This document shows, piece by piece, positions 1 to 61,141 of a stretch of 61,141 nucleotides of DNA (the stretch's first letter is position 1; the number at the start of each line of letters is the position of its first letter). Both the position numbers and the translations under genes were made by a program. The stretch covers positions 1-61,141 of the IMG/VR virus record IMGVR_UViG_3300028920_000076, one strand, 5' to 3'. The notes under the pieces are model-generated. The model was not told the origin of the DNA, ran no database searches, and was given only the letters and a program-made list of their open reading frames with translations. This stretch comes from a virus (Duplodnaviria > Caudoviricetes).

Positions 1-48
1 GGGGGAGATGCGGTGCGTTTGTTGACAGCAAGAAATATTAGCAATCCA

Positions 49-200
49 GTTCCGAAGGTTCCGACCGGTTGGGGCTGTATCAGACCGATTCCGTGAGGTT
101 CCGGCAGGTTCCGAAAAAGGTGGGGATGATCTGCTGGATTCTTGCGGAGCAATTACAAAAGGTTGTGCGGGATGGGTCAACCGGGGATCGTGGGATGATG
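49..200. repeat. Phased short repeats (G)GTTCCG / GGGATG in G-rich non-coding DNA
   Basis: TTCCG at 50, 59, 89, 99, 109 (about 10-bp phase); GGGAT(G/C) at about 123, 168, 184, 192; no ORF. Confidence 0.55.
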
Positions 201-381
201 GGGTGTTCGAGCAGGGGCGAGCACTTCCGGTAGGGTGAATTGACCAATCATATACTTGACGAAACTATAGGTTACCTCTGGAAAAGTGGGAGGTCGGGGC
301 ATTTATAATTGGGGGTCAATAACAATCCGGTATAGACAATAAGGGATTGAAAATATAGGGTTAATACTTTGGGTTTTATAC

Positions 382-410
382 TTGACAAAACCTTTTAGAT
401 ATGATAGGTG
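382..410 (+). promoter_or_regulatory. sigma70-type early promoter, family member 1
   Basis: TATACTTGACAAAAC, same context as the promoters at 6787, 8212, 10976, 13293; -10 weak (TAGGTG at 17-bp spacing). Confidence 0.6.
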
Positions 411-419
411 GAGGGATAT

Positions 420-433
420 TGAAATCGATTGCA
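420..433. repeat. Dispersed 14-bp palindrome, 1-mismatch copy (TGAAATCGATTGCA)
   Basis: Read directly; just downstream of the promoter, an operator-like position. Confidence 0.7.
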
Positions 434-482
434 ATTTGGGGAGTTGAAAGATGGGTGAATTTCGGGAAGGGGCGAAACGGGC

Positions 483-842
483 ATGAGGATGTGGATGGTT
501 GATCCTGTTCTGTTATGCAAGAAGCATCTGGGTGGGGAGCACTACGAGATGCACAAGCACCTGTGGGTGTTCCGTAAGGGATACAAGGTGTCGGGACGAT
601 TCCACCCCACGGTCCAGATTCAATTTCAGGGATACGTCGAGAGGCATGATCTGCTTGCCCGTGAGATAGAGAGGCGGGGAGGGAAACACAACAGTCCACT
701 CGTTGATGTTCCTGACTTCGAGACGATATACCCGCAATATTGGAACCGGCTGGTCGATGTGGAACTGAGCAAGATCGATCTGTGCGAACGTTGCCCAGAC
801 TGCCGGGAAAGGATTAGGGCTGCTGAAAGATGGGTGAATTGA
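483..842 (+). CDS. Pyrimidine-dimer DNA glycosylase / T4 endonuclease V-like protein
   Basis: N-terminus MRMWMVDPVLLCKKHLGGEHYEMH and RHDLLAREIERRGGKHNSPL resemble the DenV/Pyr_excise family. Confidence 0.75.
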   Translation: MRMWMVDPVLLCKKHLGGEHYEMHKHLWVFRKGYKVSGRFHPTVQIQFQGYVERHDLLAREIERRGGKHNSPLVDVPDFETIYPQYWNRLVDVELSKIDLCERCPDCRERIRAAERWVN

Positions 843-1024
843 CCAAAAAAGAGATTATGGATATTATCAGATCGGCGTACCGATTGAGGCCCAGAGATAT
901 TGCGGCTTTCGAGTTGTATGCGAAAGGTGTGACCGAGGTACAGGTTGCTGGAATTGATGGTCCTTTATGGATGCGGGTGGAGGTTGCGAACCGGCTCAGG
1001 GATCTTTACAGAAAGGAATTGTGA
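830..1024 (+). CDS. hypothetical protein
   Basis: ORF tightly packed in the early operon. Confidence 0.55.
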   Translation: MGELTKKEIMDIIRSAYRLRPRDIAAFELYAKGVTEVQVAGIDGPLWMRVEVANRLRDLYRKEL

Positions 1025-1025
1025 T

Positions 1026-1265
1026 ATGGTAGATTATCAGTGGACGGAAGACGTGATGGAACAGTTGGGTTTGGGGATCGATCGTGCCCTTCGTGAGACC
1101 GTGGGGAAGATGGGCTTTGTGCTGTTGGTGTTTCCTCCCGGCAAGCCCGGTGTTTCTAATTATTTGAGTAACTGCGAAAGAGATATGATGATTTTAGCTC
1201 TGGAGGAAACGGTTGACAGGTTGAAAAAGAAGGCGGATATTCCGAGACCGATAGGGGAAGCCTGA
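1026..1265 (+). CDS. hypothetical protein
   Basis: ATG 1026 right after the upstream stop, AAGGA RBS. Confidence 0.6.
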   Translation: MVDYQWTEDVMEQLGLGIDRALRETVGKMGFVLLVFPPGKPGVSNYLSNCERDMMILALEETVDRLKKKADIPRPIGEA

Positions 1266-1302
1266 TCGGGTAACGTTTAGACGAGCAAGGAGGTAATTTA
1301 CT

Positions 1303-1671
1303 ATGGCTGAACAAGCAGAGGTTGTGAGTTTAGGTGCCCACAAACGTAAGAAGGAAAAGAAGGAAAAGAAAGAGGAACTTGTAATCGTTGACTTTCTTGA
1401 GTTTGACGCTTATAGAGCAACGGTGCAGAGACTTGTGAGTACTCTGCGGATGCGGAACCGTTACCCGAAGGGTGCTTACGATACCAGTACCTTTTATATA
1501 GGACGGAGGGTGATGCGGATAAGCTTCCGACAGCTCTATGTATCACAGTTTCAGATGCAAAAGTTGCTGAGGCTCTTGAAATCGGAGTTCTCAGATGTGG
1601 CTTACAAGTATTACGTAGAAGGGACCGATCTGCACATCTACCTGCGTGGTGAGCGAAGGAAGGATGAGTAA
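1303..1671 (+). CDS. hypothetical protein
   Basis: AGGAGG RBS; packed ORF. Confidence 0.7.
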   Translation: MAEQAEVVSLGAHKRKKEKKEKKEELVIVDFLEFDAYRATVQRLVSTLRMRNRYPKGAYDTSTFYIGRRVMRISFRQLYVSQFQMQKLLRLLKSEFSDVAYKYYVEGTDLHIYLRGERRKDE

Positions 1672-1976
1672 TGCTGATTGTAGTTAATTTGAAGAACTGT
1701 GGAGGTTGTCGGCATAGGGATCATTCGGGCTCTTTCACGCCGGGTGGTCCCAAACAGATATGCGCCCATCCTGAAGTTTCGGATGTGGTGTATAATACTG
1801 TACCTGATATGCTGTGTGACGATGCGAACGGTTTTCCATCAAAGCCTACGGGGAAGGAGCTGGAACGATTGGAGAAGCAATGCTACCACTGGAAAAATCG
1901 TATTGTGGATGAGTATGTGGATACCGACGATAAGTTTCCGATCTTTTGCCCGTTGAGGAATGGGAGTTTATACTAA
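1671..1976 (+). CDS. Cys-rich hypothetical protein
   Basis: TAATG overlap; CxxC...C...FCPL pattern. Confidence 0.65.
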   Translation: MLIVVNLKNCGGCRHRDHSGSFTPGGPKQICAHPEVSDVVYNTVPDMLCDDANGFPSKPTGKELERLEKQCYHWKNRIVDEYVDTDDKFPIFCPLRNGSLY

Positions 1977-2278
1977 TGAAGCTGTTAGTGATTATCATTA
2001 TGCTGTCGAAGTTGTCTACTCTCGCCACGATTGACGGTAAACCCACGTGGATCGATTGTCCCGAATGGGATTGGTCATTGGTGCCGGTGGAGTGTAGAGT
2101 TCCTGCGTTTAACTGTGTGCCGATCTGTGGTAAGTGGCCGGGAGATAAGGTGGATATCGGAGCCTATGAATACGTGCCGAATATTACGAGCGAGCAGCCG
2201 TGGGGAGCTTGGAAGGGAATACCTTTTAAATCCGCCCCCGGAGAAGTCACTGCTCCAGAGGGTTTTAGACGGAGGTAG
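1976..2278 (+). CDS. small exported protein with DIGAYEY motif
   Basis: TAATG overlap; hydrophobic N-terminus MKLLVIIIML; DIGAYEY. Confidence 0.6.
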   Translation: MKLLVIIIMLSKLSTLATIDGKPTWIDCPEWDWSLVPVECRVPAFNCVPICGKWPGDKVDIGAYEYVPNITSEQPWGAWKGIPFKSAPGEVTAPEGFRRR

Positions 2279-2281
2279 GCA

Positions 2282-2590
2282 ATGAGAAAATGTCCGGTTT
2301 GCAGTAGCCTGATGGATCAGAGTGTGGACGACTATCCGAGTGGTGCTTGGGAGTGCTCTGTCTGTGGTTGTATCGAAAGGAACGACGAGGCTGAGGACTT
2401 TGATCCGGGTGATGAGCTTACAGAAGAAGAAGGGATCAAAGCAATCGTTAAACTTCAAGCTGTTGGAGGTATCGAGGAGAGCGAGGAAAGAGCGAGAATA
2501 GGATGGTCTCGGATGGGTGAGGCGGATAGAGCACAGACAATGGCAATGTATCGTTTGGTGATGGGATTTGAGGATATGGAGAAGTCATGA
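2282..2590 (+). CDS. Zn-ribbon hypothetical protein
   Basis: CPVC...CSVC; GGAGG RBS. Confidence 0.65.
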   Translation: MRKCPVCSSLMDQSVDDYPSGAWECSVCGCIERNDEAEDFDPGDELTEEEGIKAIVKLQAVGGIEESEERARIGWSRMGEADRAQTMAMYRLVMGFEDMEKS

Positions 2591-2856
2591 AACTCGCAAT
2601 AATATTCGAGGCGAAAGAACTGGAAGCCTTACAACCGGGTGTAGTTGTGGAGTCTTGGCGGAGAGTCATGTCTACCGGTACGGGAAAGCGGAAGCTTGCG
2701 GCTGCGTTTACGGCGGATGAGATCGAGAAGGTCAAGAAAGTCTATAAACTTTACTGCTGGTGGTACGGCAAGATGATGCCGAGTGAACACCGCTGCACGA
2801 TTGCCGAGTATGAGTTCATGCAGCGAGTAACCTACTTCTTTGGAACGTACGAATAG
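2587..2856 (+). CDS. hypothetical protein
   Basis: ATGA overlap. Confidence 0.6.
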   Translation: MKLAIIFEAKELEALQPGVVVESWRRVMSTGTGKRKLAAAFTADEIEKVKKVYKLYCWWYGKMMPSEHRCTIAEYEFMQRVTYFFGTYE

Positions 2857-2861
2857 GAGGC

Positions 2862-3080
2862 TTGATGGATAAGGACGCAAGAATCAAGGAACTGGAGCGA
2901 AGGAATGAGGAACTTGAAACGTGCCTGGCCTGGGTCCGAGATTTTATTGATACGTTGGAGTATAAAGGAGCCTTTACTATGGCGGTGACTCGGGAGGAGC
3001 GACGAGAGTTGTTCTCCCAATTATTAGATAGAGTAGTAAAGGCGGTGGGATACCGAGAGGTAGGTCAGGGCGATGAGTGA
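2862..3080 (+). CDS. hypothetical protein
   Basis: AGGAGG RBS; start may be 2865. Confidence 0.6.
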   Translation: MMDKDARIKELERRNEELETCLAWVRDFIDTLEYKGAFTMAVTREERRELFSQLLDRVVKAVGYREVGQGDE

Positions 3081-3387
3081 TTGTAAGAATTTGACGTTTC
3101 CTATTATAAAAGAAGCCATGATCGCTGCTTCTATTGAAAAACACGATAAGTATATGGAATTGATGGATAAAGTGACCGAATATGTGAAATCTCGTGGGCC
3201 TTGTGAATGGAGTCGATTGCCAACGCTCAGGGAGATCGGTAAAAAATTTAAAATTACGATAGGTCAGGCTGAATGGATCGTTGAGGATTGTGAGCAACTG
3301 GAGCTTATCGTTGGGATTAGAGCGGGAGGATCAATCTGTGAGTTTACCAGACAAGGTGACCAAAGAGCTGAATACGTCGAGGAGTGA
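3073..3387 (+). CDS. hypothetical protein, possible HTH-like segment
   Basis: Packed ORF; LPTLREIGKKFKITIGQAEWIV. Confidence 0.55.
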   Translation: MSDCKNLTFPIIKEAMIAASIEKHDKYMELMDKVTEYVKSRGPCEWSRLPTLREIGKKFKITIGQAEWIVEDCEQLELIVGIRAGGSICEFTRQGDQRAEYVEE

Positions 3388-3631
3388 TAACCCACTGTAT
3401 TTATTGGACTTTTGTGATTGGTGGGCCGAGAGTATGGATGCCGGGAGTATTGAACATTGCATTATGTTACTGGGCCAAAAGTTGTATGAAAACGAAAAGT
3501 TACTTGACGAGCTTGGAAAACTTCGATATACCGGTATTGAGAATGACCGTGCTGCACTCGAAGGTGATGTAGAAAGGCTCACTGCGGTAATTGGAAAATT
3601 GACAGCACGGAGAACAGAGCTAACTGGCTAA
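3281..3631 (+). CDS. hypothetical coiled-coil protein (true start probably further downstream)
   Basis: Fills the gap to the next RBS; helical C-terminal half. Confidence 0.45.
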   Translation: MRIVSNWSLSLGLEREDQSVSLPDKVTKELNTSRSDNPLYLLDFCDWWAESMDAGSIEHCIMLLGQKLYENEKLLDELGKLRYTGIENDRAALEGDVERLTAVIGKLTARRTELTG

Positions 3632-3643
3632 AGGAGGTGTACC

Positions 3644-3847
3644 ATGGACGCAAGACTCATAAAAGCTGCTGGCGGGAGAGCTGACCTTATTAGGAAAGGG
3701 AAGACGATGTTAGCTGCGGGATATCAGGTAGATACGGTGCTTGCTACGATCCGTAGGGATGCCGGTATTCGTGGAGCCTGTGTCGATGAGGATCGTTATG
3801 AACGAGGTATCAGGAAGATTAGAATTGGGAGGTATCAGCATGCCTGA
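3644..3847 (+). CDS. hypothetical protein ending in an RKIRIGR motif
   Basis: AAGGAGGT RBS. Confidence 0.65.
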   Translation: MDARLIKAAGGRADLIRKGKTMLAAGYQVDTVLATIRRDAGIRGACVDEDRYERGIRKIRIGRYQHA

Positions 3848-4409
3848 TAAGATCGCATGGCACTACACGTATGAATACAAGGCTACACCTATTTTAACGG
3901 ACGGACATCTGAGGCTTACTCCAGTAGAACCGTTGCCGGGAGAGCCTCAAGGTGTTTGGTTTTCAAAGAATCCTGTCTGGGAGGAGACCGTCCGCAAGAA
4001 GACCGTTATTGTGGATAAGGTAACTGGCGAATCTGTACTCTCGACCGAGCCGCTTGCTCGTGATGAATTTTATGAAGCGACCGGATTCCGGGCCATAAGA
4101 TTTGCAATCGATTGCAGACGTTTCCCTAACCAGCTTTGCGGGTGGAACAACTATCGCAAGAAACTTTTTAAGGTTGGTCATGCCGCCCATGCCAAGGCTC
4201 TTGCGGATACTGCTAAATTATGGAAGGCAGACCCGAAGGATTGGCTTGTCATTTACCGGGAAGTTACTCTATTCGAGCTGCTGAATGAGGTTGAGATCTG
4301 GGATCATGTAGGGGACCGTGGATGGATTCCAGCCGGATTGAAGGTAAATGAGGAGACACGTAAGGTAACCGTTGCTCCTTTAATTGAGATGGGAGGGATA
4401 GCTACGTGA
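3840..4409 (+). CDS. hypothetical protein, possible ADP-ribosyltransferase-like fold
   Basis: WHYT...ILTDGHL...GVWFS pattern; GGAGG RBS. Confidence 0.5.
   Translation: MPDKIAWHYTYEYKATPILTDGHLRLTPVEPLPGEPQGVWFSKNPVWEETVRKKTVIVDKVTGESVLSTEPLARDEFYEATGFRAIRFAIDCRRFPNQLCGWNNYRKKLFKVGHAAHAKALADTAKLWKADPKDWLVIYREVTLFELLNEVEIWDHVGDRGWIPAGLKVNEETRKVTVAPLIEMGGIAT
4103..4116. repeat. Dispersed 14-bp palindrome (TGCAATCGATTGCA)
   Basis: Exact, inside CDS 3840-4409. Confidence 0.9.
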
Positions 4410-4690
4410 AGATGCCGGAGAAGTGGACTAACCTGCGGTTTACAGAGGATAGTAGTCACACGCAAAGGATGAGGGTTCGTACTAAAGGAGGCTTTCTCGC
4501 TGCCCTTACTTGTTCTTATCGTGCCTACCATGATCGTATATTTAACCCGATTGACTCGGTTATCACACTCGTACTCAAATCAGGAAAAGAAGTTGTGTTT
4601 CATATCAGTGGTCGCATGGATGAGAAAAACTATAAGGTGTTGAAAAGACGAGTAAAACGACTACCGGCCAAGGATCTGTTAGGAGGGTAG
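4406..4690 (+). CDS. hypothetical protein
   Basis: GTGA overlap. Confidence 0.55.
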   Translation: MKMPEKWTNLRFTEDSSHTQRMRVRTKGGFLAALTCSYRAYHDRIFNPIDSVITLVLKSGKEVVFHISGRMDEKNYKVLKRRVKRLPAKDLLGG

Positions 4691-4692
4691 GG

Positions 4693-4905
4693 ATGGGTGA
4701 TCGAACGTGTGAACATAAAAATAAGAAAGGGATGGATTGGCCCGATGGTGGATATGTCGAGGTTTGCGAGGACTGTGGCTTCAGCCGACATTGTTGGGAG
4801 CAAGGGGAGAGTGATTGGATATGGGTTGAGGACATCGAGGCTTCCAAGAAAGCTGTCCAGAGAGGCATAGACAACATGGGAAAACCACGGAGGCTGGAGG
4901 GTTAG
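4693..4905 (+). CDS. Zn-binding hypothetical protein
   Basis: CEH...CEDC; AGGAGG RBS. Confidence 0.6.
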   Translation: MGDRTCEHKNKKGMDWPDGGYVEVCEDCGFSRHCWEQGESDWIWVEDIEASKKAVQRGIDNMGKPRRLEG

Positions 4906-4910
4906 GTGCT

Positions 4911-5108
4911 GTGAGAGACCATATCGAGACGTTGCTAATTATAGGTACACTGGCGATAGTCCTATGGGTTGCTACTGTTGCAGTTGACCGACAAAACGAA
5001 GTAATAAGGCTGGACCGGATTCGTTGTGAGAATGGAACCTACAGCCGATGCAATCCTAAGTGTGTACCATGGCTTAAATATCTGCAAGGGAAGTGTCGTG
5101 GCGAGTAG
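4911..5108 (+). CDS. small membrane protein
   Basis: N-terminal hydrophobic helix; GGAGG RBS. Confidence 0.5.
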   Translation: MRDHIETLLIIGTLAIVLWVATVAVDRQNEVIRLDRIRCENGTYSRCNPKCVPWLKYLQGKCRGE

Positions 5109-5565
5109 AGCATGGATCGAAACAGTGTCAATCCTTGGTCTTGTCTCAGCTTGCACGGCGATGATCAAAGATTTGAATCCTGATATGGCCGGTGTAGAGG
5201 AGACATGCGATGCCTTGTACGTTGATACTCAAAGTATTTTGAGGATTTATATGGATCAACAACGCTGGACGAATCAGCTTCACAAGTTGATCGATAAGCG
5301 GATGAGAGCCATAGAGGGGGAGCTTGTAGTTAGATATGAAAGTAACCTTTTAGTGCAAGATATGATAGGAGCTATGATCGGACTCGTTTCGGACTTAGCT
5401 TTTAAAGTCTCTGAACCACGAAAGAGTATGCTATACAAGCTTACGGATGGTCTCGAAAACGTACTTGCTTTCTTTACAGATGAGTCGAATTTGGAGCATT
5501 TCAACGAGACTACTACTTTATTAGACATTACAGAGGTTATAGAAGTTGGAATTAAGAGTAAATGA
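5026..5565 (+). CDS. hypothetical helical protein (start uncertain, possibly 5098)
   Basis: Long ORF in the operon. Confidence 0.6.
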   Translation: MRMEPTADAILSVYHGLNICKGSVVASRAWIETVSILGLVSACTAMIKDLNPDMAGVEETCDALYVDTQSILRIYMDQQRWTNQLHKLIDKRMRAIEGELVVRYESNLLVQDMIGAMIGLVSDLAFKVSEPRKSMLYKLTDGLENVLAFFTDESNLEHFNETTTLLDITEVIEVGIKSK

Positions 5566-5693
5566 TAGAAATTCTGGAAGTCATATTCAACAAATTGTAT
5601 ACGTCTGGAGGGTTGCTATTCTCTGGTTTGGTGGCGTCTATCATACTTAGGACGTGGATGATAAGAAGACATAATAGTGGAAATAAAAGTTGA
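5562..5693 (+). CDS. 43-aa membrane peptide (not in ORF track)
   Basis: ATGA overlap; MIEILEVIFNKLYTSGGLLFSGLVASIILRTWMIRRHNSGNKS. Confidence 0.45.
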   Translation: MIEILEVIFNKLYTSGGLLFSGLVASIILRTWMIRRHNSGNKS

Positions 5694-5905
5694 TGTCAAG
5701 CAGAGATATCCATATCACTTTTAGAATAGAGTATGCATTTTGGCTGGAGACTATAACGGATTGGCCGGTAGGGGAAGCCTTAACCGTTGCTGGATTAGTA
5801 GCCCACCCCTTTTACTATTGGATTCGACGCAGTTCTGTCGATGCTATGTTTGAGTACTATTGGAGTCAAATGGAGTCTAAACGAGGAGGCCGAGACGATG
5901 GATGA
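5690..5905 (+). CDS. hypothetical protein
   Basis: Packed ORF. Confidence 0.5.
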   Translation: MMSSRDIHITFRIEYAFWLETITDWPVGEALTVAGLVAHPFYYWIRRSSVDAMFEYYWSQMESKRGGRDDG

Positions 5906-6350
5906 GAAGCAAATAAAGGAATCTTTAAAGAAGTTTCTTGAGGAGAAAAGTAAAGAACTGGGTGATGACGTAAAATTTGGCGGAATCATATCGGTAGGCA
6001 ACAAGAGGGAGTTGTTGGATCTGGTGGAGGAGATCGCCAGAAGTAGTGGAAGTAGAGAGGATGGTGACAGGATAAAAGTCCTTGAGTGCCTACCATGCTT
6101 GGCTAAGACCTTTGCCAGAATTTATGCTAGGCTGCGAGGAGACCCGATAGCTTACACTGGAGCACTTACGGTTAGCCTTCTAAATTGCGTTATGCGACTT
6201 GACGCTAGTTCTAACGGTAGGCAGTATTGTGACGGACTTACGCTTACGCTACTGAAGTTTGCCGAGTTGATGGATCTGCTCGACGAGCCGGAATTAAAAA
6301 GGATCAGTGCCAGAGAGTATATGGATAGAGGACAGACACATGAATTTTAA
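5898..6350 (+). CDS. hypothetical protein
   Basis: GAGGAGG RBS before ATG 5898. Confidence 0.65.
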   Translation: MDEKQIKESLKKFLEEKSKELGDDVKFGGIISVGNKRELLDLVEEIARSSGSREDGDRIKVLECLPCLAKTFARIYARLRGDPIAYTGALTVSLLNCVMRLDASSNGRQYCDGLTLTLLKFAELMDLLDEPELKRISAREYMDRGQTHEF

Positions 6351-6633
6351 GTTCCCGTACCATTATATAGTGATCGGGATTACTATAGTATTGGGCATTG
6401 CAGTTCATCAGTCATTTTTTACCAGTGACCAGCGAGTAGTCTATCGGGCTGAGGTATTGGATGCTTCCGATAAGGCTGTGGATGAGATAGTTAGGATATA
6501 CAGGGCTCACGGAATGAGTGTGGATGAGGACGTGATCTTTAAAATGCGGGAGGCGAGTAGAGAGGCCTTGATAGGGATTTTGGAATCAAACGGTTATGTC
6601 GTTGAGATCAGGAAGACAGAGGAGCCTGACTGA
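6340..6633 (+). CDS. membrane-anchored hypothetical protein
   Basis: GAGGA RBS; N-terminal TM segment. Confidence 0.6.
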   Translation: MNFKFPYHYIVIGITIVLGIAVHQSFFTSDQRVVYRAEVLDASDKAVDEIVRIYRAHGMSVDEDVIFKMREASREALIGILESNGYVVEIRKTEEPD

Positions 6634-6786
6634 CCCGGAGAAGTTGTATCTGATGGCCTACCTATAGTCTTGCAAGAAAAAAGGCTACCTTATTATAAGG
6701 CATAGCCTCCCCGATGTTGGCTCTGTCGTTATACCTTTATTTATGTAGCTGCTTTCCTACGCAATCCCCTCGTGCCATTTTTATCC

Positions 6787-6815
6787 TTGACAAAACTTTC
6801 TATCTATTATAGTTT
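6787..6815 (+). promoter_or_regulatory. sigma70-type early promoter, member 2
   Basis: TTGACA-N17-TAGTTT with conserved spacer AAACTT..TA.CTATTA and downstream CTGGAT. Confidence 0.75.
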
Positions 6816-6879
6816 TGACTCTGGATATTTATCGAAAACTGGCACTGAAAACCTTTAACAGAAAGGAGGACGCTGACTG

Positions 6880-7971
6880 ATGCGGGATTTGGTAGACTTG
6901 TTGGCGGCGAATCGCCGAGGGGAATGGCCTACCGACGATGACACAATTTCCAATACAGTAAATTCGTTGTGTAACGAGGCTTCAGACATGACGGAGTTTG
7001 ATGACCTCGAACCTGAACCGTCAATTATAATAGAACGACAAACGGAGGACACCACCATGAGTAAAAGACAAAGTAAACCAAAGGCTCACATTCGATCTTA
7101 CGTGACTATCAATGACAAAGACTTCTATCTCGGCACCGGAACTTCCTTGGGTATCGCCAGAGGTCGTGCTGTGAAGTTGCTGAAACAGGCCGACCTGACT
7201 CCGGGTACTGATCCAGTGAGTGCCATTCGTACGACTACCAAGCAGAGGGAGTGGGCTGGCAAGGGAATCGATGCTATTCTCGCCCTCCTGACTGAGCCGG
7301 ATGCTGCTCCAGCCAAGAAGACCGCTGATGACAAAGCTTCCGAGAAGGAAACCAAGCCGGAAAAAGCTGATGCTAAAGGTGAGGAAGATGATCCCGATGT
7401 TATTATGGAGCTGTTGGAGGACGAATCGGCCACCCCCGATAAAAAGGAAGCCGATGAAAAGCCGGATGCCAAGGCCCAGAAGAAGAAAGTCGATGCCAAG
7501 AAGTCGGACACCAAGGCTAAGGATGCGAAGAAACCTGATGAGGAGCCGGAAACCGAAGTCAAGATTGACTCCGAACCTGAAAAGAAGTATGTTGCCGGGA
7601 AGGATATGGTGGATGTGCCCGACTATAAGCCGACCCATAAGAAATTGTTTGGCAGCATGTCGGCTGCGGAGCTGAAGAAACTGACAGAACGGGCTGTTGC
7701 CGAACTTGGAAAGTTGCTGAAAGAGGGTGACTCGGTTATCACCGTTGTCCGAACCGTGACCAAATCTAAGTTTAACGCCAAATGCCATATCTTTGCCAGA
7801 TCCGAGGATGGCGAACTCGTTAATATCACGGAGTATATCAAGAGCCTCGAAAACAAACGGCAGGATTCCAGTGATGTTTTCTTGCTTCGACCGGAGAACA
7901 ATGGCTGGATTCGTCTGATCTCCAAGGCTGTATTTGGAAAGGAAGATGCACTGGACGAGATGCGTATCTAA
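6880..7971 (+). CDS. K/D/E/A-rich low-complexity protein (second RBS and ATG near 7057)
   Basis: Two SD sites; own promoter and terminator; charged linker between two globular parts. Confidence 0.75.
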   Translation: MRDLVDLLAANRRGEWPTDDDTISNTVNSLCNEASDMTEFDDLEPEPSIIIERQTEDTTMSKRQSKPKAHIRSYVTINDKDFYLGTGTSLGIARGRAVKLLKQADLTPGTDPVSAIRTTTKQREWAGKGIDAILALLTEPDAAPAKKTADDKASEKETKPEKADAKGEEDDPDVIMELLEDESATPDKKEADEKPDAKAQKKKVDAKKSDTKAKDAKKPDEEPETEVKIDSEPEKKYVAGKDMVDVPDYKPTHKKLFGSMSAAELKKLTERAVAELGKLLKEGDSVITVVRTVTKSKFNAKCHIFARSEDGELVNITEYIKSLENKRQDSSDVFLLRPENNGWIRLISKAVFGKEDALDEMRI

Positions 7972-7996
7972 TGTAGGCTTCATACCGATTGTCCCT

Positions 7997-8038
7997 ATAG
8001 GGGAGTTGATGGAATTAATGTCAGCTCCCCTATTTTAT
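7997..8038 (+). terminator. Rho-independent terminator
   Basis: ATAGGGGAGTTGA...TCAGCTCCCCTAT stem followed by TTTAT. Confidence 0.75.
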
Positions 8039-8163
8039 GTGAGGTCACCTGCTGAGATCTGGCGGTTTGTACGGCGATATCCGGGTAGATCGTCTGGCAC
8101 CGAATACTGCAACATGCTTTTAATTGTGGTCGTCAGGAAACGGCTCTCCTTGGTTCTCAGCTT

Positions 8164-8177
8164 TGCAATCGCTTGCA
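8164..8177 (+). repeat. Dispersed 14-bp motif (TGCAATCGCTTGCA)
   Basis: Exact, intergenic, 34 nt before the -35 box. Confidence 0.9.
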
Positions 8178-8211
8178 CTCTGGCTTAATTGGTATCGCCC
8201 GTTTTATATAC

Positions 8212-8240
8212 TTGACAAAACTTGCTACCTATTATAGTAT
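8212..8240 (+). promoter_or_regulatory. sigma70-type early promoter, member 3
   Basis: TTGACA-N17-TAGTAT; 8207-8236 is identical to 13288-13317. Confidence 0.8.
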
Positions 8241-8277
8241 TTAATCTGGATTTGATTTTTAACCGGAGGTCACTACT

Positions 8278-8739
8278 ATGGGAGACGAGAAACAAGATAT
8301 TGAAAATGCTCGTGATTTGGTCAAAATGGTCGATGAGGAGTGTGCTCGAATGAATGAGATCGGCAATCCTTTCATCAATCAGTTTGTCAGAACGGCTCGA
8401 CGGCGTGTTCGCACCCATGCCCAACGGGTTGCGAGTTACCACCGAAAGCTCAAACGGTATCAGGACGATCCCGATTGGGTTGTGATCGTTTACGATGACG
8501 GTTATGAGGCGTACCATAAGGATTCGGAAACGGCCCGAAAAATTCGGGAGGAGCAACAACTCGCTAAATTTAAAGGAGAAAATCCGATTGAGTACGCTAT
8601 GGAACGATTTTTAAATCGGGATTCGGTTACCATGGTCGAAATTCGAGCTGCACTCGATACCACCATTGGTTTCTCCCCGGAGCTTCTGAAGGCTTGTCGT
8701 GACTTCCTCGTTGATGAGGGAGTTTCTATAGACAAATAA
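8278..8739 (+). CDS. hypothetical protein
   Basis: GGAGGTCAC RBS. Confidence 0.7.
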   Translation: MGDEKQDIENARDLVKMVDEECARMNEIGNPFINQFVRTARRRVRTHAQRVASYHRKLKRYQDDPDWVVIVYDDGYEAYHKDSETARKIREEQQLAKFKGENPIEYAMERFLNRDSVTMVEIRAALDTTIGFSPELLKACRDFLVDEGVSIDK

Positions 8740-8759
8740 AAATTAAAGGAGATTAAAAA

Positions 8760-9005
8760 ATGGACGAAACGACGAAAACCAAATTAAAACAAGCGTTTGA
8801 GAATGGTAGTCTTGACTTTCTGACCCGGCCAACTGGTCATACTGCGCTGGAAATATTCAAAAAAGACAAGCCGCCCATCCTGCACCCGCTTGCTGATGCG
8901 GCTTTTGCGGCAATCGAGTTGCAGGCACCCGAAGCCATTGGGTTCTTAACCGTCGATACCATTAGTAATTTATGCTATGAATATCTTGAATGTGAGCTTG
9001 GCTAA
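8760..9005 (+). CDS. hypothetical protein
   Basis: AAGGAG RBS. Confidence 0.65.
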   Translation: MDETTKTKLKQAFENGSLDFLTRPTGHTALEIFKKDKPPILHPLADAAFAAIELQAPEAIGFLTVDTISNLCYEYLECELG

Positions 9006-9013
9006 CCTTAACT

Positions 9014-9415
9014 ATGGGAGATTTAATCATGGGAAAATTCGGATGGAGTTTACCACCGGGCGTTACTCATAGGATGATTGATGAGTCGATGGGGCTGCAT
9101 GAGCCCTGTGAGTGTTGCGGCTTAACCGTTGACGATTGTATCTGTGAGGAGTGCCCAACTTGCGGAGAGTATGGGAATCCGGGGTGTTACAAGGGGTACT
9201 TTAAAGAAGATCACGGGATGGAGTTTACCACCAAGCAATTAGAAGGTCGTCAGCTATTGGCTGATCAGATCGAGGCCGATCAAAAGGTTGACGATGCCTT
9301 GTATGAGGAGTGGAAACGAGACCGAGATGAGTTTGAGTTCGAGTCGGAGGAGTCAACTATCACCGGTTTGAAGTACGACGACCCCGAAATTTTCAGGGGT
9401 AATAATGACGATTAA
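9014..9415 (+). CDS. Cys-rich hypothetical protein (start possibly 9029)
   Basis: FGWSLPPG...CECCG...CICEECPTCG. Confidence 0.65.
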   Translation: MGDLIMGKFGWSLPPGVTHRMIDESMGLHEPCECCGLTVDDCICEECPTCGEYGNPGCYKGYFKEDHGMEFTTKQLEGRQLLADQIEADQKVDDALYEEWKRDRDEFEFESEESTITGLKYDDPEIFRGNNDD

Positions 9416-9441
9416 TCTATTAATATACGGAGGACGCTGAA

Positions 9442-9612
9442 ATGAAAGAAAAAATCGAGCACCAGTTTCCCTACAAACACATGCAGATTTTGATCGTTCG
9501 CAAGATTCGTCGAGGGGAGAAGCCTGAGCGGGTGTTCCGTGTCGGAAACGTTGACTACCCTACGCTTCTGGGGGCCAAGGCCATAATCGATACCTGTCCG
9601 TGCAATCAATAG
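9442..9612 (+). CDS. 56-aa hypothetical protein (not in ORF track)
   Basis: GGAGG RBS; MKEKIEHQFPYKHMQILIV... Confidence 0.5.
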   Translation: MKEKIEHQFPYKHMQILIVRKIRRGEKPERVFRVGNVDYPTLLGAKAIIDTCPCNQ

Positions 9613-9621
9613 GAGGTCACA

Positions 9622-9951
9622 ATGAGTGATATCGAACGCATCGAACAAGAGGCAAGCGAGATAATCAGTTGGATTTCAAGTGCCTGTCAGGACATGGCAG
9701 GGTCGCACGAAGCTATGGTAACTGCTGGACTAATGAAGGCCAGTGAGAAAAAGTCTGCCGAGGAGCTATATGAAGACCTCGCAGCCATTCGGGAGTTGAT
9801 TTCACAGCGACTTGACTATGGTGATCCCGATATCCAGTTGTTGCTTATTGCGATTTATAAGGAAGCCGACGAGGATAGTGTTATTCAAAAAGCTGCCGGT
9901 CAGCTATATTATCTTGCGGAGGACATGCATGCGAAACGAAAAAACAGTTAA
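9622..9951 (+). CDS. hypothetical protein
   Basis: GGAGGTCAC RBS. Confidence 0.65.
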   Translation: MSDIERIEQEASEIISWISSACQDMAGSHEAMVTAGLMKASEKKSAEELYEDLAAIRELISQRLDYGDPDIQLLLIAIYKEADEDSVIQKAAGQLYYLAEDMHAKRKNS

Positions 9952-10669
9952 GCTTGACGACGTTATTATTGAAGTTACGAGGCGGTGCCAGCTTACCTGC
10001 CAGCACTGCTTGCGGGGTTCTTCGGAGCCTGTAGATATGGACATTGAAATAGTCCGCACGTTCCTTCGTAATGGAAACGTAACGGAGATTCGTAATATCA
10101 CGTTTAGTGGTGGGGAACCGTCACTGAGACCGGCTTTCATTCGTGAGGTTACCCAACTGTTTAGGGATGAGAACGTTGAGATCGGAAGTTTTTACATTGC
10201 CACTAATGCCGTAGAGGTTACTAAGGAGTTTATCTTTGCGGTGATGGAGTTATGGTGCTATTGTACGGACAACGAGATCAGCGGACTTGCATGGTCTAAT
10301 GACGTTTACCACTTGAAAGCCCCGCCGGAGAACGTTAAGATGCTTGAGGTTCTGAGCTTCGCCCATCCGAAATATCACGACTTGAAATCTCAAAATCTTT
10401 ATGGTGGGTCTGGGGTCATTGCAGAGGGTAATGCAATCGAGTGGGGAGGACGCCAGCAGTCTCCAGACAGTTATGAATGTGAGTCCTACGGAGGAGACGA
10501 TGAGGTGATCTATGTATCGGGTGGACAACTCTATGTCAACTGTGAGGGTATGGTCATAAAGGGTTGTGACTTCTCGTATGAGAGTCAACGTAACCCCGAA
10601 AATCAATTCTGCGCCGTTTCCGACTTCAAACCGAATCTAATCGAAAAATGGTGTTCTGAGGCAATCTGA
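9929..10669 (+). CDS. Radical SAM protein
   Basis: EVTRRCQLTCQHC (CxxxCxxC) and TFSGGEPSL; GGAGGA RBS. Confidence 0.85.
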   Translation: MRNEKTVKLDDVIIEVTRRCQLTCQHCLRGSSEPVDMDIEIVRTFLRNGNVTEIRNITFSGGEPSLRPAFIREVTQLFRDENVEIGSFYIATNAVEVTKEFIFAVMELWCYCTDNEISGLAWSNDVYHLKAPPENVKMLEVLSFAHPKYHDLKSQNLYGGSGVIAEGNAIEWGGRQQSPDSYECESYGGDDEVIYVSGGQLYVNCEGMVIKGCDFSYESQRNPENQFCAVSDFKPNLIEKWCSEAI

Positions 10670-10682
10670 GCGGTCAGAATGG

Positions 10683-10946
10683 ATGCATAGGTTTTATGCT
10701 ATCCACTATATTAAAGAATACGGGATCGGGTCACCTTCAGGTGATTACGAGTCCGGCATTGGGGAAGTCATTATGATTAGGCTTATTAGGAAACTGGTTG
10801 GATGTAGCATTGGGCTTCTTGGCATATTGCTTGCATGGTCAGACGGGGGCTGGTTCCCATGGGTGAACTATGTAGGGCTTGGTATTTTCGGTATTATGAT
10901 ATACGTTGCCAATAGAAGTGAGGACCGGTGCAATCGCTTGCAATGA
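10683..10946 (+). CDS. small membrane protein (start possibly 10773)
   Basis: Two hydrophobic segments. Confidence 0.5.
   Translation: MHRFYAIHYIKEYGIGSPSGDYESGIGEVIMIRLIRKLVGCSIGLLGILLAWSDGGWFPWVNYVGLGIFGIMIYVANRSEDRCNRLQ
10929..10942 (+). repeat. Dispersed 14-bp motif (TGCAATCGCTTGCA)
   Basis: Exact, 33 nt before the -35 box. Confidence 0.9.
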
Positions 10947-10975
10947 GAATATGGCCCGTCCGTGAGCTTTTATCC

Positions 10976-11004
10976 TTGACAAAACTTCATACCTATTATA
11001 AGTT
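10976..11004 (+). promoter_or_regulatory. sigma70-type early promoter, member 4
   Basis: TTGACA-N17-TAAGTT, conserved spacer, downstream TCTGGAT. Confidence 0.8.
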
Positions 11005-11100
11005 TAAGTCTGGATACAAAAAATTCATTTAAAAGGATGGCAGAAATTGACTAAAAACCACCAAAATAGCGAAAATCATAAGCAAAACGGAGGTCACATT

Positions 11101-12645
11101 ATGAATCAGCCCATTAGCGGAACAGTTGAAATTCCTCGTGATTACTTCTTTACGATGGCAACGAAGGATTACCGAGATTGGCAGAAAGCGTTGTGGAGAG
11201 AGTTTTTCCAGAATAGCATCGATGCGGGAGCTACGGAAATAAAGGTTGCCACCGACATCAAGGCCGGGAAAGTTACCATTTCTGATAACGGGACCGGTAT
11301 GACGCTGGATATCCTCCAGAACAAGTTGTTTTGTCTGGGCGGGACCGAGAAAGCATCTGGTTCTGTTGGTGCATTTGGAAAGGCTAAGGAGCTTTTATTT
11401 TTCTCTTGGCCGAACTATCGTATTAAAACGAAGTCTCTGGACGTAACCGGGGAGCACAACGAGTACACTATAAAGGAATCCGAGAAGAATGTCAACGGGA
11501 CTCGTTGTACCATCGAGCTTTCCGAGCAATCTCTGGAATCTACTACAATCGAGACGCTGATATCACACGGTAAATTTGTCGCTGGTCTGATGGAAACGCC
11601 ATGTAACATCAGCTTTGATGGACATCCCGTTGAAACCACATGGCATCGGGGCAGTTTTGTTCGGGATCTGGGGTGGTGTCAAATATTCCATACTAAAGAT
11701 GACACGGACGCCCGCTCCCTGCAAGTTAGAATCAACGGTGTTTGGATGTTTTCCAAATTTATCGGGTCGGATATCGGGGCTGTGACAATCGAGATTACGA
11801 AAAATAGTCTGGAATGTTTGACTTCCAATCGGGATGGTTTGCAGGAACGTTACCAAACAGAGCTTGACGAGTTTTTGAAGCGATTGATCGCTGATACTAC
11901 ACAGGCCTTGAAACCGGAGAAGCAGATAATTCGCCGGAAATATGAAGGAACCGGCGTGATCGAGCTTGCTGCGGCAAGAGAGGCGCTGGACGAGTCGCTC
12001 CAGAACGTTGTCAGATATGATGCTGGAGCTATTAACGATTCTATTCGTGATCTTTCAAAGGAAATGATTGCCCGATTGAATTTAGAGGGCCATGAGAGTA
12101 CACTGCTGGAGCATCGACTCGCACAGATCGGTGCTGCCGCCAAGAACTCTGATTATGCCGAGGACTGGTCTTACGATTATAAGGATAGAATGGCTTTGAT
12201 CGGATACCGGCCAGATTTCGTCACCAAATGTGAGTCTCAGGATGACGCCAAATGCAAGAAATTCATGCGGTCCCGAAAAGCTAATGTTCTTGCGCTTATG
12301 TGGACGGAAGTAGTTAAGGAAGTGTTGCTCTCAAGCGGAAATTTTGTATCCTTCACATGTGGTTTTACCTTAGAGTCTGATGTGGAGGCCCAGATAGAAC
12401 AGTTGGATGGAACGTACTACTTTTACTTGAATCCCGAACTCGTATTAAATGGAACGCCTTACCAAAAAGCCATTTTCAAAAAGCGACGGATACTGGTAGA
12501 AGACTTAAAAGATAAGGCCATACACGAAATCTCGCACATTCGTTATGAATATCACGACGAAGGTTTTGTGGCTCAGATGGCTCGGATACGGCTGACAACT
12601 TACGACAGCTATTTTGCATACCAGACTATTCAAAACATAAAATAA
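11101..12645 (+). CDS. GHKL (HATPase_c) ATPase with C-terminal HExxH metallopeptidase-like motif
   Basis: REFFQNSIDAG, ISDNGTGM, GAFGKAK, GTRC boxes; IHEISHIRYEYHDEGF. Confidence 0.8.
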   Translation: MNQPISGTVEIPRDYFFTMATKDYRDWQKALWREFFQNSIDAGATEIKVATDIKAGKVTISDNGTGMTLDILQNKLFCLGGTEKASGSVGAFGKAKELLFFSWPNYRIKTKSLDVTGEHNEYTIKESEKNVNGTRCTIELSEQSLESTTIETLISHGKFVAGLMETPCNISFDGHPVETTWHRGSFVRDLGWCQIFHTKDDTDARSLQVRINGVWMFSKFIGSDIGAVTIEITKNSLECLTSNRDGLQERYQTELDEFLKRLIADTTQALKPEKQIIRRKYEGTGVIELAAAREALDESLQNVVRYDAGAINDSIRDLSKEMIARLNLEGHESTLLEHRLAQIGAAAKNSDYAEDWSYDYKDRMALIGYRPDFVTKCESQDDAKCKKFMRSRKANVLALMWTEVVKEVLLSSGNFVSFTCGFTLESDVEAQIEQLDGTYYFYLNPELVLNGTPYQKAIFKKRRILVEDLKDKAIHEISHIRYEYHDEGFVAQMARIRLTTYDSYFAYQTIQNIK

Positions 12646-12710
12646 TGGCTCCTGCGGCGGCTCCGGGGCTGACTTGGCCCCTGCCGCCCATACCTATTAG
12701 AAGGGAAGGA

Positions 12711-13049
12711 ATGATATTAGATGACGTGTTGAGATTTAGGGGTTCTTCTTTCGTTGACGGACTAAGGTTTGCAGGTATCGAGGTAGATCAAGACGTGTAT
12801 AAACGGGTCATGATCTATTCTTGCTTGGAGTGTGGCGGATTACTCGCTGAGATTTCAGAGTTTTCTCTCGGTTTCAACGTTGAGAAATTCGAGGCGGAGA
12901 TCATAGATCGTCTGCGACCGGAAGTTGCCAAGCATCCTTGCTTTGTAAAGAGACGGAAGGAGCTGGAAGAAAAAGTTAAACAAACCAAACGAAAAAAACT
13001 TCGTGAGAATAGAGAGGTGCGAATGATTAGAATTAGGAGGAAACCGTGA
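12711..13049 (+). CDS. hypothetical protein ending in RMIRIRR
   Basis: GGAAGGA RBS before 12711; CxxC. Confidence 0.55.
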   Translation: MILDDVLRFRGSSFVDGLRFAGIEVDQDVYKRVMIYSCLECGGLLAEISEFSLGFNVEKFEAEIIDRLRPEVAKHPCFVKRRKELEEKVKQTKRKKLRENREVRMIRIRRKP

Positions 13050-13258
13050 AACACTACGTATCTGATTCATATTGGTGCGACCGGGATGAGCAATTTAAGC
13101 ACTCATTAGTCTGTTTGTATAGGTGTACGGATCAGCCGTACTGCTCACATAGTCTAAAATTCGAGTATTCCTTGCGGATTAAGTTGCAATCGATTGCACT
13201 GGCCCGGATCGGAGGGAACGGTCAGCTTCCCGGCATGGAGAGTGATGAGAAGGAGTGA
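13046..13258 (+). CDS. hypothetical protein
   Basis: AGGAGG RBS, GTGA overlap. Confidence 0.5.
   Translation: MKHYVSDSYWCDRDEQFKHSLVCLYRCTDQPYCSHSLKFEYSLRIKLQSIALARIGGNGQLPGMESDEKE
13185..13198. repeat. Dispersed 14-bp palindrome (TGCAATCGATTGCA)
   Basis: Exact. Confidence 0.9.
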
Positions 13259-13292
13259 TGATAAAACTTTGGTCCTGCGCCAGTTTTTATAC

Positions 13293-13321
13293 TTGACAAA
13301 ACTTGCTACCTATTATAAGTT
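13293..13321 (+). promoter_or_regulatory. sigma70-type early promoter, member 5
   Basis: TTGACA-N17-TAAGTT. Confidence 0.8.
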
Positions 13322-13368
13322 TTAGATTGGATCTTATTAAAAACCACCATAAAACGGGAGGACACAAA

Positions 13369-13653
13369 ATGAAAATAGTCGGAATTAAAGGCAGACTGAG
13401 AAATGTAGCCGAGAGAAAGTTGATTTCAAAGTACGGACTGACCGCTTCGGAGGCTGCGGAAGTTGCTGCCATTCACTCTGAAAAAGACATGGAGGGGAAT
13501 CAGCGGATTTCCGGGTATTCGGGCGAGATAGCAGCCACCATCGAGTCTGTGCTTGCGGTTCGGGAGCGGATTGAATGTTCCAAATGCGGTGTCGATGGTA
13601 TATTTTCGGCTACTGGATTCTACTGCCCAAAATGCAACGAGCGGATATCATAG
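13369..13653 (+). CDS. hypothetical protein with C-terminal Zn ribbon
   Basis: GGGAGGACAC RBS; CSKC...CPKC. Confidence 0.65.
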   Translation: MKIVGIKGRLRNVAERKLISKYGLTASEAAEVAAIHSEKDMEGNQRISGYSGEIAATIESVLAVRERIECSKCGVDGIFSATGFYCPKCNERIS

Positions 13654-13667
13654 GTAATGGAGGTCAC

Positions 13668-14510
13668 ATGATCGAACGATATTCAAAGGAACAGTTTGAA
13701 AATGCGCTTCCCCGGCATAAGGAAACAGGCGAAGCGTTATGGATGGAGGCCGGAATTGTCGATGCGGAGTATACTTATCGACTGCCGATTCGAGAAGGGG
13801 TTGAAATCATGGTACGATCCAGTGTCAAACCGACCGGGATCGCTGCCGATACTGGTAAGGACAGCATACGAGCATGGCTTGTCAGCTCAGATCTCAGTCC
13901 TCTGGGGTCGAAAATCCTGAGTTACACGACAAGGATGCCCGGATGGGAGTTGAGAATGAAGGCTGTTTTGCAGGAATTGTGGCGACGAGGGCAGAATATT
14001 ATGGACTGCCCGAAATGTAACAATCCGATGGGCGTCTTTCAAGTTAAAAAGGAAGGCAAAAACAAGGGTCGCCTTTTCATGAAGTGTTGGGATCACGGTT
14101 TCTTCACTTGGATGGATGAAAATGGCGTACCGGAGCGGACTTGGAAGGCTTCCGAACGAAAGAAAATGGAAGCCGCCAGCGAAGACGTTATCATTGCTAT
14201 GCTCCGGGAGTGTACGTTAGTCAAGGAACGTGTTGAACTGCTACGGGAGACGTTGGCAGAAGATGAGGACGTTGCCCTGTTTGGCATGCACTTCCTATAT
14301 GACCACCAAACCTTTTCCGAGCAAGCTACCGGTACAACCGTCGAAAAGAATCGTGTTGGGTTTTCTGGCGTGGATGCTGAACTGCTGACATCGTTTACCG
14401 AACAGCATATTAAGAGTGAGACGCTCTCTCCGAAGCAGATGAAATACGTTTTTAAGAAATTGCCCAAATATGCACGTCAGATCGAGCGGATTTTACGGGC
14501 AAAATTGTAA
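13668..14510 (+). CDS. GRF-type zinc-finger protein
   Basis: CPKC...VKKEGKNKGRLFMKC...FFTW matches the zf-GRF pattern. Confidence 0.7.
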   Translation: MIERYSKEQFENALPRHKETGEALWMEAGIVDAEYTYRLPIREGVEIMVRSSVKPTGIAADTGKDSIRAWLVSSDLSPLGSKILSYTTRMPGWELRMKAVLQELWRRGQNIMDCPKCNNPMGVFQVKKEGKNKGRLFMKCWDHGFFTWMDENGVPERTWKASERKKMEAASEDVIIAMLRECTLVKERVELLRETLAEDEDVALFGMHFLYDHQTFSEQATGTTVEKNRVGFSGVDAELLTSFTEQHIKSETLSPKQMKYVFKKLPKYARQIERILRAKL

Positions 14511-14538
14511 TTTAACCATAACAGGAGGCAATTAAATC

Positions 14539-14724
14539 ATGGAAAACGTTGAAATGACAGTATCTAAAAAGGGTATCTTGACGATTAGAGTTGACCTTAA
14601 TAGCGATTGTGGTCAGAGTAAGTCTGGGAAGTCGATTGTTATAGCTTCCACGAAGGGTAACAAACCGGTTCCGGGTGAAGGAAGGGATGAGATTATCGGC
14701 CTCAATGTTTATCGGAAGTGCTAA
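14539..14724 (+). CDS. small hypothetical protein
   Basis: AGGAGG RBS; LTIRVDL..G.SKSGKSIVIAST.GN. Confidence 0.7.
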   Translation: MENVEMTVSKKGILTIRVDLNSDCGQSKSGKSIVIASTKGNKPVPGEGRDEIIGLNVYRKC

Positions 14725-14743
14725 CCATAGTGCTAACCAAAGG

Positions 14744-14782
14744 CCTCCCTCACTGCCGATAGTGGGGGAGGTACTGTTATTT
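14744..14782 (+). terminator. possible terminator hairpin
   Basis: CCTCCCTCACT-GCCGAT-AGTGGGGGAGG; weak U-tract. Confidence 0.5.
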
Positions 14783-14800
14783 AGTAGGAGGGTGTGAGCT

Positions 14801-16360
14801 ATGCCGAACACGTTAGAACACGAGCAAATGCGGTGGGATTCTATGACTGCTGCACAATTAGCTACTCGGTTGAATAGAATACGAGACCCGCTGAAATTTA
14901 ACAACTTTTTGGCGTGTGCTCGTAATGCCCGTAATGCTTATCTATATACCGGATGCTTGCAGCGAATGGAGGAGTTTGGTGTCGGAGTTACCATCACTCG
15001 TGATGCGAGCCTCGATCTTAGGACTACTGGCCTGGGATCTGCTGAGGAGTTGTCGGACGGAGTTACCCACGTGACGGATGACGGACACCGTTTAAATGCA
15101 AGGGCTGATGACCTATCATTTGAGCGAGGTGTTGACCCTCATCCGACAGTTGACGAGGAAAGTCTCAGGGAATTGGCAGCACTGGGAGCAAGGAACGGCG
15201 CAAATTCAGCCGCAATTAAAAAACCCATACATAACCATAGGATTATAAGAATATCGGGCTCAAAAAAGCGGAAAAGGGCGTTGGAAAGGAAAACAACTAT
15301 GCGAGACTTACGTAACGAATTGGATATAGAGGCACCGAGGGCAAAAGGTGCCTATCTGGAGGACGCTCCAGACGTGATCTGGAATGATGCGGGGTGGGTT
15401 TTGGAAGACAAGGAAGACGCCATGCGGTGTACTATGCAGCTCGGTCCCGAACGGTCATTGCTTGTGGGCCGAAACAGAAAGGACTTTCTGAAGGGTGTTG
15501 AAAAAGCCGGATCGTTCATGTCATTAGATCATAAAAATCCGGTACTGGCTTTTGAAGTCAAATCCAAAGAGTTTGACGGGACCATTCTCGATGGGGAGTT
15601 GACAGAGACGTTTAAGAAAGTAACCAAGAAAACCCTCCTCGCCGGGAAGGGTATCGATACGAAGCTTGGAGTAATGGAGCATGACAAGTATACGGTGGAG
15701 AGAGCTGCTATTGGAGACCATATAGGGTACGTAGTGTGGGATTGCCTATTTTATAAGGGTGTTGACATACGGGACCGCCCTCTCTGGAAACGACGAAAGG
15801 CTGCCGAGCACGTAATTGAGAAAATCGGTGATCCCAGAATCCGTATCATTTTACAGGTCGAGGCAACGGAAGATAACATGCAAGCTATATTTGACCGTGG
15901 GAAGGAAGGAGCTATCGCCAAGAACGTGTTTCATACGATACCTGTGGATCACAAAGTTCATTCAGGGTACTGGAAATTGAAAGGAGACGACAAGCGGACA
16001 GTTGACGGGTTTATAACCGGAGTTCAAGAAGCTCTCGGTGGAGGATCAGGAGTTAAGGGGATTAAGCCGAAACCGACCGGTAAGGCTGCATCGTTTACGA
16101 TCTGCATGTTGGATATCAATGGCGAGCCACTGGAAGTTTGCAAGATGAAAGGGAACTTGACCGACGATATGGTAGACAACGGATACCGTGAATTTCACAG
16201 GTTTAAGGACTGTGTTGTCGAGATGAAAGTCTCTGGATGGGACGGGATTCGCTTCCGGTGGCCTCGATTCTACCGGTGGAGAGAAGACAAGACACCGGCA
16301 GACTGCACCGTACTGGAGCAGATCGGACGTGTAACCAAAAAGTCTAAAAAGAGGAAGTAA
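14801..16360 (+). CDS. ATP-dependent DNA ligase with an unrelated 166-aa N-terminal extension (internal start 15299)
   Basis: Motifs EDKEDAMR, ILDGEL, YVVWDCL, EGAIAK, WKLK, RWPRFYRWREDK. Confidence 0.8.
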   Translation: MPNTLEHEQMRWDSMTAAQLATRLNRIRDPLKFNNFLACARNARNAYLYTGCLQRMEEFGVGVTITRDASLDLRTTGLGSAEELSDGVTHVTDDGHRLNARADDLSFERGVDPHPTVDEESLRELAALGARNGANSAAIKKPIHNHRIIRISGSKKRKRALERKTTMRDLRNELDIEAPRAKGAYLEDAPDVIWNDAGWVLEDKEDAMRCTMQLGPERSLLVGRNRKDFLKGVEKAGSFMSLDHKNPVLAFEVKSKEFDGTILDGELTETFKKVTKKTLLAGKGIDTKLGVMEHDKYTVERAAIGDHIGYVVWDCLFYKGVDIRDRPLWKRRKAAEHVIEKIGDPRIRIILQVEATEDNMQAIFDRGKEGAIAKNVFHTIPVDHKVHSGYWKLKGDDKRTVDGFITGVQEALGGGSGVKGIKPKPTGKAASFTICMLDINGEPLEVCKMKGNLTDDMVDNGYREFHRFKDCVVEMKVSGWDGIRFRWPRFYRWREDKTPADCTVLEQIGRVTKKSKKRK

Positions 16361-16364
16361 TACG

Positions 16365-16694
16365 ATGATCGTTAAATGTTCTATGTGCGAACGCAAGCTC
16401 GGTGAACTCAAACGTGAGGGAAACAAGCTGAAGGTTGAGGGTATCGAGTGTGAGATAACCGGACACGTCAAGGTACGATTTGACGATACTAGTAAGACGA
16501 TATCAGTTGAACCATGCGAAAAATGTTTGATGGCTTTGGTAGAGGAGCGGACGGAAAAAGTGTTATGGCTGATCAGTAAAAAAGCCCTGCGGTTGACAGA
16601 TGCCGAATGGAAAAAACAACTTCGTCAGGGACACTGGTACTGCAACGAGGAGAAACCCTATCACGCTGCTATTTCAGGCAAAAAGCGAGGTTAG
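16365..16694 (+). CDS. Zn-binding hypothetical protein
   Basis: CSMC...CEKC. Confidence 0.6.
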   Translation: MIVKCSMCERKLGELKREGNKLKVEGIECEITGHVKVRFDDTSKTISVEPCEKCLMALVEERTEKVLWLISKKALRLTDAEWKKQLRQGHWYCNEEKPYHAAISGKKRG

Positions 16695-16708
16695 TGCAAT
16701 CGCTTTCA
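16695..16708 (+). repeat. Dispersed 14-bp motif, 1-mismatch copy (TGCAATCGCTTTCA)
   Basis: Immediately after a stop codon, 4 nt before the -35 box. Confidence 0.75.
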
Positions 16709-16712
16709 CCAC

Positions 16713-16741
16713 TTGACAAAACCAGTTGACTTTGTTATAAG
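16713..16741 (+). promoter_or_regulatory. sigma70-type promoter
   Basis: TTGACA-N17-TATAAG; the next gene would be nearly leaderless. Confidence 0.7.
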
Positions 16742-16746
16742 AGATT

Positions 16747-17106
16747 ATGGACTTAGTAACGACATACGTTGAAGAAATTGACATTAGGTATCGTGAGGCT
16801 AAACGAGATCGTATCCATCCCCGGCAAGACATAGCTTATCAGAAATGGGCTGCGAATATGAACCGTGCCATTTTAAATCACATCACTTCTGGGCACGAGG
16901 ACGCAGAGAGATTGAAGTATGTTCACGGGTATGGACTCGCCAAGACCCAACTCCTTGAGTTGCATATCAAGTCTCGAATTTTGAAAAAGGGACAGAAACG
17001 TAGACTGCGAGAGCACATCAAAGGCCTCCGTAAAATAATATTTGATCGAGAGGAGGCACAATGGGTATCGGACTTCATATCGTCGTTTCAAAAAAGTACG
17101 GACTAA
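16747..17106 (+). CDS. hypothetical protein
   Basis: ORF directly after the promoter. Confidence 0.6.
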   Translation: MDLVTTYVEEIDIRYREAKRDRIHPRQDIAYQKWAANMNRAILNHITSGHEDAERLKYVHGYGLAKTQLLELHIKSRILKKGQKRRLREHIKGLRKIIFDREEAQWVSDFISSFQKSTD

Positions 17107-17537
17107 ACCCTTTGCCGATGTGCTGCCCTATTTGTGGTGAGAAGAATGGGTTTGAGGAAGCTGTTGGCGCTGTGCTGCGCTTTGCATGTGAGCACTGTGA
17201 GATGGAGTTCTTCATGCCACCGGGGGCAGCACTACCTATCCGGTGTCACCACTGCGGCTGTAACAAGTTTAAGAATAGGGGCGAAAAGTCGATGGCTAGT
17301 ATGAGTGTTCCGTCTCCTTTTCTATGTGAAAGTTGCTTAGGAATTGAGAGAGATATTGAGAAGGAAGTTGCTGCCGGGGGCTTGCGATGGGCTTGTGGCG
17401 AGTGCATGGCTTTTGGAGCATTGAGCCGGGAAAGTGAATTTACAATAGAATACCGGGAACGCTACGGTAAGCAAACCGTTGATTTTACCGGGACCGGTAA
17501 ATGCCCTAATTGTGGGAGGGGTGATGAGACAGGTTAG
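17061..17537 (+). CDS. multi-CxxC zinc-ribbon protein
   Basis: Several CxxC pairs; AGGAGG RBS. Confidence 0.65.
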   Translation: MGIGLHIVVSKKYGLNPLPMCCPICGEKNGFEEAVGAVLRFACEHCEMEFFMPPGAALPIRCHHCGCNKFKNRGEKSMASMSVPSPFLCESCLGIERDIEKEVAAGGLRWACGECMAFGALSRESEFTIEYRERYGKQTVDFTGTGKCPNCGRGDETG

Positions 17538-18060
17538 GACAGTAGAACTCGAAGTTGCAACCGTGATTGCCTCTCACGTCACTGCTACACTGGAAAAATC
17601 GTCTTGCCGATACACCGTTTGTGGATCTATGAGGCGGTCTGATTTGGCGAATGTGGGCTCTATTCCGATTATATGTGATAGGACATCATTAAATAGGAGG
17701 TCCGTTGCACGGGCGCTACGGAGGCGAGGATTAAGCATAAGTAAACTTCCCGTTTCCAGAGGAGCTACTGTTGGGAGGGGCTTCTTGGCAAATGGGCTTC
17801 CGGTGTACTTGTACGACTCGGATGATAACGAGTGGGGTGCTGCTACGTTACTACATACCGGCAACTTATTATTTACTCGATTGATGCAGCAACATGCTGC
17901 GTCTTTGGAGTACACGCTTAACGGATACGGACTTTGGCTCGGAGATGATCAAATCGCTGGCAAGGATGAGAGGCAGATTTTCTTCGCTCTGGGAGTATCG
18001 CATGTTGCTCCAAAGTACCGAAACTTCAGGAAGGGAGATAGGCTCCCTATAATCTTATAA
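17524..18060 (+). CDS. minimal PolX (pol beta palm/thumb)-like protein lacking catalytic aspartates
   Basis: VCGSMRR, LLHTGN..F...M, TLNGYGL, ERQIFFALG...PKYR; DxD is replaced by SIP. Confidence 0.7.
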   Translation: MRQVRTVELEVATVIASHVTATLEKSSCRYTVCGSMRRSDLANVGSIPIICDRTSLNRRSVARALRRRGLSISKLPVSRGATVGRGFLANGLPVYLYDSDDNEWGAATLLHTGNLLFTRLMQQHAASLEYTLNGYGLWLGDDQIAGKDERQIFFALGVSHVAPKYRNFRKGDRLPIIL

Positions 18061-18069
18061 GGAGGTAAG

Positions 18070-18597
18070 ATGGATACACGGCAAATTAGAACTAAGAGGA
18101 AGACGAAGCCGACCCAAACCAAGAGCCAGAAATCAAGGTCTCGGACAGTTGCCCAGATTCATACTGCTATTGAACAGGCCGGGAAAACTGAGTCAAAATT
18201 GAAGGAATTGGCCGGGAGCCTGACAGACACCGAGATAGGTCTGTTGGCGGATCAGCATTTGCGTGACACAGAAAAGTCTGCGGAGATTAACAAGGGGATA
18301 TCGTGGATCAAACCGCTTCTTCACTTGTCAGCACGGGAGCAGAAGTGGAAGAAGAAGGAGGGTGATGTCTCTGAGGCAAAAGCCATGGCAGGGTCATCTA
18401 CTGAGTTCACCTGTACGGTCACACAGTTTGTTGCTCTCCTCAAAAAAGAAGGTAAACTCAAGCTGGCCGATGACATCCTTTCAATTCGGTTGGGTGATGC
18501 CAAGAAGTACCTTGGAGAAGCTGCAATAGCACCTGTTACGAAGAAGAAGTCGGACTCCATGGGCCGTTTTTCAATCGCCAGAAAGAAGGGTAAGTAG
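18070..18597 (+). CDS. basic hypothetical protein
   Basis: AAGGAGGT RBS; K-rich. Confidence 0.7.
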   Translation: MDTRQIRTKRKTKPTQTKSQKSRSRTVAQIHTAIEQAGKTESKLKELAGSLTDTEIGLLADQHLRDTEKSAEINKGISWIKPLLHLSAREQKWKKKEGDVSEAKAMAGSSTEFTCTVTQFVALLKKEGKLKLADDILSIRLGDAKKYLGEAAIAPVTKKKSDSMGRFSIARKKGK

Positions 18598-18871
18598 ACC
18601 GGTCTAACCGTTTGTAAATACCAATCCCACCTCGTACCCCATTTGTGCCATACGTGTCCATTTGGGGTACATCTTTTTTCGTTAAAAACTTCCGTAAAAG
18701 CCCGCCGTTTCTGGGATCTCCTACTATAGTCAAATTTGGCTTTTCTCCTATAATACACCCTGACCTACATCGCCTGAAAAACAGAAGTAACCTGAGTTTT
18801 GTAAGTGGCTGATTTGGCAAGGAATATTCAGCTCTCCCAAAATTTTTTTGACCTATTATAAAAGAAAGTTC

Positions 18872-18900
18872 TTGACCTTGGTTGTGCGTCTGTATATGCT
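18872..18900 (+). promoter_or_regulatory. candidate promoter of the virion operon
   Basis: TTGACC-N17-TATGCT upstream of 18964. Confidence 0.5.
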
Positions 18901-18963
18901 ATAGAGTGATGAGATATCCGCATGCTGTAAACGAGTTACTAAACAATAGTAAGGAGGTACACA

Positions 18964-19446
18964 ATGACATTGAGAAATAGATCATGTTCGTCATTTTACA
19001 AAGCTTTGCTTGTTTTGCTCACCACCGCCCTCGCCCTGTCACTTCTTGTTTCAATGGCCCATGCCTCAAGTCTACAATGGAATCCTGCCGCATCAGGTGA
19101 TGACCCAGATGGTTATATTGTCTACTACTGGGAGGGAGCCATAGACCGTTTTACTGCGGACGACTTGAAAACTCCGGTTCCTGCTGGTTTGGGAGTAATG
19201 CCGCCTGTGCCGTTTGTGTCTGGTCAGGCAACTTATATGGTTGCTGACATCGAAACGACATTAAATCTACCGAGAGGCCAAGACGTTAATTTTGCAGTAA
19301 CCGCCTATAACAGTACGGGACAGAGTGTTCCGGCAACTCTCAGCGAACCGTTCACTGTCCCGCAATTCTCGCCACCCGCAGAAGTTAAGTTGTGGGTGGA
19401 CCCTGATGAAGTACCTCTGTCGGCAGTCCAGCCGGAGGTGCAGTAA
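18964..19446 (+). CDS. signal-peptide protein with fibronectin type III-like domain
   Basis: Signal peptide ending AHA; LQWNP..DGYIVYY...FAVTAYNSTGQS. Confidence 0.7.
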   Translation: MTLRNRSCSSFYKALLVLLTTALALSLLVSMAHASSLQWNPAASGDDPDGYIVYYWEGAIDRFTADDLKTPVPAGLGVMPPVPFVSGQATYMVADIETTLNLPRGQDVNFAVTAYNSTGQSVPATLSEPFTVPQFSPPAEVKLWVDPDEVPLSAVQPEVQ

Positions 19447-19461
19447 GAGAAAAGCAATTCT

Positions 19462-20070
19462 ATGAGGGCTGAAAATATGCAATCGCTTGCAACTGGAAAA
19501 ATGGTAGTTAAGGATGAGAAACAACGAATCGTTTACGGGGAGGTATACTCCCCGTTTCGTCTGGATACAGACGGTGAGACCATGACGCAGGAGGACATCG
19601 GCATCATGGCTCAACGATTCATGGAGGATCACCTCGTTAGTAAGATTGACGTTGAGCATGACGAGGTGGAATCTGGAGCAGAAGTCATCCGATCATTTAT
19701 AGCAATGAAAAATGACCCAGATGGATTTGTCGCCGGATCATGGGTATTAGGAGTGAAAGTACATCCTGACCCGCTGTGGGAAAAAGTTATGAAGGGAGAA
19801 CTTAATGGGTTCTCCTTTTCTGGTTCTGTTGACCGAGTACCTGCCGAAGCCGTTGTTCAAATGGTTGTCAGGGCATACGGCGATACGGAGAAGTCTGAAG
19901 ATGGACCGTTGCCACCGCACATTCATAAATGCGATATTTCATTCGATGGGAATGGTCGAGTGCTGCCGGGGCAATTTACCGATTGGTCTTTGGACCACCA
20001 GCACCCCATAGAGAAAGCGACTGCTACCGGCTCCGAGATCGACCACGGACACCGGTTGGTCCTCATTTGA
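19462..20070 (+). CDS. XkdF-like prohead serine protease
   Basis: RIVYGEVYSP..DTDGE, DVEHD, GSWVLGVKV, KGELNGFS. Confidence 0.8.
   Translation: MRAENMQSLATGKMVVKDEKQRIVYGEVYSPFRLDTDGETMTQEDIGIMAQRFMEDHLVSKIDVEHDEVESGAEVIRSFIAMKNDPDGFVAGSWVLGVKVHPDPLWEKVMKGELNGFSFSGSVDRVPAEAVVQMVVRAYGDTEKSEDGPLPPHIHKCDISFDGNGRVLPGQFTDWSLDHQHPIEKATATGSEIDHGHRLVLI
19478..19491 (+). repeat. Dispersed 14-bp motif (TGCAATCGCTTGCA)
   Basis: Exact; encodes MQSLA. Confidence 0.9.
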
Positions 20071-20089
20071 TGATTAAGGAGTTACTGTT

Positions 20090-21217
20090 ATGGGCTTGAA
20101 TACCGAGACGGAAGAAGTCAAAAAGAGTATTACTTTACTAACTAACCCACGGGCTAACTTTGTTTCGCTGGTGAAGCATGCTGCGTCCCGGCAACCCTTC
20201 CGGGTTGTAAAAGCTGAGAAAGGAGGTAACAAAACTGTGAAAAGTATGGTCGTCCAGAGTATCCTGCTGCCGAACGGTACGACCATCGGGGATCTGTCTT
20301 CAAAGAGTGGAATGAATTGGCTGTCTGAGGTATCGGCTGAAAAGTCTGAATCCTTTGATAGCTTCACCAAGCTTACACAGGTTTCGGTCGAGAAGTTCGA
20401 TGAAGGGTCTATTAAACTGGTTAAGCTGGATGGCTCCGGGGCGTTTGCTCTTGCGGGTCAATTAATTCCTGACTCTGGGGTGGAGAACGTTATCACCTTG
20501 GGTGAGGAAGATACAGCTAAGGCAGCGGACCTCCCGACCGCCCCCATGGATGCTATTGTGGGGAATCCTGATGCTAACGCTGTCCTTGCCCAGAAGTTTG
20601 CTGATCTGTTTGACCGTGAGACTTATTCGATGCTGGATGTAGTCCATGGTCTGCTCCGTCAATCTGCCACCGATTCAAAGAAACGCAAGTCTGCGGTTCT
20701 GGCGGCAATCGACGGATACAAGTCATTCATTTCCATGGGTCTTGATGCGTTGGATAAGAACGCTGCCAAGCTCGACGGCAAACCCGACAAGTTTACCAAA
20801 CCGGCAGAGGATCAAAACCAACTAACTGACAAAGGAGAAGTTGAAATGTTTAAAACGAAAGACGAGTTCACGAACGCTGTGGTGACTATTCTCGATGCCC
20901 GTGATGCAAGAAAGCGGGAAACCGAGGACACCAAGGCACAGGAGGCTGCGGCCAAAAAACGTGACGAGGACTTCGCCACCCTGACGGATACGGTGCAGAA
21001 AATGGCCGAAACCGTCAACACTCTGGTCAAGAAGACGGAGAAGCTGGATGGTGAAAGTGACACGGACGCCGCCGCCAAGGACGGTGACACTGCGGACGCC
21101 GATGCTAAAAAGTCGGATACTGCGGACACCAAAGACGGTGACACCAAAGAGACCCCGGCCAAAACCTCCGGCGTTGACATGAGTGTCTTTTCGGGGCTGC
21201 TGACCGCAAAGGCTTAA
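20090..21217 (+). CDS. capsid scaffold / XkdF C-terminal-like protein
   Basis: FVSLVKHAA motif, coiled-coil acidic tail, position before the MCP. Confidence 0.65.
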   Translation: MGLNTETEEVKKSITLLTNPRANFVSLVKHAASRQPFRVVKAEKGGNKTVKSMVVQSILLPNGTTIGDLSSKSGMNWLSEVSAEKSESFDSFTKLTQVSVEKFDEGSIKLVKLDGSGAFALAGQLIPDSGVENVITLGEEDTAKAADLPTAPMDAIVGNPDANAVLAQKFADLFDRETYSMLDVVHGLLRQSATDSKKRKSAVLAAIDGYKSFISMGLDALDKNAAKLDGKPDKFTKPAEDQNQLTDKGEVEMFKTKDEFTNAVVTILDARDARKRETEDTKAQEAAAKKRDEDFATLTDTVQKMAETVNTLVKKTEKLDGESDTDAAAKDGDTADADAKKSDTADTKDGDTKETPAKTSGVDMSVFSGLLTAKA

Positions 21218-21228
21218 TTTGGCTGCTC

Positions 21229-21242
21229 TGCAATCGCTTGCA
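21229..21242 (+). repeat. Dispersed 14-bp motif (TGCAATCGCTTGCA)
   Basis: Exact, intergenic before the MCP. Confidence 0.9.
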
Positions 21243-21291
21243 CTTCTGAATTGAAGTCAAGGCAAATTCTTAAACAGGAGGTTTTATTACA

Positions 21292-22218
21292 ATGAAAGAA
21301 AGCAATCGATCCATTGTTGAAAAAGCCGACATTGCGGTCGGTGATCTCATCTCCAATGGCGGTTACCTAAATCCGATTCAGGCCAATACGTTTATCCGTA
21401 TGCTGATCGAACAGCCAACTCTTTTGAATGAGATCCGTGTGGTGCCGATGAACTCGCCCACCATGGAGATCAATAAAATCGGGTTCGCAGATCGAATCAT
21501 GCGGAGAGCCCCTGCTTCGGGCCAAGCTTTAGCCGCTGCCGACCGCACGAAACCGACCACTGACAAGGTAGAGCTTGCCACCAAGGAAGTCATTGCCGAA
21601 GTCCAGATTCCGTACGATGTGCTGGAAGACAACATCGAACGTGGATCTTTGGAGTCCACGATCATGACCCTCATCACCGAACGGGCTGCGCTCGATCTGG
21701 AGGAGTTGTTGATTCTGGGTGACACCGGCTCCGTTGATACCTACCTCAATCTGCTGGACGGGATTCTGGTACAGGCCACTTCCCATGTCGTTGATCACAC
21801 CGCCACACCGGTCGCCGTTGAGAAGACAGTCTTTAAGCAGATGCTTCGGGCCATGCCCAACAAGTACCTGCGAAACCGTGCTGCGATGCGTCACTATGTT
21901 TCCCCGCATGCGGAAATTGAGTATGCAGACAGCCTGTCTAACCGGGAAACCCCGTTGGGTGATCGGAAAGTTGTTGGATGGATGCCGAATTATGCTTACG
22001 GTATCCCCGTCAGACCTGCGGCTTTGATGCCGAACGCCAAGGGCATCTTCACGTACCCGAAAAACCTCATCATGGGTGTTCAACGCCAGATCATGATAGA
22101 GACCGACCGGGATATTCGTGCTCGTGTGCTGGTGGTTGTTTTGACCATGCGCCTCGATATGAAGTTCGAGGAGGAAGACGCTGTGGTCAAAGTTGACGGC
22201 CTTGACCCTGACTTATAA
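21292..22218 (+). CDS. major capsid protein (XkdG-like, HK97 fold)
   Basis: GGYLNPIQANTFI, EDNIE, DLEELLILGD, FTYPKNLIMG, D...EEEDAVV. Confidence 0.85.
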   Translation: MKESNRSIVEKADIAVGDLISNGGYLNPIQANTFIRMLIEQPTLLNEIRVVPMNSPTMEINKIGFADRIMRRAPASGQALAAADRTKPTTDKVELATKEVIAEVQIPYDVLEDNIERGSLESTIMTLITERAALDLEELLILGDTGSVDTYLNLLDGILVQATSHVVDHTATPVAVEKTVFKQMLRAMPNKYLRNRAAMRHYVSPHAEIEYADSLSNRETPLGDRKVVGWMPNYAYGIPVRPAALMPNAKGIFTYPKNLIMGVQRQIMIETDRDIRARVLVVVLTMRLDMKFEEEDAVVKVDGLDPDL

Positions 22219-22251
22219 AATCCAATCGGTTATCGATAAGGAGTGAGAGAT

Positions 22252-22548
22252 ATGCCACAAGTTACACTGCTCGGCAACGAGGGTAACACATACACCCTGT
22301 TTCAAGGCGTCAAGGAGTACTTCTTTGAGGCTGGTGTTCCGCAGGATGTCCCTGTGTCAGTTGCTCTCGAAGCCCAGAAAAAACGAAAGGCGAAAGATGA
22401 GCCGATGTTTGAGGTTTCAGACTTGCCTAATATCGTTGGTATTAAGGATGACGACCCACCGGTTGTACCGGAGGAAGCTATCCTTGCGAGTTCCGGGCAG
22501 AATGTAGATCGGAAGCTGACGAATTTGAGGTTTGAGACATGGCTTTGA
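22252..22548 (+). CDS. hypothetical virion-associated protein
   Basis: AAGGAG RBS; after the MCP. Confidence 0.6.
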   Translation: MPQVTLLGNEGNTYTLFQGVKEYFFEAGVPQDVPVSVALEAQKKRKAKDEPMFEVSDLPNIVGIKDDDPPVVPEEAILASSGQNVDRKLTNLRFETWL

Positions 22549-23114
22549 TTACTACAGTTGGGGGCGCAGACTCCGACAGTTATGTGACACTGGTTGAAGC
22601 GGAAGCTACCCTTAAAAAGTTCTACCCAGAGCAATACGAACAATGGGTAGACATCGAAACGGACGAGGAGCGAGAAGTTCTCTTGCGAGGTTCTGCCGAA
22701 TTGATGGGGTATCTACCGCTGCGTGGGAGGAAAGTATATTGTGACCAAGCGTTGCACTTCCCACGTATGCTTAGGAGAGACCCTGATGACGCTGTGTATG
22801 ACAGCATCCCAGACGGTATAAAAGAGTGTCAAGCCCAGATAGCATTTAACGTGTTATTCCGGGCCTCCCTCTCTAACGCTGCTGTTGAGGATGGTGCTGT
22901 ATCAGGCTCACGGGTAACTCAGGTTTCTCTCGGAGGAGGTCTCTTAATGGTCTCCTTTTCAGGCGACAACGAAACGTCAGGGACTATACTGGATAGGATT
23001 ACTCGATCCGTAAACTACCAAAGTTATCTGTCAATAAAGAAATTTTTGTCACAGGTACGTGGTGGAATCGTCGAGGACGAAGGCTATAACGAACCATGTA
23101 GGGAGCTTGCCTAA
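22539..23114 (+). CDS. head-tail adaptor
   Basis: GGADSDSYVTLVEA...QALHFPR...IPDGIKECQ pattern; synteny. Confidence 0.7.
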   Translation: MALITTVGGADSDSYVTLVEAEATLKKFYPEQYEQWVDIETDEEREVLLRGSAELMGYLPLRGRKVYCDQALHFPRMLRRDPDDAVYDSIPDGIKECQAQIAFNVLFRASLSNAAVEDGAVSGSRVTQVSLGGGLLMVSFSGDNETSGTILDRITRSVNYQSYLSIKKFLSQVRGGIVEDEGYNEPCRELA

Positions 23115-23494
23115 TGAGCCTCTATACACAAGTTGCGGGACCGACTAAAGCCTTTCTGAATCAGCTCATGGCTGATAAAGACCTGTCTCGCCCAGTTACC
23201 TACAAGCGTCACAAAAAGACGACTTTTGATGAAACGAAGGGACATAACGTCACAACATGGGATTCGTTTCCCATGCCAGCAACTAAACTATTACATAACC
23301 AGCGCACGGTTGAAGTGTCGAACTCAAAGGTCGAGGTAGGTGATTCACTTTTCTTGATCCGTGGGGATGACTCGCCGGACGGCATGACCCTAAAGGACCA
23401 GATCGTTGACGAAGACGGTATGAAATTTCGGCTGAAGGGTATTGATAATATCTTCGGCATTGCCGTTTCTATAACAGTTGATGGGTGGAAGTAA
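23114..23494 (+). CDS. head closure protein
   Basis: Synteny; size. Confidence 0.55.
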   Translation: MSLYTQVAGPTKAFLNQLMADKDLSRPVTYKRHKKTTFDETKGHNVTTWDSFPMPATKLLHNQRTVEVSNSKVEVGDSLFLIRGDDSPDGMTLKDQIVDEDGMKFRLKGIDNIFGIAVSITVDGWK

Positions 23495-23908
23495 ATGATC
23501 CATTTTGAAATACCAAAAGAGTCATTAGAAGTGCTCGAACGTTTTACTACTGCATTGCGTGACATGCCAGAAGTTGCGGAAGGGGCGCTGAGTGACGTAC
23601 TGACCACCATAAAAAATCTGGTACAGGAGGAAACGCCTGTTGGGGAAACTGGAGATCTGAAAAGCGGATGGTCGTCCATTTCTCAGGTTGCCGGTGGATA
23701 CTCATTTGAGAATCGAACCCCGTATGCCTACGTTATTGAGGAAGGCAAATTTAGAGGGGTTGGTCCGAGAACCGTACGAACAGGAGACGGGATCTTTTCA
23801 AGACAAGCACCAAAAGGAATGACCGGTCCCGTATTGAGTGACGATGCGGCTATTAATAGAAGTATTCTGTTCGTGCTGGAGCGAATAACGAGAGCTTTGG
23901 AGGGATAA
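23495..23908 (+). CDS. HK97 gp10-like neck/tail completion protein
   Basis: TPVGETGDLKSGW, NRTPYAYVIEEG, QAPKGM. Confidence 0.75.
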   Translation: MIHFEIPKESLEVLERFTTALRDMPEVAEGALSDVLTTIKNLVQEETPVGETGDLKSGWSSISQVAGGYSFENRTPYAYVIEEGKFRGVGPRTVRTGDGIFSRQAPKGMTGPVLSDDAAINRSILFVLERITRALEG

Positions 23909-23911
23909 AAA

Positions 23912-24364
23912 TTGGAAGAACGAGAAGCTATAATCGTTGAATTGCAAAAGCGACTCGCTTCTGTTGAGGGTAACAATGCAGCAGACCGTAATCCTGAGTC
24001 TCCACCAGACGCTTCATCCATGCCCGTGATTAACTTCTATGAGCTGGACGATAACGTAGTAAAATCCAGCCAAAGAGGAGGGTATCCCGTTTATACTCGT
24101 GTGCTGAATGTTGTGATAGAGCCTTTCATACAAGGTGAGGAACGGGGCTCCGAGACCAAGGAGCTTCAAGCCTTTTGTCGAAAGTTGTATATCAAGTTGT
24201 ATGAGAAAGTCGGAAGTAATGCGCCTAACTCGCTCGGTGGTCTTTGCTCGTTTGTCGAGACCGCAAAAAGCCGTGTGCTGAGACCGGCAACTGGACCGAA
24301 AGTTGCTGGAATTGGTATCGCAATCGCAATAACCTACCTTGAGGATACAGGTAAGAACATATAA
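23912..24364 (+). CDS. tail terminator
   Basis: Synteny before the tail tube. Confidence 0.55.
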   Translation: MEEREAIIVELQKRLASVEGNNAADRNPESPPDASSMPVINFYELDDNVVKSSQRGGYPVYTRVLNVVIEPFIQGEERGSETKELQAFCRKLYIKLYEKVGSNAPNSLGGLCSFVETAKSRVLRPATGPKVAGIGIAIAITYLEDTGKNI

Positions 24365-24381
24365 CATGGGAGGAAAACGCT

Positions 24382-25359
24382 ATGACTCCGAGTACTGACA
24401 ATTATACTCTTGGGAAGGGCATTGTTTACTTCAATAAGAAGGAAACTGATGGCTCTTACAAGGGTGAACGTGATCTGGGGAACGCCCCCGAATTTACGTT
24501 CAATATTGAACTGGCGGCTCTGGAGCACTACTCCAGCCGGGGTGGACTCCGGGCCAAGGATAAGAAGGTGATTAACGAGATCACTCCGGGAGTTGCCTTC
24601 ACGCTGGATGAGATTACCGACGAAAACCTTGCGTTGCTCACAATGGGCGAGGTTGAGTCCGTAGTACAGGCCATTGCGGATTTTACGGATGACTTCACAG
24701 AAGTCACCCTTGACCGCTTTGTGGAGCTGTCCAAACGGGCCGTTGGGATCTTCGTCCTTCCCATTGAAAACACAGTCGGTGGCCCTTTCGAGATCGGGGA
24801 AACCGTAACCGGTGGGACCAGTGCTGCAACCGCTGTTGTTGCCGAGCAATCTGCTGATTCTCTGAAGCTTGTTACTGTGGTCGGAACTTTCCAAGCCGCA
24901 GAAGAAATTACAGGCGGGACCAGTTCTGCAACCGCTGATACCACCGGGGTTGGTGCCATTACTTCCGGTGTGCTGGCCGTTACGGACGATACCGAGACCA
25001 CGCAGTATGTGGCCGGGACCGACTACACCGTCGATGCTGCCGTAGGCCGTGTTAAACTGCTGGATACCGGTTCCATCGCTGCGGACTCTGATGTCAAGAT
25101 TAAGGGTTCGTGTGAGGCGTCCACCTACAAGAAGATCAAGGCTATTGCGGTCTCCGAGTTGGAAGGTGCTCTGCGTTTTGTATCTGACAATCCTGTTGGT
25201 AACAATATGGAGCTTCAGATACACCGTGCTTCTCTGACCCCTGCCGGTGATACGGCTATGATCGGTGAGGACTGGAGTACTCTTGGTTTTGAGGGGGAAG
25301 TCCTCAAAGATGAAACTGGCCATCCCGACAGCCCGTACTTCAATATTCTTATGACGTAG
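24382..25359 (+). CDS. major tail tube protein with inserted domain
   Basis: YTLGKGIVYF...RDLGNAPEF; DNPVGNN; synteny. Confidence 0.75.
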   Translation: MTPSTDNYTLGKGIVYFNKKETDGSYKGERDLGNAPEFTFNIELAALEHYSSRGGLRAKDKKVINEITPGVAFTLDEITDENLALLTMGEVESVVQAIADFTDDFTEVTLDRFVELSKRAVGIFVLPIENTVGGPFEIGETVTGGTSAATAVVAEQSADSLKLVTVVGTFQAAEEITGGTSSATADTTGVGAITSGVLAVTDDTETTQYVAGTDYTVDAAVGRVKLLDTGSIAADSDVKIKGSCEASTYKKIKAIAVSELEGALRFVSDNPVGNNMELQIHRASLTPAGDTAMIGEDWSTLGFEGEVLKDETGHPDSPYFNILMT

Positions 25360-25393
25360 GGGTTGCCCTAACCGTTAATTTTTCTTTAATCGG

Positions 25394-25431
25394 AAAGGGG
25401 CCGGATGCAATCGCTTGCACGGCCCCTTTTT
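25394..25431 (+). terminator. Terminator hairpin containing the 14-bp motif
   Basis: AAAGGGGCCG-GA-TGCAATCGCTTGCA-CGGCCCCTTTTT. Confidence 0.75.
25406..25419 (+). repeat. Dispersed 14-bp motif (TGCAATCGCTTGCA)
   Basis: Exact. Confidence 0.9.
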
Positions 25432-25449
25432 CCAAAAGGAGATACCAGA

Positions 25450-25920
25450 ATGAGTGACGATGCGAAACGTCTAACAGACGCAGATTGGGATTTACTTCTA
25501 CCAGAGAAAGTTGCTAAACTTGGTTCCACGGAGATTCCGATTAAACCGATGGGACTCGAAACGCTGGCCTCTGTCATCCGTGATGTCAAAAGCATCCAAG
25601 GTGAACTCACCGAGGCTGGTATCACTCTCCAGAACTACTCAGATATCGATAAGTTGATTGCTATGACTTCTGCGGTTCTTGACCGAATACCGGAAGCAAT
25701 GCAGAAAGCGTCTGGGATTCACGTCGATGACCTGAAGCGACTCCCGTTAAATGCTGCGGTTCATGTGTTAGGCGTTGTACTGGACGCTAACATCGACTCC
25801 CACGAGGGTTTGGAAAAAAACTTGCTGGACTTGGCGGGGAAGATCGGGAAGCTGACGGATACGGGCTTGGGAACGTCGTCCAGTTCCTCGTCAGATCAGG
25901 ACATGGGTGGCAAGAAATAA
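25450..25920 (+). CDS. tail assembly chaperone (gpG-like)
   Basis: AAAGGAG RBS; between tube and tape measure. Confidence 0.75.
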   Translation: MSDDAKRLTDADWDLLLPEKVAKLGSTEIPIKPMGLETLASVIRDVKSIQGELTEAGITLQNYSDIDKLIAMTSAVLDRIPEAMQKASGIHVDDLKRLPLNAAVHVLGVVLDANIDSHEGLEKNLLDLAGKIGKLTDTGLGTSSSSSSDQDMGGKK

Positions 25921-26165
25921 AGAAGTACTCGCTCGGAGAGATCGGGGTATTTATCCGGGCATCGAGGGAAGCGGACGATCAAGAGTATAGCCGGATGCTA
26001 ATGGCAAATTGGATTGGCACACACGCATCCCAAAAGGGAATCAATAAGATAGTTTTAGAACCCCATAAAGTACGTAGGGCTAAAGCAATCGCAAAAGATC
26101 CGAAGGCGGTCCAGAACGAGTGGATGAGATTGGCCGCTTTCAATAGGAGCATAAAGCGTGGCTGA
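25815..26165 (+). CDS. -1 frameshift extension (gpGT-like); slippery site A AAA AAC at 25815-25821
   Basis: The -1 frame is open to TGA 26165: KLAGLGGED...QFLVRSGHGWQEIKKYSLGEIGVF...SIKRG. Confidence 0.8.
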   Translation, partial: KKLAGLGGEDREADGYGLGNVVQFLVRSGHGWQEIKKYSLGEIGVFIRASREADDQEYSRMLMANWIGTHASQKGINKIVLEPHKVRRAKAIAKDPKAVQNEWMRLAAFNRSIKRG

Positions 26166-29100
26166 CGTACTGACGAAAACAATTCGAGTTATTATCAAGG
26201 CGATTGACCAGACCGGGGGAATAGTCAAGTCAGTTGCCGGTGGTCTTGGCAAACTCGGCGATCAGGCTAAGAAGACAGGTAAAGATCAGGACGGTCTCAG
26301 AAAAGGCACGGAGAAGGCCACTGATGCTGTCCGAAAGCAGGGAGCCCAAGTCAAGAAGGGAGCAGGTGCCTTACGTCTTTTCGGATCGTCTTCCCAGAAG
26401 GCCCGGAGAGAAGTCACTGCTATGGGTACTGCTGCCAAGTCTGCCGGTGCCGGTATCGGAAGTCTTATCTCCAAGTTTACCACTGCCGCTGCGACTATAG
26501 GCACTATTGCTTTCCCGATTGCCAAGGCTGCTCAGTTCGAGAGGGCCATGGCAACTGTCGGTGCTGTATCGGGTGCCACCGGAAAAGACCTTGATTCGTT
26601 GACCATGAAAGCACGGGAGATGGGCGAGAAGACTGAGTTCTCTGCCACCCAAGCTGCGGACGGTCTCCGATTCTTGGCGATGGCCGGTCTTAATGTAGAA
26701 CAACAACTCGCCGCTCTCGAACCCGCCCTGAACCTTGCCCTTGCCGGTAATATCGAACTTGGACAAGCTGCTGATATAGCCACCAACATCATGACAGGTT
26801 TCGGTGCTTCAGTTTCCGAACTTCCCGGCATGATGGACGTACTGACCCAAGCCTTCACGAACAGTAATACAAACCTCACCGAACTCGGCCATGCAATGGC
26901 CTACGTTGCCCCTGTCGCTGCCGGGATGGGTGTAGAGTTCAACGACCTTGTATCTGCAATGTCAGCCCTTGCCAATGCTGGCCTGAAGGGGTCGATTGCT
27001 GGAACGGCTCTCAGAGGTACACTTGTTAAGCTATTCAAGCCGACCGCCAAATCTGAGAAGGTCATGCAATCGCTTGCACAACGTATCGGACAGACCAACA
27101 TTGAACTGCGAAATGCGGAAGGTGGATTCATTGGGTTTGCCGGACTTATTGACCAGTTTGCAGCCGCCAACGTTTCGGCTGCTGAGGCCATGGAGATATT
27201 TGGTCTACGTGCTGGACCCGCTTTCATTGCCTTGTTGAACCAAGGGTCTGCGGAGATGCGGAGATTCAACAAGTTGATGGATGAAGCTGGAGGTAGAACC
27301 GCTGAGATTGCAAAGGTTATGGGGAATAACTTTGTCGGTGCTACGAAACAGCTCCTATCCTCGTTGCAGGAACTCGCCATTAACTTTGGGTCTGCTTTTC
27401 TTGGTGATCTGAAGGAAGCTACTCTGTCGATACGAGATTTGGTTATCAGTATCAACACGTGGGTCAGTGCGAACAAGACGCTTGTTAAAAATGTCGGATA
27501 TGCTGTCGCTGCACTCGGAGCACTCTCGGCTGCGGCTGGACTTCTGGCAGTTTTCAAGACTCTTGCCGTTGTTGCATTGGGTCCATTTACTAGTGCTCTC
27601 AATTTGATCAAAGCTAAGGGTCTTGTTGCCGTTGCTGCCCTCGCTACCATCGCTGCTACGTGGGGAGAACTAATTTATGAGATGGTGAAGTCCAACGGAG
27701 ATCTTGAGAAATCCGTTGAGAACTGGGACTTTGCCAAGTGGCTCAATAACCTGACGTTGCCTTTCATCGAATCAAAGAAAACCATTGGTGACTTCGCCAC
27801 CTATGCAATCGCCTTCTGGGATAAGTTTTTCTCGAAGATCGGATATGGGTGGGCGTTGATCCCTGTGGCTATGAAATCTGCGTTTTCTGATGGGTTGGAT
27901 CTCATAGCAAATTTTGCACAAAATATCCTTAATACCATGAAGGAAGTTCCCGGCCTCGGACAGTTGTTAGGATGGAGCGGGGATGTAGACAGAATCCAGC
28001 AGTCTATCGATGGTATTCGAGCTGCGGCACAACGGCTGAATACCGAAGCACAGAACGGATACCGTGCTGCGAACAAAGCTTATCAACAGCAAATCAAATA
28101 TGCCAATGATACCCAAGCCGGTATCGAGCGGACTGCTGCGGCCAGAGAACGGGAAGCACAGCTTATTGATTACATGGGAAGGCGAGAATCAGCGGTTGCC
28201 CAACTCCGTGCCAATGCTCAGTCTGAGATTCGGGAAGCAACAAAGAGTGTTCGGGAGGAGATCGAGAAACAAAACAGAGTCCTCAAGGGTCTCTATGAAC
28301 GTGTCGGACAGGCATCTGAGAGATACAAGATATTTGTCGATCAAGCAAAATCTGCGCTCGAATCGCTTGGAAAAGCTACGAATAAGGCGCTTTCGAGTAT
28401 CTGGGAAAACGTTACCAATGATCAGGCTGTGGCTGATGTCGAGAGACAACTTCAGCAAATCCAAAGGCAATACGAAACGTACTCGGACCAAGGTGCTGCT
28501 GCCATAAGACGAGCAGAGAGTTCTATCTCAAAGGCCAGAATTGAGGCAACCAGAAATGGTGTTGATGAGTCACTCGCCCTTATTGAAGCCCAGAGGACTC
28601 GTGAGATTGCACTGCTTAACGAGACCAAAGAGAAAGAGGTTGCGGTTGCCAAGGCTACGATAAGTGATGTTGCCACGCAGAGGAAGCGTCTGGAGCAGAT
28701 CGAAAAGGATAGTCAGAGAAATATCGTTGCTGTTAATGAGAAAACTCTGGCCCAGAAGAAAGCGTTGTACGAGAAGGCTACCACGGCACTCAAGTCCGAA
28801 TTGGATAAATCGCTATCTGCCGAGCGTTCCATTGCCGATGAGATTATCGCTGTTCAAGACAAGATCCGAAATTCTAAAAAGTCCACCGAGGAGCTTGTTC
28901 GTGGACTGAGAAGGCAGGGATTGTCAGAGGAGAGAGCGTATGCTGACGAAGTTGCGGAAGTAGATGAGAAGATCGCTGCTGCGACTAAGTTGATGGCGAC
29001 CGACACGAAGAAGTCTATCCAACTGTTGCAAGAAGCCCAGAGACAAGCCTCTGGACTTGTGGGTGAAATTTCCAGTGGCGAGAAGATACTCGTCTCTGAA

Positions 29101-32100
29101 CAGCAAACGATCAACGAAGCTATTTCACAAGTTGAGAGAGCCCAGAGTGCAATCGAAGCTGGAGCTGCCTCTTACCAACAGAGTCTACAAGGACAGCTTC
29201 AGGCTCAGAAGCAAAACACGGATGGTATTGTCAAACAGCTTGATGCGGTCGGCGGGAAGCTGCAAGATACTCGTGATCAAATGCAGCAAGGCATCGAGAT
29301 CAGTATCAGGATCGAGCTTGGAGATTTTGAAGCTCGGCTGGAAGATATTACCAGACAGAGAGAAATTGTTGTCGGTCTCGAAACCCAGTTTGCGGAAGGA
29401 AAGCAGGAACTAACCGCTCTGCAAAAAGATCTGGCAGATACCACTGAAGTCGTCAAGATTAAATACGATGCGGAGATTGCCGATGCTATCCGTGCGATGG
29501 ACGAAGTTGAACGTAAGAAGCTTGGAATCGCAGAGATCAGAGACGTTATTAAGATAGACGCTGATAACCAAGCTGCTGTCGTGGCCCTGAATGTTCTCTA
29601 TGAGGACGGGGAACGTGTACGGAAAAAGCTTGAACAGCCCATGCCGATTTCACTGGAGACCGCCAAGGCTATCCAAGCTGCGAATGATCTCGATGATACG
29701 ATCAGTCCGATTATGGATGAGCTTAGGAGACAAGAGAAGTTAGGAATAGACGTTTCCGAGGCTAAGGTTGCAGTTGTCGAGTTCGGGGATGATATAGATG
29801 GTCTCACCCAGAAGCTTTCGGAAATGGGAGTTATCCGAATTGAGGGTGCTACGGAATCGTTTGTTGCTGCCGCCGAATCCGCTGCCGACCTCGAAGAACG
29901 TGTCAACTCATTAATCAACGTGACTGACGAGCATATTGTCGTGGATGTTTCAGCAGCCGGACAGGACGATGTGCAAGCGATTGCAGGGCTAGTAAAGCAA
30001 CTGCAAGAGGACACCGAAAAAGAACTGGCTATCCAATTTGGTGAGATCGAAGGGTTTGAGCAGTTTAAAGAAGTACAGGAACGTGCCGATAAGTTGAAAA
30101 ATGCCGTTGCTGCTCTCAATGCGGAGACCCCAGACGTTGAGGTTGAGGGTGGAGAAGAACTTGAACAGGTTGCGGAGGACGCATCTACGGCAGCCGACGG
30201 GGTTGCTGAATTAGCGGCTGCATCTGGTGAATTGGAGGATGTGGGAGTTGATGTAACCGTCGAGGGGATTGACGAAGCTAAGGAAAAGTTTGATGGATTC
30301 GTCGAGGACGTAGCTACTTCTGAGGCAACTGTCACGGTAGACGTTGATGACTCCGGTGTCGATGAGACTACCCAGAAAGTTTTGGGACTTAACGAGCTGG
30401 AATCTCAGTCTGCACATATCGTGAATCCTGAAGCTGATAAGGTGCTTGGAGTAATTTCCCAGATTAGAAAACCGACTTCCTCAACGCATACAATTTACGT
30501 CAAGAAGGTTGTCCAGAGTGCTGTTGGAGGCTTTGTTGACGGGATATCAGAATATGCCAAGGGTGGCCCAGTTGCGAAGCGATTTAAAAAGCTCACCCGG
30601 CCTTATATTCCGGGAGACGGAACCGAAGATGACGTACCGGCAATGCTAATGAGAGGCGAGTATGTTGTTCGTAAGGATGCCGTTAAGAAATATGGTATCG
30701 GGTTGTTGAATAAGATAAACGGAATGAATATTGATGTAGTGCCGAAGTTTGCCAAGGGTGGACCTGTGGGTATGTCTGCTGCGTTGAATTTGATACCGAC
30801 GATGGCATCCGGTGCTGTGACAAGACTTCTCGGAAGTGGAGGAGTCAACTTTAATTCAGGAACCGCCCAGAGAATAAGTACTCCCATGGGTAAGAACATA
30901 GCCAACGGACTTGCCAACCTTTTTACCAGTAGTGTCCAGAAGTTGCAGGGAGGCGGTTTCCTATCCCGATCCCGTTCTCTATTCGAGCAACAAAAGCAAT
31001 CCATCACGAAGCAATATGCTGCCCAGATGCAACTCGCCCGACTGAACGGCGAGGAGCAGATTGCTTATCTGCTTGAAGTGGAGCAAGAGGAGCTTCAGAG
31101 GATGGCAGATGAGCTTGCTACCGCTTTGGTGCAGATCCAGAATGAATACGAAGCTGCGATTGCCGAGTCTGACCTTGCTTTCGATGAGGAAAGGACAGAT
31201 ATCGAACGTGAACTTTCCGAGCTTCAGACGGATATCGAAAACGACCGTGAAGAACTCACGACATCCCATAGTAAGGAAGTCAATGAATTGCAGAGTAGGA
31301 TCGGTGAGCTACGATCCGACATAAAGGGTAATACCTTAAAGTCTAAACAGACCACCTTCAGCCTTCCCGGTGCTGGACGGTACACTCTCAGGCGTAATCC
31401 AGCACAGCAAGCAGCATTTGATCAGATCCCGAAAGACAAAGCTGAGATCGAAAAGCTTGAAAGGCAGCTCACTACGTCAGAACGTGCATTTCAAAGGAAG
31501 GAAGAATTTTATCAAAATCAGCTTGCCAAAGTTAGGAAGGAAGGTACTGAGGATTTGGAATATATTGGCAAGGAAAAAGCCGTTGCGGATAAAGGTGCCG
31601 AGAGGGATCGTGACTTCGGGACTGAGAAGGCAGAGAGCACTACTCTCCATGCCCAGAACAAGTTGAGAATAGAGACTAAACACCAAGTAGCACAGGTTGG
31701 GTTTGATACCCAGAAATCAGTACTCGAATTTGAGGGAAATTTACGAAGCGAGCTTCTCGATATAGAACGTGCCATGCTGGAGGAGGAGAAGCAAGCGGCG
31801 GCTGAGAGGGCTGCTGCTGCGAAGACCGGAGGGCTCAAGTATTTTCTTGCCGCTGGCGGAGCCATACCTCGTAAGGAAAAATGGATTCCCGGTGATGGTG
31901 TTACGGATTCCGTACCTGCTATGTTGATGAGAGGGGAGTATGTTGTCAATAAAAATGCAGTTAAGAAATTCGGAGTCGGATTCTTTGACATGCTAAACGC
32001 CGGGGCTTTGAACTTCTCCAAGTTTGCTTCTGGTGGTCTTGTGGGTATGAAACGACAGCTCGATTTACTGTTTAACTCCAGAGCGCCTTATACCAACGGT

Positions 32101-33516
32101 GATGGGATGGTCATGAACCTTAATAATCCCACGTTTATCGGCTCCATTAGGGATAGGGTGTCTGGACTATCAGAGATGGGCCAAAGACGCTCTGCGGGGC
32201 TTCTGAGCGCCTTTAATGGAGGTGTTACGAGGTTACAAGAGGGAGGGGCTATCGATCAGGCCCAATTAGACCTCGCAAAAGAGAAAGAACTTGTAACCGC
32301 ACAATATCAAGCCCAGATCGAAGCTGCCCGAAACGTTGGCGCTGTGGATATCGCTGCCTTACTGGAGGAGGAGAGATATGAGTTAGAATTACTGGCAAAC
32401 GACCTCCAGTTTCTACTACAAGAGCTTCAATCCGAGTACGAATATGAACGAGCACTACTGGCTGAAGAACTGGAAGCCGAGAAACAAGAGGCTGAGGCAG
32501 CTCTACAGCAGGAACTTAGTGATATCCGAGCGGCCAGAGCACAGGCTGCGATTGACTATGAAAATGCAAAACAGGAAGCAAAACGACTGAAGGTTCAATC
32601 TGGATATGACGCTGCCCATGCTTACAGATTGCCTACCCGATATCCAAGACCCGCTAACAAATACGCTGCCCTGAGCGAATTTCTGTCTGGAGGATTGACC
32701 GAGACCGAGAGAAAAGTTAAAGATGTTGAGTTCAGGGACAAAAGGAATGAGGCCAGAACTGAGGCCCGAAACATGCGTCAGGAAGGGATTGCACTGGAGA
32801 GAAGTGCTGAACTGGAGTATAAACGAGCACAGCAAGAGGGAAAAAGAGGCAAGGAACGGGCCGAGAAGGATAAGGCTAAGAGTGAGAGAAACGCCCAGAG
32901 GCGCTACCAGATAGACCTAAGACGTACCGATCAGACCTTCCAACGTGAGACTTCAAAAGCTGAGAAGGAAGCTGAGACCGAAACCGTCTCCATACAAAAC
33001 AAGAGTGTTATAAATGTTGAGAAGGCAAAGGTCGAGACTCAGGGTGAGATTGCAAAGCTTGAAGCAGATCTTGCTCTGGAGTTGTTCAAACTGGAGAAGG
33101 AATATCGTGACCAGAACAAGGCTAACATTGGTGGAGTAAGACACTTCTTGCGAGAAGGTGGATCTGTCGGGTTTCCTGCCGGTGCGAAAAGAGGAGCTGA
33201 CTCCATAAAGGCCATGCTGACACCGGGAGAATTTGTTATGCGACCGGAAGCAGTTAAGACATTTGGCCTGAAATTTATGGATGCTGTGAACCGCCTGAAG
33301 ATGCCAGCTATAAGATTTGCGGAAGGTGGGCTCGTACCGGGTAATGGGAATTTGCAATCGCTTGCACCCGCTCAGGCCATAGGACGTGACCCAGAATACG
33401 CTGCTAAACTCGTGCTCGAACTTGGAGGTAAGGAATACCCGATGCGTACGAAGACGGACGTTGGACAAGATCTCGTTAAACAATTTAGAACTCTTGGATT
33501 GGCGGTGGCCCGATGA
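26158..33516 (+). CDS. tail tape measure protein (TP901-type core)
   Basis: AREMGEKTEFSATQAADGLRFLAMAG; 2452 aa, helical; C-terminal D(D/S)VPAML..GEYV motifs. Confidence 0.9.
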   Translation: MADVLTKTIRVIIKAIDQTGGIVKSVAGGLGKLGDQAKKTGKDQDGLRKGTEKATDAVRKQGAQVKKGAGALRLFGSSSQKARREVTAMGTAAKSAGAGIGSLISKFTTAAATIGTIAFPIAKAAQFERAMATVGAVSGATGKDLDSLTMKAREMGEKTEFSATQAADGLRFLAMAGLNVEQQLAALEPALNLALAGNIELGQAADIATNIMTGFGASVSELPGMMDVLTQAFTNSNTNLTELGHAMAYVAPVAAGMGVEFNDLVSAMSALANAGLKGSIAGTALRGTLVKLFKPTAKSEKVMQSLAQRIGQTNIELRNAEGGFIGFAGLIDQFAAANVSAAEAMEIFGLRAGPAFIALLNQGSAEMRRFNKLMDEAGGRTAEIAKVMGNNFVGATKQLLSSLQELAINFGSAFLGDLKEATLSIRDLVISINTWVSANKTLVKNVGYAVAALGALSAAAGLLAVFKTLAVVALGPFTSALNLIKAKGLVAVAALATIAATWGELIYEMVKSNGDLEKSVENWDFAKWLNNLTLPFIESKKTIGDFATYAIAFWDKFFSKIGYGWALIPVAMKSAFSDGLDLIANFAQNILNTMKEVPGLGQLLGWSGDVDRIQQSIDGIRAAAQRLNTEAQNGYRAANKAYQQQIKYANDTQAGIERTAAAREREAQLIDYMGRRESAVAQLRANAQSEIREATKSVREEIEKQNRVLKGLYERVGQASERYKIFVDQAKSALESLGKATNKALSSIWENVTNDQAVADVERQLQQIQRQYETYSDQGAAAIRRAESSISKARIEATRNGVDESLALIEAQRTREIALLNETKEKEVAVAKATISDVATQRKRLEQIEKDSQRNIVAVNEKTLAQKKALYEKATTALKSELDKSLSAERSIADEIIAVQDKIRNSKKSTEELVRGLRRQGLSEERAYADEVAEVDEKIAAATKLMATDTKKSIQLLQEAQRQASGLVGEISSGEKILVSEQQTINEAISQVERAQSAIEAGAASYQQSLQGQLQAQKQNTDGIVKQLDAVGGKLQDTRDQMQQGIEISIRIELGDFEARLEDITRQREIVVGLETQFAEGKQELTALQKDLADTTEVVKIKYDAEIADAIRAMDEVERKKLGIAEIRDVIKIDADNQAAVVALNVLYEDGERVRKKLEQPMPISLETAKAIQAANDLDDTISPIMDELRRQEKLGIDVSEAKVAVVEFGDDIDGLTQKLSEMGVIRIEGATESFVAAAESAADLEERVNSLINVTDEHIVVDVSAAGQDDVQAIAGLVKQLQEDTEKELAIQFGEIEGFEQFKEVQERADKLKNAVAALNAETPDVEVEGGEELEQVAEDASTAADGVAELAAASGELEDVGVDVTVEGIDEAKEKFDGFVEDVATSEATVTVDVDDSGVDETTQKVLGLNELESQSAHIVNPEADKVLGVISQIRKPTSSTHTIYVKKVVQSAVGGFVDGISEYAKGGPVAKRFKKLTRPYIPGDGTEDDVPAMLMRGEYVVRKDAVKKYGIGLLNKINGMNIDVVPKFAKGGPVGMSAALNLIPTMASGAVTRLLGSGGVNFNSGTAQRISTPMGKNIANGLANLFTSSVQKLQGGGFLSRSRSLFEQQKQSITKQYAAQMQLARLNGEEQIAYLLEVEQEELQRMADELATALVQIQNEYEAAIAESDLAFDEERTDIERELSELQTDIENDREELTTSHSKEVNELQSRIGELRSDIKGNTLKSKQTTFSLPGAGRYTLRRNPAQQAAFDQIPKDKAEIEKLERQLTTSERAFQRKEEFYQNQLAKVRKEGTEDLEYIGKEKAVADKGAERDRDFGTEKAESTTLHAQNKLRIETKHQVAQVGFDTQKSVLEFEGNLRSELLDIERAMLEEEKQAAAERAAAAKTGGLKYFLAAGGAIPRKEKWIPGDGVTDSVPAMLMRGEYVVNKNAVKKFGVGFFDMLNAGALNFSKFASGGLVGMKRQLDLLFNSRAPYTNGDGMVMNLNNPTFIGSIRDRVSGLSEMGQRRSAGLLSAFNGGVTRLQEGGAIDQAQLDLAKEKELVTAQYQAQIEAARNVGAVDIAALLEEERYELELLANDLQFLLQELQSEYEYERALLAEELEAEKQEAEAALQQELSDIRAARAQAAIDYENAKQEAKRLKVQSGYDAAHAYRLPTRYPRPANKYAALSEFLSGGLTETERKVKDVEFRDKRNEARTEARNMRQEGIALERSAELEYKRAQQEGKRGKERAEKDKAKSERNAQRRYQIDLRRTDQTFQRETSKAEKEAETETVSIQNKSVINVEKAKVETQGEIAKLEADLALELFKLEKEYRDQNKANIGGVRHFLREGGSVGFPAGAKRGADSIKAMLTPGEFVMRPEAVKTFGLKFMDAVNRLKMPAIRFAEGGLVPGNGNLQSLAPAQAIGRDPEYAAKLVLELGGKEYPMRTKTDVGQDLVKQFRTLGLAVAR
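27065..27078 (+). repeat. Dispersed 14-bp motif (TGCAATCGCTTGCA)
   Basis: Exact, in TMP (MQSLA). Confidence 0.9.
29972..29985 (-). repeat. Dispersed 14-bp motif, reverse orientation (TGCAAGCGATTGCA)
   Basis: Exact, in TMP (VQAIA). Confidence 0.9.
33353..33366 (+). repeat. Dispersed 14-bp motif (TGCAATCGCTTGCA)
   Basis: Exact, in TMP (LQSLA). Confidence 0.9.
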
Positions 33517-33899
33517 TTACATTGGATACATTAGAGCTGCCGGATGAGCTGAGATGGGACGATGAGTATGCGTGGTCCGATCTGCGAAGTGCTATCCGGT
33601 ATACTTTACAAGGTAAGATGATTACGGAGAACTCAGTTGTTCTTGCCAGTAAGGGAAGGCCCATAACTCTGGGATCAGACGATGCGTGGATTGTTAAGGC
33701 TGATCTGGAAACCTTGCGGATTTGGTCTCAGATCGTGAACCATCAAATGTCTTTGACTTTGAATGATGGCCGAATCTTTATTGTTGCCTTTCGACTATGG
33801 GACGCTCCGGCGATTGTTACGGAGAGTCTTGTTCCCACGGCTCACCCAGACGATGATACGTTGTATAAGATTAATGAACTGAAGCTGGCGGTAGTATAA
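33513..33899 (+). CDS. distal tail / tail-tip protein
   Basis: LPDELRWDDEYAWS...GRPITL; directly after TMP. Confidence 0.65.
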   Translation: MITLDTLELPDELRWDDEYAWSDLRSAIRYTLQGKMITENSVVLASKGRPITLGSDDAWIVKADLETLRIWSQIVNHQMSLTLNDGRIFIVAFRLWDAPAIVTESLVPTAHPDDDTLYKINELKLAVV

Positions 33900-34720
33900 T
33901 GGCTCAAGAAAAGTCAACAAATGTAAGTGTCCAATACGGTCATACCCAAGAGTGTTCCGGTGTTCTGTTTGAGCTGCCGGACTCTGAAGTACAAGCCGGG
34001 GATAACGTTGAGATGCGTCTCTGGGGAGGTACTATCGATCTTCTCTATCCTTATACGCTGTATAAAGGGACTGACACAATGGGTGCGGGTGAGATACTCG
34101 AAGCAATCGGACTTGAGCAAATTGAGCAAATCATTGACTTTCCTGAAAAGTTTAGTTTTCAGCTTGACTATCCGATTATCAGTATTGATGAAGTACTTGC
34201 CGTTACCGAAATATTCTATCAGGACGTGGATGGGGAGATCTATACGTGGGCCACGAAAGGTGAATTAATCACGAATAAGTTTTCACGGAACGGCTACTCG
34301 TGTATATTTGCTCTGGATAAGATAAATCTGTACGGCTCGATAAAAGCGATAATGACCCGCTCTCCGTGGTATAAAAGATGGTACTGGACTGTACCCGCTC
34401 AAGAACAAGGTCAACACTGGTTCTTTATTTGGAAGGGATCTGAGCTTACCAATAAGTTTTCAATAGAACTTCCAGACCTAATATCGCCTATAAAGTTGCC
34501 AAAGAACGTGACCCTGAAGATCGTCAACCGGCATACTGATGCTGGAATAGCCGGAGCGGAAGTAACTGTAGATGGTACACTCATGGGTACTACTGATGGT
34601 GATGGACGTATTTTCTTAGGTACTCTACTACAAGGCACCCACACGTTATTTTTACGAGCCGGGGGATTTATCGATTCGGACGAAGACGACTTGGCAAATG
34701 ATTCCTTTGAGGTCTATTAA
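33899..34720 (+). CDS. tail protein with C-terminal PEGA/carboxypeptidase-regulatory-like domain
   Basis: IAGAEVTVDG..MGTTDGDG.I.L..L..GTHTL. Confidence 0.6.
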   Translation: MAQEKSTNVSVQYGHTQECSGVLFELPDSEVQAGDNVEMRLWGGTIDLLYPYTLYKGTDTMGAGEILEAIGLEQIEQIIDFPEKFSFQLDYPIISIDEVLAVTEIFYQDVDGEIYTWATKGELITNKFSRNGYSCIFALDKINLYGSIKAIMTRSPWYKRWYWTVPAQEQGQHWFFIWKGSELTNKFSIELPDLISPIKLPKNVTLKIVNRHTDAGIAGAEVTVDGTLMGTTDGDGRIFLGTLLQGTHTLFLRAGGFIDSDEDDLANDSFEVY

Positions 34721-34722
34721 CA

Positions 34723-36102
34723 ATGGCTGAGAACGAAGTACAAGAAGACAGTTTCAGGATGCGGGTTCGAGAGGATAAGAGTATCTCGATGCATCAAGAG
34801 AACTTTCTCGGCTCAGGCCCGATCCGTGGAGGGATCACGTACCATGACGGCAAGGGTGAGACTACGCCGGGAGTTGATGGACCGACTACTCCAGAACTCG
34901 GCGGGTGTGTCCGAGGCACTCATCCATCTTTAGAGCCTTCTTTCTATGACCCAGATGCGCCTGATATATGCTATGAAGTCCTTATGACTGACAGTCTAAT
35001 GGGTGAATATGTCGGTGTTTTGATGGAAAGAAGGGATTACGCCACTACCGTTCATAATCTGCACTGGTGGTCAACTTACGTACAGTGTGCTTTAAGTCAG
35101 GAAAACAAGGTTGTCTTCTACGGTGACCCTTCTTCGCATACACGACTTAACGTTGCTGATTGGGCACCCATAGATAAGTTGATACTGAGTCGATACAGTA
35201 GACTTTTTCAGGTCCAGAGTCCTATAATCGGGGTAAAATTTGGTGGAGGGTATGAAGGGACCATTGCCTATCAGGAGTACTACGTTGGAGGCAAGCTCAA
35301 ATGGTTTATGGATGAGGTATTGCCGACTATCCCGACAAATGCCGTTGATGTATTTATTGGAAATAATGCGCTTGAGGTATACTATATTCCGTCATCTCAA
35401 GACCGGGTTGTTTGGTACAGGGATGAGTCTGTTTTTATTGGTTATGATGCCCAGTTAAGATCTCTTTACAATCTTGCCGGGAGTTGGCAAACTACAATGT
35501 TGCAGAGTGGATATAACTGGACTAAGGGGTGGGTAGGACGGGACGATGGCGGAGCTGCCCTTTGGTTTATCTCGTCTAATTATTATATCCAAAAGGTTGA
35601 GTGGTCCGGGGGAGGTTGGAATACCCCGGTATGGCCCTTTTATCTGAAAACTCGTTACAACTTCCCGACTCAGGCTAGAGTTAGCGGACCAGAAGCTTTC
35701 TCTGGCGGAAGGGCCGGTTGTGTTGGTTATAATTCTTCAAATTACTGGATAGGTGAAGGATACAAATGGTTTTACGGAAGAAACCAAATTAACCTTGCCT
35801 TCCCGCCCAGTTGGGTTACCGAGGGAGGGGACGGAAACGTTAAAGCATTTGGCTATGACGATGCTACGGTTGTCTTCAATGGTGTCGGAAAAGTTAGATC
35901 GACAGGTCACACATTCGCAGATTGTTCCGTCTACACTGACGGTTTCCAAGACAACCAAAGTCTCACTCCGACTTCAGATGTAGTTTTAAGGTGCCTTTAC
36001 GCTGGAAATCCGGGTGTGACAGGTGCTTACGGAGTTAGCAATACGACAAGTAAGATCAAGAAGTACGGACACTTTGCAACTGAAGACATACAGTTTTATT
36101 AA
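34723..36102 (+). CDS. putative tail/receptor-binding protein (aromatic- and Gly-rich)
   Basis: Synteny; W/Y/G-rich. Confidence 0.55.
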   Translation: MAENEVQEDSFRMRVREDKSISMHQENFLGSGPIRGGITYHDGKGETTPGVDGPTTPELGGCVRGTHPSLEPSFYDPDAPDICYEVLMTDSLMGEYVGVLMERRDYATTVHNLHWWSTYVQCALSQENKVVFYGDPSSHTRLNVADWAPIDKLILSRYSRLFQVQSPIIGVKFGGGYEGTIAYQEYYVGGKLKWFMDEVLPTIPTNAVDVFIGNNALEVYYIPSSQDRVVWYRDESVFIGYDAQLRSLYNLAGSWQTTMLQSGYNWTKGWVGRDDGGAALWFISSNYYIQKVEWSGGGWNTPVWPFYLKTRYNFPTQARVSGPEAFSGGRAGCVGYNSSNYWIGEGYKWFYGRNQINLAFPPSWVTEGGDGNVKAFGYDDATVVFNGVGKVRSTGHTFADCSVYTDGFQDNQSLTPTSDVVLRCLYAGNPGVTGAYGVSNTTSKIKKYGHFATEDIQFY

Positions 36103-36123
36103 AAAGCATAAGGAGGAAATGAA

Positions 36124-37107
36124 ATGTCAATCATCCCCGCAGAATTGAAATGGTATAAACCCCTCGTGGTGAATGACACCGATTCTAATGGTGGGCAGAT
36201 GAGTGCGAACCAGTCGATTTCGGGGATCAAGAATAATATCTTTCCCGATGTTTCGCAGGATGAGAGGGTTGCCGGGATTATTCGCCACCGGAAGTTGTTT
36301 GCCAAAGTTGCGAATGATGACGATGAAACGCTCTACAATGCTCGTATTCACCTCATCAGTATTACACCGGGCGAAGACTTTGTAACGTTCTTTGCCTGTG
36401 CTCCTGCCGATACCCAAGTTGATATCACTGGCTCGGAGAGGGAGTACGGAGCAGGAACGCTAAAGAATGATGTCAATGCCGGTGGCACTTCTGTCGTTGC
36501 GACTGTTGAGTCCTCATCCATGGCGGTCGTCTTTGTAGATACCGACAAGATATGGATTGGAGACGGTGTAAATTCAGAGTACCATGAGAATGTAACCGTT
36601 GCGAAAGTCGGAAACGACTATACGATCACGCTCGATGCTGGTGATACTCTGCTTAATAACTACGCTGCTGCCACGCCGACCTATGTAGCTTCTGTTTACG
36701 AGCCGTCAGATGTGGAGGCCTCAGTTGACAATGTTGTTAAAACGACTTCTGCTGGAACGGCTACTGACCCGCTGGACTGTGTAGCTGACAATATTGGAGC
36801 CATTGAGGATAGTATAACCATCACGTTTACGGATGATACGAATTTTACTGTATCGGGTGTCCGTGCCGGTTCCATGGGAAGTGGGAATATCAGCACGAAT
36901 CTTGAGCCGATAAACCCAGACTTTTCCAAACCGTATTTTGTCTTCAACGCTTCTAACTGGGGTGGGACATGGGCTGCTGGAGAAACGTTGACCTTTGACC
37001 TTCATCCGGCTTCCACGCCTGTATGGTTTAAACAACAGGCTTTGCCGGGAACCAACTCCTATAGCGGAGACAATTTTAGAGTACGTGTGGGTGGCGAATC
37101 CGCTTAA
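36124..37107 (+). CDS. tail-tip structural protein
   Basis: ELKWYK...NGGQMS...NNIFPDVSQDERVAG..RHRKLF. Confidence 0.65.
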   Translation: MSIIPAELKWYKPLVVNDTDSNGGQMSANQSISGIKNNIFPDVSQDERVAGIIRHRKLFAKVANDDDETLYNARIHLISITPGEDFVTFFACAPADTQVDITGSEREYGAGTLKNDVNAGGTSVVATVESSSMAVVFVDTDKIWIGDGVNSEYHENVTVAKVGNDYTITLDAGDTLLNNYAAATPTYVASVYEPSDVEASVDNVVKTTSAGTATDPLDCVADNIGAIEDSITITFTDDTNFTVSGVRAGSMGSGNISTNLEPINPDFSKPYFVFNASNWGGTWAAGETLTFDLHPASTPVWFKQQALPGTNSYSGDNFRVRVGGESA

Positions 37108-37121
37108 TGCAATCGCTTGCA
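37108..37121 (+). repeat. Dispersed 14-bp motif (TGCAATCGCTTGCA)
   Basis: Exact, immediately after TAA. Confidence 0.9.
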
Positions 37122-37136
37122 CGATAGGTATCGATA

Positions 37137-38633
37137 ATGGGAATTTTTCTATTTGGCAAGGCCGCAAACAGGCCGGTAGATTCTGAAGACCATGTAGGTG
37201 TTTGGTACATCCGTGAGTCCCTTGATCTGGGGGATCTGACAGCTTTGTACGCCCTTGCTCCGTTGGAGTTCGATAACTATGCCAGTTACTCTATAAGGTT
37301 TGAGATACATAACGATTTCGAGAGTGACCATACCATTATTTCAGGTCCGGTAGAAGATGACCACGAGGCAGGATGGGCAATCGGAATTTCCGCCGACCAC
37401 GAAGCACCCTATAGAATTATTGATAGTGTAGAAGTAGATCTTGAGGCACCTTACTTGCTGTCTATCACGGTAGAGGCAGGACTCGCATCTTCCTATGATA
37501 TTAAAGAGGAGTATGAAGTAGAAGCTGATTTTAAGGGTATCTGGGTGATTGTGAGCTTTATTTCGGAGCAAATTGACAACTCTGTTGCGGGTGTTGTTGC
37601 GAGTGAGGATGTTGAGTTCTTCCGAGTACAGCTTACGGGAGATGACGATTCGTACTGTATTACGCTTAATGCGGATATGGCAAGTGTCGAAGATTGGTCA
37701 AAATGCCTGCCGGGACTTCCGATTGACATTACCGTGAACGGGACAGAGTTTAAAATGCTCATCGACTCTCGTAAAAGACAGAGGGCTTTTCAGGGCTCAT
37801 CGTATGCAATCGAGGGGCGTTCGATTACTGCGTTGCTTGGAAAGGGAAACGCCTCACCGATCACCAAAACATGGCCCTCTCAGACGGCCAAGGAGGTTGT
37901 TGAGGAGCTTTGTTTGCCTGACGGGATATCTACCCTATTCGAGCTGACAGATTGGATTATACCGGCCAATACACTCGTTGCTGAGTCTATTTTTCCTATT
38001 CAGATCATAGACCAAATCGCTAAGGCTGCTGGAGGTATTGTCCAGACCAAACCGGACGGAACGCTCGTCATCCGACCGAAGTACCCGATACCGCCACCCG
38101 AATACGAAGCTGCCACTCCTGAGCTTGGAATATCGGACGTGGATGATATCTACTCAATCGATGAGTCGAAAGTTGTCAAACCGAAGTATAATGCTGTTCG
38201 TGTAATGGATGAGCCTGATGCATCTGGAGGTGACTTTGGAATCAGGGAAGTTGACTATGATCCAACGACAAGGACGTATACTCTGGCAGTGACTTCTACT
38301 CCTTATGATCCAGCCATGGCATTGAAATTTAAACATTCCAATGCAGTTGATCATGTAACCGTGGATTATAACGGGATAACCCAAAAGGAAATTACGGAAA
38401 CAGTAGAAATCGTCAATGGAAAGGGCAACACGGAATGGATTGTTGACTCCGTTGTCAGTTATGATTATACTATTAATACTGACTTAGGGGTAATCACTCC
38501 CGGCACTGGAGCAGAGATAGTCTGTAACGTTGCCGGACAAAGTATTGTAGACGTGACATACCAAACCTCTTATCATGAGTTCACTGTCAGTGACGATTAT
38601 GACGAGAAGGTACAGGTATACGTGGAGGACTAA
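37137..38633 (+). CDS. baseplate hub-like tail protein
   Basis: GRSITALL...PIQIIDQIAKAAGGIVQT.PDGTL; synteny. Confidence 0.6.
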   Translation: MGIFLFGKAANRPVDSEDHVGVWYIRESLDLGDLTALYALAPLEFDNYASYSIRFEIHNDFESDHTIISGPVEDDHEAGWAIGISADHEAPYRIIDSVEVDLEAPYLLSITVEAGLASSYDIKEEYEVEADFKGIWVIVSFISEQIDNSVAGVVASEDVEFFRVQLTGDDDSYCITLNADMASVEDWSKCLPGLPIDITVNGTEFKMLIDSRKRQRAFQGSSYAIEGRSITALLGKGNASPITKTWPSQTAKEVVEELCLPDGISTLFELTDWIIPANTLVAESIFPIQIIDQIAKAAGGIVQTKPDGTLVIRPKYPIPPPEYEAATPELGISDVDDIYSIDESKVVKPKYNAVRVMDEPDASGGDFGIREVDYDPTTRTYTLAVTSTPYDPAMALKFKHSNAVDHVTVDYNGITQKEITETVEIVNGKGNTEWIVDSVVSYDYTINTDLGVITPGTGAEIVCNVAGQSIVDVTYQTSYHEFTVSDDYDEKVQVYVED

Positions 38634-38636
38634 ACG

Positions 38637-39125
38637 ATGGGAGCACAGGCAACTCTGGTTATTGACTTTGGTGCTGCTGGAGCCGATGCGGTTCTGGAAG
38701 CAGAACTGGATAGTGGACTGAATTTCGGCAAGTCCAGCTTCAATGCCGGGGATGTAGTCTTCTTCCGGGTATACTCTGATGTCTCGTATGAGATTGAAGT
38801 GACTTCTGGGATCGTTTCTGAGGAAGGCTCGAACCCGCATACTGAGGCCGTGGAGGGAGAAGTATTCCAGTTTATAAAAGAAAAATCCGTCAATACCAGT
38901 AAGGTTGTCAAGGCCGGAGAAGCAATCACTCCGACTTGGTATGGACCAGTGTTGGGATCGTTGTCAAAAACCGGTACGAAGCAGATCACTGTCGATAGTG
39001 TTTCTCAGACGCCTTTCGGAGTGTGCAGTGCTGACTATGTGACTGAGTACGACCTGTGGAGGTTGACTCCTCCGGGCGGGATGCCTGAGACGTATTCAAT
39101 TATCGTTCTCATAAAGGCTACTTAA
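38637..39125 (+). CDS. tail-associated protein
   Basis: GGAGG RBS; synteny. Confidence 0.55.
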   Translation: MGAQATLVIDFGAAGADAVLEAELDSGLNFGKSSFNAGDVVFFRVYSDVSYEIEVTSGIVSEEGSNPHTEAVEGEVFQFIKEKSVNTSKVVKAGEAITPTWYGPVLGSLSKTGTKQITVDSVSQTPFGVCSADYVTEYDLWRLTPPGGMPETYSIIVLIKAT

Positions 39126-39126
39126 T

Positions 39127-39450
39127 ATGAAAGTAATCGTTAGAAGAAGCACTGGAGACAAGCAATCCTCGGAAGCAATCGTGGATGTGCTTTGTAATAC
39201 GCTGACCCCTGCGGTTGCCAGAGGTCAGAATTATCTGTACCAAGAGGGCTTTGATAAGTTGTTATACGACCTCGTGATTCCTTTTCGAGCGCCTCTAATA
39301 TGTGGTGATACTGTCCAGATGGACGATGCTTCAATCGGGGAGAGTTTTAAATCAAGGCTTTCCGGCTGGTCTATCTCCGCCGACTTGCAAAATGATACCA
39401 TTCAGATTGATCAGCAACTATCGCTGGAAAGGAGTATTGTCGATGAGTAA
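39127..39450 (+). CDS. tail-associated protein
   Basis: IVDVLC....AVARG..YL. Confidence 0.55.
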   Translation: MKVIVRRSTGDKQSSEAIVDVLCNTLTPAVARGQNYLYQEGFDKLLYDLVIPFRAPLICGDTVQMDDASIGESFKSRLSGWSISADLQNDTIQIDQQLSLERSIVDE

Positions 39451-39673
39451 TCCTTTCACAGAGTTGAGAGATCAGCTATCGATACCAGAGGAGAGATTCG
39501 ATATAGCTCTGGTGACAGACGTGTCTGCGGATAAGCTTACCATAGAGACTGAGGATGGTATTGTGAAAACCGTCTGGGGAACTGCGGCTCCCGGTGACTA
39601 CGTGATTGTTCAGGGCAAGACAGTGCTCGGTAGGGTCAACGATGAGAACACTATAACGGCTTACGTGCCTTAA
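39443..39673 (+). CDS. small tail-tip protein
   Basis: AAGGAG RBS; MSNPFTELR...GDYVIVQG. Confidence 0.55.
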   Translation: MSNPFTELRDQLSIPEERFDIALVTDVSADKLTIETEDGIVKTVWGTAAPGDYVIVQGKTVLGRVNDENTITAYVP

Positions 39674-39686
39674 AGGAGGTTTTGAT

Positions 39687-40163
39687 ATGTCACTTACGAT
39701 TTTATTTGCGGCTGGTGGACAACCGGCTCCTCTCTTGCCTGAGATTCACGTACGGGATACGTTGACCCTTGTGGATATACCAGTAGCTTGTATTCAAGGT
39801 CAGGATGAGGACTATATCCAAACGACTACCATCGGGTTTGCACCACTGGCCTTTTCCACAGCGGAAGTATTGGCTGCTGGCGCACGGTCTGGGGAGTACT
39901 GGACAAGGCGTTTGTCGAAATTACTTCTGAACGGTCGATTTTCTGCGTCTGGAGCAAACGCAGTTGTTCGAGTTCTTTTCTTTGACACAAACAGTGTTAA
40001 GGCATTGTCCGAATCGTTCACCCTTAATGCTACAGCATTCCAAGATGGTTCGGATTACATAGCTGAAATAGTAGAGGTCGGAACGATGGGCGCAAAGAAA
40101 GTTGCTGTGGAGGTCATCTCGGTTTCTGCCGGAACTTTCTCACTTCTGCTCGCTGGAGTATAA
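39687..40163 (+). CDS. hypothetical virion protein
   Basis: AAGGAGGT RBS. Confidence 0.65.
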   Translation: MSLTILFAAGGQPAPLLPEIHVRDTLTLVDIPVACIQGQDEDYIQTTTIGFAPLAFSTAEVLAAGARSGEYWTRRLSKLLLNGRFSASGANAVVRVLFFDTNSVKALSESFTLNATAFQDGSDYIAEIVEVGTMGAKKVAVEVISVSAGTFSLLLAGV

Positions 40164-40193
40164 TTTTAAAACGTACAATTAGGAGGTATTACC

Positions 40194-40904
40194 ATGGCTG
40201 AAAAAAGTACGAGAGTGCCGGACGGGAGCGAGGGTGAATACATTGCGACCCGTGACGGTGTAGAAAACGATGAGGGAGCAAATGCTCGTGTAGTTCAGTT
40301 GACAGATGAGGCTTTCCGAGCACTGACCATCGACATTACTTCGGACACGCCGGAAAGAGAGTTTCTCGATATCAATGGTCTTGGCGATGTCGCAGACCTT
40401 GCTGATTTAGCTGGACAGTCATCAAAATTTAACAACTCTGGTTTGATCATCGGAGATAAGACCAAACTGGTTGCTTGCATGCGCTGGACTATCTCGTCTA
40501 TAGGAAACCCGTCGATTTATGTCACGCCGATTATCTATGACGATGATGATATACCGATTGGATCGTTGCAGACAAGGAAAATACAGACAGTGTGTCCCGA
40601 AGCGACTGTCATGAATGAGCCTCTGCACTATAACGACGCACTGATTAACTATATGCTGGCTCCTATGATGTCGTGGCATATCGAAGGTGGATATAAAGTC
40701 AGACTGCATATTACTTTTGACGCAACTGATTGGGGCGGAGCCGGTAACGAATCCAACCAAATCAAAGTTTGGGCAGAGATGGTCAGTGGGCCTCCGCAAG
40801 CACCTAATTGGTGGAGTGAGGACGGTGGAGTCTGGGGCGGAAACGACCCTGTCGCTTCTTCTTCTGGTGGATCTGGAAGCAGTGGTGGTGGTGGTGGCGG
40901 TTAA
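40194..40904 (+). CDS. virion protein with Ser/Gly-rich C-terminal tail
   Basis: AGGAGGT RBS; ends ASSSGGSGSSGGGGGG. Confidence 0.7.
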   Translation: MAEKSTRVPDGSEGEYIATRDGVENDEGANARVVQLTDEAFRALTIDITSDTPEREFLDINGLGDVADLADLAGQSSKFNNSGLIIGDKTKLVACMRWTISSIGNPSIYVTPIIYDDDDIPIGSLQTRKIQTVCPEATVMNEPLHYNDALINYMLAPMMSWHIEGGYKVRLHITFDATDWGGAGNESNQIKVWAEMVSGPPQAPNWWSEDGGVWGGNDPVASSSGGSGSSGGGGGG

Positions 40905-40905
40905 T

Positions 40906-40919
40906 TGCAATCGATTGCA
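40906..40919. repeat. Dispersed 14-bp palindrome (TGCAATCGATTGCA)
   Basis: Exact, between a stop codon and the next RBS. Confidence 0.9.
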
Positions 40920-40930
40920 GAGGAGTAGAA

Positions 40931-41644
40931 ATGCTGGTTGTTGATAGAAAAGTCTTTTTGCACATGCCACGATGCGCTGGATCATCGGTGAGATGGGCGA
41001 TCAAAAAATTGCATCCACGGATAAATTTTTCGTGTGAGCATTGCCATATTAAGGTGTTGCCTCAGAAGTATTATGGATCGCACTTGTTTTTCGCCTTTAC
41101 TCGTGATCCTCTGGAGTGGTATGTTAGTATGTATTTCTACGCTTTAGCGAATCATAACAGGACGGGGAAGTCAGACCCTTTCGTGTATACTCTAAGCGAG
41201 GGGTTTGACTCCTTTGAGACCTTTTTTACTAATGCGCTCAATATGCCGAGTTTCTACGCTACTCATCCTGACAGACTTTTGCAGCTTAGATCACGGGTTG
41301 AAAATATTATCATGAACACGTACAACTGCTGGCTTGTATCGTACTGGGATGACCTTAACGATATAGTACCGGATAAGTTGGATGACTCGCTCATGAAATT
41401 TTATGCTAACCGAATAGGCCTTTTCAAAGAAGGGTATTGCTTAAACGTCTACAGGATGGAGGAAGTTGAGCAAGTAATGAAAAAAATATTTGGCCCGGAG
41501 ATCCAACTGGGTCATCGAAATGGCAATAGAGATCGGCAGAGAATGGCCGAGTACAGAGATCGTCTGGACTTACGTACCCGGATTAGGATTTCTGGAGAGC
41601 CGGGGATTCACCTATACGAAGATAAGTATGATGACACGTTTTGA
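40931..41644 (+). CDS. sulfotransferase-family-like protein
   Basis: VFLHMPRCAGSSV (5-prime PSB-like) and FAFTRDPLEWYVSMY (3-prime PB-like). Confidence 0.7.
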   Translation: MLVVDRKVFLHMPRCAGSSVRWAIKKLHPRINFSCEHCHIKVLPQKYYGSHLFFAFTRDPLEWYVSMYFYALANHNRTGKSDPFVYTLSEGFDSFETFFTNALNMPSFYATHPDRLLQLRSRVENIIMNTYNCWLVSYWDDLNDIVPDKLDDSLMKFYANRIGLFKEGYCLNVYRMEEVEQVMKKIFGPEIQLGHRNGNRDRQRMAEYRDRLDLRTRIRISGEPGIHLYEDKYDDTF

Positions 41645-42374
41645 CTTCATAGTATGCTATCCGTGGCTCCAAAATGGTAAATGGGGTGAGGAACTCAAGT
41701 ACTCCATTCGTTCTCTGGAGAAGTACCTTGAAGGGCGTTATCGGATCTGGATGTTTATCAATTTAGGTCATCCAATACCGCACTGGATCAAGGGTGTGGA
41801 AGTACACAATGAAAACTGGCAGAGGGAGAAAGCTAAAGGATGTAAGCAGATTAACAAGGCTCGACAACTTTATGTTGCGAACCGTACTCGACTACCGTTT
41901 GTGTGGATGAACGATGATATATACTTGTTGAAACCGTCTACACTGTTGGATCTTAAACAAAACTACGTAACAAGTCTAAATGAAATAGATAAGTGGGATA
42001 AGAACAGGAGAAGATCGTGGTATTTTACGTTGGAACTAACTGACCGATTGCTAAAGCGGAAAGGTATTCAAACTTCGTACTGTGCGGATACGCACTGCCC
42101 ATACGTTTACGAGCCTTCGCTCTACCGTAACATGATAGACGTTGCGGGGTATGCTCAACAGTTTGCTTCTCAAACGTTTTATTATAACCTATATCTGGAT
42201 GGTACGCCTCCCATGGTGGACCATGAGGTGAAAGCTGGATTTTACGGTCCAGCTAAACCTTTTGAGATTCGTGATTCACATAGGTATTTCAATCACAATG
42301 ATGCTGCATTGGTGCCGGAAATGATAGATTTTTTGAAGGCAAGGTTTCCTGACCAATCACGCTTCGAGAAGTAA
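41628..42374 (+). CDS. Stealth-family-like hexose-1-phosphate transferase
   Basis: ELKYSIRSLEKY, FVWMNDDIYLLKP, THCP, FP..SRFEK. Confidence 0.7.
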   Translation: MMTRFDFIVCYPWLQNGKWGEELKYSIRSLEKYLEGRYRIWMFINLGHPIPHWIKGVEVHNENWQREKAKGCKQINKARQLYVANRTRLPFVWMNDDIYLLKPSTLLDLKQNYVTSLNEIDKWDKNRRRSWYFTLELTDRLLKRKGIQTSYCADTHCPYVYEPSLYRNMIDVAGYAQQFASQTFYYNLYLDGTPPMVDHEVKAGFYGPAKPFEIRDSHRYFNHNDAALVPEMIDFLKARFPDQSRFEK

Positions 42375-42393
42375 TCAGAAAGAGAGCAGACAA

Positions 42394-42840
42394 ATGGGTA
42401 ATGGAGATGACATTAATGGTACTGGAAACCGGTGCCGGTTTCTGAATCCGTCTTCTTATAAGGCTGATTGTGACATAGAGGAGCGGTCAAGGATATACGC
42501 TGACCTGATAAAGAGCCTGATAGAGCAAAGAATATCCGGGATGGATAGGGCAGCAGTCCTAAAAGCCAGTGAGATTGACAGAAGGCTGGAGGAGCATAAC
42601 GAGCTTAGAAAGGAAGTATTGGAGGACAGAGAGTCGTTTGTGCGTAAGAACATTTACGCAGAGCATACCAAGGCACAGGATTTGTGGAAGGTAGAAGTAA
42701 ACGATGCAATCACAAAGCTGATGACCCAGTATCAGAGTAGGATGTCAACAGCAAATTATATATCGTTAGGAGCAATGGTGATAGCTCTCATTAATGTTGT
42801 CATACTAATTCTCGTTTTCGCTACAAAGAATCCAGCATAA
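42394..42840 (+). CDS. coiled-coil protein with C-terminal TM helix (possible lysis accessory)
   Basis: C-terminal hydrophobic helix. Confidence 0.55.
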   Translation: MGNGDDINGTGNRCRFLNPSSYKADCDIEERSRIYADLIKSLIEQRISGMDRAAVLKASEIDRRLEEHNELRKEVLEDRESFVRKNIYAEHTKAQDLWKVEVNDAITKLMTQYQSRMSTANYISLGAMVIALINVVILILVFATKNPA

Positions 42841-42854
42841 CCGGAGGTATCCAG

Positions 42855-43382
42855 ATGGAAAAAGAAGAAGTGAAACTCGAAAAGGGTGATTTCTTTTGCA
42901 GTAAGAATCCCATGGCTCTCGGCAAAATCATTAATGCTGTCCAGTGGTTCTGGTCAACTGATAACGAGTCGAGATATACGCATGCCGGGATTATTGTTGC
43001 CGAGGACGGTACTACACTGGAGTCTTTGTGGACCGTCAAGAATCAAAATCTCTGGGAAGCTTATGCCGGTGAGAGAGTTATCATTGGACGTTACGAAAAG
43101 ATGACCCCTGAGATTTTTGAGAAGGGGATGCAAGCGATTGCAGAACATAAGGGTAAGATTTATCCAGTTCTTCGGCTACTACTATTTGGCATACCACCCG
43201 TTGCCAAATTTCTATATATAGGACTCGTGGTGTGTTCCGAGTTGACTGCCAAGTTTTTGTGCTCGATGGGAGCACTTAACTATTGGAAAGGCAAGATGCC
43301 CGACAATATCCATGACGCTATGAAATATCGTCGAGGGTTCAAAGTCGTGGCAGAACTTGAAATCCCTAAAAAGGAGGTTTAA
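42855..43382 (+). CDS. permuted papain-like (YiiX/YebB, NlpC/P60) protein
   Basis: YTHAGII...ES precedes VCSEL, the permuted His-before-Cys order. Confidence 0.7.
   Translation: MEKEEVKLEKGDFFCSKNPMALGKIINAVQWFWSTDNESRYTHAGIIVAEDGTTLESLWTVKNQNLWEAYAGERVIIGRYEKMTPEIFEKGMQAIAEHKGKIYPVLRLLLFGIPPVAKFLYIGLVVCSELTAKFLCSMGALNYWKGKMPDNIHDAMKYRRGFKVVAELEIPKKEV
43129..43142 (-). repeat. Dispersed 14-bp motif, reverse orientation
   Basis: Exact TGCAAGCGATTGCA (MQAIA). Confidence 0.9.
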
Positions 43383-43384
43383 AG

Positions 43385-43744
43385 ATGGCATTAGTACTCG
43401 AAGCAAAAAAGAAATTGTTAGCTCACTCTCTGTCTAGTCTTTTATCGTTTCTGGATAAAGGCCTACTGGACTTATTCGCTGATCGTATGCTGGATTGGAT
43501 CGAGAACAAAGTTCTGGGATCAGCATCGAAAATCGATGACAGGTTAATTCTGCCGATCTGTAAGGGTATCCGAAGCGGGTTTAATATCCCTGACAATGAC
43601 GAGCCAAAACCGCCACCGGGAGGATCGGGAGGAGAACTGCCTGACGCCAAGCCGCCATCCACCGAGCCGGATAACGAGCCGGATATTAATCCTTTAATCA
43701 AAAAAGAGGCCGGGGAGAGGAAAGCGTCTGATGAGAAAGCCTAA
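43385..43744 (+). CDS. hypothetical protein
   Basis: AAGGAGGT RBS; Pro-rich tail. Confidence 0.6.
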   Translation: MALVLEAKKKLLAHSLSSLLSFLDKGLLDLFADRMLDWIENKVLGSASKIDDRLILPICKGIRSGFNIPDNDEPKPPPGGSGGELPDAKPPSTEPDNEPDINPLIKKEAGERKASDEKA

Positions 43745-44081
43745 CTACGTAGCTGTGCTTTTGGTTATCACTTTCGTCTTTGTGGGTTGTGCTGGAATAG
43801 GCCTGTCTCCAGAGGACACCGACAAGGCTTACCTCGCTGCCTTGAAAGAGTACACCCAGACAGCGGAGAAGTACAACGTCTACTATGCAAGTGCGGACGA
43901 AACGACAAAAGCCGAATGGAAAGAAAATATTGACCCGTACTTCATCAAGGCAAATTCGGCTTTGGAAGTCTGGAAACTGGCCCTTAAACGTCAGGAAGCC
44001 CCTGATGTCGCTGAGAGTGAATACCTGTTAGTTAAGCAACAGTTATTTTCTCTGCTTGTAGAGGTCTTTAACAAGGAGTGA
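43731..44081 (+). CDS. putative lipoprotein
   Basis: Signal peptide with lipobox FVGC. Confidence 0.65.
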   Translation: MRKPNYVAVLLVITFVFVGCAGIGLSPEDTDKAYLAALKEYTQTAEKYNVYYASADETTKAEWKENIDPYFIKANSALEVWKLALKRQEAPDVAESEYLLVKQQLFSLLVEVFNKE

Positions 44082-44103
44082 CCGGGAAGGGGGTGAGACT
44101 TAA

Positions 44104-44277
44104 ATGGCTTTAACGACAGCGCACATTATGTTGATTGACATCTTGACCGACCGTATCATAACGGCCACCCATACAATGAAACGCCTTAAAGACATGGACG
44201 AGGAGCAAGTCAAAGAGGAAACCGCCAAATGGGAAAGCCGGAAAGAAGCTGCGGTTGACGCAATAAAGAACCATTAA
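44104..44277 (+). CDS. 57-aa hypothetical protein (not in ORF track)
   Basis: GGGGGTG RBS; MALTTAHIMLIDILTDRII... Confidence 0.5.
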   Translation: MALTTAHIMLIDILTDRIITATHTMKRLKDMDEEQVKEETAKWESRKEAAVDAIKNH

Positions 44278-44311
44278 TCACCACGGCCCCGGCTGTGTCG
44301 AGGAGTAGACG

Positions 44312-44761
44312 ATGTTAGTAGATATTCCTGCTGGAGTAAAGACAAAAGTTGCCGAAGACGGCATCCTTGCTATTTTCGATTCCAGTAGAGATAAATGGCT
44401 CAGTGCGGAACGTTTTAGATTAATGTTCAGTCTGACCCATCGTGATATTCAAGGTCTTCGATACCTCCGCACTGCCGGGGAGCCTGTTTCTAATATGACC
44501 GGACACCGGATAGTAAGGGATGCCATAATCACAGCCGTAGCCGTTCAAACAAGCTCTGATGATAGTGGAACATTCACAATTAAGGTCAGGCGAGGAGCAT
44601 CTGTGGTCGATTTGTATAGTATTTCCTTGTCAGGCGAGAAAGGTAAAACAGAAAGTAATCTGAATACCGACCTTGATGCCGCTGACGAGTTGATTTCACT
44701 AATTACATCTGGACAAGTAGATGCTCCCGTTTTGACTGTGGAGCTTGCATGGCGTTTCTAA
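44312..44761 (+). CDS. virion decoration/fibre protein, stand-alone copy of the shared C-terminal domain
   Basis: FDSSRDKWLS...DLDAADEL...VELAWR. Confidence 0.65.
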   Translation: MLVDIPAGVKTKVAEDGILAIFDSSRDKWLSAERFRLMFSLTHRDIQGLRYLRTAGEPVSNMTGHRIVRDAIITAVAVQTSSDDSGTFTIKVRRGASVVDLYSISLSGEKGKTESNLNTDLDAADELISLITSGQVDAPVLTVELAWRF

Positions 44762-44788
44762 TAACTAAATTATGAGGAGGTACAAGCT

Positions 44789-46399
44789 ATGGCGATGTGG
44801 GTATTTATAGCAAAGAATAGTTCCGGGTCCGATCAGTTGATTGAAGACCTCGGAATATCAATTCCTGATTCTGGTCAGGAAACGTTATCATTACAATTTA
44901 CTTACGATGAGCTTGCCGGGAGTGACGATCTCAGGGCTTTAGTAGCTTCCGGCGATCTCGTTGCAAATGATGGTTCTGCGGACCTGTCGGCTGCGGATGG
45001 TGTTGACTACCTTACCATAGTCCAGCAAGATCACCTGACAGAAAACCACTGGACCAAGACACAACTCGCTGCCACTGGAGGCTCAAGCGACCGAGTTGAT
45101 TGGAGTCAAGTAGCCAATGCTCCAGCGTTCGGAACTCCTGAGTGGGGAGACCCGGTTTTATATAGAGCTAGTGCTATCCAGAGTGCAGCACCGGCAGCGA
45201 CTCATGTAGGGCAGATCTACGTCAATACAACTGAGGATAAGTACTACAAGTGGAGTGGTGTTGCGTGGGTAGATCAGTCGGATGTAGCTGATGGTGACCT
45301 CGTTATTAACCTTGCCAATGCACAGGAAGACGTTTACCAATTCGTCACTGATACTTGGGTAGAACAAGCTCAGTCGGCTGACAATGAGGCACGTCTTGTC
45401 AAGGATGACGGAGACGGTAAGCAAGCTCAATACGTCTACTCGACCGTTACCGGATCGTGGAAAAAGATCGGAGACGTTGACTTTGGGGATCACGTAGATG
45501 ACTTAGCCAATAGGCATAATGCGGATCAAATCAAAGTTGAAAATGCCTATACTAATATTGGTAGTCTCGCAGACGAGGACTTGGAAACAGTACTTGGAGA
45601 CATCGACACCGTAGTCGGTGCCAACGCTACTGCTGCTGGTGATGCTGCAACCGCTGCGAGTGATGCTCAGTCTGACATTGACGATCATATTGACGGGGCA
45701 GCAAGCAAACACGATGCGTCCGAAATTGACGTTGAGACAGCCTACGCAAATATAGGTAGCGATGCCGACGATGACCTCGAAACTGTACTTAGTGACATTG
45801 ACACGGTATTAGGAGGTCTTGACTCTGGAGGAAGTCTGGACGATTCGTACGACTTCGGAGGGGCTGGATTAGGCAGATCTGTCACGGTAGACTCTGGACC
45901 GGTCAAGTTAGATGCTTCAGGAGGGACGGACGCTCCTCTGGAGTTGACACCGAAGGCTTCTGCCCCGACTACCAATCTGGCCGGTGGGCAGTTGGATGTG
46001 ATCGGTGGAGAACTGTACGTCTACGATGCTACCCGAAGCAAGTGGCTGTCAGTTACCAGACACACGTTTGCTTTCGGCAGGAAAGGGAAGTCGAAAAACC
46101 AGTATCTCAATTTCTGGGCTGGAGAACTCCCGTCGAACAATACCGGCATCAGGCTCCCGTGGAACTGTACCGTTACCATGCTGAGTGCTCAAATAGATGC
46201 TACCGGGACCGGTACTTTTACCGTACGGGAATCAGGTGGGACCAGAACGATCAATCTCGCTATCACTGCGGCTCTGGGAAACGAGAATGTGGCTGCGAGT
46301 CTGGATCTCAACGCTGGTGATCTGCTGGAGTGCTACCTTTCGTCAACTGCGGGAGTTAATGATCCAGTAATCCTTATCGAGATTGCCAAACGTAAGTAG
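44789..46399 (+). CDS. modular fibre/decoration protein
   Basis: Shared N-domain, internal 65-aa-period repeat, shared C-domain YDATRSKWLS. Confidence 0.7.
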   Translation: MAMWVFIAKNSSGSDQLIEDLGISIPDSGQETLSLQFTYDELAGSDDLRALVASGDLVANDGSADLSAADGVDYLTIVQQDHLTENHWTKTQLAATGGSSDRVDWSQVANAPAFGTPEWGDPVLYRASAIQSAAPAATHVGQIYVNTTEDKYYKWSGVAWVDQSDVADGDLVINLANAQEDVYQFVTDTWVEQAQSADNEARLVKDDGDGKQAQYVYSTVTGSWKKIGDVDFGDHVDDLANRHNADQIKVENAYTNIGSLADEDLETVLGDIDTVVGANATAAGDAATAASDAQSDIDDHIDGAASKHDASEIDVETAYANIGSDADDDLETVLSDIDTVLGGLDSGGSLDDSYDFGGAGLGRSVTVDSGPVKLDASGGTDAPLELTPKASAPTTNLAGGQLDVIGGELYVYDATRSKWLSVTRHTFAFGRKGKSKNQYLNFWAGELPSNNTGIRLPWNCTVTMLSAQIDATGTGTFTVRESGGTRTINLAITAALGNENVAASLDLNAGDLLECYLSSTAGVNDPVILIEIAKRK

Positions 46400-46409
46400 G
46401 AGAGAGTAG

Positions 46410-47693
46410 ATGACCACGATTATTGCTAAGAACGTTGACATCATTGACTTGCTGATAGAAGAACTCGGCATCACCATACCAGCCTCGATGCAAGAGACAC
46501 TTAGCGATCTGTTTACGCTTGCAGACATAGCTGATTCTGAGACGTTAAAAACCCACGTTTCCGGGTTAAGCATTGTAATCAACGATGGAAGTCAGGATTT
46601 ATCGGCTGAGGAGGGGATTCGGCATGTATCACTACAGTCTGAATATGAAGATGCCGTCGAGGAGTCAGGCTTGGGCGGTGGTGGACAGGCCACTCAAGCC
46701 TTCGACGCCTATTCCGCTGTTGCACAGGCTATCGGGACTTCATGGGGAGATTTATCGTTAGATACTCAGCGGCAAAAGACCGGAGCATTTGATTTTACTG
46801 CTCCGTCCGCTGAGGTAGAAATCGCTACAGGAACCACGACACAGCGGTTTCTCGTTCTCGGACGTTGCACTACTCGTGTAACATCCGGTACAAGTAGATC
46901 AGAAGCAGAACTGAAATGTCTGATTGATACCGGTTCGGGATACGCCGACCTTGCCGGTACTGCCGGGGAGATGTACCTCCGACAGTTGAACTATGGGGCG
47001 TCTTGCTCATTTTTGGCTGTAATAACCCTTGCAGCCGGTGACAAGCTGAAAATGCAAGCAATGAGGACATGGGGAACCTCTACAATACAGGCTGTGGCGA
47101 ACGGAACGGCCCTTGTACTGGTCGCTTTGCGTGGGGAGAAGGGAGACCAAGGACCGCAAGGAGATCAGGGCATACAGGGCGACTTAGGGCCTCAAGGGGA
47201 GCAAGGAATACAGGGACCACCGGGAGAACCAAATTGGGTGGCTCAGGAAACCGCTCCGACTTCTCCGTCTTCTGGCGATGGGTGGTATGTACCGTCAGAG
47301 GGACTGCTCTATATTTATGATGGCACTCGAAGTAAGTGGCTATCTGTGGATCGTCAACTCTGGGAGTTTGGGACAGAAGGTCTCGCAGATAATGAGTACC
47401 TGCAAATCGCTAATCAGATTGACGATGACGAGCAGGGACATACGTTTTACCGGGATTTTACCGTATTGGGAATCCGTGTGTTTGCCCCGTCTGGAAACCA
47501 GACAAAAGCAATGGCTATTGAGAAGGATCGCTCATCCGTACATGCTTTTAGTTTAACAGCCGGGGCCTATGAAAAAAGTGATCTGGACTTGGATTTTGAC
47601 GCTGGTGAGCTTCTTCAACTTTTTGTTGAAAGTGCCGGGACCGGAGCCAGAGATACTCACGCTAAACTTGAAATAGCATGGAGGAAAAGTTAA
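46410..47693 (+). CDS. collagen-repeat fibre protein
   Basis: About 11 G-X-Y triplets (GEKGDQGPQGDQGIQG...); shared N- and C-domains. Confidence 0.75.
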   Translation: MTTIIAKNVDIIDLLIEELGITIPASMQETLSDLFTLADIADSETLKTHVSGLSIVINDGSQDLSAEEGIRHVSLQSEYEDAVEESGLGGGGQATQAFDAYSAVAQAIGTSWGDLSLDTQRQKTGAFDFTAPSAEVEIATGTTTQRFLVLGRCTTRVTSGTSRSEAELKCLIDTGSGYADLAGTAGEMYLRQLNYGASCSFLAVITLAAGDKLKMQAMRTWGTSTIQAVANGTALVLVALRGEKGDQGPQGDQGIQGDLGPQGEQGIQGPPGEPNWVAQETAPTSPSSGDGWYVPSEGLLYIYDGTRSKWLSVDRQLWEFGTEGLADNEYLQIANQIDDDEQGHTFYRDFTVLGIRVFAPSGNQTKAMAIEKDRSSVHAFSLTAGAYEKSDLDLDFDAGELLQLFVESAGTGARDTHAKLEIAWRKS

Positions 47694-49147
47694 TGCAAAA
47701 GTTTTTGAAGAACGTTACCACTGGACGCCTCCGAGTTGGAGATGTTGGTAAGAAAATCGATGCCGGTGAAGTACGCCGGATTGACGGCAAGGACATTCAT
47801 CGCTGGCTGAACAGTGACGACACACTTGACTACATACGTGCTGGTGATCTGCAAGTCGGTGCTGCGATTGATTTCTTTTACTCCGATGCGCTGGAGGGAG
47901 AGCTTTATTTCAATTCGCTGTTTGACGATGATGCATACGTGCTGGATGGAAGTACACTGGAGGAGGTCACTCCTGCCGTTGTTACAGACAGTATTACCGG
48001 GAAGAAGTCAACCACTGAGTTCTTTGCTATTCAATCCATGATGCGTGAACTCTACAACGCTACGTCCAATCCGTTTTATCATGCCAGTGTCACCCCGATT
48101 CTGGGTGCCGGGGGAATCCTCGAAACCATGGCAGGTAGAACGTTAAATCTGGAGACCATCTTGGGTAAGACCGGATGGTACACACAGGAAGTAAAAGAGT
48201 GGGCATACCAGAAACCGTATGCCATCCTGTTTTACTACGGCTGGCCCAACGCCTTCAACTCCGCTCAGAATGGGTGGGATAATGAGAAGGTTGCTCAGGA
48301 AATGTCCAAGTACCGGATTGTCGTTTTTGGGAATGGGCTGGAGCTTCCTACTCATGGAGACCACGCCAATCTGCAAGCGATTGCAACGAGGATTAAGGCC
48401 CTCAACTCAAACACGCAAATATTCGGGTATGCCTCTGTAAACCAGACGCAGACTGCGTTCGAGACACAGGTGGACAACTGGAAGGACAACATCGGTGTCC
48501 ACGGCATCTTCATGGATGAGGCCGGATACGATTACGGCAAGACCAGACAGGAGTTCAATACTGCGGTGGATTACGTCCACGACGAAGGCTTGATCTGCTT
48601 CGCAAACGCATGGAATATGAACCATGTTCTGGGAACCGCCAACGATCCAAGCTACCCGAACACCACATATAACCCGTCTGCGGACGAGTCGAATCTGGCA
48701 CAGACTGATTGGTATCTGATGGAGTCCCTTGCCGTCAATACCCTTGTCTACTCTGGAGACGGAGTTGCCCCGAAAGCGGACTTTGTGGCTCGTGTGAATA
48801 CCATGACCACGCTCCGTGCGACCTACGGGATCAACGTTGCTGCTATCAACGTGATTAACGACTCACACGCACAGGGACAGGCACTTTTCGACTTCGCCTT
48901 TATCGCTGCCTGTATTGCATCTCTGGAGGGAGTGGGATCGTCAGACGATTACTACGGGGCCTCCAGTGCGAAGACGAAGTTCTGGGACCGACCGGATGTC
49001 AGTGAGATCGGGAGGCTCTGGGACTTGTGGCCCATGCTATCAGCAGACAACAATGATGCGGACAAGGTGCTTCGCTTTCTCGACTTTGGACGCCTGATGC
49101 TGGACTTCTCCACAGGAGCGGTTGATAGTGACATTCTGAAATACTAA
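47693..49147 (+). CDS. virion-associated glycoside hydrolase-like protein (Spherulin-4/GH135 or GH114-like TIM barrel)
   Basis: TQIFGY, GVHGIFMDEAGYDYG, YLMES; shared N-domain. Confidence 0.6.
   Translation: MQKFLKNVTTGRLRVGDVGKKIDAGEVRRIDGKDIHRWLNSDDTLDYIRAGDLQVGAAIDFFYSDALEGELYFNSLFDDDAYVLDGSTLEEVTPAVVTDSITGKKSTTEFFAIQSMMRELYNATSNPFYHASVTPILGAGGILETMAGRTLNLETILGKTGWYTQEVKEWAYQKPYAILFYYGWPNAFNSAQNGWDNEKVAQEMSKYRIVVFGNGLELPTHGDHANLQAIATRIKALNSNTQIFGYASVNQTQTAFETQVDNWKDNIGVHGIFMDEAGYDYGKTRQEFNTAVDYVHDEGLICFANAWNMNHVLGTANDPSYPNTTYNPSADESNLAQTDWYLMESLAVNTLVYSGDGVAPKADFVARVNTMTTLRATYGINVAAINVINDSHAQGQALFDFAFIAACIASLEGVGSSDDYYGASSAKTKFWDRPDVSEIGRLWDLWPMLSADNNDADKVLRFLDFGRLMLDFSTGAVDSDILKY
48372..48385 (-). 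repeat. Dispersed 14-bp motif, reverse orientation
   Basis: Exact TGCAAGCGATTGCA (LQAIA). Confidence 0.9.
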
Positions 49148-49166
49148 TCTCTGGAGGTTAAAGTTA

Positions 49167-49631
49167 ATGATTTTAGGGAGAACTGGGCAAGTTGTCAAAG
49201 AAGACTTTACGGTGGTGGACGATGCGGACGCTCCCATTCCCGGTATCGATACGGGAGAGTTCACACATAAGCTATATACTCCAGCCGGGGCAGAATCTGT
49301 GTTGCCCGTGACTTACTTGGAGTTGGGGAGTGGGAGCTATCGTTTATCTTTTACGCCGGACACTGCCGGTGTGTGGTATCTGATCGTCTACCACGGAACT
49401 TACTTTCCCAGAGGCAAGATAGGAACCGTCGAGGTCTATGATAGTGATTTTGACACGCTCGGTGTGGACGTAACATTCATTAAGGACATCGAAGGTGGCC
49501 GGTGGAGAATCGTCGGAAATCAGATGATCTTTTTCAAGGAAGATGGTATAACTGAAGTCGCCCGATTTAATCTGTTTGACGAGTCAGGCACACCGACTAT
49601 GGATAGTGTGTTTGAACGTCAGAGAGCCTGA
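49167..49631 (+). CDS. Ig-like virion protein
   Basis: GSYRLSFTPDTAGVWYL. Confidence 0.6.
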   Translation: MILGRTGQVVKEDFTVVDDADAPIPGIDTGEFTHKLYTPAGAESVLPVTYLELGSGSYRLSFTPDTAGVWYLIVYHGTYFPRGKIGTVEVYDSDFDTLGVDVTFIKDIEGGRWRIVGNQMIFFKEDGITEVARFNLFDESGTPTMDSVFERQRA

Positions 49632-49671
49632 TGTGTATAGGATTGAAAATTATGAAAGGAGGTGATACTAT

Positions 49672-49986
49672 ATGAGCGAAAGAAGGATGATAATGCCGCC
49701 GCCGAAACCAGCGGCAATGACGGTTACATTTGCATTTCCGATTGGAAGCTTGGTGCAGTTGAAGAATACGAGTTTTCAGGGAGTAGTGACTCGATGCAGT
49801 TGTCATAGCTGGAGTTCAAAGTTTTATATGGTAGACTCCGGCTACGGTGATCCAAAGAGATTGGCAGAAGACGTGCTTCAGAGAGTTGACGACCCTTATC
49901 CTCCATGGAAGCCGTTTCCTCCCATCAAACCCTTGTACCGTGATGCTGACGGGTGTTTGACCGAAGACCCGCCAGAGGGAGCATAG
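49672..49986 (+). CDS. hypothetical protein
   Basis: AGGAGGTG RBS. Confidence 0.55.
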   Translation: MSERRMIMPPPKPAAMTVTFAFPIGSLVQLKNTSFQGVVTRCSCHSWSSKFYMVDSGYGDPKRLAEDVLQRVDDPYPPWKPFPPIKPLYRDADGCLTEDPPEGA

Positions 49987-49987
49987 C

Positions 49988-50125
49988 TTGAAAGAAAGAA
50001 GGAATGGTACGGACAGGAGAGTAGGCAATCCTTACACATCAGTTTTTCCTGAGCGGAGAAGCGGGAAAGACCGTAGGAGAAAAAAAGTTGAATACGATAA
50101 TAACAAGAGGTCTAGGCCAAAATAA
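49988..50125 (+). CDS. 45-aa Arg-rich peptide with two ERRxGxDRR motifs (not in ORF track)
   Basis: TTG start after AGAGGGA; MKERRNGTDRR...PERRSGKDRRR. Confidence 0.55.
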   Translation: MKERRNGTDRRVGNPYTSVFPERRSGKDRRRKKVEYDNNKRSRPK

Positions 50126-50258
50126 TAAAATCGTAACCCGTGGATACGGAGGGCTTGCCTCTTATTTTCATATAGCTTATAAATTTAAACGGACTGTGGC
50201 CCGGATATTTAAACACGGTCCAATCAAAAGGGTATTTAAGGAAGATGGCGTCGAATAA
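50088..50258 (+). CDS. 56-aa protein with ITRGLG/VTRGYG repeats (not in ORF track)
   Basis: AGGAG RBS, TTG start. Confidence 0.5.
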   Translation: MNTIITRGLGQNNKIVTRGYGGLASYFHIAYKFKRTVARIFKHGPIKRVFKEDGVE

Positions 50259-50400
50259 AAAGATAGTAAAACATGAAGCTGTGAAGCGTGTCTATTCGAG
50301 AGAACAGAAAACTGAGTTTACTGCACCCGTGCGGAAATCAGTCTTCTCGAAGATCGCACCTCTCAGGGTATTTAAGGAGGTAACACCGAATGGTAGATAA
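50245..50400 (+). CDS. 51-aa basic protein (not in ORF track)
   Basis: AAGGA RBS; shares RVFKE near the C-terminus with the previous ORF. Confidence 0.4.
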   Translation: MASNKKIVKHEAVKRVYSREQKTEFTAPVRKSVFSKIAPLRVFKEVTPNGR

Positions 50401-50713
50401 CATCGTGATCGAGGAGTTTGAAAAACAGCCATACGAGGAGTTCTTTGTTGCCGGTGACTACTCGACCGTTCTGGATGATGATGAAACATTGGTACTGGCT
50501 CAGTGTGTTGTATCCGCTGTGGACAAAGGCGGAACTGATGCAAGCAGTGCAGTTCTGGACCTTCCCACGATGGATGTAGACGGTCCATATTTGAAGGTCA
50601 GATGCCGTGCTGGAGATCCGTCATTGTCGAAGTACAAGATTACCTTTCGATGCGTGACGAGTGAAGGGAACAAGTGGGAAATCGATGTAAAGATGAAGGT
50701 GAAAGAGTACTAA
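50390..50713 (+). CDS. small virion/fibre adaptor-like protein
   Basis: FEKQPYE...DY...YKITFRCVTSEG; AAGGAGGT RBS. Confidence 0.6.
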   Translation: MVDNIVIEEFEKQPYEEFFVAGDYSTVLDDDETLVLAQCVVSAVDKGGTDASSAVLDLPTMDVDGPYLKVRCRAGDPSLSKYKITFRCVTSEGNKWEIDVKMKVKEY

Positions 50714-50715
50714 GC

Positions 50716-50729
50716 TGCAATCGCTTGCA
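50716..50729 (+). repeat. Dispersed 14-bp motif (TGCAATCGCTTGCA)
   Basis: Exact, between a stop codon and the next RBS. Confidence 0.9.
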
Positions 50730-50740
50730 CCGGAGGTATC

Positions 50741-51145
50741 ATGACTGACTCTGATTTTTTGCAGAACTTTATGAAAGCATTTGAGGAAAGAGTTTTACTA
50801 CCGGGTCTTTTGTCAATGAGGCTCGGAAAAATCGAGGACATTTCCGTTGCGAATGGAAAGCTCTCGAAAACCGTCTTCGGTAAGACAATCGGGCTTGTTT
50901 TACCGGATGCTGGAGACGCCCTTGTTGCCGTGAACTATTACGGTCATCTGAAGAAATCATTATCTTTTGTCAAGGCGGCTGAAACTACGACTGCCCGAAC
51001 GATTCCATGCAGAGTTGTTCACTTTGCATCATTGCGGATCGAGTATATTGCAAAGGCTACGGATGAACTCGAACTGATCGCCGGATTTGCGTTGTTTAAA
51101 GAGAAAATCCTTACTATTCGTGGCTTCAAACATTCACAACCGTAA
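50741..51145 (+). CDS. hypothetical protein
   Basis: GGAGGT RBS. Confidence 0.6.
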   Translation: MTDSDFLQNFMKAFEERVLLPGLLSMRLGKIEDISVANGKLSKTVFGKTIGLVLPDAGDALVAVNYYGHLKKSLSFVKAAETTTARTIPCRVVHFASLRIEYIAKATDELELIAGFALFKEKILTIRGFKHSQP

Positions 51146-51174
51146 CATCAACCGTAACACAAGGAGGAAGCAAA

Positions 51175-51588
51175 ATGGCTAAAGGAACGAGAAGTGGAAA
51201 CATTGGTAGAGCAGGGAAAGGTAGTGGCCGACATTATGGGAGCAGCTCGGCTACTGCAAGGGACGCTGCCAAATCGGGCCTGCCAGCCGAGGCTTGGTTT
51301 GAAGATCCCGTTGACGATGTGACCGTTGAGAATGCGGTTGCTACGTATGATGTTGTAGGGGCTGTTACCACGGGTCTCTTGGCAGCAATCGGGAGTGGGA
51401 GTCTGAATTATACCGTTTCAGGGGATGGTTCCGGCTCCGGCTCCTGCGTGATCGACCCTGCTACCGGGAGATTCGCCATTGATGACTTAGCTCTGGCTGT
51501 GGGTGATAACATTCTTACCATTGATGACGATTCGGGTGATGACCCTCAGTCGATCAGTGAGACAGTTACCATCACCCGTGAAGCATAA
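51175..51588 (+). CDS. Ig-like decoration protein
   Basis: AAGGAGG RBS; GRF....L.LAVGDNILTI. Confidence 0.6.
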   Translation: MAKGTRSGNIGRAGKGSGRHYGSSSATARDAAKSGLPAEAWFEDPVDDVTVENAVATYDVVGAVTTGLLAAIGSGSLNYTVSGDGSGSGSCVIDPATGRFAIDDLALAVGDNILTIDDDSGDDPQSISETVTITREA

Positions 51589-51750
51589 CCCTGATCAAGT
51601 TGGCTGGCCGGTCGGAATAGGCGGGATACCACCCGTCTTCCGACTCGGTGCAGTCGCTTGCGTTCAGGAAGTAGTAGAGGCGGAGCCGTTGCGAAATCCC
51701 GTGGACGAGGACTCTCCAGTTGAGGGTTTAGAACCAAACCCGTTTTCCCC

Positions 51751-51779
51751 TTGACAAACCCAGTTACCTATGATACAAC
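51751..51779 (+). promoter_or_regulatory. sigma70-type promoter upstream of the polymerase/portal block
   Basis: CTTGACAAAC..TACCTATGATA, related to the early promoter family. Confidence 0.65.
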
Positions 51780-51830
51780 GGGATAGGCTCAGAAAACGTA
51801 CCCAAAACACGTAACAGGAGGAGATCGAAA

Positions 51831-52559
51831 ATGGCTCTACAGAAACAGGACTTGATCGCCTTGTCTAAGGCTGATCCAAAGACTATGGCGCTTGACTTTA
51901 ATAATCGGGCGATCATGACTGACCCCGAATCGAGGAATCGGTTGGTCGCTGAGGAGTTGATTATTAAGGGTGGGAAGCTTACCGCTAAAGGACAGAAGCA
52001 ATTTGAAAAACTCTATGAAAAGCTCCAAGCCCTGCGTGACGGAATCTCACTGAGATTACGGAAAGCCGCTGATCCCAAAGCTATCTTCGACGGAGAAGAC
52101 GGAGAATGGTTTATGGGAGAGGCATCCAAGAAACCGTGGGTTGCCAATACTGAAGTACTTTTCATCGGACGTAAACCAGACCCGCAATTCAATGCGTCAA
52201 AAGGAACGCCCAAGCAGAGAAAGGCTGTCCCGTCTACTCTGCGAAGTATCTTGAAAGGGAAGTCGGATGCTACCATTGAGCTGAAGCCGTATGCTTTCCA
52301 GCGAGATGAGTTTGATGGTATTGAACTGATTTGGTTCAGAGATGACGACGAGACCCTGTTCGTTCCCCTTCAAGCCAAATACTTTGACTACATTACAGAC
52401 CGTTTCCCCAAAGCCACCTACCATGTTGATGAGAACAGTGACGGACAAACGGCTGTCCAGATACGAGTGAAAAACCAAGGCATCAAATTTAACTGTGTCG
52501 GCCTAGTTATGCCGGTAAAGGTAGAAGACTTTATTCCAATACCAAACGTGAAAGGGTAA
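51831..52559 (+). CDS. hypothetical protein
   Basis: AGGAGGAG RBS; long ORF. Confidence 0.7.
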   Translation: MALQKQDLIALSKADPKTMALDFNNRAIMTDPESRNRLVAEELIIKGGKLTAKGQKQFEKLYEKLQALRDGISLRLRKAADPKAIFDGEDGEWFMGEASKKPWVANTEVLFIGRKPDPQFNASKGTPKQRKAVPSTLRSILKGKSDATIELKPYAFQRDEFDGIELIWFRDDDETLFVPLQAKYFDYITDRFPKATYHVDENSDGQTAVQIRVKNQGIKFNCVGLVMPVKVEDFIPIPNVKG

Positions 52560-52562
52560 GAA

Positions 52563-55154
52563 ATGGGAGCATGCCAATTAGATTCCTGTCCGCTGCACAA
52601 CCAGCCACGGAATCGGGAAGTTCCCTATCAAGGCTCTACACGTGCTAAGGTTATACTTGTCGGAGAGTCTCCCGGCTTTCAAGAGCTGCGGATGGGGTTA
52701 CCTTTCTGTTCGGACGGAGACTCTGGCAAACTACTTCGTAAGGGATGCAGCACTGTTGGGCTGCCGTGGTCTTCTTTGTTTCTCTGCAATGCTGCTCGTT
52801 GCCGGATTAATACAAAAAAGATGACCATCAAGGAGATCAGTAAAACTCTGGCCCACTGCCGTAGGCATCTTGAACGAGTGATAAAGGCTCTGAAGCCTAA
52901 AATCATAGTGAACCTTGGCAACTACGCACTGCAACAAGTGCAAAAAAGAAAGGGAATAACGAAAGCCCGTGGCAGGTGGACGTGGAACAAAGAGTTTAAC
53001 TGTTGGGTTTACTCCATGTTTCATCCTGCGTACATCTTACGGAACATGGCACTTGAACCACTGTTCGTTGAAGACTTAAAAGGGTTGAAAGACGCAATAG
53101 ACAATGACTACTCGCCGGAGTTCGATGAGGAGTTAGATTGGAAGGAAATCCCCCGATTGAAAGGGGCTTTTACGTTACCCCAACTGCATGAAGGTGTAGG
53201 CATCGATACCGAATGTCAGGGTCTTGAGTGGACGGACGAGGACTATGTTGTAATCGGTTATTCGATAAGCGCCCAGAAAGGTAAAGGCTACTTCGTCCGA
53301 CTGTACGAGGAGACAGTTGATCCCGATGAAGCAGACTTTACTATTCAATGGATGCGTGCTCCAGAGGGCAAGAAAAAGAAAGAGCTTGTGGATGTCCATG
53401 TCCGCAAGGCTCCGCTATTCGATGAGAAATTGAGAGAATTGCGGATCGTGCTGGAGAGCAAGGATATCAAGCTTTACATGCACAACGGCAACTTTGATCT
53501 GCATACTCTCAATACGTTTTTTCGTAATGCTGGAAAGGCTCCACCGACCGTACGATCTTATGCGATGGATACCCAAGCAGCGGCTCAACTACTGGAGGAA
53601 AATATATTTGTCCAATGTAAGTTGTCGCAGCTCCAGCGTACCTACACGAGCATTAAAAGTGATTATGATGAGGCTCTTGCGAGGAAGTATGGAAAGGATG
53701 ATATGCTTGCCGTGCCAGCAGAGGAGTTGGGATACTACGCTGGCGGTGATGCCGATGTGACAAGACGTGTTGCCCTGCGGCTGAAAGAGGAGCTTCTCAA
53801 AGAGCCTGACCTCGCTCGTTACCTTGTAAAATTTGTTATGCCGACTTTGCAATCGCTTGCAACAATGGAGGAAAACGGTGCATACGTCGATCAAGAGCAA
53901 CTGCCGATTGCTACGGAATCAATCAAGGGATTGATGGAACAAGCAACTCGTGACTGCCTTCGTTACATCCCGGTGAAGGTCAGAGCACGTCATAAAGAAT
54001 TAGGACTGAAATTCACTCGTGATGCACTCGTTAGGGATACACTGTTTGCCAATGATGGCTACAGTTTGAAAATCGTCAGGAAAACGAAAAGTGGAACTCC
54101 ATCAGTTGACAAAGACGTACGGAAAATGCTTCTGGAGAGACGGCTGACAAAAAAGTGCCGAGCTTTCCTAACGTATCTGGATGACTTCAAAAGATACCAT
54201 ACGCTCTACACTCGTTATCTGAAGGGATTTAAGAAGTCGATCAAAAGCGATCAGCTTATTCATACCAAGTATTCATTATGTAAGGCAAAGACAGGAAGGG
54301 CTGCTTCGTCAGATCCCAACCTAATGAATATACCGAATCGTGGACCGGATGCGCCTGTCGTACGGAAGTTGATTGCTGCTCCGAAGGGATGGCTTCTGAT
54401 GGCTGCGGATGAAGGCCAATCCGAACTCAGGTGGGCTGCGGATATCGCTAATGACAGAGCGATGAAAGAAGTCTTCCAGCAAGGCAAGGATATTCATACT
54501 GCAACCGCTGTTGCCCTTAGCCAGAGGACTGAAGCTGTCTATTTGAAGTTGCCGGAAAAGGAGCAGAAAACACTCCGTAGAAATGCGAAGCCTGTGAACT
54601 TTGGTCTGCTATACGGGATGGGTGCTGATGGATTCGTCTTGTATGCTAAGTTGGAATACGGGATTGACTTAACGATCCCCGAAGCAGAGCTGTGGATCAG
54701 TATCTTTTTCCGTACTTATAAAGCTTTGCCTGTATACCATAAGAAGACCATAGCTTTTGGCCGACGACATGGATATGTAGTCTCCCCGATTGGTCGGAGA
54801 CGGCATCTTCCAGAGATCAGTAGCAGTGATCCCTTTCTGCGATCACAAGCCGAGAGGATGGCGATCAATCACCCGATTCAATCAGTCTCGTCGGATACCG
54901 TACTGATTGCTAATAATGAGATCGAGGCGCAAGACCATAACCCAGAGGAGTTTAAATCATCGCTGTTCATCCACGATGAGCTTGTCTATCTGGTTCGTGA
55001 CAATTCAAAAGTTGAGGACTATGGAAGGGTACTCAAGGAAGCCATGGAAAATCCTCCGTTCGAGAGGGACTATGGGTATAAACTTTCAGTTCCTTTGATA
55101 TCCGATGTGAAAGTCGGAAAAAACCTCGTTGAGATGACTAAGTTGGAATTATAG
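52563..55154 (+). CDS. polA: Family A DNA polymerase with N-terminal family-4 uracil-DNA glycosylase domain and 3-prime-5-prime exonuclease
   Basis: UDG: C..C, GESPG, NAARCR, HCRRHL, FHPAYILRN. Exo: IDTE, HNGNFDL, YAGGDA. Pol: TGR, DEGQSELR, KPVNFGLLYG, IHDEL. Confidence 0.9.
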   Translation: MGACQLDSCPLHNQPRNREVPYQGSTRAKVILVGESPGFQELRMGLPFCSDGDSGKLLRKGCSTVGLPWSSLFLCNAARCRINTKKMTIKEISKTLAHCRRHLERVIKALKPKIIVNLGNYALQQVQKRKGITKARGRWTWNKEFNCWVYSMFHPAYILRNMALEPLFVEDLKGLKDAIDNDYSPEFDEELDWKEIPRLKGAFTLPQLHEGVGIDTECQGLEWTDEDYVVIGYSISAQKGKGYFVRLYEETVDPDEADFTIQWMRAPEGKKKKELVDVHVRKAPLFDEKLRELRIVLESKDIKLYMHNGNFDLHTLNTFFRNAGKAPPTVRSYAMDTQAAAQLLEENIFVQCKLSQLQRTYTSIKSDYDEALARKYGKDDMLAVPAEELGYYAGGDADVTRRVALRLKEELLKEPDLARYLVKFVMPTLQSLATMEENGAYVDQEQLPIATESIKGLMEQATRDCLRYIPVKVRARHKELGLKFTRDALVRDTLFANDGYSLKIVRKTKSGTPSVDKDVRKMLLERRLTKKCRAFLTYLDDFKRYHTLYTRYLKGFKKSIKSDQLIHTKYSLCKAKTGRAASSDPNLMNIPNRGPDAPVVRKLIAAPKGWLLMAADEGQSELRWAADIANDRAMKEVFQQGKDIHTATAVALSQRTEAVYLKLPEKEQKTLRRNAKPVNFGLLYGMGADGFVLYAKLEYGIDLTIPEAELWISIFFRTYKALPVYHKKTIAFGRRHGYVVSPIGRRRHLPEISSSDPFLRSQAERMAINHPIQSVSSDTVLIANNEIEAQDHNPEEFKSSLFIHDELVYLVRDNSKVEDYGRVLKEAMENPPFERDYGYKLSVPLISDVKVGKNLVEMTKLEL
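53848..53861 (+). repeat. Dispersed 14-bp motif (TGCAATCGCTTGCA)
   Basis: Exact, in polA (LQSLA). Confidence 0.9.
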
Positions 55155-55164
55155 GAGGGAAGAC

Positions 55165-56883
55165 ATGGCTAGAAAAGAAAGCAGTGGAGAGAAAAAGAGT
55201 AGGATGAAAAATCGGTCCTACAAGCGGACACAAATACGTCACGCCCTCCTTGCAACCAAAGCAGAGGAGGATGCGCTTTTCTCCCGGCAGGTCGAGGACG
55301 AACGTGACCCTTTCGATGGAATGTATGATCGCAACTCATTGATCGTTCCCCACTATGACTTTGACCGGCTCTACCGGATTTATGAGGAGAGTGATGTTGT
55401 TCAGTCATGTGTCGAGGCAATGCAGAACAATATTGATGGATTTGGCTATCAACTCCAGTTTCTCGGAGATGACAAAACGGAGAAGGATACTCCGGCTGCT
55501 AAAGCTGAATATACACGTGCTCAAAACTTCTTTGACCAGATTAACGAAAATCAGTCATTTATGACAGTCAGGAAGGACAGACGTGAAGACATCGAGGTTC
55601 TCGGCAACGGAGCTTTCGAGGTAATCCGAAATAAGCTAGGCAGTATCCAAATGATGTATCAGATGCCGTTCAAGAGACTACGGCTGTCCCTCGTTGATCA
55701 GAAGCCTATTCCGGTGCGAGTAGCTATAATGCGGGATGGGAAGCCTACCATGGTAACGGTCAGGAAGCATTTTCGTCGATTTGCCCAGATCTCATCTACC
55801 GGCAGAAAGTTGCGATGGTTTAAGGAGTACGGAGATCCTCGTACACTATCAGCTATCACGGGAGAGTTTGTTACCGGGACGCCGAAATTGAAGGCCTCCG
55901 AAATTATGCACTACAAGCTTTCGTTTGGCGGGATGCCGTACGGTCTGCCTCGTTGGATAGGAGCCATTCTGGACGCTATGGGAAGGCGCTCGGCCTCTTA
56001 CGTCAACTATGATCTGTTTGAGTCTCAGGGTATCCCTCCAATGGCTATCATGGTATCCGGTGGAGTACTAACCGACGAATCGTTGGATGAACTGGAAGAC
56101 ATTATCCGTTCCCTGCGAGGAGTCGGAAAATGGAATAAGATCATGCTGCTTGAGTCCAACGTCGAATCTGTTGGATTGGAGGATAAGGGATCAGCCAAGA
56201 TCGAGCTTAAAAATCTGGCCGAATACCGGAAAGAAGACCAGATGTTTAACCAGTACCTTGAGTCAACTGAAAAGCATGTACGGCATAGATTCCGCCTACC
56301 TCCCTTGTATGTCGGAGCGGCTGAGACTTTCACACACGCCACTGCTAAAGCTGCTCAGACAGTGGCAGAGGAACAAGTCTTTATTCCTGAGCGGATGCAG
56401 CAGGATGAAATCATCAATACCCAGATCGTACGTCGAGAACTCGGCATAACGATGTGGAAGTATAAATCAAAGGGTCCGAAGATAGTCGGATCGACCGACA
56501 TCCCGAAGGGTGTTGAAATCTTCTCGAAGTCCGGGGCGTTCTCAATTAACCATGCAATCGAACAGGCCAATGCTGTATTTGGCCTTGAAATGTCGAAGTA
56601 TAAAGAGGAGTGGGCAGACTATCCGATCACGATGGTCACCGAACTTCTCAAGGCTGGTCGGCTCAAGGGTATGGATACAATCGCTGATGCAGTAAAGGAA
56701 GTCAATACCGCTGTTTCGACTGCTACCCAGAGACAACCGGCTGCGATTAAAAATCTGAAGTTGCCGGGACAGGTCACCAAGTCTGCTTTTGAACCGCAGG
56801 AAATAGAGCTTTATCAATCTTTGAAGACTATTCAGGCGACTATTGAAGCTCATTCGGAGTGTGCTCACGATGCTACCCTATAA
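55165..56883 (+). CDS. portal protein (PBSX/XkdE-like)
   Basis: NIDGFGY, LGNGAFEVIRN, YGLPRWIGA, FRLPPLYVG. Confidence 0.85.
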   Translation: MARKESSGEKKSRMKNRSYKRTQIRHALLATKAEEDALFSRQVEDERDPFDGMYDRNSLIVPHYDFDRLYRIYEESDVVQSCVEAMQNNIDGFGYQLQFLGDDKTEKDTPAAKAEYTRAQNFFDQINENQSFMTVRKDRREDIEVLGNGAFEVIRNKLGSIQMMYQMPFKRLRLSLVDQKPIPVRVAIMRDGKPTMVTVRKHFRRFAQISSTGRKLRWFKEYGDPRTLSAITGEFVTGTPKLKASEIMHYKLSFGGMPYGLPRWIGAILDAMGRRSASYVNYDLFESQGIPPMAIMVSGGVLTDESLDELEDIIRSLRGVGKWNKIMLLESNVESVGLEDKGSAKIELKNLAEYRKEDQMFNQYLESTEKHVRHRFRLPPLYVGAAETFTHATAKAAQTVAEEQVFIPERMQQDEIINTQIVRRELGITMWKYKSKGPKIVGSTDIPKGVEIFSKSGAFSINHAIEQANAVFGLEMSKYKEEWADYPITMVTELLKAGRLKGMDTIADAVKEVNTAVSTATQRQPAAIKNLKLPGQVTKSAFEPQEIELYQSLKTIQATIEAHSECAHDATL

Positions 56884-58435
56884 GATGCCAGATATACAGG
56901 CTCCAGAGGAGCTTGACAGCTTCGATACGGCCTTTTTAGTGCTGATAGGGACTCTGACCCTTATAGACGGAGAAGAAGCCCTTGAATCGGCTCTGAAGGT
57001 CTCAAAAGATGTTGTTTTGTGGGGTCCAGAAGCCTTCCTACTCAATTCAGTGCTGTATAAGGGTTGGAAGGATGCTGGTGGCGATGATTTTACCGATGCG
57101 TTGAGATCTGCGTTTGATCTTAAAGACGATATCGGTGTTGATCTGGAAGCCCTCGACGATGCGTATGAGAAGTACTATGCCACTGGACGAAAGGCATGGA
57201 AGATCGTCAAAAAGAAAGTTGCTGAGGTACTGGAAAAGACTTCGGACTCATCCGAGAGTTATTTTCTCAAGCAATACAAAAAGGCCCAAAAGGATGCAGC
57301 TCTCGATAACTGGAAAAAGTTTGTGGAGTCTGCCAGTTATGAACACATAGAAAAATTTATCGACACGTACCCGGATCGTGTGCTGCACAGCCAGATTGGT
57401 ACTCTTGCCAAGCAAGCAGCACTGAATCCGAATATGCGTACTATTGACAAAGCTGATTTGGTGCGTAGGATTAAAGAGATCGAGAAGTTGCCGAAAGAGT
57501 ATATCAAAAACGTTTCGGATATACATGCCGGGAGAGTTTGGAATTTTACCGGATTGACGATGGCTCGTCAGAGAAACGTTACCGAATTTCAGATTATAGC
57601 AAACTTGGATAAGAAGACGTGTCCGGTGTGCAAGCGATTGCACGGGACTCGCTTTAATGTCGAGGCTGTGATCGAAAAAATGATCCCGTTGTTGACGGAG
57701 GAGGGTAACGAGGACGCTATTGCTAAGGCGTTTCCCTTCCCCCGGTTGCCTGATGTAGATAACGTCTCCTCAGCGGAGAAACGGGGTCTCCAAACAATGC
57801 CTCCTTTTCATGGGCGGTGCCGGTGTGATACGGCAATGTTATGGACGAAGACGGACACGGAGCTTCCAGAGTTACCGAAGAAGCCACCGACTATTCCAGA
57901 AACGTTTGTCTCTAAGAGGAACCGTCTTGAGAGGAGCATCTACAACCGTAAGACTGAAAAGTGTTACTGTTTTGATAAAAAGGGAAATGTGACCGTTGTT
58001 AAAGAAGGTCACGAGCGAGGAATACTTTTTACTTCTGATGAGTTAAATGCAATGCCGGAAGGCTCTGTCTTTACGCATAACCATCCGGCTTCTACAAGTT
58101 TTAGTCCTGAAGATCTATTTCTGACTATCAGAAATAGGTTTAAGGAGATGAGGGCAGTCAGCAAGAAATACGTATACTCCTTTAAGCCTGATTGGAAGTA
58201 CTGGACAGAGACCATCGGGTATACCGAAACGCAAGATATTGCAGACTCGTTTCTCACTGCGTTTCAGAAAGCTGATGGTGCTGTCCGTAAGAAAATTCAA
58301 TCGTTGCTTAACAGTGGAAAAATTGCACTCGAAACAGCCAATGCTACTCATGCACACGAAGTCATGCTGGAGATGTCCAAAATGACAAAAGGTCAAGGAT
58401 TCAAGTATTCACGGAGGAAACCGCCATGGTCTTAA
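56870..58435 (+). CDS. MuF/gp7-like head morphogenesis protein with C-terminal JAB/MPN-like domain
   Basis: DKKTCPVCKRLHG...PPFHGRCRC (MuF); TE...FTHNHPASTSFSPEDL (JAB-like). Confidence 0.8.
   Translation: MLPYKMPDIQAPEELDSFDTAFLVLIGTLTLIDGEEALESALKVSKDVVLWGPEAFLLNSVLYKGWKDAGGDDFTDALRSAFDLKDDIGVDLEALDDAYEKYYATGRKAWKIVKKKVAEVLEKTSDSSESYFLKQYKKAQKDAALDNWKKFVESASYEHIEKFIDTYPDRVLHSQIGTLAKQAALNPNMRTIDKADLVRRIKEIEKLPKEYIKNVSDIHAGRVWNFTGLTMARQRNVTEFQIIANLDKKTCPVCKRLHGTRFNVEAVIEKMIPLLTEEGNEDAIAKAFPFPRLPDVDNVSSAEKRGLQTMPPFHGRCRCDTAMLWTKTDTELPELPKKPPTIPETFVSKRNRLERSIYNRKTEKCYCFDKKGNVTVVKEGHERGILFTSDELNAMPEGSVFTHNHPASTSFSPEDLFLTIRNRFKEMRAVSKKYVYSFKPDWKYWTETIGYTETQDIADSFLTAFQKADGAVRKKIQSLLNSGKIALETANATHAHEVMLEMSKMTKGQGFKYSRRKPPWS
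57629..57642 (-). repeat. Dispersed 14-bp motif, reverse orientation
   Basis: Exact TGCAAGCGATTGCA, encoding CKRLH of the MuF Cys motif. Confidence 0.9.
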
Positions 58436-58581
58436 AAGCAAAACCAGTGCCGGAAAGAGAGTGGGATGTCGAGTCTGAGAATAACCTCACGCTAGATAAA
58501 TCGCACCATGTACCGGTATACGAGGAGGTCAAAAAGGATGAAAAGAGCACCAGAGAGCATCGGAAGGGGAGGAGCAAGTAG
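58426..58581 (+). CDS. 51-aa ORF overlapping the MuF stop (not in ORF track)
   Basis: GGAGG RBS; MVLKAKPVPEREWDVESEN... Confidence 0.4.
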   Translation: MVLKAKPVPEREWDVESENNLTLDKSHHVPVYEEVKKDEKSTREHRKGRSK

Positions 58582-59092
58582 ATTTTATGGGTATTTATTA
58601 GTATTTATCTCATTGTTCTTAGCTTCACATTGGAGCACTGGGATAGACGATAGGAGGGCGTCAGCGAACGGAGAGGAAGTACCGCCACCTCAAGAGTTAT
58701 CTGCAAGTGTAATTGCACCGTGTCCCGAAGGGGATGCATGCTTGTTCGTTGCTTGGGACGCAAACACGGAGCCGGACTTAGCTGGATACATTGTCCATCG
58801 AGGCAGGGAGAGCGGGAAGTACACCGAGAGCTTTAAGGTGGCAGAACTTCCCGGACAGTGGACAAATCCAGACTGCAAGGCACCGTATGACCCGTTTAAA
58901 ACACAGTGCTGCGAGTTCACGATAATAGGACACAAGGAACCGGGAGTTTACTACTACGCTGCCACAGCATACGACGAAGATGGTAATGAGAGTGACTACT
59001 CTGAGGAGTTAGAGCACACGTTTATAATTCATAAACCGTCTGGACTGTTAATGCCAGAGGGGTTAATAGTAAAACCTGATAACGACGAATAG
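58538..59092 (+). CDS. membrane-anchored/exported fibronectin type III-like protein
   Basis: TM segment; AWDANTEPDLAGYIVH...YYYAATAYDEDGNESDYSEE. Confidence 0.75.
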   Translation: MKRAPESIGRGGASRFYGYLLVFISLFLASHWSTGIDDRRASANGEEVPPPQELSASVIAPCPEGDACLFVAWDANTEPDLAGYIVHRGRESGKYTESFKVAELPGQWTNPDCKAPYDPFKTQCCEFTIIGHKEPGVYYYAATAYDEDGNESDYSEELEHTFIIHKPSGLLMPEGLIVKPDNDE

Positions 59093-59102
59093 GAGGTAAG
59101 TA

Positions 59103-59288
59103 ATGGCTGAGAATGAGTTTACGAATGAGGCAAACGACCCGATCCGCAAGCCACCGGCAAGCGGAGTGATGACCAGCGAGCTTCCACAGGAACGGGAAAT
59201 ACGTGAGACTCCGTTGCCTGAAGGGTATACACCGGGAGGCTTGATGAGTGGGGAAAACGATCTCGACAGAGACTTTCCCGTCAAATAG
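59103..59288 (+). CDS. small acidic hypothetical protein
   Basis: AGGAGGT RBS. Confidence 0.6.
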   Translation: MAENEFTNEANDPIRKPPASGVMTSELPQEREIRETPLPEGYTPGGLMSGENDLDRDFPVK

Positions 59289-59320
59289 CTTTTATCGGTT
59301 GTCAATCAGGGTTCTGGAGC

Positions 59321-59369
59321 CTTCGGGGGTTACGGTTAAAAGGTGCGCTGTAACCCTCGAACTCTTTTT
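59321..59369 (+). terminator. probable terminator
   Basis: TTCGGGGGTTAC...GTAACCCTCGAA stem then CTCTTTTT. Confidence 0.55.
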
Positions 59370-59407
59370 ACTCAAAGAGTAATAAAATCAGGCATTTATA
59401 AAAACTC

Positions 59408-59436
59408 TTGACAAAATTTTTTATCTGTTATATATA
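59408..59436 (+). promoter_or_regulatory. sigma70-type promoter
   Basis: CTTGACAAAA; TTGACA-N17-TATATA in AT-rich context. Confidence 0.7.
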
Positions 59437-59473
59437 AAATTATCGATATTATTTTTTGACAGGAGACGCCGCC

Positions 59474-59989
59474 ATGCATAAATTCAAATTTACGGGAGGG
59501 GTTGCCAATCCTGAACCGAGACGAAATGAGAAGTTTCTCTTGTTTTTCGTTGTCGGCGGAAACGAGATCCCTCTGTATCAGATGGTCAACGATGGATTGG
59601 TACAGAGGACCGGCTACGAGCGGGATGAGTTCTCGACCAAGCACAAGATTGCCAAGGTGTTTATCAGTCAGCAGGGATTCGGCATCCAGAAACGCTACCA
59701 CTCCTTTTATATAGAGTTTCGGGATTCTACCGCATCCCCCACGGTGACTGTAGTTCCCTTCTCCGGGCCAGATACCCAATTTCAATTCGTTGGGAATTTT
59801 CGTTTCCTGAAAAAAGATGAAATCTTGGAAGTGCTGGATAGTGAATCAACAAGTTACAAGTTCGCCCAGATCCAGCAACCACTTCCGGTTAAGACGCTGA
59901 ATAGTCTTGTTACTGTGGATCGTTCTCATGTTCGCAAGGGAGTGCGGCATGTTCGGATCGGACGCAAAACCCAAAAGGTAGGAATTTGA
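59474..59989 (+). CDS. hypothetical protein with C-terminal RHVRIGR motif
   Basis: AGGAG RBS. Confidence 0.65.
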   Translation: MHKFKFTGGVANPEPRRNEKFLLFFVVGGNEIPLYQMVNDGLVQRTGYERDEFSTKHKIAKVFISQQGFGIQKRYHSFYIEFRDSTASPTVTVVPFSGPDTQFQFVGNFRFLKKDEILEVLDSESTSYKFAQIQQPLPVKTLNSLVTVDRSHVRKGVRHVRIGRKTQKVGI

Positions 59990-60011
59990 CCTACAGACAG
60001 GAGGTATCACT

Positions 60012-60407
60012 ATGTCATTTTGGACCCAGATCGGAACCGTGATCACTGACGTTACAATGTTCAAGAAGTCGTGTGAACAGCATAATGTCGAGTATCAGCG
60101 GAACCACGACAAGAACTTTAAGATGCAAGGGCTCGAAGTCCATGCAACGTTGACTGACAGTGGCTCACGGAGCGGCATGCGTGGGCAAGCTTTTCTCTGC
60201 AAGGATGGAGGAGCGTTCAAGATCGTTATGGACAATGACATCAACTACTCGTCTTTCTCAAATCGCATCGGACGTAACGGTGGGGTGCTTGTTAGAGACT
60301 ACACCAGAGGTGTGATTCTGGACAACGTGAGAAAAACTGGTGGGATGGTAACCAAACAAGAAGAACTGAAGGATGGCAGTGTTCTATTAAGAGTTGCCAA
60401 CTTCTAA
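60012..60407 (+). CDS. DUF1257 (Ycf35)-like protein
   Basis: MSFWTQIGTVITD...; C-terminal EELKDGSVLL; adjacent to a DUF2997-like gene. Confidence 0.6.
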   Translation: MSFWTQIGTVITDVTMFKKSCEQHNVEYQRNHDKNFKMQGLEVHATLTDSGSRSGMRGQAFLCKDGGAFKIVMDNDINYSSFSNRIGRNGGVLVRDYTRGVILDNVRKTGGMVTKQEELKDGSVLLRVANF

Positions 60408-60427
60408 TCTGTATGAGGAGTGACAAA

Positions 60428-60631
60428 ATGACGGAGAAACCCGAAGTAGTTATCAAAATCAGTCCAGATGGATCTAATGTGGACGTAGACGGTAAGAACT
60501 TTACGGGCGGGGCTTGTAAGACAGTTATCGAGACTCTAACCAAGGGTGTCGGGATTGTCGAGGAGTCAAAGAAGAAGCCCGAATTTTACGTAATCGAGCA
60601 GCATCATACCACTCTCGGTGGTAGTACGTGA
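60428..60631 (+). CDS. DUF2997-like protein
   Basis: VVIKISPDG.V.VDG.NF.G..C......L....G......KKPEFY. Confidence 0.7.
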   Translation: MTEKPEVVIKISPDGSNVDVDGKNFTGGACKTVIETLTKGVGIVEESKKKPEFYVIEQHHTTLGGST

Positions 60632-60645
60632 TGCAATCGCTTGCA
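60632..60645 (+). repeat. Dispersed 14-bp motif (TGCAATCGCTTGCA)
   Basis: Exact, immediately after TGA, followed by a hairpin at 60648-60676. Confidence 0.9.
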
Positions 60646-60697
60646 ATGGGGCATCCTTGCACTACAGGGATGCCCTTCGTGTTTAAGGAGGTCAAAT

Positions 60698-61015
60698 ATG
60701 GAGAACAGAGAAGTATTGATTAAGATCGCCCCGGATGGGCATGCATCGTTTTTCCTGCACCACGACGACAACCCGCTATTTGATCAAGCAGAAGCCACGA
60801 TTATTAGAGCATCCAATGTTAGATTTGACAATACCGAAAAGCTTTGGTTTGTCTGGGAACGTCAACCTGACGGGTCCGAAGTTATCCTTCCCAAAGGTCA
60901 CATAAGACGTGCTGATGCTATTGCGTATGAAATTGAAATGTTGAATCAGAAGCTGAGGGATGAGCCGGGATATGTCGAACAGAGGTTCGAGAGTATTACT
61001 ACCGGTTCCGAGTAA
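60698..61015 (+). CDS. hypothetical protein of the DUF1257/DUF2997 module
   Basis: AAGGAGGT RBS; IKIAPDG...IRASNV.F...W...RADAIAYE. Confidence 0.6.
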   Translation: MENREVLIKIAPDGHASFFLHHDDNPLFDQAEATIIRASNVRFDNTEKLWFVWERQPDGSEVILPKGHIRRADAIAYEIEMLNQKLRDEPGYVEQRFESITTGSE

Positions 61016-61141
61016 AAAGAAACGGCCCGAAGTGGATGAGTCTCCGAGCCGAATCCACGGAGGCCACTCAAAACGTGACCAATGACAAGAGAAACCCCAA
61101 ACCAGCAAAGGGCGTGAGTGTCTCTATAGTAGGACATTGAG

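What the first reader, a model, noticed from the sequence alone, without database searches (positions are those of the whole stretch)
420..60645. Genome-wide lattice of a 14-bp quasi-palindrome TGCAATCG(C/A)TTGCA, one about every 3.2 kb
Seen: 18 exact copies. TGCAATCGCTTGCA at 8164, 10929, 19478, 21229, 25406, 27065, 33353, 37108, 50716, 53848, 60632; its reverse complement at 29972, 43129, 48372, 57629; the perfect palindrome at 4103, 13185, 40906. One-mismatch copies lie at 420 and 16695. Chance expectation for these three 14-mers in 61 kb is under 0.001 copies at uniform base composition. The 19 gaps run from 1659 to 5243 bp (mean about 3170; CV about 0.3 by hand, against about 1 for random placement), with no clustering, across early, structural and replication modules alike. 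Established: TG..A.CG.T..CA is the shape of LacI/GalR-family operators (e.g. CcpA cre), and dispersed repressor sites are known as mycobacteriophage L5 stoperators. It does not match parS, matS, SlmA or Noc sites as I know them. Inference: the even spacing suggests a structural role rather than operon-level control. Options are a protein that coats, loops or silences the whole genome at regular intervals, a self-mark for protection, packaging or injection, or a decoy array that titrates a host LacI-type repressor. No LacI-like gene is visible in the window, so the reader is outside it or host-encoded.
Basis: partly seen in the sequence, partly recalled or inferred. Interest (0 to 1): 0.92.

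Follow-up and report, generated by a model that had tools for sequence, protein, structure and literature searches.

The report
Evenly spaced protein-binding sites across phage genome
A 14-base near-palindrome sits about every 3 kb along this phage genome, even inside genes; related phages, including cultured ones, carry their own versions of it, and it is most likely the docking site of a phage-made DNA-binding protein.

Summary
There are 18 exact sites and 2 one-mismatch sites. None is expected by chance. Spacing is far more regular than random: CV 0.29, 0 of 20,000 simulations.

It is a family trait, not a quirk of this contig. All 16 related 72-106 kb phage records I fetched whole carry their own repeated 14-20 bp dyad of shape TGCAA-N4-TTGCA. 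This holds over GC 0.37-0.65, with 5 to 46 sites per record. Four cultured phages carry it too.

Sites crowd into the short gaps between genes. Inside genes they use the least harmful reading frame. Some sit at the same codons in distant relatives while spelling each genome's own variant.

No LacI-type gene exists in any of 19 records. Many variants lack the central CG, so the LacI and decoy readings fail.

The best candidate reader is a universal ~320-aa protein, "cl29", encoded outside the window. It has a helix-turn-helix with weak likeness to ParB/Noc and is predicted to form a homodimer. Two residues of its recognition helix covary with two arm bases.

The function is inferred, not shown: genome-wide binding of the KorB/ParB or stoperator kind, probably tied to episomal lysogeny.

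The parts
420..433 (.). one-mismatch site TGAAATCGATTGCA
4103..4116 (.). perfect palindrome TGCAATCGATTGCA, inside ORF 3741-4409
8164..8177 (+). site TGCAATCGCTTGCA, between terminator-like 7997-8033 and promoter-like 8212-8240
10929..10942 (+). site at the 3' end of ORF 10683-10946, upstream of the GHKL ATPase gene
13185..13198 (.). perfect palindrome, in small ORF 13046-13258
16695..16708 (+). one-mismatch site TGCAATCGCTTTCA, directly after the stop of ORF 16365-16694
19478..19491 (+). site at the start of the XkdF-type protease gene (intergenic by my call)
21229..21242 (+). intergenic site between scaffold-like gene and major capsid gene; same junction holds a site in G012 and G010
25406..25419 (+). 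intergenic site forming the top of a strong terminator hairpin after the major tail gene
27065..27078 (+). site inside the 2452-aa tape-measure-like gene (26158-33516)
29972..29985 (-). site inside the tape-measure-like gene
33353..33366 (+). site inside the tape-measure-like gene
37108..37121 (+). intergenic site, starts one base after the stop of ORF 36124-37107, 16 nt before the next start
40906..40919 (.). perfect palindrome between stop (40904) and ribosome-binding site of the next gene
43129..43142 (-). site inside ORF 42855-43382
48372..48385 (-). site inside ORF 47678-49147
50716..50729 (+). intergenic site between stop (50713) and ribosome-binding site of ORF 50741-51145
53848..53861 (+). 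site inside the DNA polymerase A gene, read as LQSLA
57629..57642 (-). site inside the MuF-like minor head gene
60632..60645 (+). site filling the gap between ORF 60413-60631 (DUF2997) and the next ORF

Best explanation
The 14-mers are binding sites for a phage-encoded homodimeric helix-turn-helix protein. I call it cl29. It is about 320 aa, has no Pfam family, and its DNA-binding domain looks weakly like that of ParB/Noc. Its gene lies in the replication/recombination-to-terminase module, which this 54%-complete contig lacks.

Each monomer reads one TGCAA arm with the first turn of its recognition helix (Y-R-K-A-M-Y). In this reading Arg-2 goes with G2 and Lys-3 with the C3:G pair. The four central bases are lineage-specific and nearly always hold a pyrimidine-purine step.

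Selection keeps one site about every 3 kb, with none closer than about 1.3-1.7 kb and few gaps above 6 kb. Sites go into intergenic gaps where possible and into tolerant codons where a gene is too long. The bound protein therefore marks the whole genome.

What is shown:
- the sites and their regular spacing;
- their spread through the phage family;
- their change in place together with each genome's variant;
- the covariation with cl29.

What is inferred: that cl29 binds the sites, and what the array does. The most likely role is genome-wide control of an extrachromosomal prophage, that is silencing and/or maintenance. This would work like KorB on its 12 operators in plasmid RK2, ParB silencing around parS, or mycobacteriophage stoperators. 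Divergent specificities would then act as immunity or incompatibility groups.
For: Sites and spacing
- establish the sites and the regular spacing in the window.
- The same regularity recurs in relatives, given as sites/CV: G006 34/0.45, G012 23/0.50, G016 39/0.52, G014 34/0.55, G022 26/0.45, G017 28/0.57, G010 30/0.62, G013 20/0.52. All have P<=0.003.
- The window shares almost no DNA identity with G006, G008, G007 or G010: 1-3 aligned pieces per record, 65-70% identical, in the capsid gene at 21.3-22.2 kb and the portal gene at 55.3-56.7 kb. Yet G006 and G008 use the same 14-mer.

Selection acts on the DNA
- Sites are enriched between genes: window 7 of 18 at 6.9% non-coding (p=1.2e-4); G010 15 of 20 at 9.2% non-coding (p=3e-12).
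- In-gene sites favour the frame that reads LQSLA or LQAIA.

Sites change in place with each genome's variant
- 8 pairs of in-gene sites from different genomes fall on the same alignment column (within 2), out of 44 in-gene sites. 0.75 pairs are expected, and 0 of 2000 simulations reached 8.
- Example: helicase column 359-360 reads ANGC, ASDC and AHVC in G007, G008 and G011.

- It is present in 16 of 16 non-window genomes and in SIO-2, DLP5, RcZahn and HJ05.
- Model residues 30-160 have pLDDT above 90. They form a helix (75-86), turn, helix (90-105), and YRKSMY sits at 90-95.
- Foldseek gives low-rmsd partial matches to ParB 7bnr_B (prob 0.92, 115 columns, 3.1 A) and Noc 7nfu_A (prob 0.85, 133 columns, 3.7 A).
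- Homodimer prediction: score 0.69, best of 3 controls 0.39. That mark was reached by 20 of 30 proteins solved as pairs of one chain and by 1 of 23 solved as single chains. The runs agree in at least 44% of contacts, and the partner's pLDDT is at least 64.
- Covariation: 14 of 14 genomes with C at arm position 3 have K or R at helix residue 3. 4 of 4 with A there have T, S, I or P. Fisher p=3.3e-4, not corrected for relatedness, with the two mixed-arm genomes left out.
- The only genome with A at arm position 2 (G013, TACAA) is the only one that lacks Arg-2.
- On a four-protein tree the A-type genomes lie in at least 3 separate places. G016 is sister to K-type G018, and G022 (R) is nested among A-types.

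Life style
- DLP3 and DLP5 are reported to lysogenise as phagemids (passages of PMC7326821; abstract of PMC5834331 in the listing).
- The VHS1 prophage is reported to be extrachromosomal (abstract of PMC3148565).
- DLP5, DLP3 and VHS1 (tblastn rows H32 and H44) carry cl29 homologues. The lattice itself was checked only in DLP5.
Against: - No binding was measured.
- The Foldseek E-values for cl29 are above 1. hhalign against the phage ParB_N family is negative. A profile search of solved structures found nothing.
- I found no cl29 residue that tracks the four central bases.
- cl29 is also present in genomes with only 5-7 sites (G020, G021, G015), so its presence does not set site density.
- The covariation rests on about 20 genomes and few independent events.
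- Most records lack a tyrosine integrase (16 of 19). A Cro/CI-type HTH_3 is over its cut-off in only 1 of 19. So lysogeny is unproven for the window's phage.
- A silencer would not obviously need three sites inside one 7.3-kb gene.
- Asymmetric sites are preferred in several lineages (window 15 of 18, SIO-2 11 of 12). A simple homodimer model does not explain that.
Confidence: 0.4

Rival explanations
1. Same reader (cl29), but the array works in the lytic cycle. It would be a self-mark that recruits or loads DNA-handling machinery at regular intervals: the neighbouring AAA+ ATPase, the ParB-N-domain protein, the recombination proteins or the terminase. The purpose would be replication restart, recombination-dependent replication, compaction or packaging.
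For: - cl29 sits in a conserved module: DnaB, primase, gp32-like SSB, SF2 helicase, RecA, Cas4-like exonuclease, RuvC, AAA+ ATPase, cl29, (ParB_N), TerS-like, TerL-like.
- The AAA+ gene directly adjoins cl29 in most genomes.
- A requirement for 'one site per few kb, even inside long genes' fits a process that acts along the DNA better than gene control does.
- Most records show no integrase or CI-type repressor.
Against: - No partner interaction was tested.
- The AAA+ gene is elsewhere in G016, G017 and G018.
- Frequent switches of specificity between relatives are more typical of immunity, incompatibility or packaging specificity than of a housekeeping loader.
- Cultured members are reported as episomal lysogens.
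Confidence: 0.22
2. The sites are read by another phage protein, not cl29. Candidates are the ParB/Noc/KorB-like two-domain protein encoded upstream of the terminase genes, which could load as a sliding clamp, or a small unrecognised protein.
For: - The ParB_N protein model (pLDDT 70) matches CTP-bound ParB, Noc and KorB over about 190-210 columns, with Foldseek E about 2e-8. A profile search also hits ParB and Noc.
- Pfam ParB_N is found in 10 of 19 records, and in G012 by my own HMM.
- Two genomes (G010, G016) carry a site inside this gene at the same column.
- Palindromes of 13-16 bp are what ParB, Noc and KorB bind (recalled).
Against: - It is absent from the complete cultured genome SIO-2, which has 12 sites.
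- It is absent from G013 (91% complete, 20 sites), whose ORF in that position is unrelated.
- It was also not found in G004, G011, G015 or G018.
- The helix that aligns with ParB's recognition helix is acidic in all members, and no column tracks the motif.
- Box II reads GEHRF rather than GERRxRA (the canonical motif is recalled).
Confidence: 0.13
3. The sites are targets of a site-specific nicking or cutting enzyme, as in the localised single-strand breaks of T5 or Pseudomonas phage tf. The phage ligase and PolX would repair them after injection.
For: - The window encodes an ATP-dependent ligase, a PolX-type thumb domain, a GHKL ATPase and a GRF zinc ribbon.
- Asymmetric sites are preferred without any strand bias in several lineages. 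That would avoid double-strand cuts.
Against: - Ligase and PolX are found in only 5 and 7 of the 17 genomes (clusters 4 and 9).
- Several lineages use perfect 14-20 bp palindromes (G012 20 of 22, G007 17 of 20, G022 21 of 26).
- No nickase was identified.
- Only assembled contigs of public runs exist, and these cannot show molecule ends.
Confidence: 0.07
4. The sites are operators of a host repressor (LacI/PurR/CcpA-type or another). The phage would use them either to be controlled by the host or to soak up the repressor as a decoy.
For: - The window's motif fits the cre/LacI-family shape.
- G012's core CGCAAACGTTTGCG equals the E. coli PurR box core as I recall it. G020's TGAAC-N4-GTTCA resembles the Gram-positive LexA box. 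Both likenesses are recalled, not tested.
Against: - Centres without CG are common.
- The arms stay TGCAA-like across GC 0.37-0.65 and across Vibrio, Aeromonas, Stenotrophomonas and Rhodobacter phages.
- SIO-2, a Vibrio phage, does not use a PurR-like or gamma-proteobacterial LexA-like box.
- The arm bases track a phage protein.
Confidence: 0.05
5. The motif acts in RNA, as a small hairpin for termination, processing or a translational regulator.
For: - All genes are on one strand.
- Many sites lie between a stop codon and the next ribosome-binding site.
- One site tops a terminator hairpin.
Against: - Orientation is mixed. In the window 4 of 15 asymmetric sites are reversed. Intergenic counts are 11:4 in G010, 1:3 in G008 and 2:6 in G017. 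SIO-2 is 6:5.
- The hairpin context is no more stable than shuffles in 4 of 6 tested sites.
- There is no Rfam match.
- Fully palindromic centres are not needed for a hairpin.
Confidence: 0.02

Closest known systems
KorB and its 12 OB operators on plasmid RK2 (ParB family global repressor and partition protein)
   Same: Short palindromic sites are dispersed over a replicon of about 60 kb at roughly one per 5 kb (recalled). They are read by one element-encoded dimer that acts on the whole replicon. KorB structures were among the best fold matches of the neighbouring ParB_N protein (8qa9, 8qa8).
   Different: - The candidate reader cl29 has no ParB N-terminal domain and no sequence-level link to ParB.
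- Sites also lie inside genes and are spaced regularly.
- The element is a phage.
- Repression and partition are untested.
Mycobacteriophage L5 / cluster A stoperators and repressor gp71
   Same: - Tens of copies of a 13-14 bp site lie all along a phage genome, mostly in short intergenic gaps.
- The site sequence co-evolves with the repressor between related phages (recalled).
   Different: - Stoperators are asymmetric and oriented with transcription (recalled). Here the sites are dyads with mixed orientation.
- Here sites sit inside long genes at regular spacing.
- A Cro/CI-type HTH_3 is over its cut-off in only 1 of 19 records.
Noc with its dispersed 14-bp NBS palindromes, and ParB with parS
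   Same: - 14-16 bp palindromes are scattered over a replicon and read by a ParB-type helix-turn-helix.
- Noc and ParB are the only low-rmsd fold matches of cl29.
   Different: - The fold match is weak (E above 1).
- cl29 lacks the CTP-binding domain.
- Membrane tethering, spreading and CTP use were not testable.
LacI/GalR-family operators (cre, PurR box)
   Same: The window's 14-mer has the TG..A.CG.T..CA outline. G012's core equals the PurR box core as recalled.
   Different: - The central CG is missing in many homologous lattices.
- There is no LacI-type helix-turn-helix in 19 phage records.
- The arms are conserved across very different hosts.
T7-group promoters with their RNA polymerases; DNA uptake sequences (USS/DUS)
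   Same: - T7-group: many copies of one long motif per genome, co-evolving with the phage protein that reads it.
- USS/DUS: over-dispersed, even spacing of a selected motif (recalled).
   Different: - The sites here are dyads of mixed orientation at no fixed distance from gene starts, so they are not promoters.
- Nothing links them to DNA uptake.

Membership tests
LacI/GalR-family operator | 14-16 bp dyad with an invariant central CG step | tested here: not met
   Met by the window's own motif. The homologous lattices of relatives have centres TCAA (G009, G014, G016, DLP5), TTAA (G013, G017, G018) and TTTA (G010).
LacI/GalR-family operator | A LacI-type HTH protein (PF00356) available to read it | tested here: not met
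   0 of 19 phage records over the cut-off; the control rings in 11 of 14 genomes. Host genomes are unknown and were not testable.
ParB/Noc/KorB with parS-like sites | Palindromic site of 13-16 bp, one or many per replicon | tested here: met
   14-bp dyads; 18-20 bp perfect palindromes in G012.
ParB/Noc/KorB with parS-like sites | Reader has the ParB-type helix-turn-helix DNA-binding domain | tested here: inconclusive
   cl29 model versus 7bnr_B (prob 0.92, 3.1 A over 115 columns) and 7nfu_A (prob 0.85, 3.7 A over 133 columns), but E above 1. The VIA-align libraries were not available.
ParB/Noc/KorB with parS-like sites | Reader carries the N-terminal ParB/Srx (CTP-binding) domain | tested here: not met
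   For cl29: no precomputed Pfam domain on any of 8 homologues, and hhalign against the ParB_N family gives probability 0.15%. A separate ParB_N protein exists in 10 of 19 records but not in SIO-2 or G013.
ParB/Noc/KorB with parS-like sites | CTP-dependent loading and spreading from the site | not testable with these tools
   Needs biochemistry or ChIP-seq.
Stoperator-type repressor array | Many sites in short intergenic regions along the genome | tested here: met
   Window 7 of 18 intergenic at 6.9% non-coding; G010 15 of 20 at 9.2%.
Stoperator-type repressor array | Asymmetric site in one orientation relative to transcription | tested here: not met
   Intergenic orientation counts: window 6:0, G006 4:1, G010 11:4, G008 1:3, G017 2:6. 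SIO-2 is 6:5.
Stoperator-type repressor array | Temperate phage with an immunity repressor | tested here: inconclusive
   HTH_3 is over its cut-off only in G016. Integrase is present only in G016, G021 and G022. Cultured relatives DLP3/DLP5 and VHS1 are reported as episomal lysogens.
Localised nick sites (T5, tf type) | Single-strand breaks in virion DNA at the motif | not testable with these tools
   The public runs that hold the contig are kept as contigs only.

The most novel reading that the evidence does not exclude
A large, widespread family of 80-110 kb siphophages carries a previously undescribed 'genome lattice'. The family includes cultured Vibrio, Aeromonas, Stenotrophomonas, Rhodobacter and probably Rhizobium phages. 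The lattice is 5-46 regularly spaced dyad sites, written even into coding sequence. It would be read by a new family of helix-turn-helix protein that resembles only the DNA-binding half of ParB. The site and the recognition helix change together, producing many specificity groups. The system would set the state of the entire genome, for example whole-genome silencing and inheritance of an episomal prophage, or self-marking for replication and packaging, rather than regulating single operons.
Probability: 0.4. Interest if true: 0.85.

Novelty: new variant of a known kind. Interest (0 to 1): 0.8.

Why it matters
If the reading is right, this is a natural case in which one protein-DNA code is written about every 3 kb through a whole viral genome, coding regions included. 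Evolution has rewritten it many times in step with its reader.

- It gives a ready-made recognition code to test: two helix residues matched to two bases.
- It offers a possible new mechanism of whole-genome control or maintenance for episomal prophages.
- Cultured phages are available in which to test it.
- It may explain how these phages form immunity or incompatibility groups.
- The motif is a simple sequence marker for recognising members of the family in metagenomes.
- I found no mention of these motifs in the searchable literature.

Tried and rejected
Candidate readers that did not hold up
- MerR-like 163-aa protein (alignment A2). It is also present in low-density G020. It is missing from its usual position in G009 and G018. 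Its recognition helix differs between G006 and G008, which share a motif. Rejected.
- ParB_N protein as the universal reader. Rejected, see rival 2.
- TerS-like cluster 33. Not universal and not pursued.
- Other DNA-binding families in the records: HU/IHF PF00216 in 0 of 19; LexA DNA-binding domain PF01726 in 0 of 20; HTH_3 over its cut-off in 1 of 19; LacI in 0 of 19.
- Presence/absence profiling of 46 gene clusters gave no cluster limited to site-rich genomes. I later found that every genome has at least a weak lattice.

Annotation and structure searches that gave little
- Pfam and PHROGs found no regulator among 67 of the roughly 87 window ORFs.
- The G013 ORF in the ParB position: Pfam, hhalign and the protein atlas were all uninformative.
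- Sequence searches against solved structures gave nothing beyond weak MutL-like matches for the GHKL ATPase (best E 0.19), and nothing for the GRF protein, the TerL-like protein or cl29.
- The G020 tandem 15-bp repeat looked like iterons at first. It sits next to an ORF end and looks more like a coding repeat. Dropped.

Searches for related DNA, RNA signals and papers
- megablast of 12 kb of the window and of 20 kb of G012 against cultured phages: no match.
- The promoter scan of 1-20000 was at chance level: 37 found against 27.9 +/- 6.1 expected.
- Rfam: no match. tRNA genes: none.
- Public runs: 4 listed, all DNA kept as contigs. No RNA holder is listed. Read laying was not used, because contigs cannot show molecule ends.
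- Literature: the motif strings occur only in unrelated papers. Searches on evenly spaced palindromes, on nicks, on ParB-like proteins with terminase, and on LexA motifs gave nothing on this feature.
- Supplements of papers are closed. The DLP3, DLP5 and SIO-2 supplements might mention repeats.

Choices and dropped rows
- Rows left out of counts: G020, G021 and G018 from the positional-coincidence test; G016 and SIO-2, which have mixed arms, from the Fisher table.
- The gene calls used for coding versus intergenic counts are my own simple ORF calls, not a gene finder.
- The tree uses RecA, capsid, scaffold and exonuclease proteins. G013 and G015 sit on long branches.

Full report
**1. The observation**

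No copy appeared in any of 100 dinucleotide-preserving shuffles. Two one-mismatch copies lie at 420 and 16695.

The 20 sites have gaps of 1659-5243 bases, with mean 3169 and CV 0.29. None of 20,000 random placements was as regular. The window is a complete IMG/VR virus record that CheckV rates 54% complete.

**2. The setting**

All long ORFs are on the + strand. The contig is a siphovirus-like phage. Its genes include:
- major capsid, 21292-22218
- XkdF-type protease
- major tail protein
- a 2452-aa tape-measure-like gene
- DNA polymerase A, 52563-55154, directly followed by the portal gene and a MuF-like gene
- an ATP-dependent ligase
- a PolX-type thumb domain
- a GHKL ATPase
- a radical-SAM protein
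- a denV-like glycosylase

Pfam and PHROGs found no regulator among the 67 window ORFs I scanned. The public runs that hold the contig are marine-sediment metagenomes, kept as contigs only.

**3. A family trait**

An exact-motif scan of IMG/VR found other contigs with many copies. Relatives found through the capsid protein each carry their own over-represented dyad of the same shape. Examples of the variants:
- GCGC, ACGT, TCGA, TCAA, TTAA or TTTA in the centre
- TGCAC, CGCAA, TACAA or TGAAA in the arms

I fetched 16 related records whole.
- Thirteen have 11-46 sites. In twelve of these the spacing is more regular than random, with P from below 0.0002 to 0.047. In G018, where my site call was loose (46 sites), it is not (CV 0.97, P=0.53).
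- Three have only 5-7 copies: G015, G021 and G020.

GC content runs from 0.37 to 0.65. G012 is 100% complete with matching ends. It has 20 identical copies of an 18-20 bp perfect palindrome.

The window shares no detectable DNA identity with G006, G008, G007 or G010 outside the capsid and portal genes. Yet G006 and G008 use the same 14-mer.

Cultured phages have the lattice too:
- Vibrio phage SIO-2: 12 sites in 81 kb, with 0 for the reversed control pattern.
- Stenotrophomonas phage DLP5: 10 exact TGCAATCAATTGCA in 40.5 kb.
- Aeromonas phage HJ05 and Rhodobacter phage RcZahn, at lower counts.

**4. The sites are selected as DNA**

Sites are strongly enriched in the few per cent of non-coding DNA. 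In the window 7 of 18 are intergenic (p=1.2e-4), and in G010 15 of 20 (p=3e-12). They are often wedged between a stop codon and the next ribosome-binding site, at no fixed distance from gene starts.

Long genes still get sites. The tape-measure gene has three, about 3 kb apart. In-gene sites prefer the frame that reads Leu-Gln-Ser-Leu-Ala or Leu-Gln-Ala-Ile-Ala.

Orientation of asymmetric sites is mixed. The RNA hairpin is unremarkable in 4 of 6 contexts, and Rfam finds nothing. An RNA role is therefore unlikely.

**5. Sites are old and change in place**

I mapped 44 in-gene sites onto protein alignments. Eight pairs from different genomes fall on the same column, against 0.75 expected, and 0 of 2000 simulations reached 8. 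Each such site spells its own genome's variant.

In the SF2 helicase, the codons GCA-xxx-xxx-TGC read Ala-Asn-Gly-Cys in G007, Ala-Ser-Asp-Cys in G008 and Ala-His-Val-Cys in G011. So the whole set of sites has been rewritten when specificity changed. That is what co-evolution with a lineage-specific reader predicts.

**6.

The window's motif does fit the LacI/cre outline. However, many homologous lattices lack the central CG. The LacI helix-turn-helix is over its cut-off in 0 of 19 records, while the control search worked.

HU/IHF and LexA DNA-binding domains are absent as well, and HTH_3 is over its cut-off only in G016.

G012's core equals the PurR box as I recall it, and G020's resembles a Gram-positive LexA box. 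But SIO-2, a Vibrio phage, uses neither a PurR-like nor a gamma-proteobacterial LexA-like sequence. The arms are conserved across phages of very different hosts. A host reader, and with it the decoy idea, is unlikely.

**7. Candidate readers**

*ParB_N protein.* A ParB/Noc/KorB-like two-domain protein is encoded upstream of the TerS-like and TerL-like genes in many relatives. It is missing from the complete SIO-2 genome and from G013. Its putative recognition helix is acidic, and nothing in it tracks the motif.

*MerR-like protein.* It fails for similar reasons.

*cl29.* This is the one candidate that fits. It is a protein of about 320 aa, usually next to an AAA+ ATPase gene.
- It is present in all 16 non-window genomes.
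- It is present in SIO-2, DLP5, RcZahn and HJ05.
- 46 cultured phage records give a tblastn match.

cl29 has no Pfam family. Its model has a confident helical domain containing a helix-turn-helix. The only low-rmsd fold matches are the DNA-binding parts of ParB and Noc, and they are weak, with E above 1.

A homodimer is predicted: score 0.69 against a best control of 0.39. That mark was reached by 20 of 30 proteins solved as pairs of one chain and by 1 of 23 solved as single chains. The runs agree in at least 44% of contacts, and pLDDT is at least 64.

**8. The covariation**

The first six residues of the second helix read Y-R-K-A-M-Y in TGCAA genomes (residues 90-95 in G010).
- All 14 genomes with C at arm position 3 have Lys or Arg at residue 3.
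- The 4 genomes with A at arm position 3 have Thr, Ser, Ile or Pro.
- The two mixed-arm genomes have Asn (G016) and Lys (SIO-2).
- The one genome with A at arm position 2 (G013) is the only one without Arg at residue 2.
- CGCAA (G012) and TGCAC (G011) also change residue 1.

The Fisher test gives p=3.3e-4, uncorrected for relatedness.

On a tree of four core proteins the A-type genomes sit in at least three separate places, so several independent co-changes are needed. Arg with G and Lys with a C:G pair are ordinary direct-readout pairs (established knowledge).

I found no residue that explains the central four bases. Those nearly always contain a CG, TA or CA step, which hints at a kink or at indirect readout.

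**9. What the array does**

This part is inferred. The closest working models are KorB on RK2, ParB and Noc, and mycobacteriophage stoperators.

Two cultured branches of the cl29 family are reported to keep their prophage outside the chromosome:
- DLP3 and DLP5 as phagemids (passages of PMC7326821; abstract of PMC5834331 in the listing).
- VHS1 (abstract of PMC3148565).

Frequent switches of specificity are what immunity or incompatibility would select. I therefore favour genome-wide silencing and/or maintenance of an episomal prophage.

A lytic-cycle role as a self-mark for replication, recombination or packaging proteins is a close second. cl29 lies in that gene module. Sites inside long genes also suggest a process that acts along the DNA. 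Nick sites remain possible and could not be tested.

**10. Open points**

- Why asymmetric sites are preferred in some lineages: window 15 of 18, SIO-2 11 of 12, G010 30 of 30.
- Why site density ranges from 5 to about 40 per genome.
- What reads the centre.
- Whether the ParB_N protein and the AAA+ ATPase work with cl29.

The window itself lacks the cl29 gene. Its reader is inferred from relatives that share its exact motif: G002, G003, G006, G008 and L107, which have YRKAMY or YRKARY.

**11. Verdict**

The LacI and decoy readings are not supported.

The 'protein that marks the whole genome' reading is supported in kind, and there is now a specific candidate reader that can be tested. The feature appears undescribed in the literature I could search. 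Supplements could not be read.

Noticed in passing
window 483-842, 11047-12645, 13575-14510, 14801-16360, 17479-18060: A cluster of repair-type genes: denV-like pyrimidine-dimer glycosylase, GHKL (MutL-like) ATPase, GRF zinc-ribbon protein, ATP-dependent ligase and a PolX thumb domain. This is unusual for a siphophage. Only some relatives share them.
   Followed up: partly
window 52563-56883: The DNA polymerase A gene is directly followed by the portal gene. The same odd adjacency is annotated in Vibrio phage SIO-2 and recurs in the relatives.
   Followed up: partly
window 25393-25430: One site forms the top of a strong terminator hairpin after the major tail gene (-25.6 kcal/mol, z -3.6).
   Followed up: yes
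G012 (L265-L269), 20 sites: The motif is an 18-20 bp perfect palindrome. Its 14-bp core equals the E. coli PurR box core as I recall it. I judge this a coincidence of shape, because relatives differ.
   Followed up: partly
G020 (L293-L297): Only about 5 copies of TGAACACGAGTTCA, which resembles the Gram-positive LexA box (recalled). There is also a 15-bp tandem repeat array at about 20012-20205.
   Followed up: partly
L196:4629-7814 (G010): The TerL-like gene carries an intein with an HNH-type endonuclease (Pfam Intein_splicing, PHROG HNH). Inteins also made the polymerase and TerL clusters merge in my first clustering.
   Followed up: no
L273:9646-11839 (G017): Two adjacent ParB_N-domain genes, one fused to a class-I methyltransferase domain. 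The DLP3 paper also reports two ParB-domain proteins.
   Followed up: no
window 9812-10669, 41490-42374, 47678-49147; relatives: Radical-SAM, Stealth-like and Spherulin4-like genes here, and epimerase and glycosyltransferase genes in relatives. These are possible sugar or cell-surface (or DNA) modification functions.
   Followed up: no
relatives, between SF2 helicase and RecA genes: A conserved MerR-like winged-helix protein with a very variable recognition helix. Its target is unknown.
   Followed up: partly
G010 and G016, ParB_N gene, alignment column 248: Both genomes carry a lattice site at the same codons inside the ParB_N gene itself.
   Followed up: no
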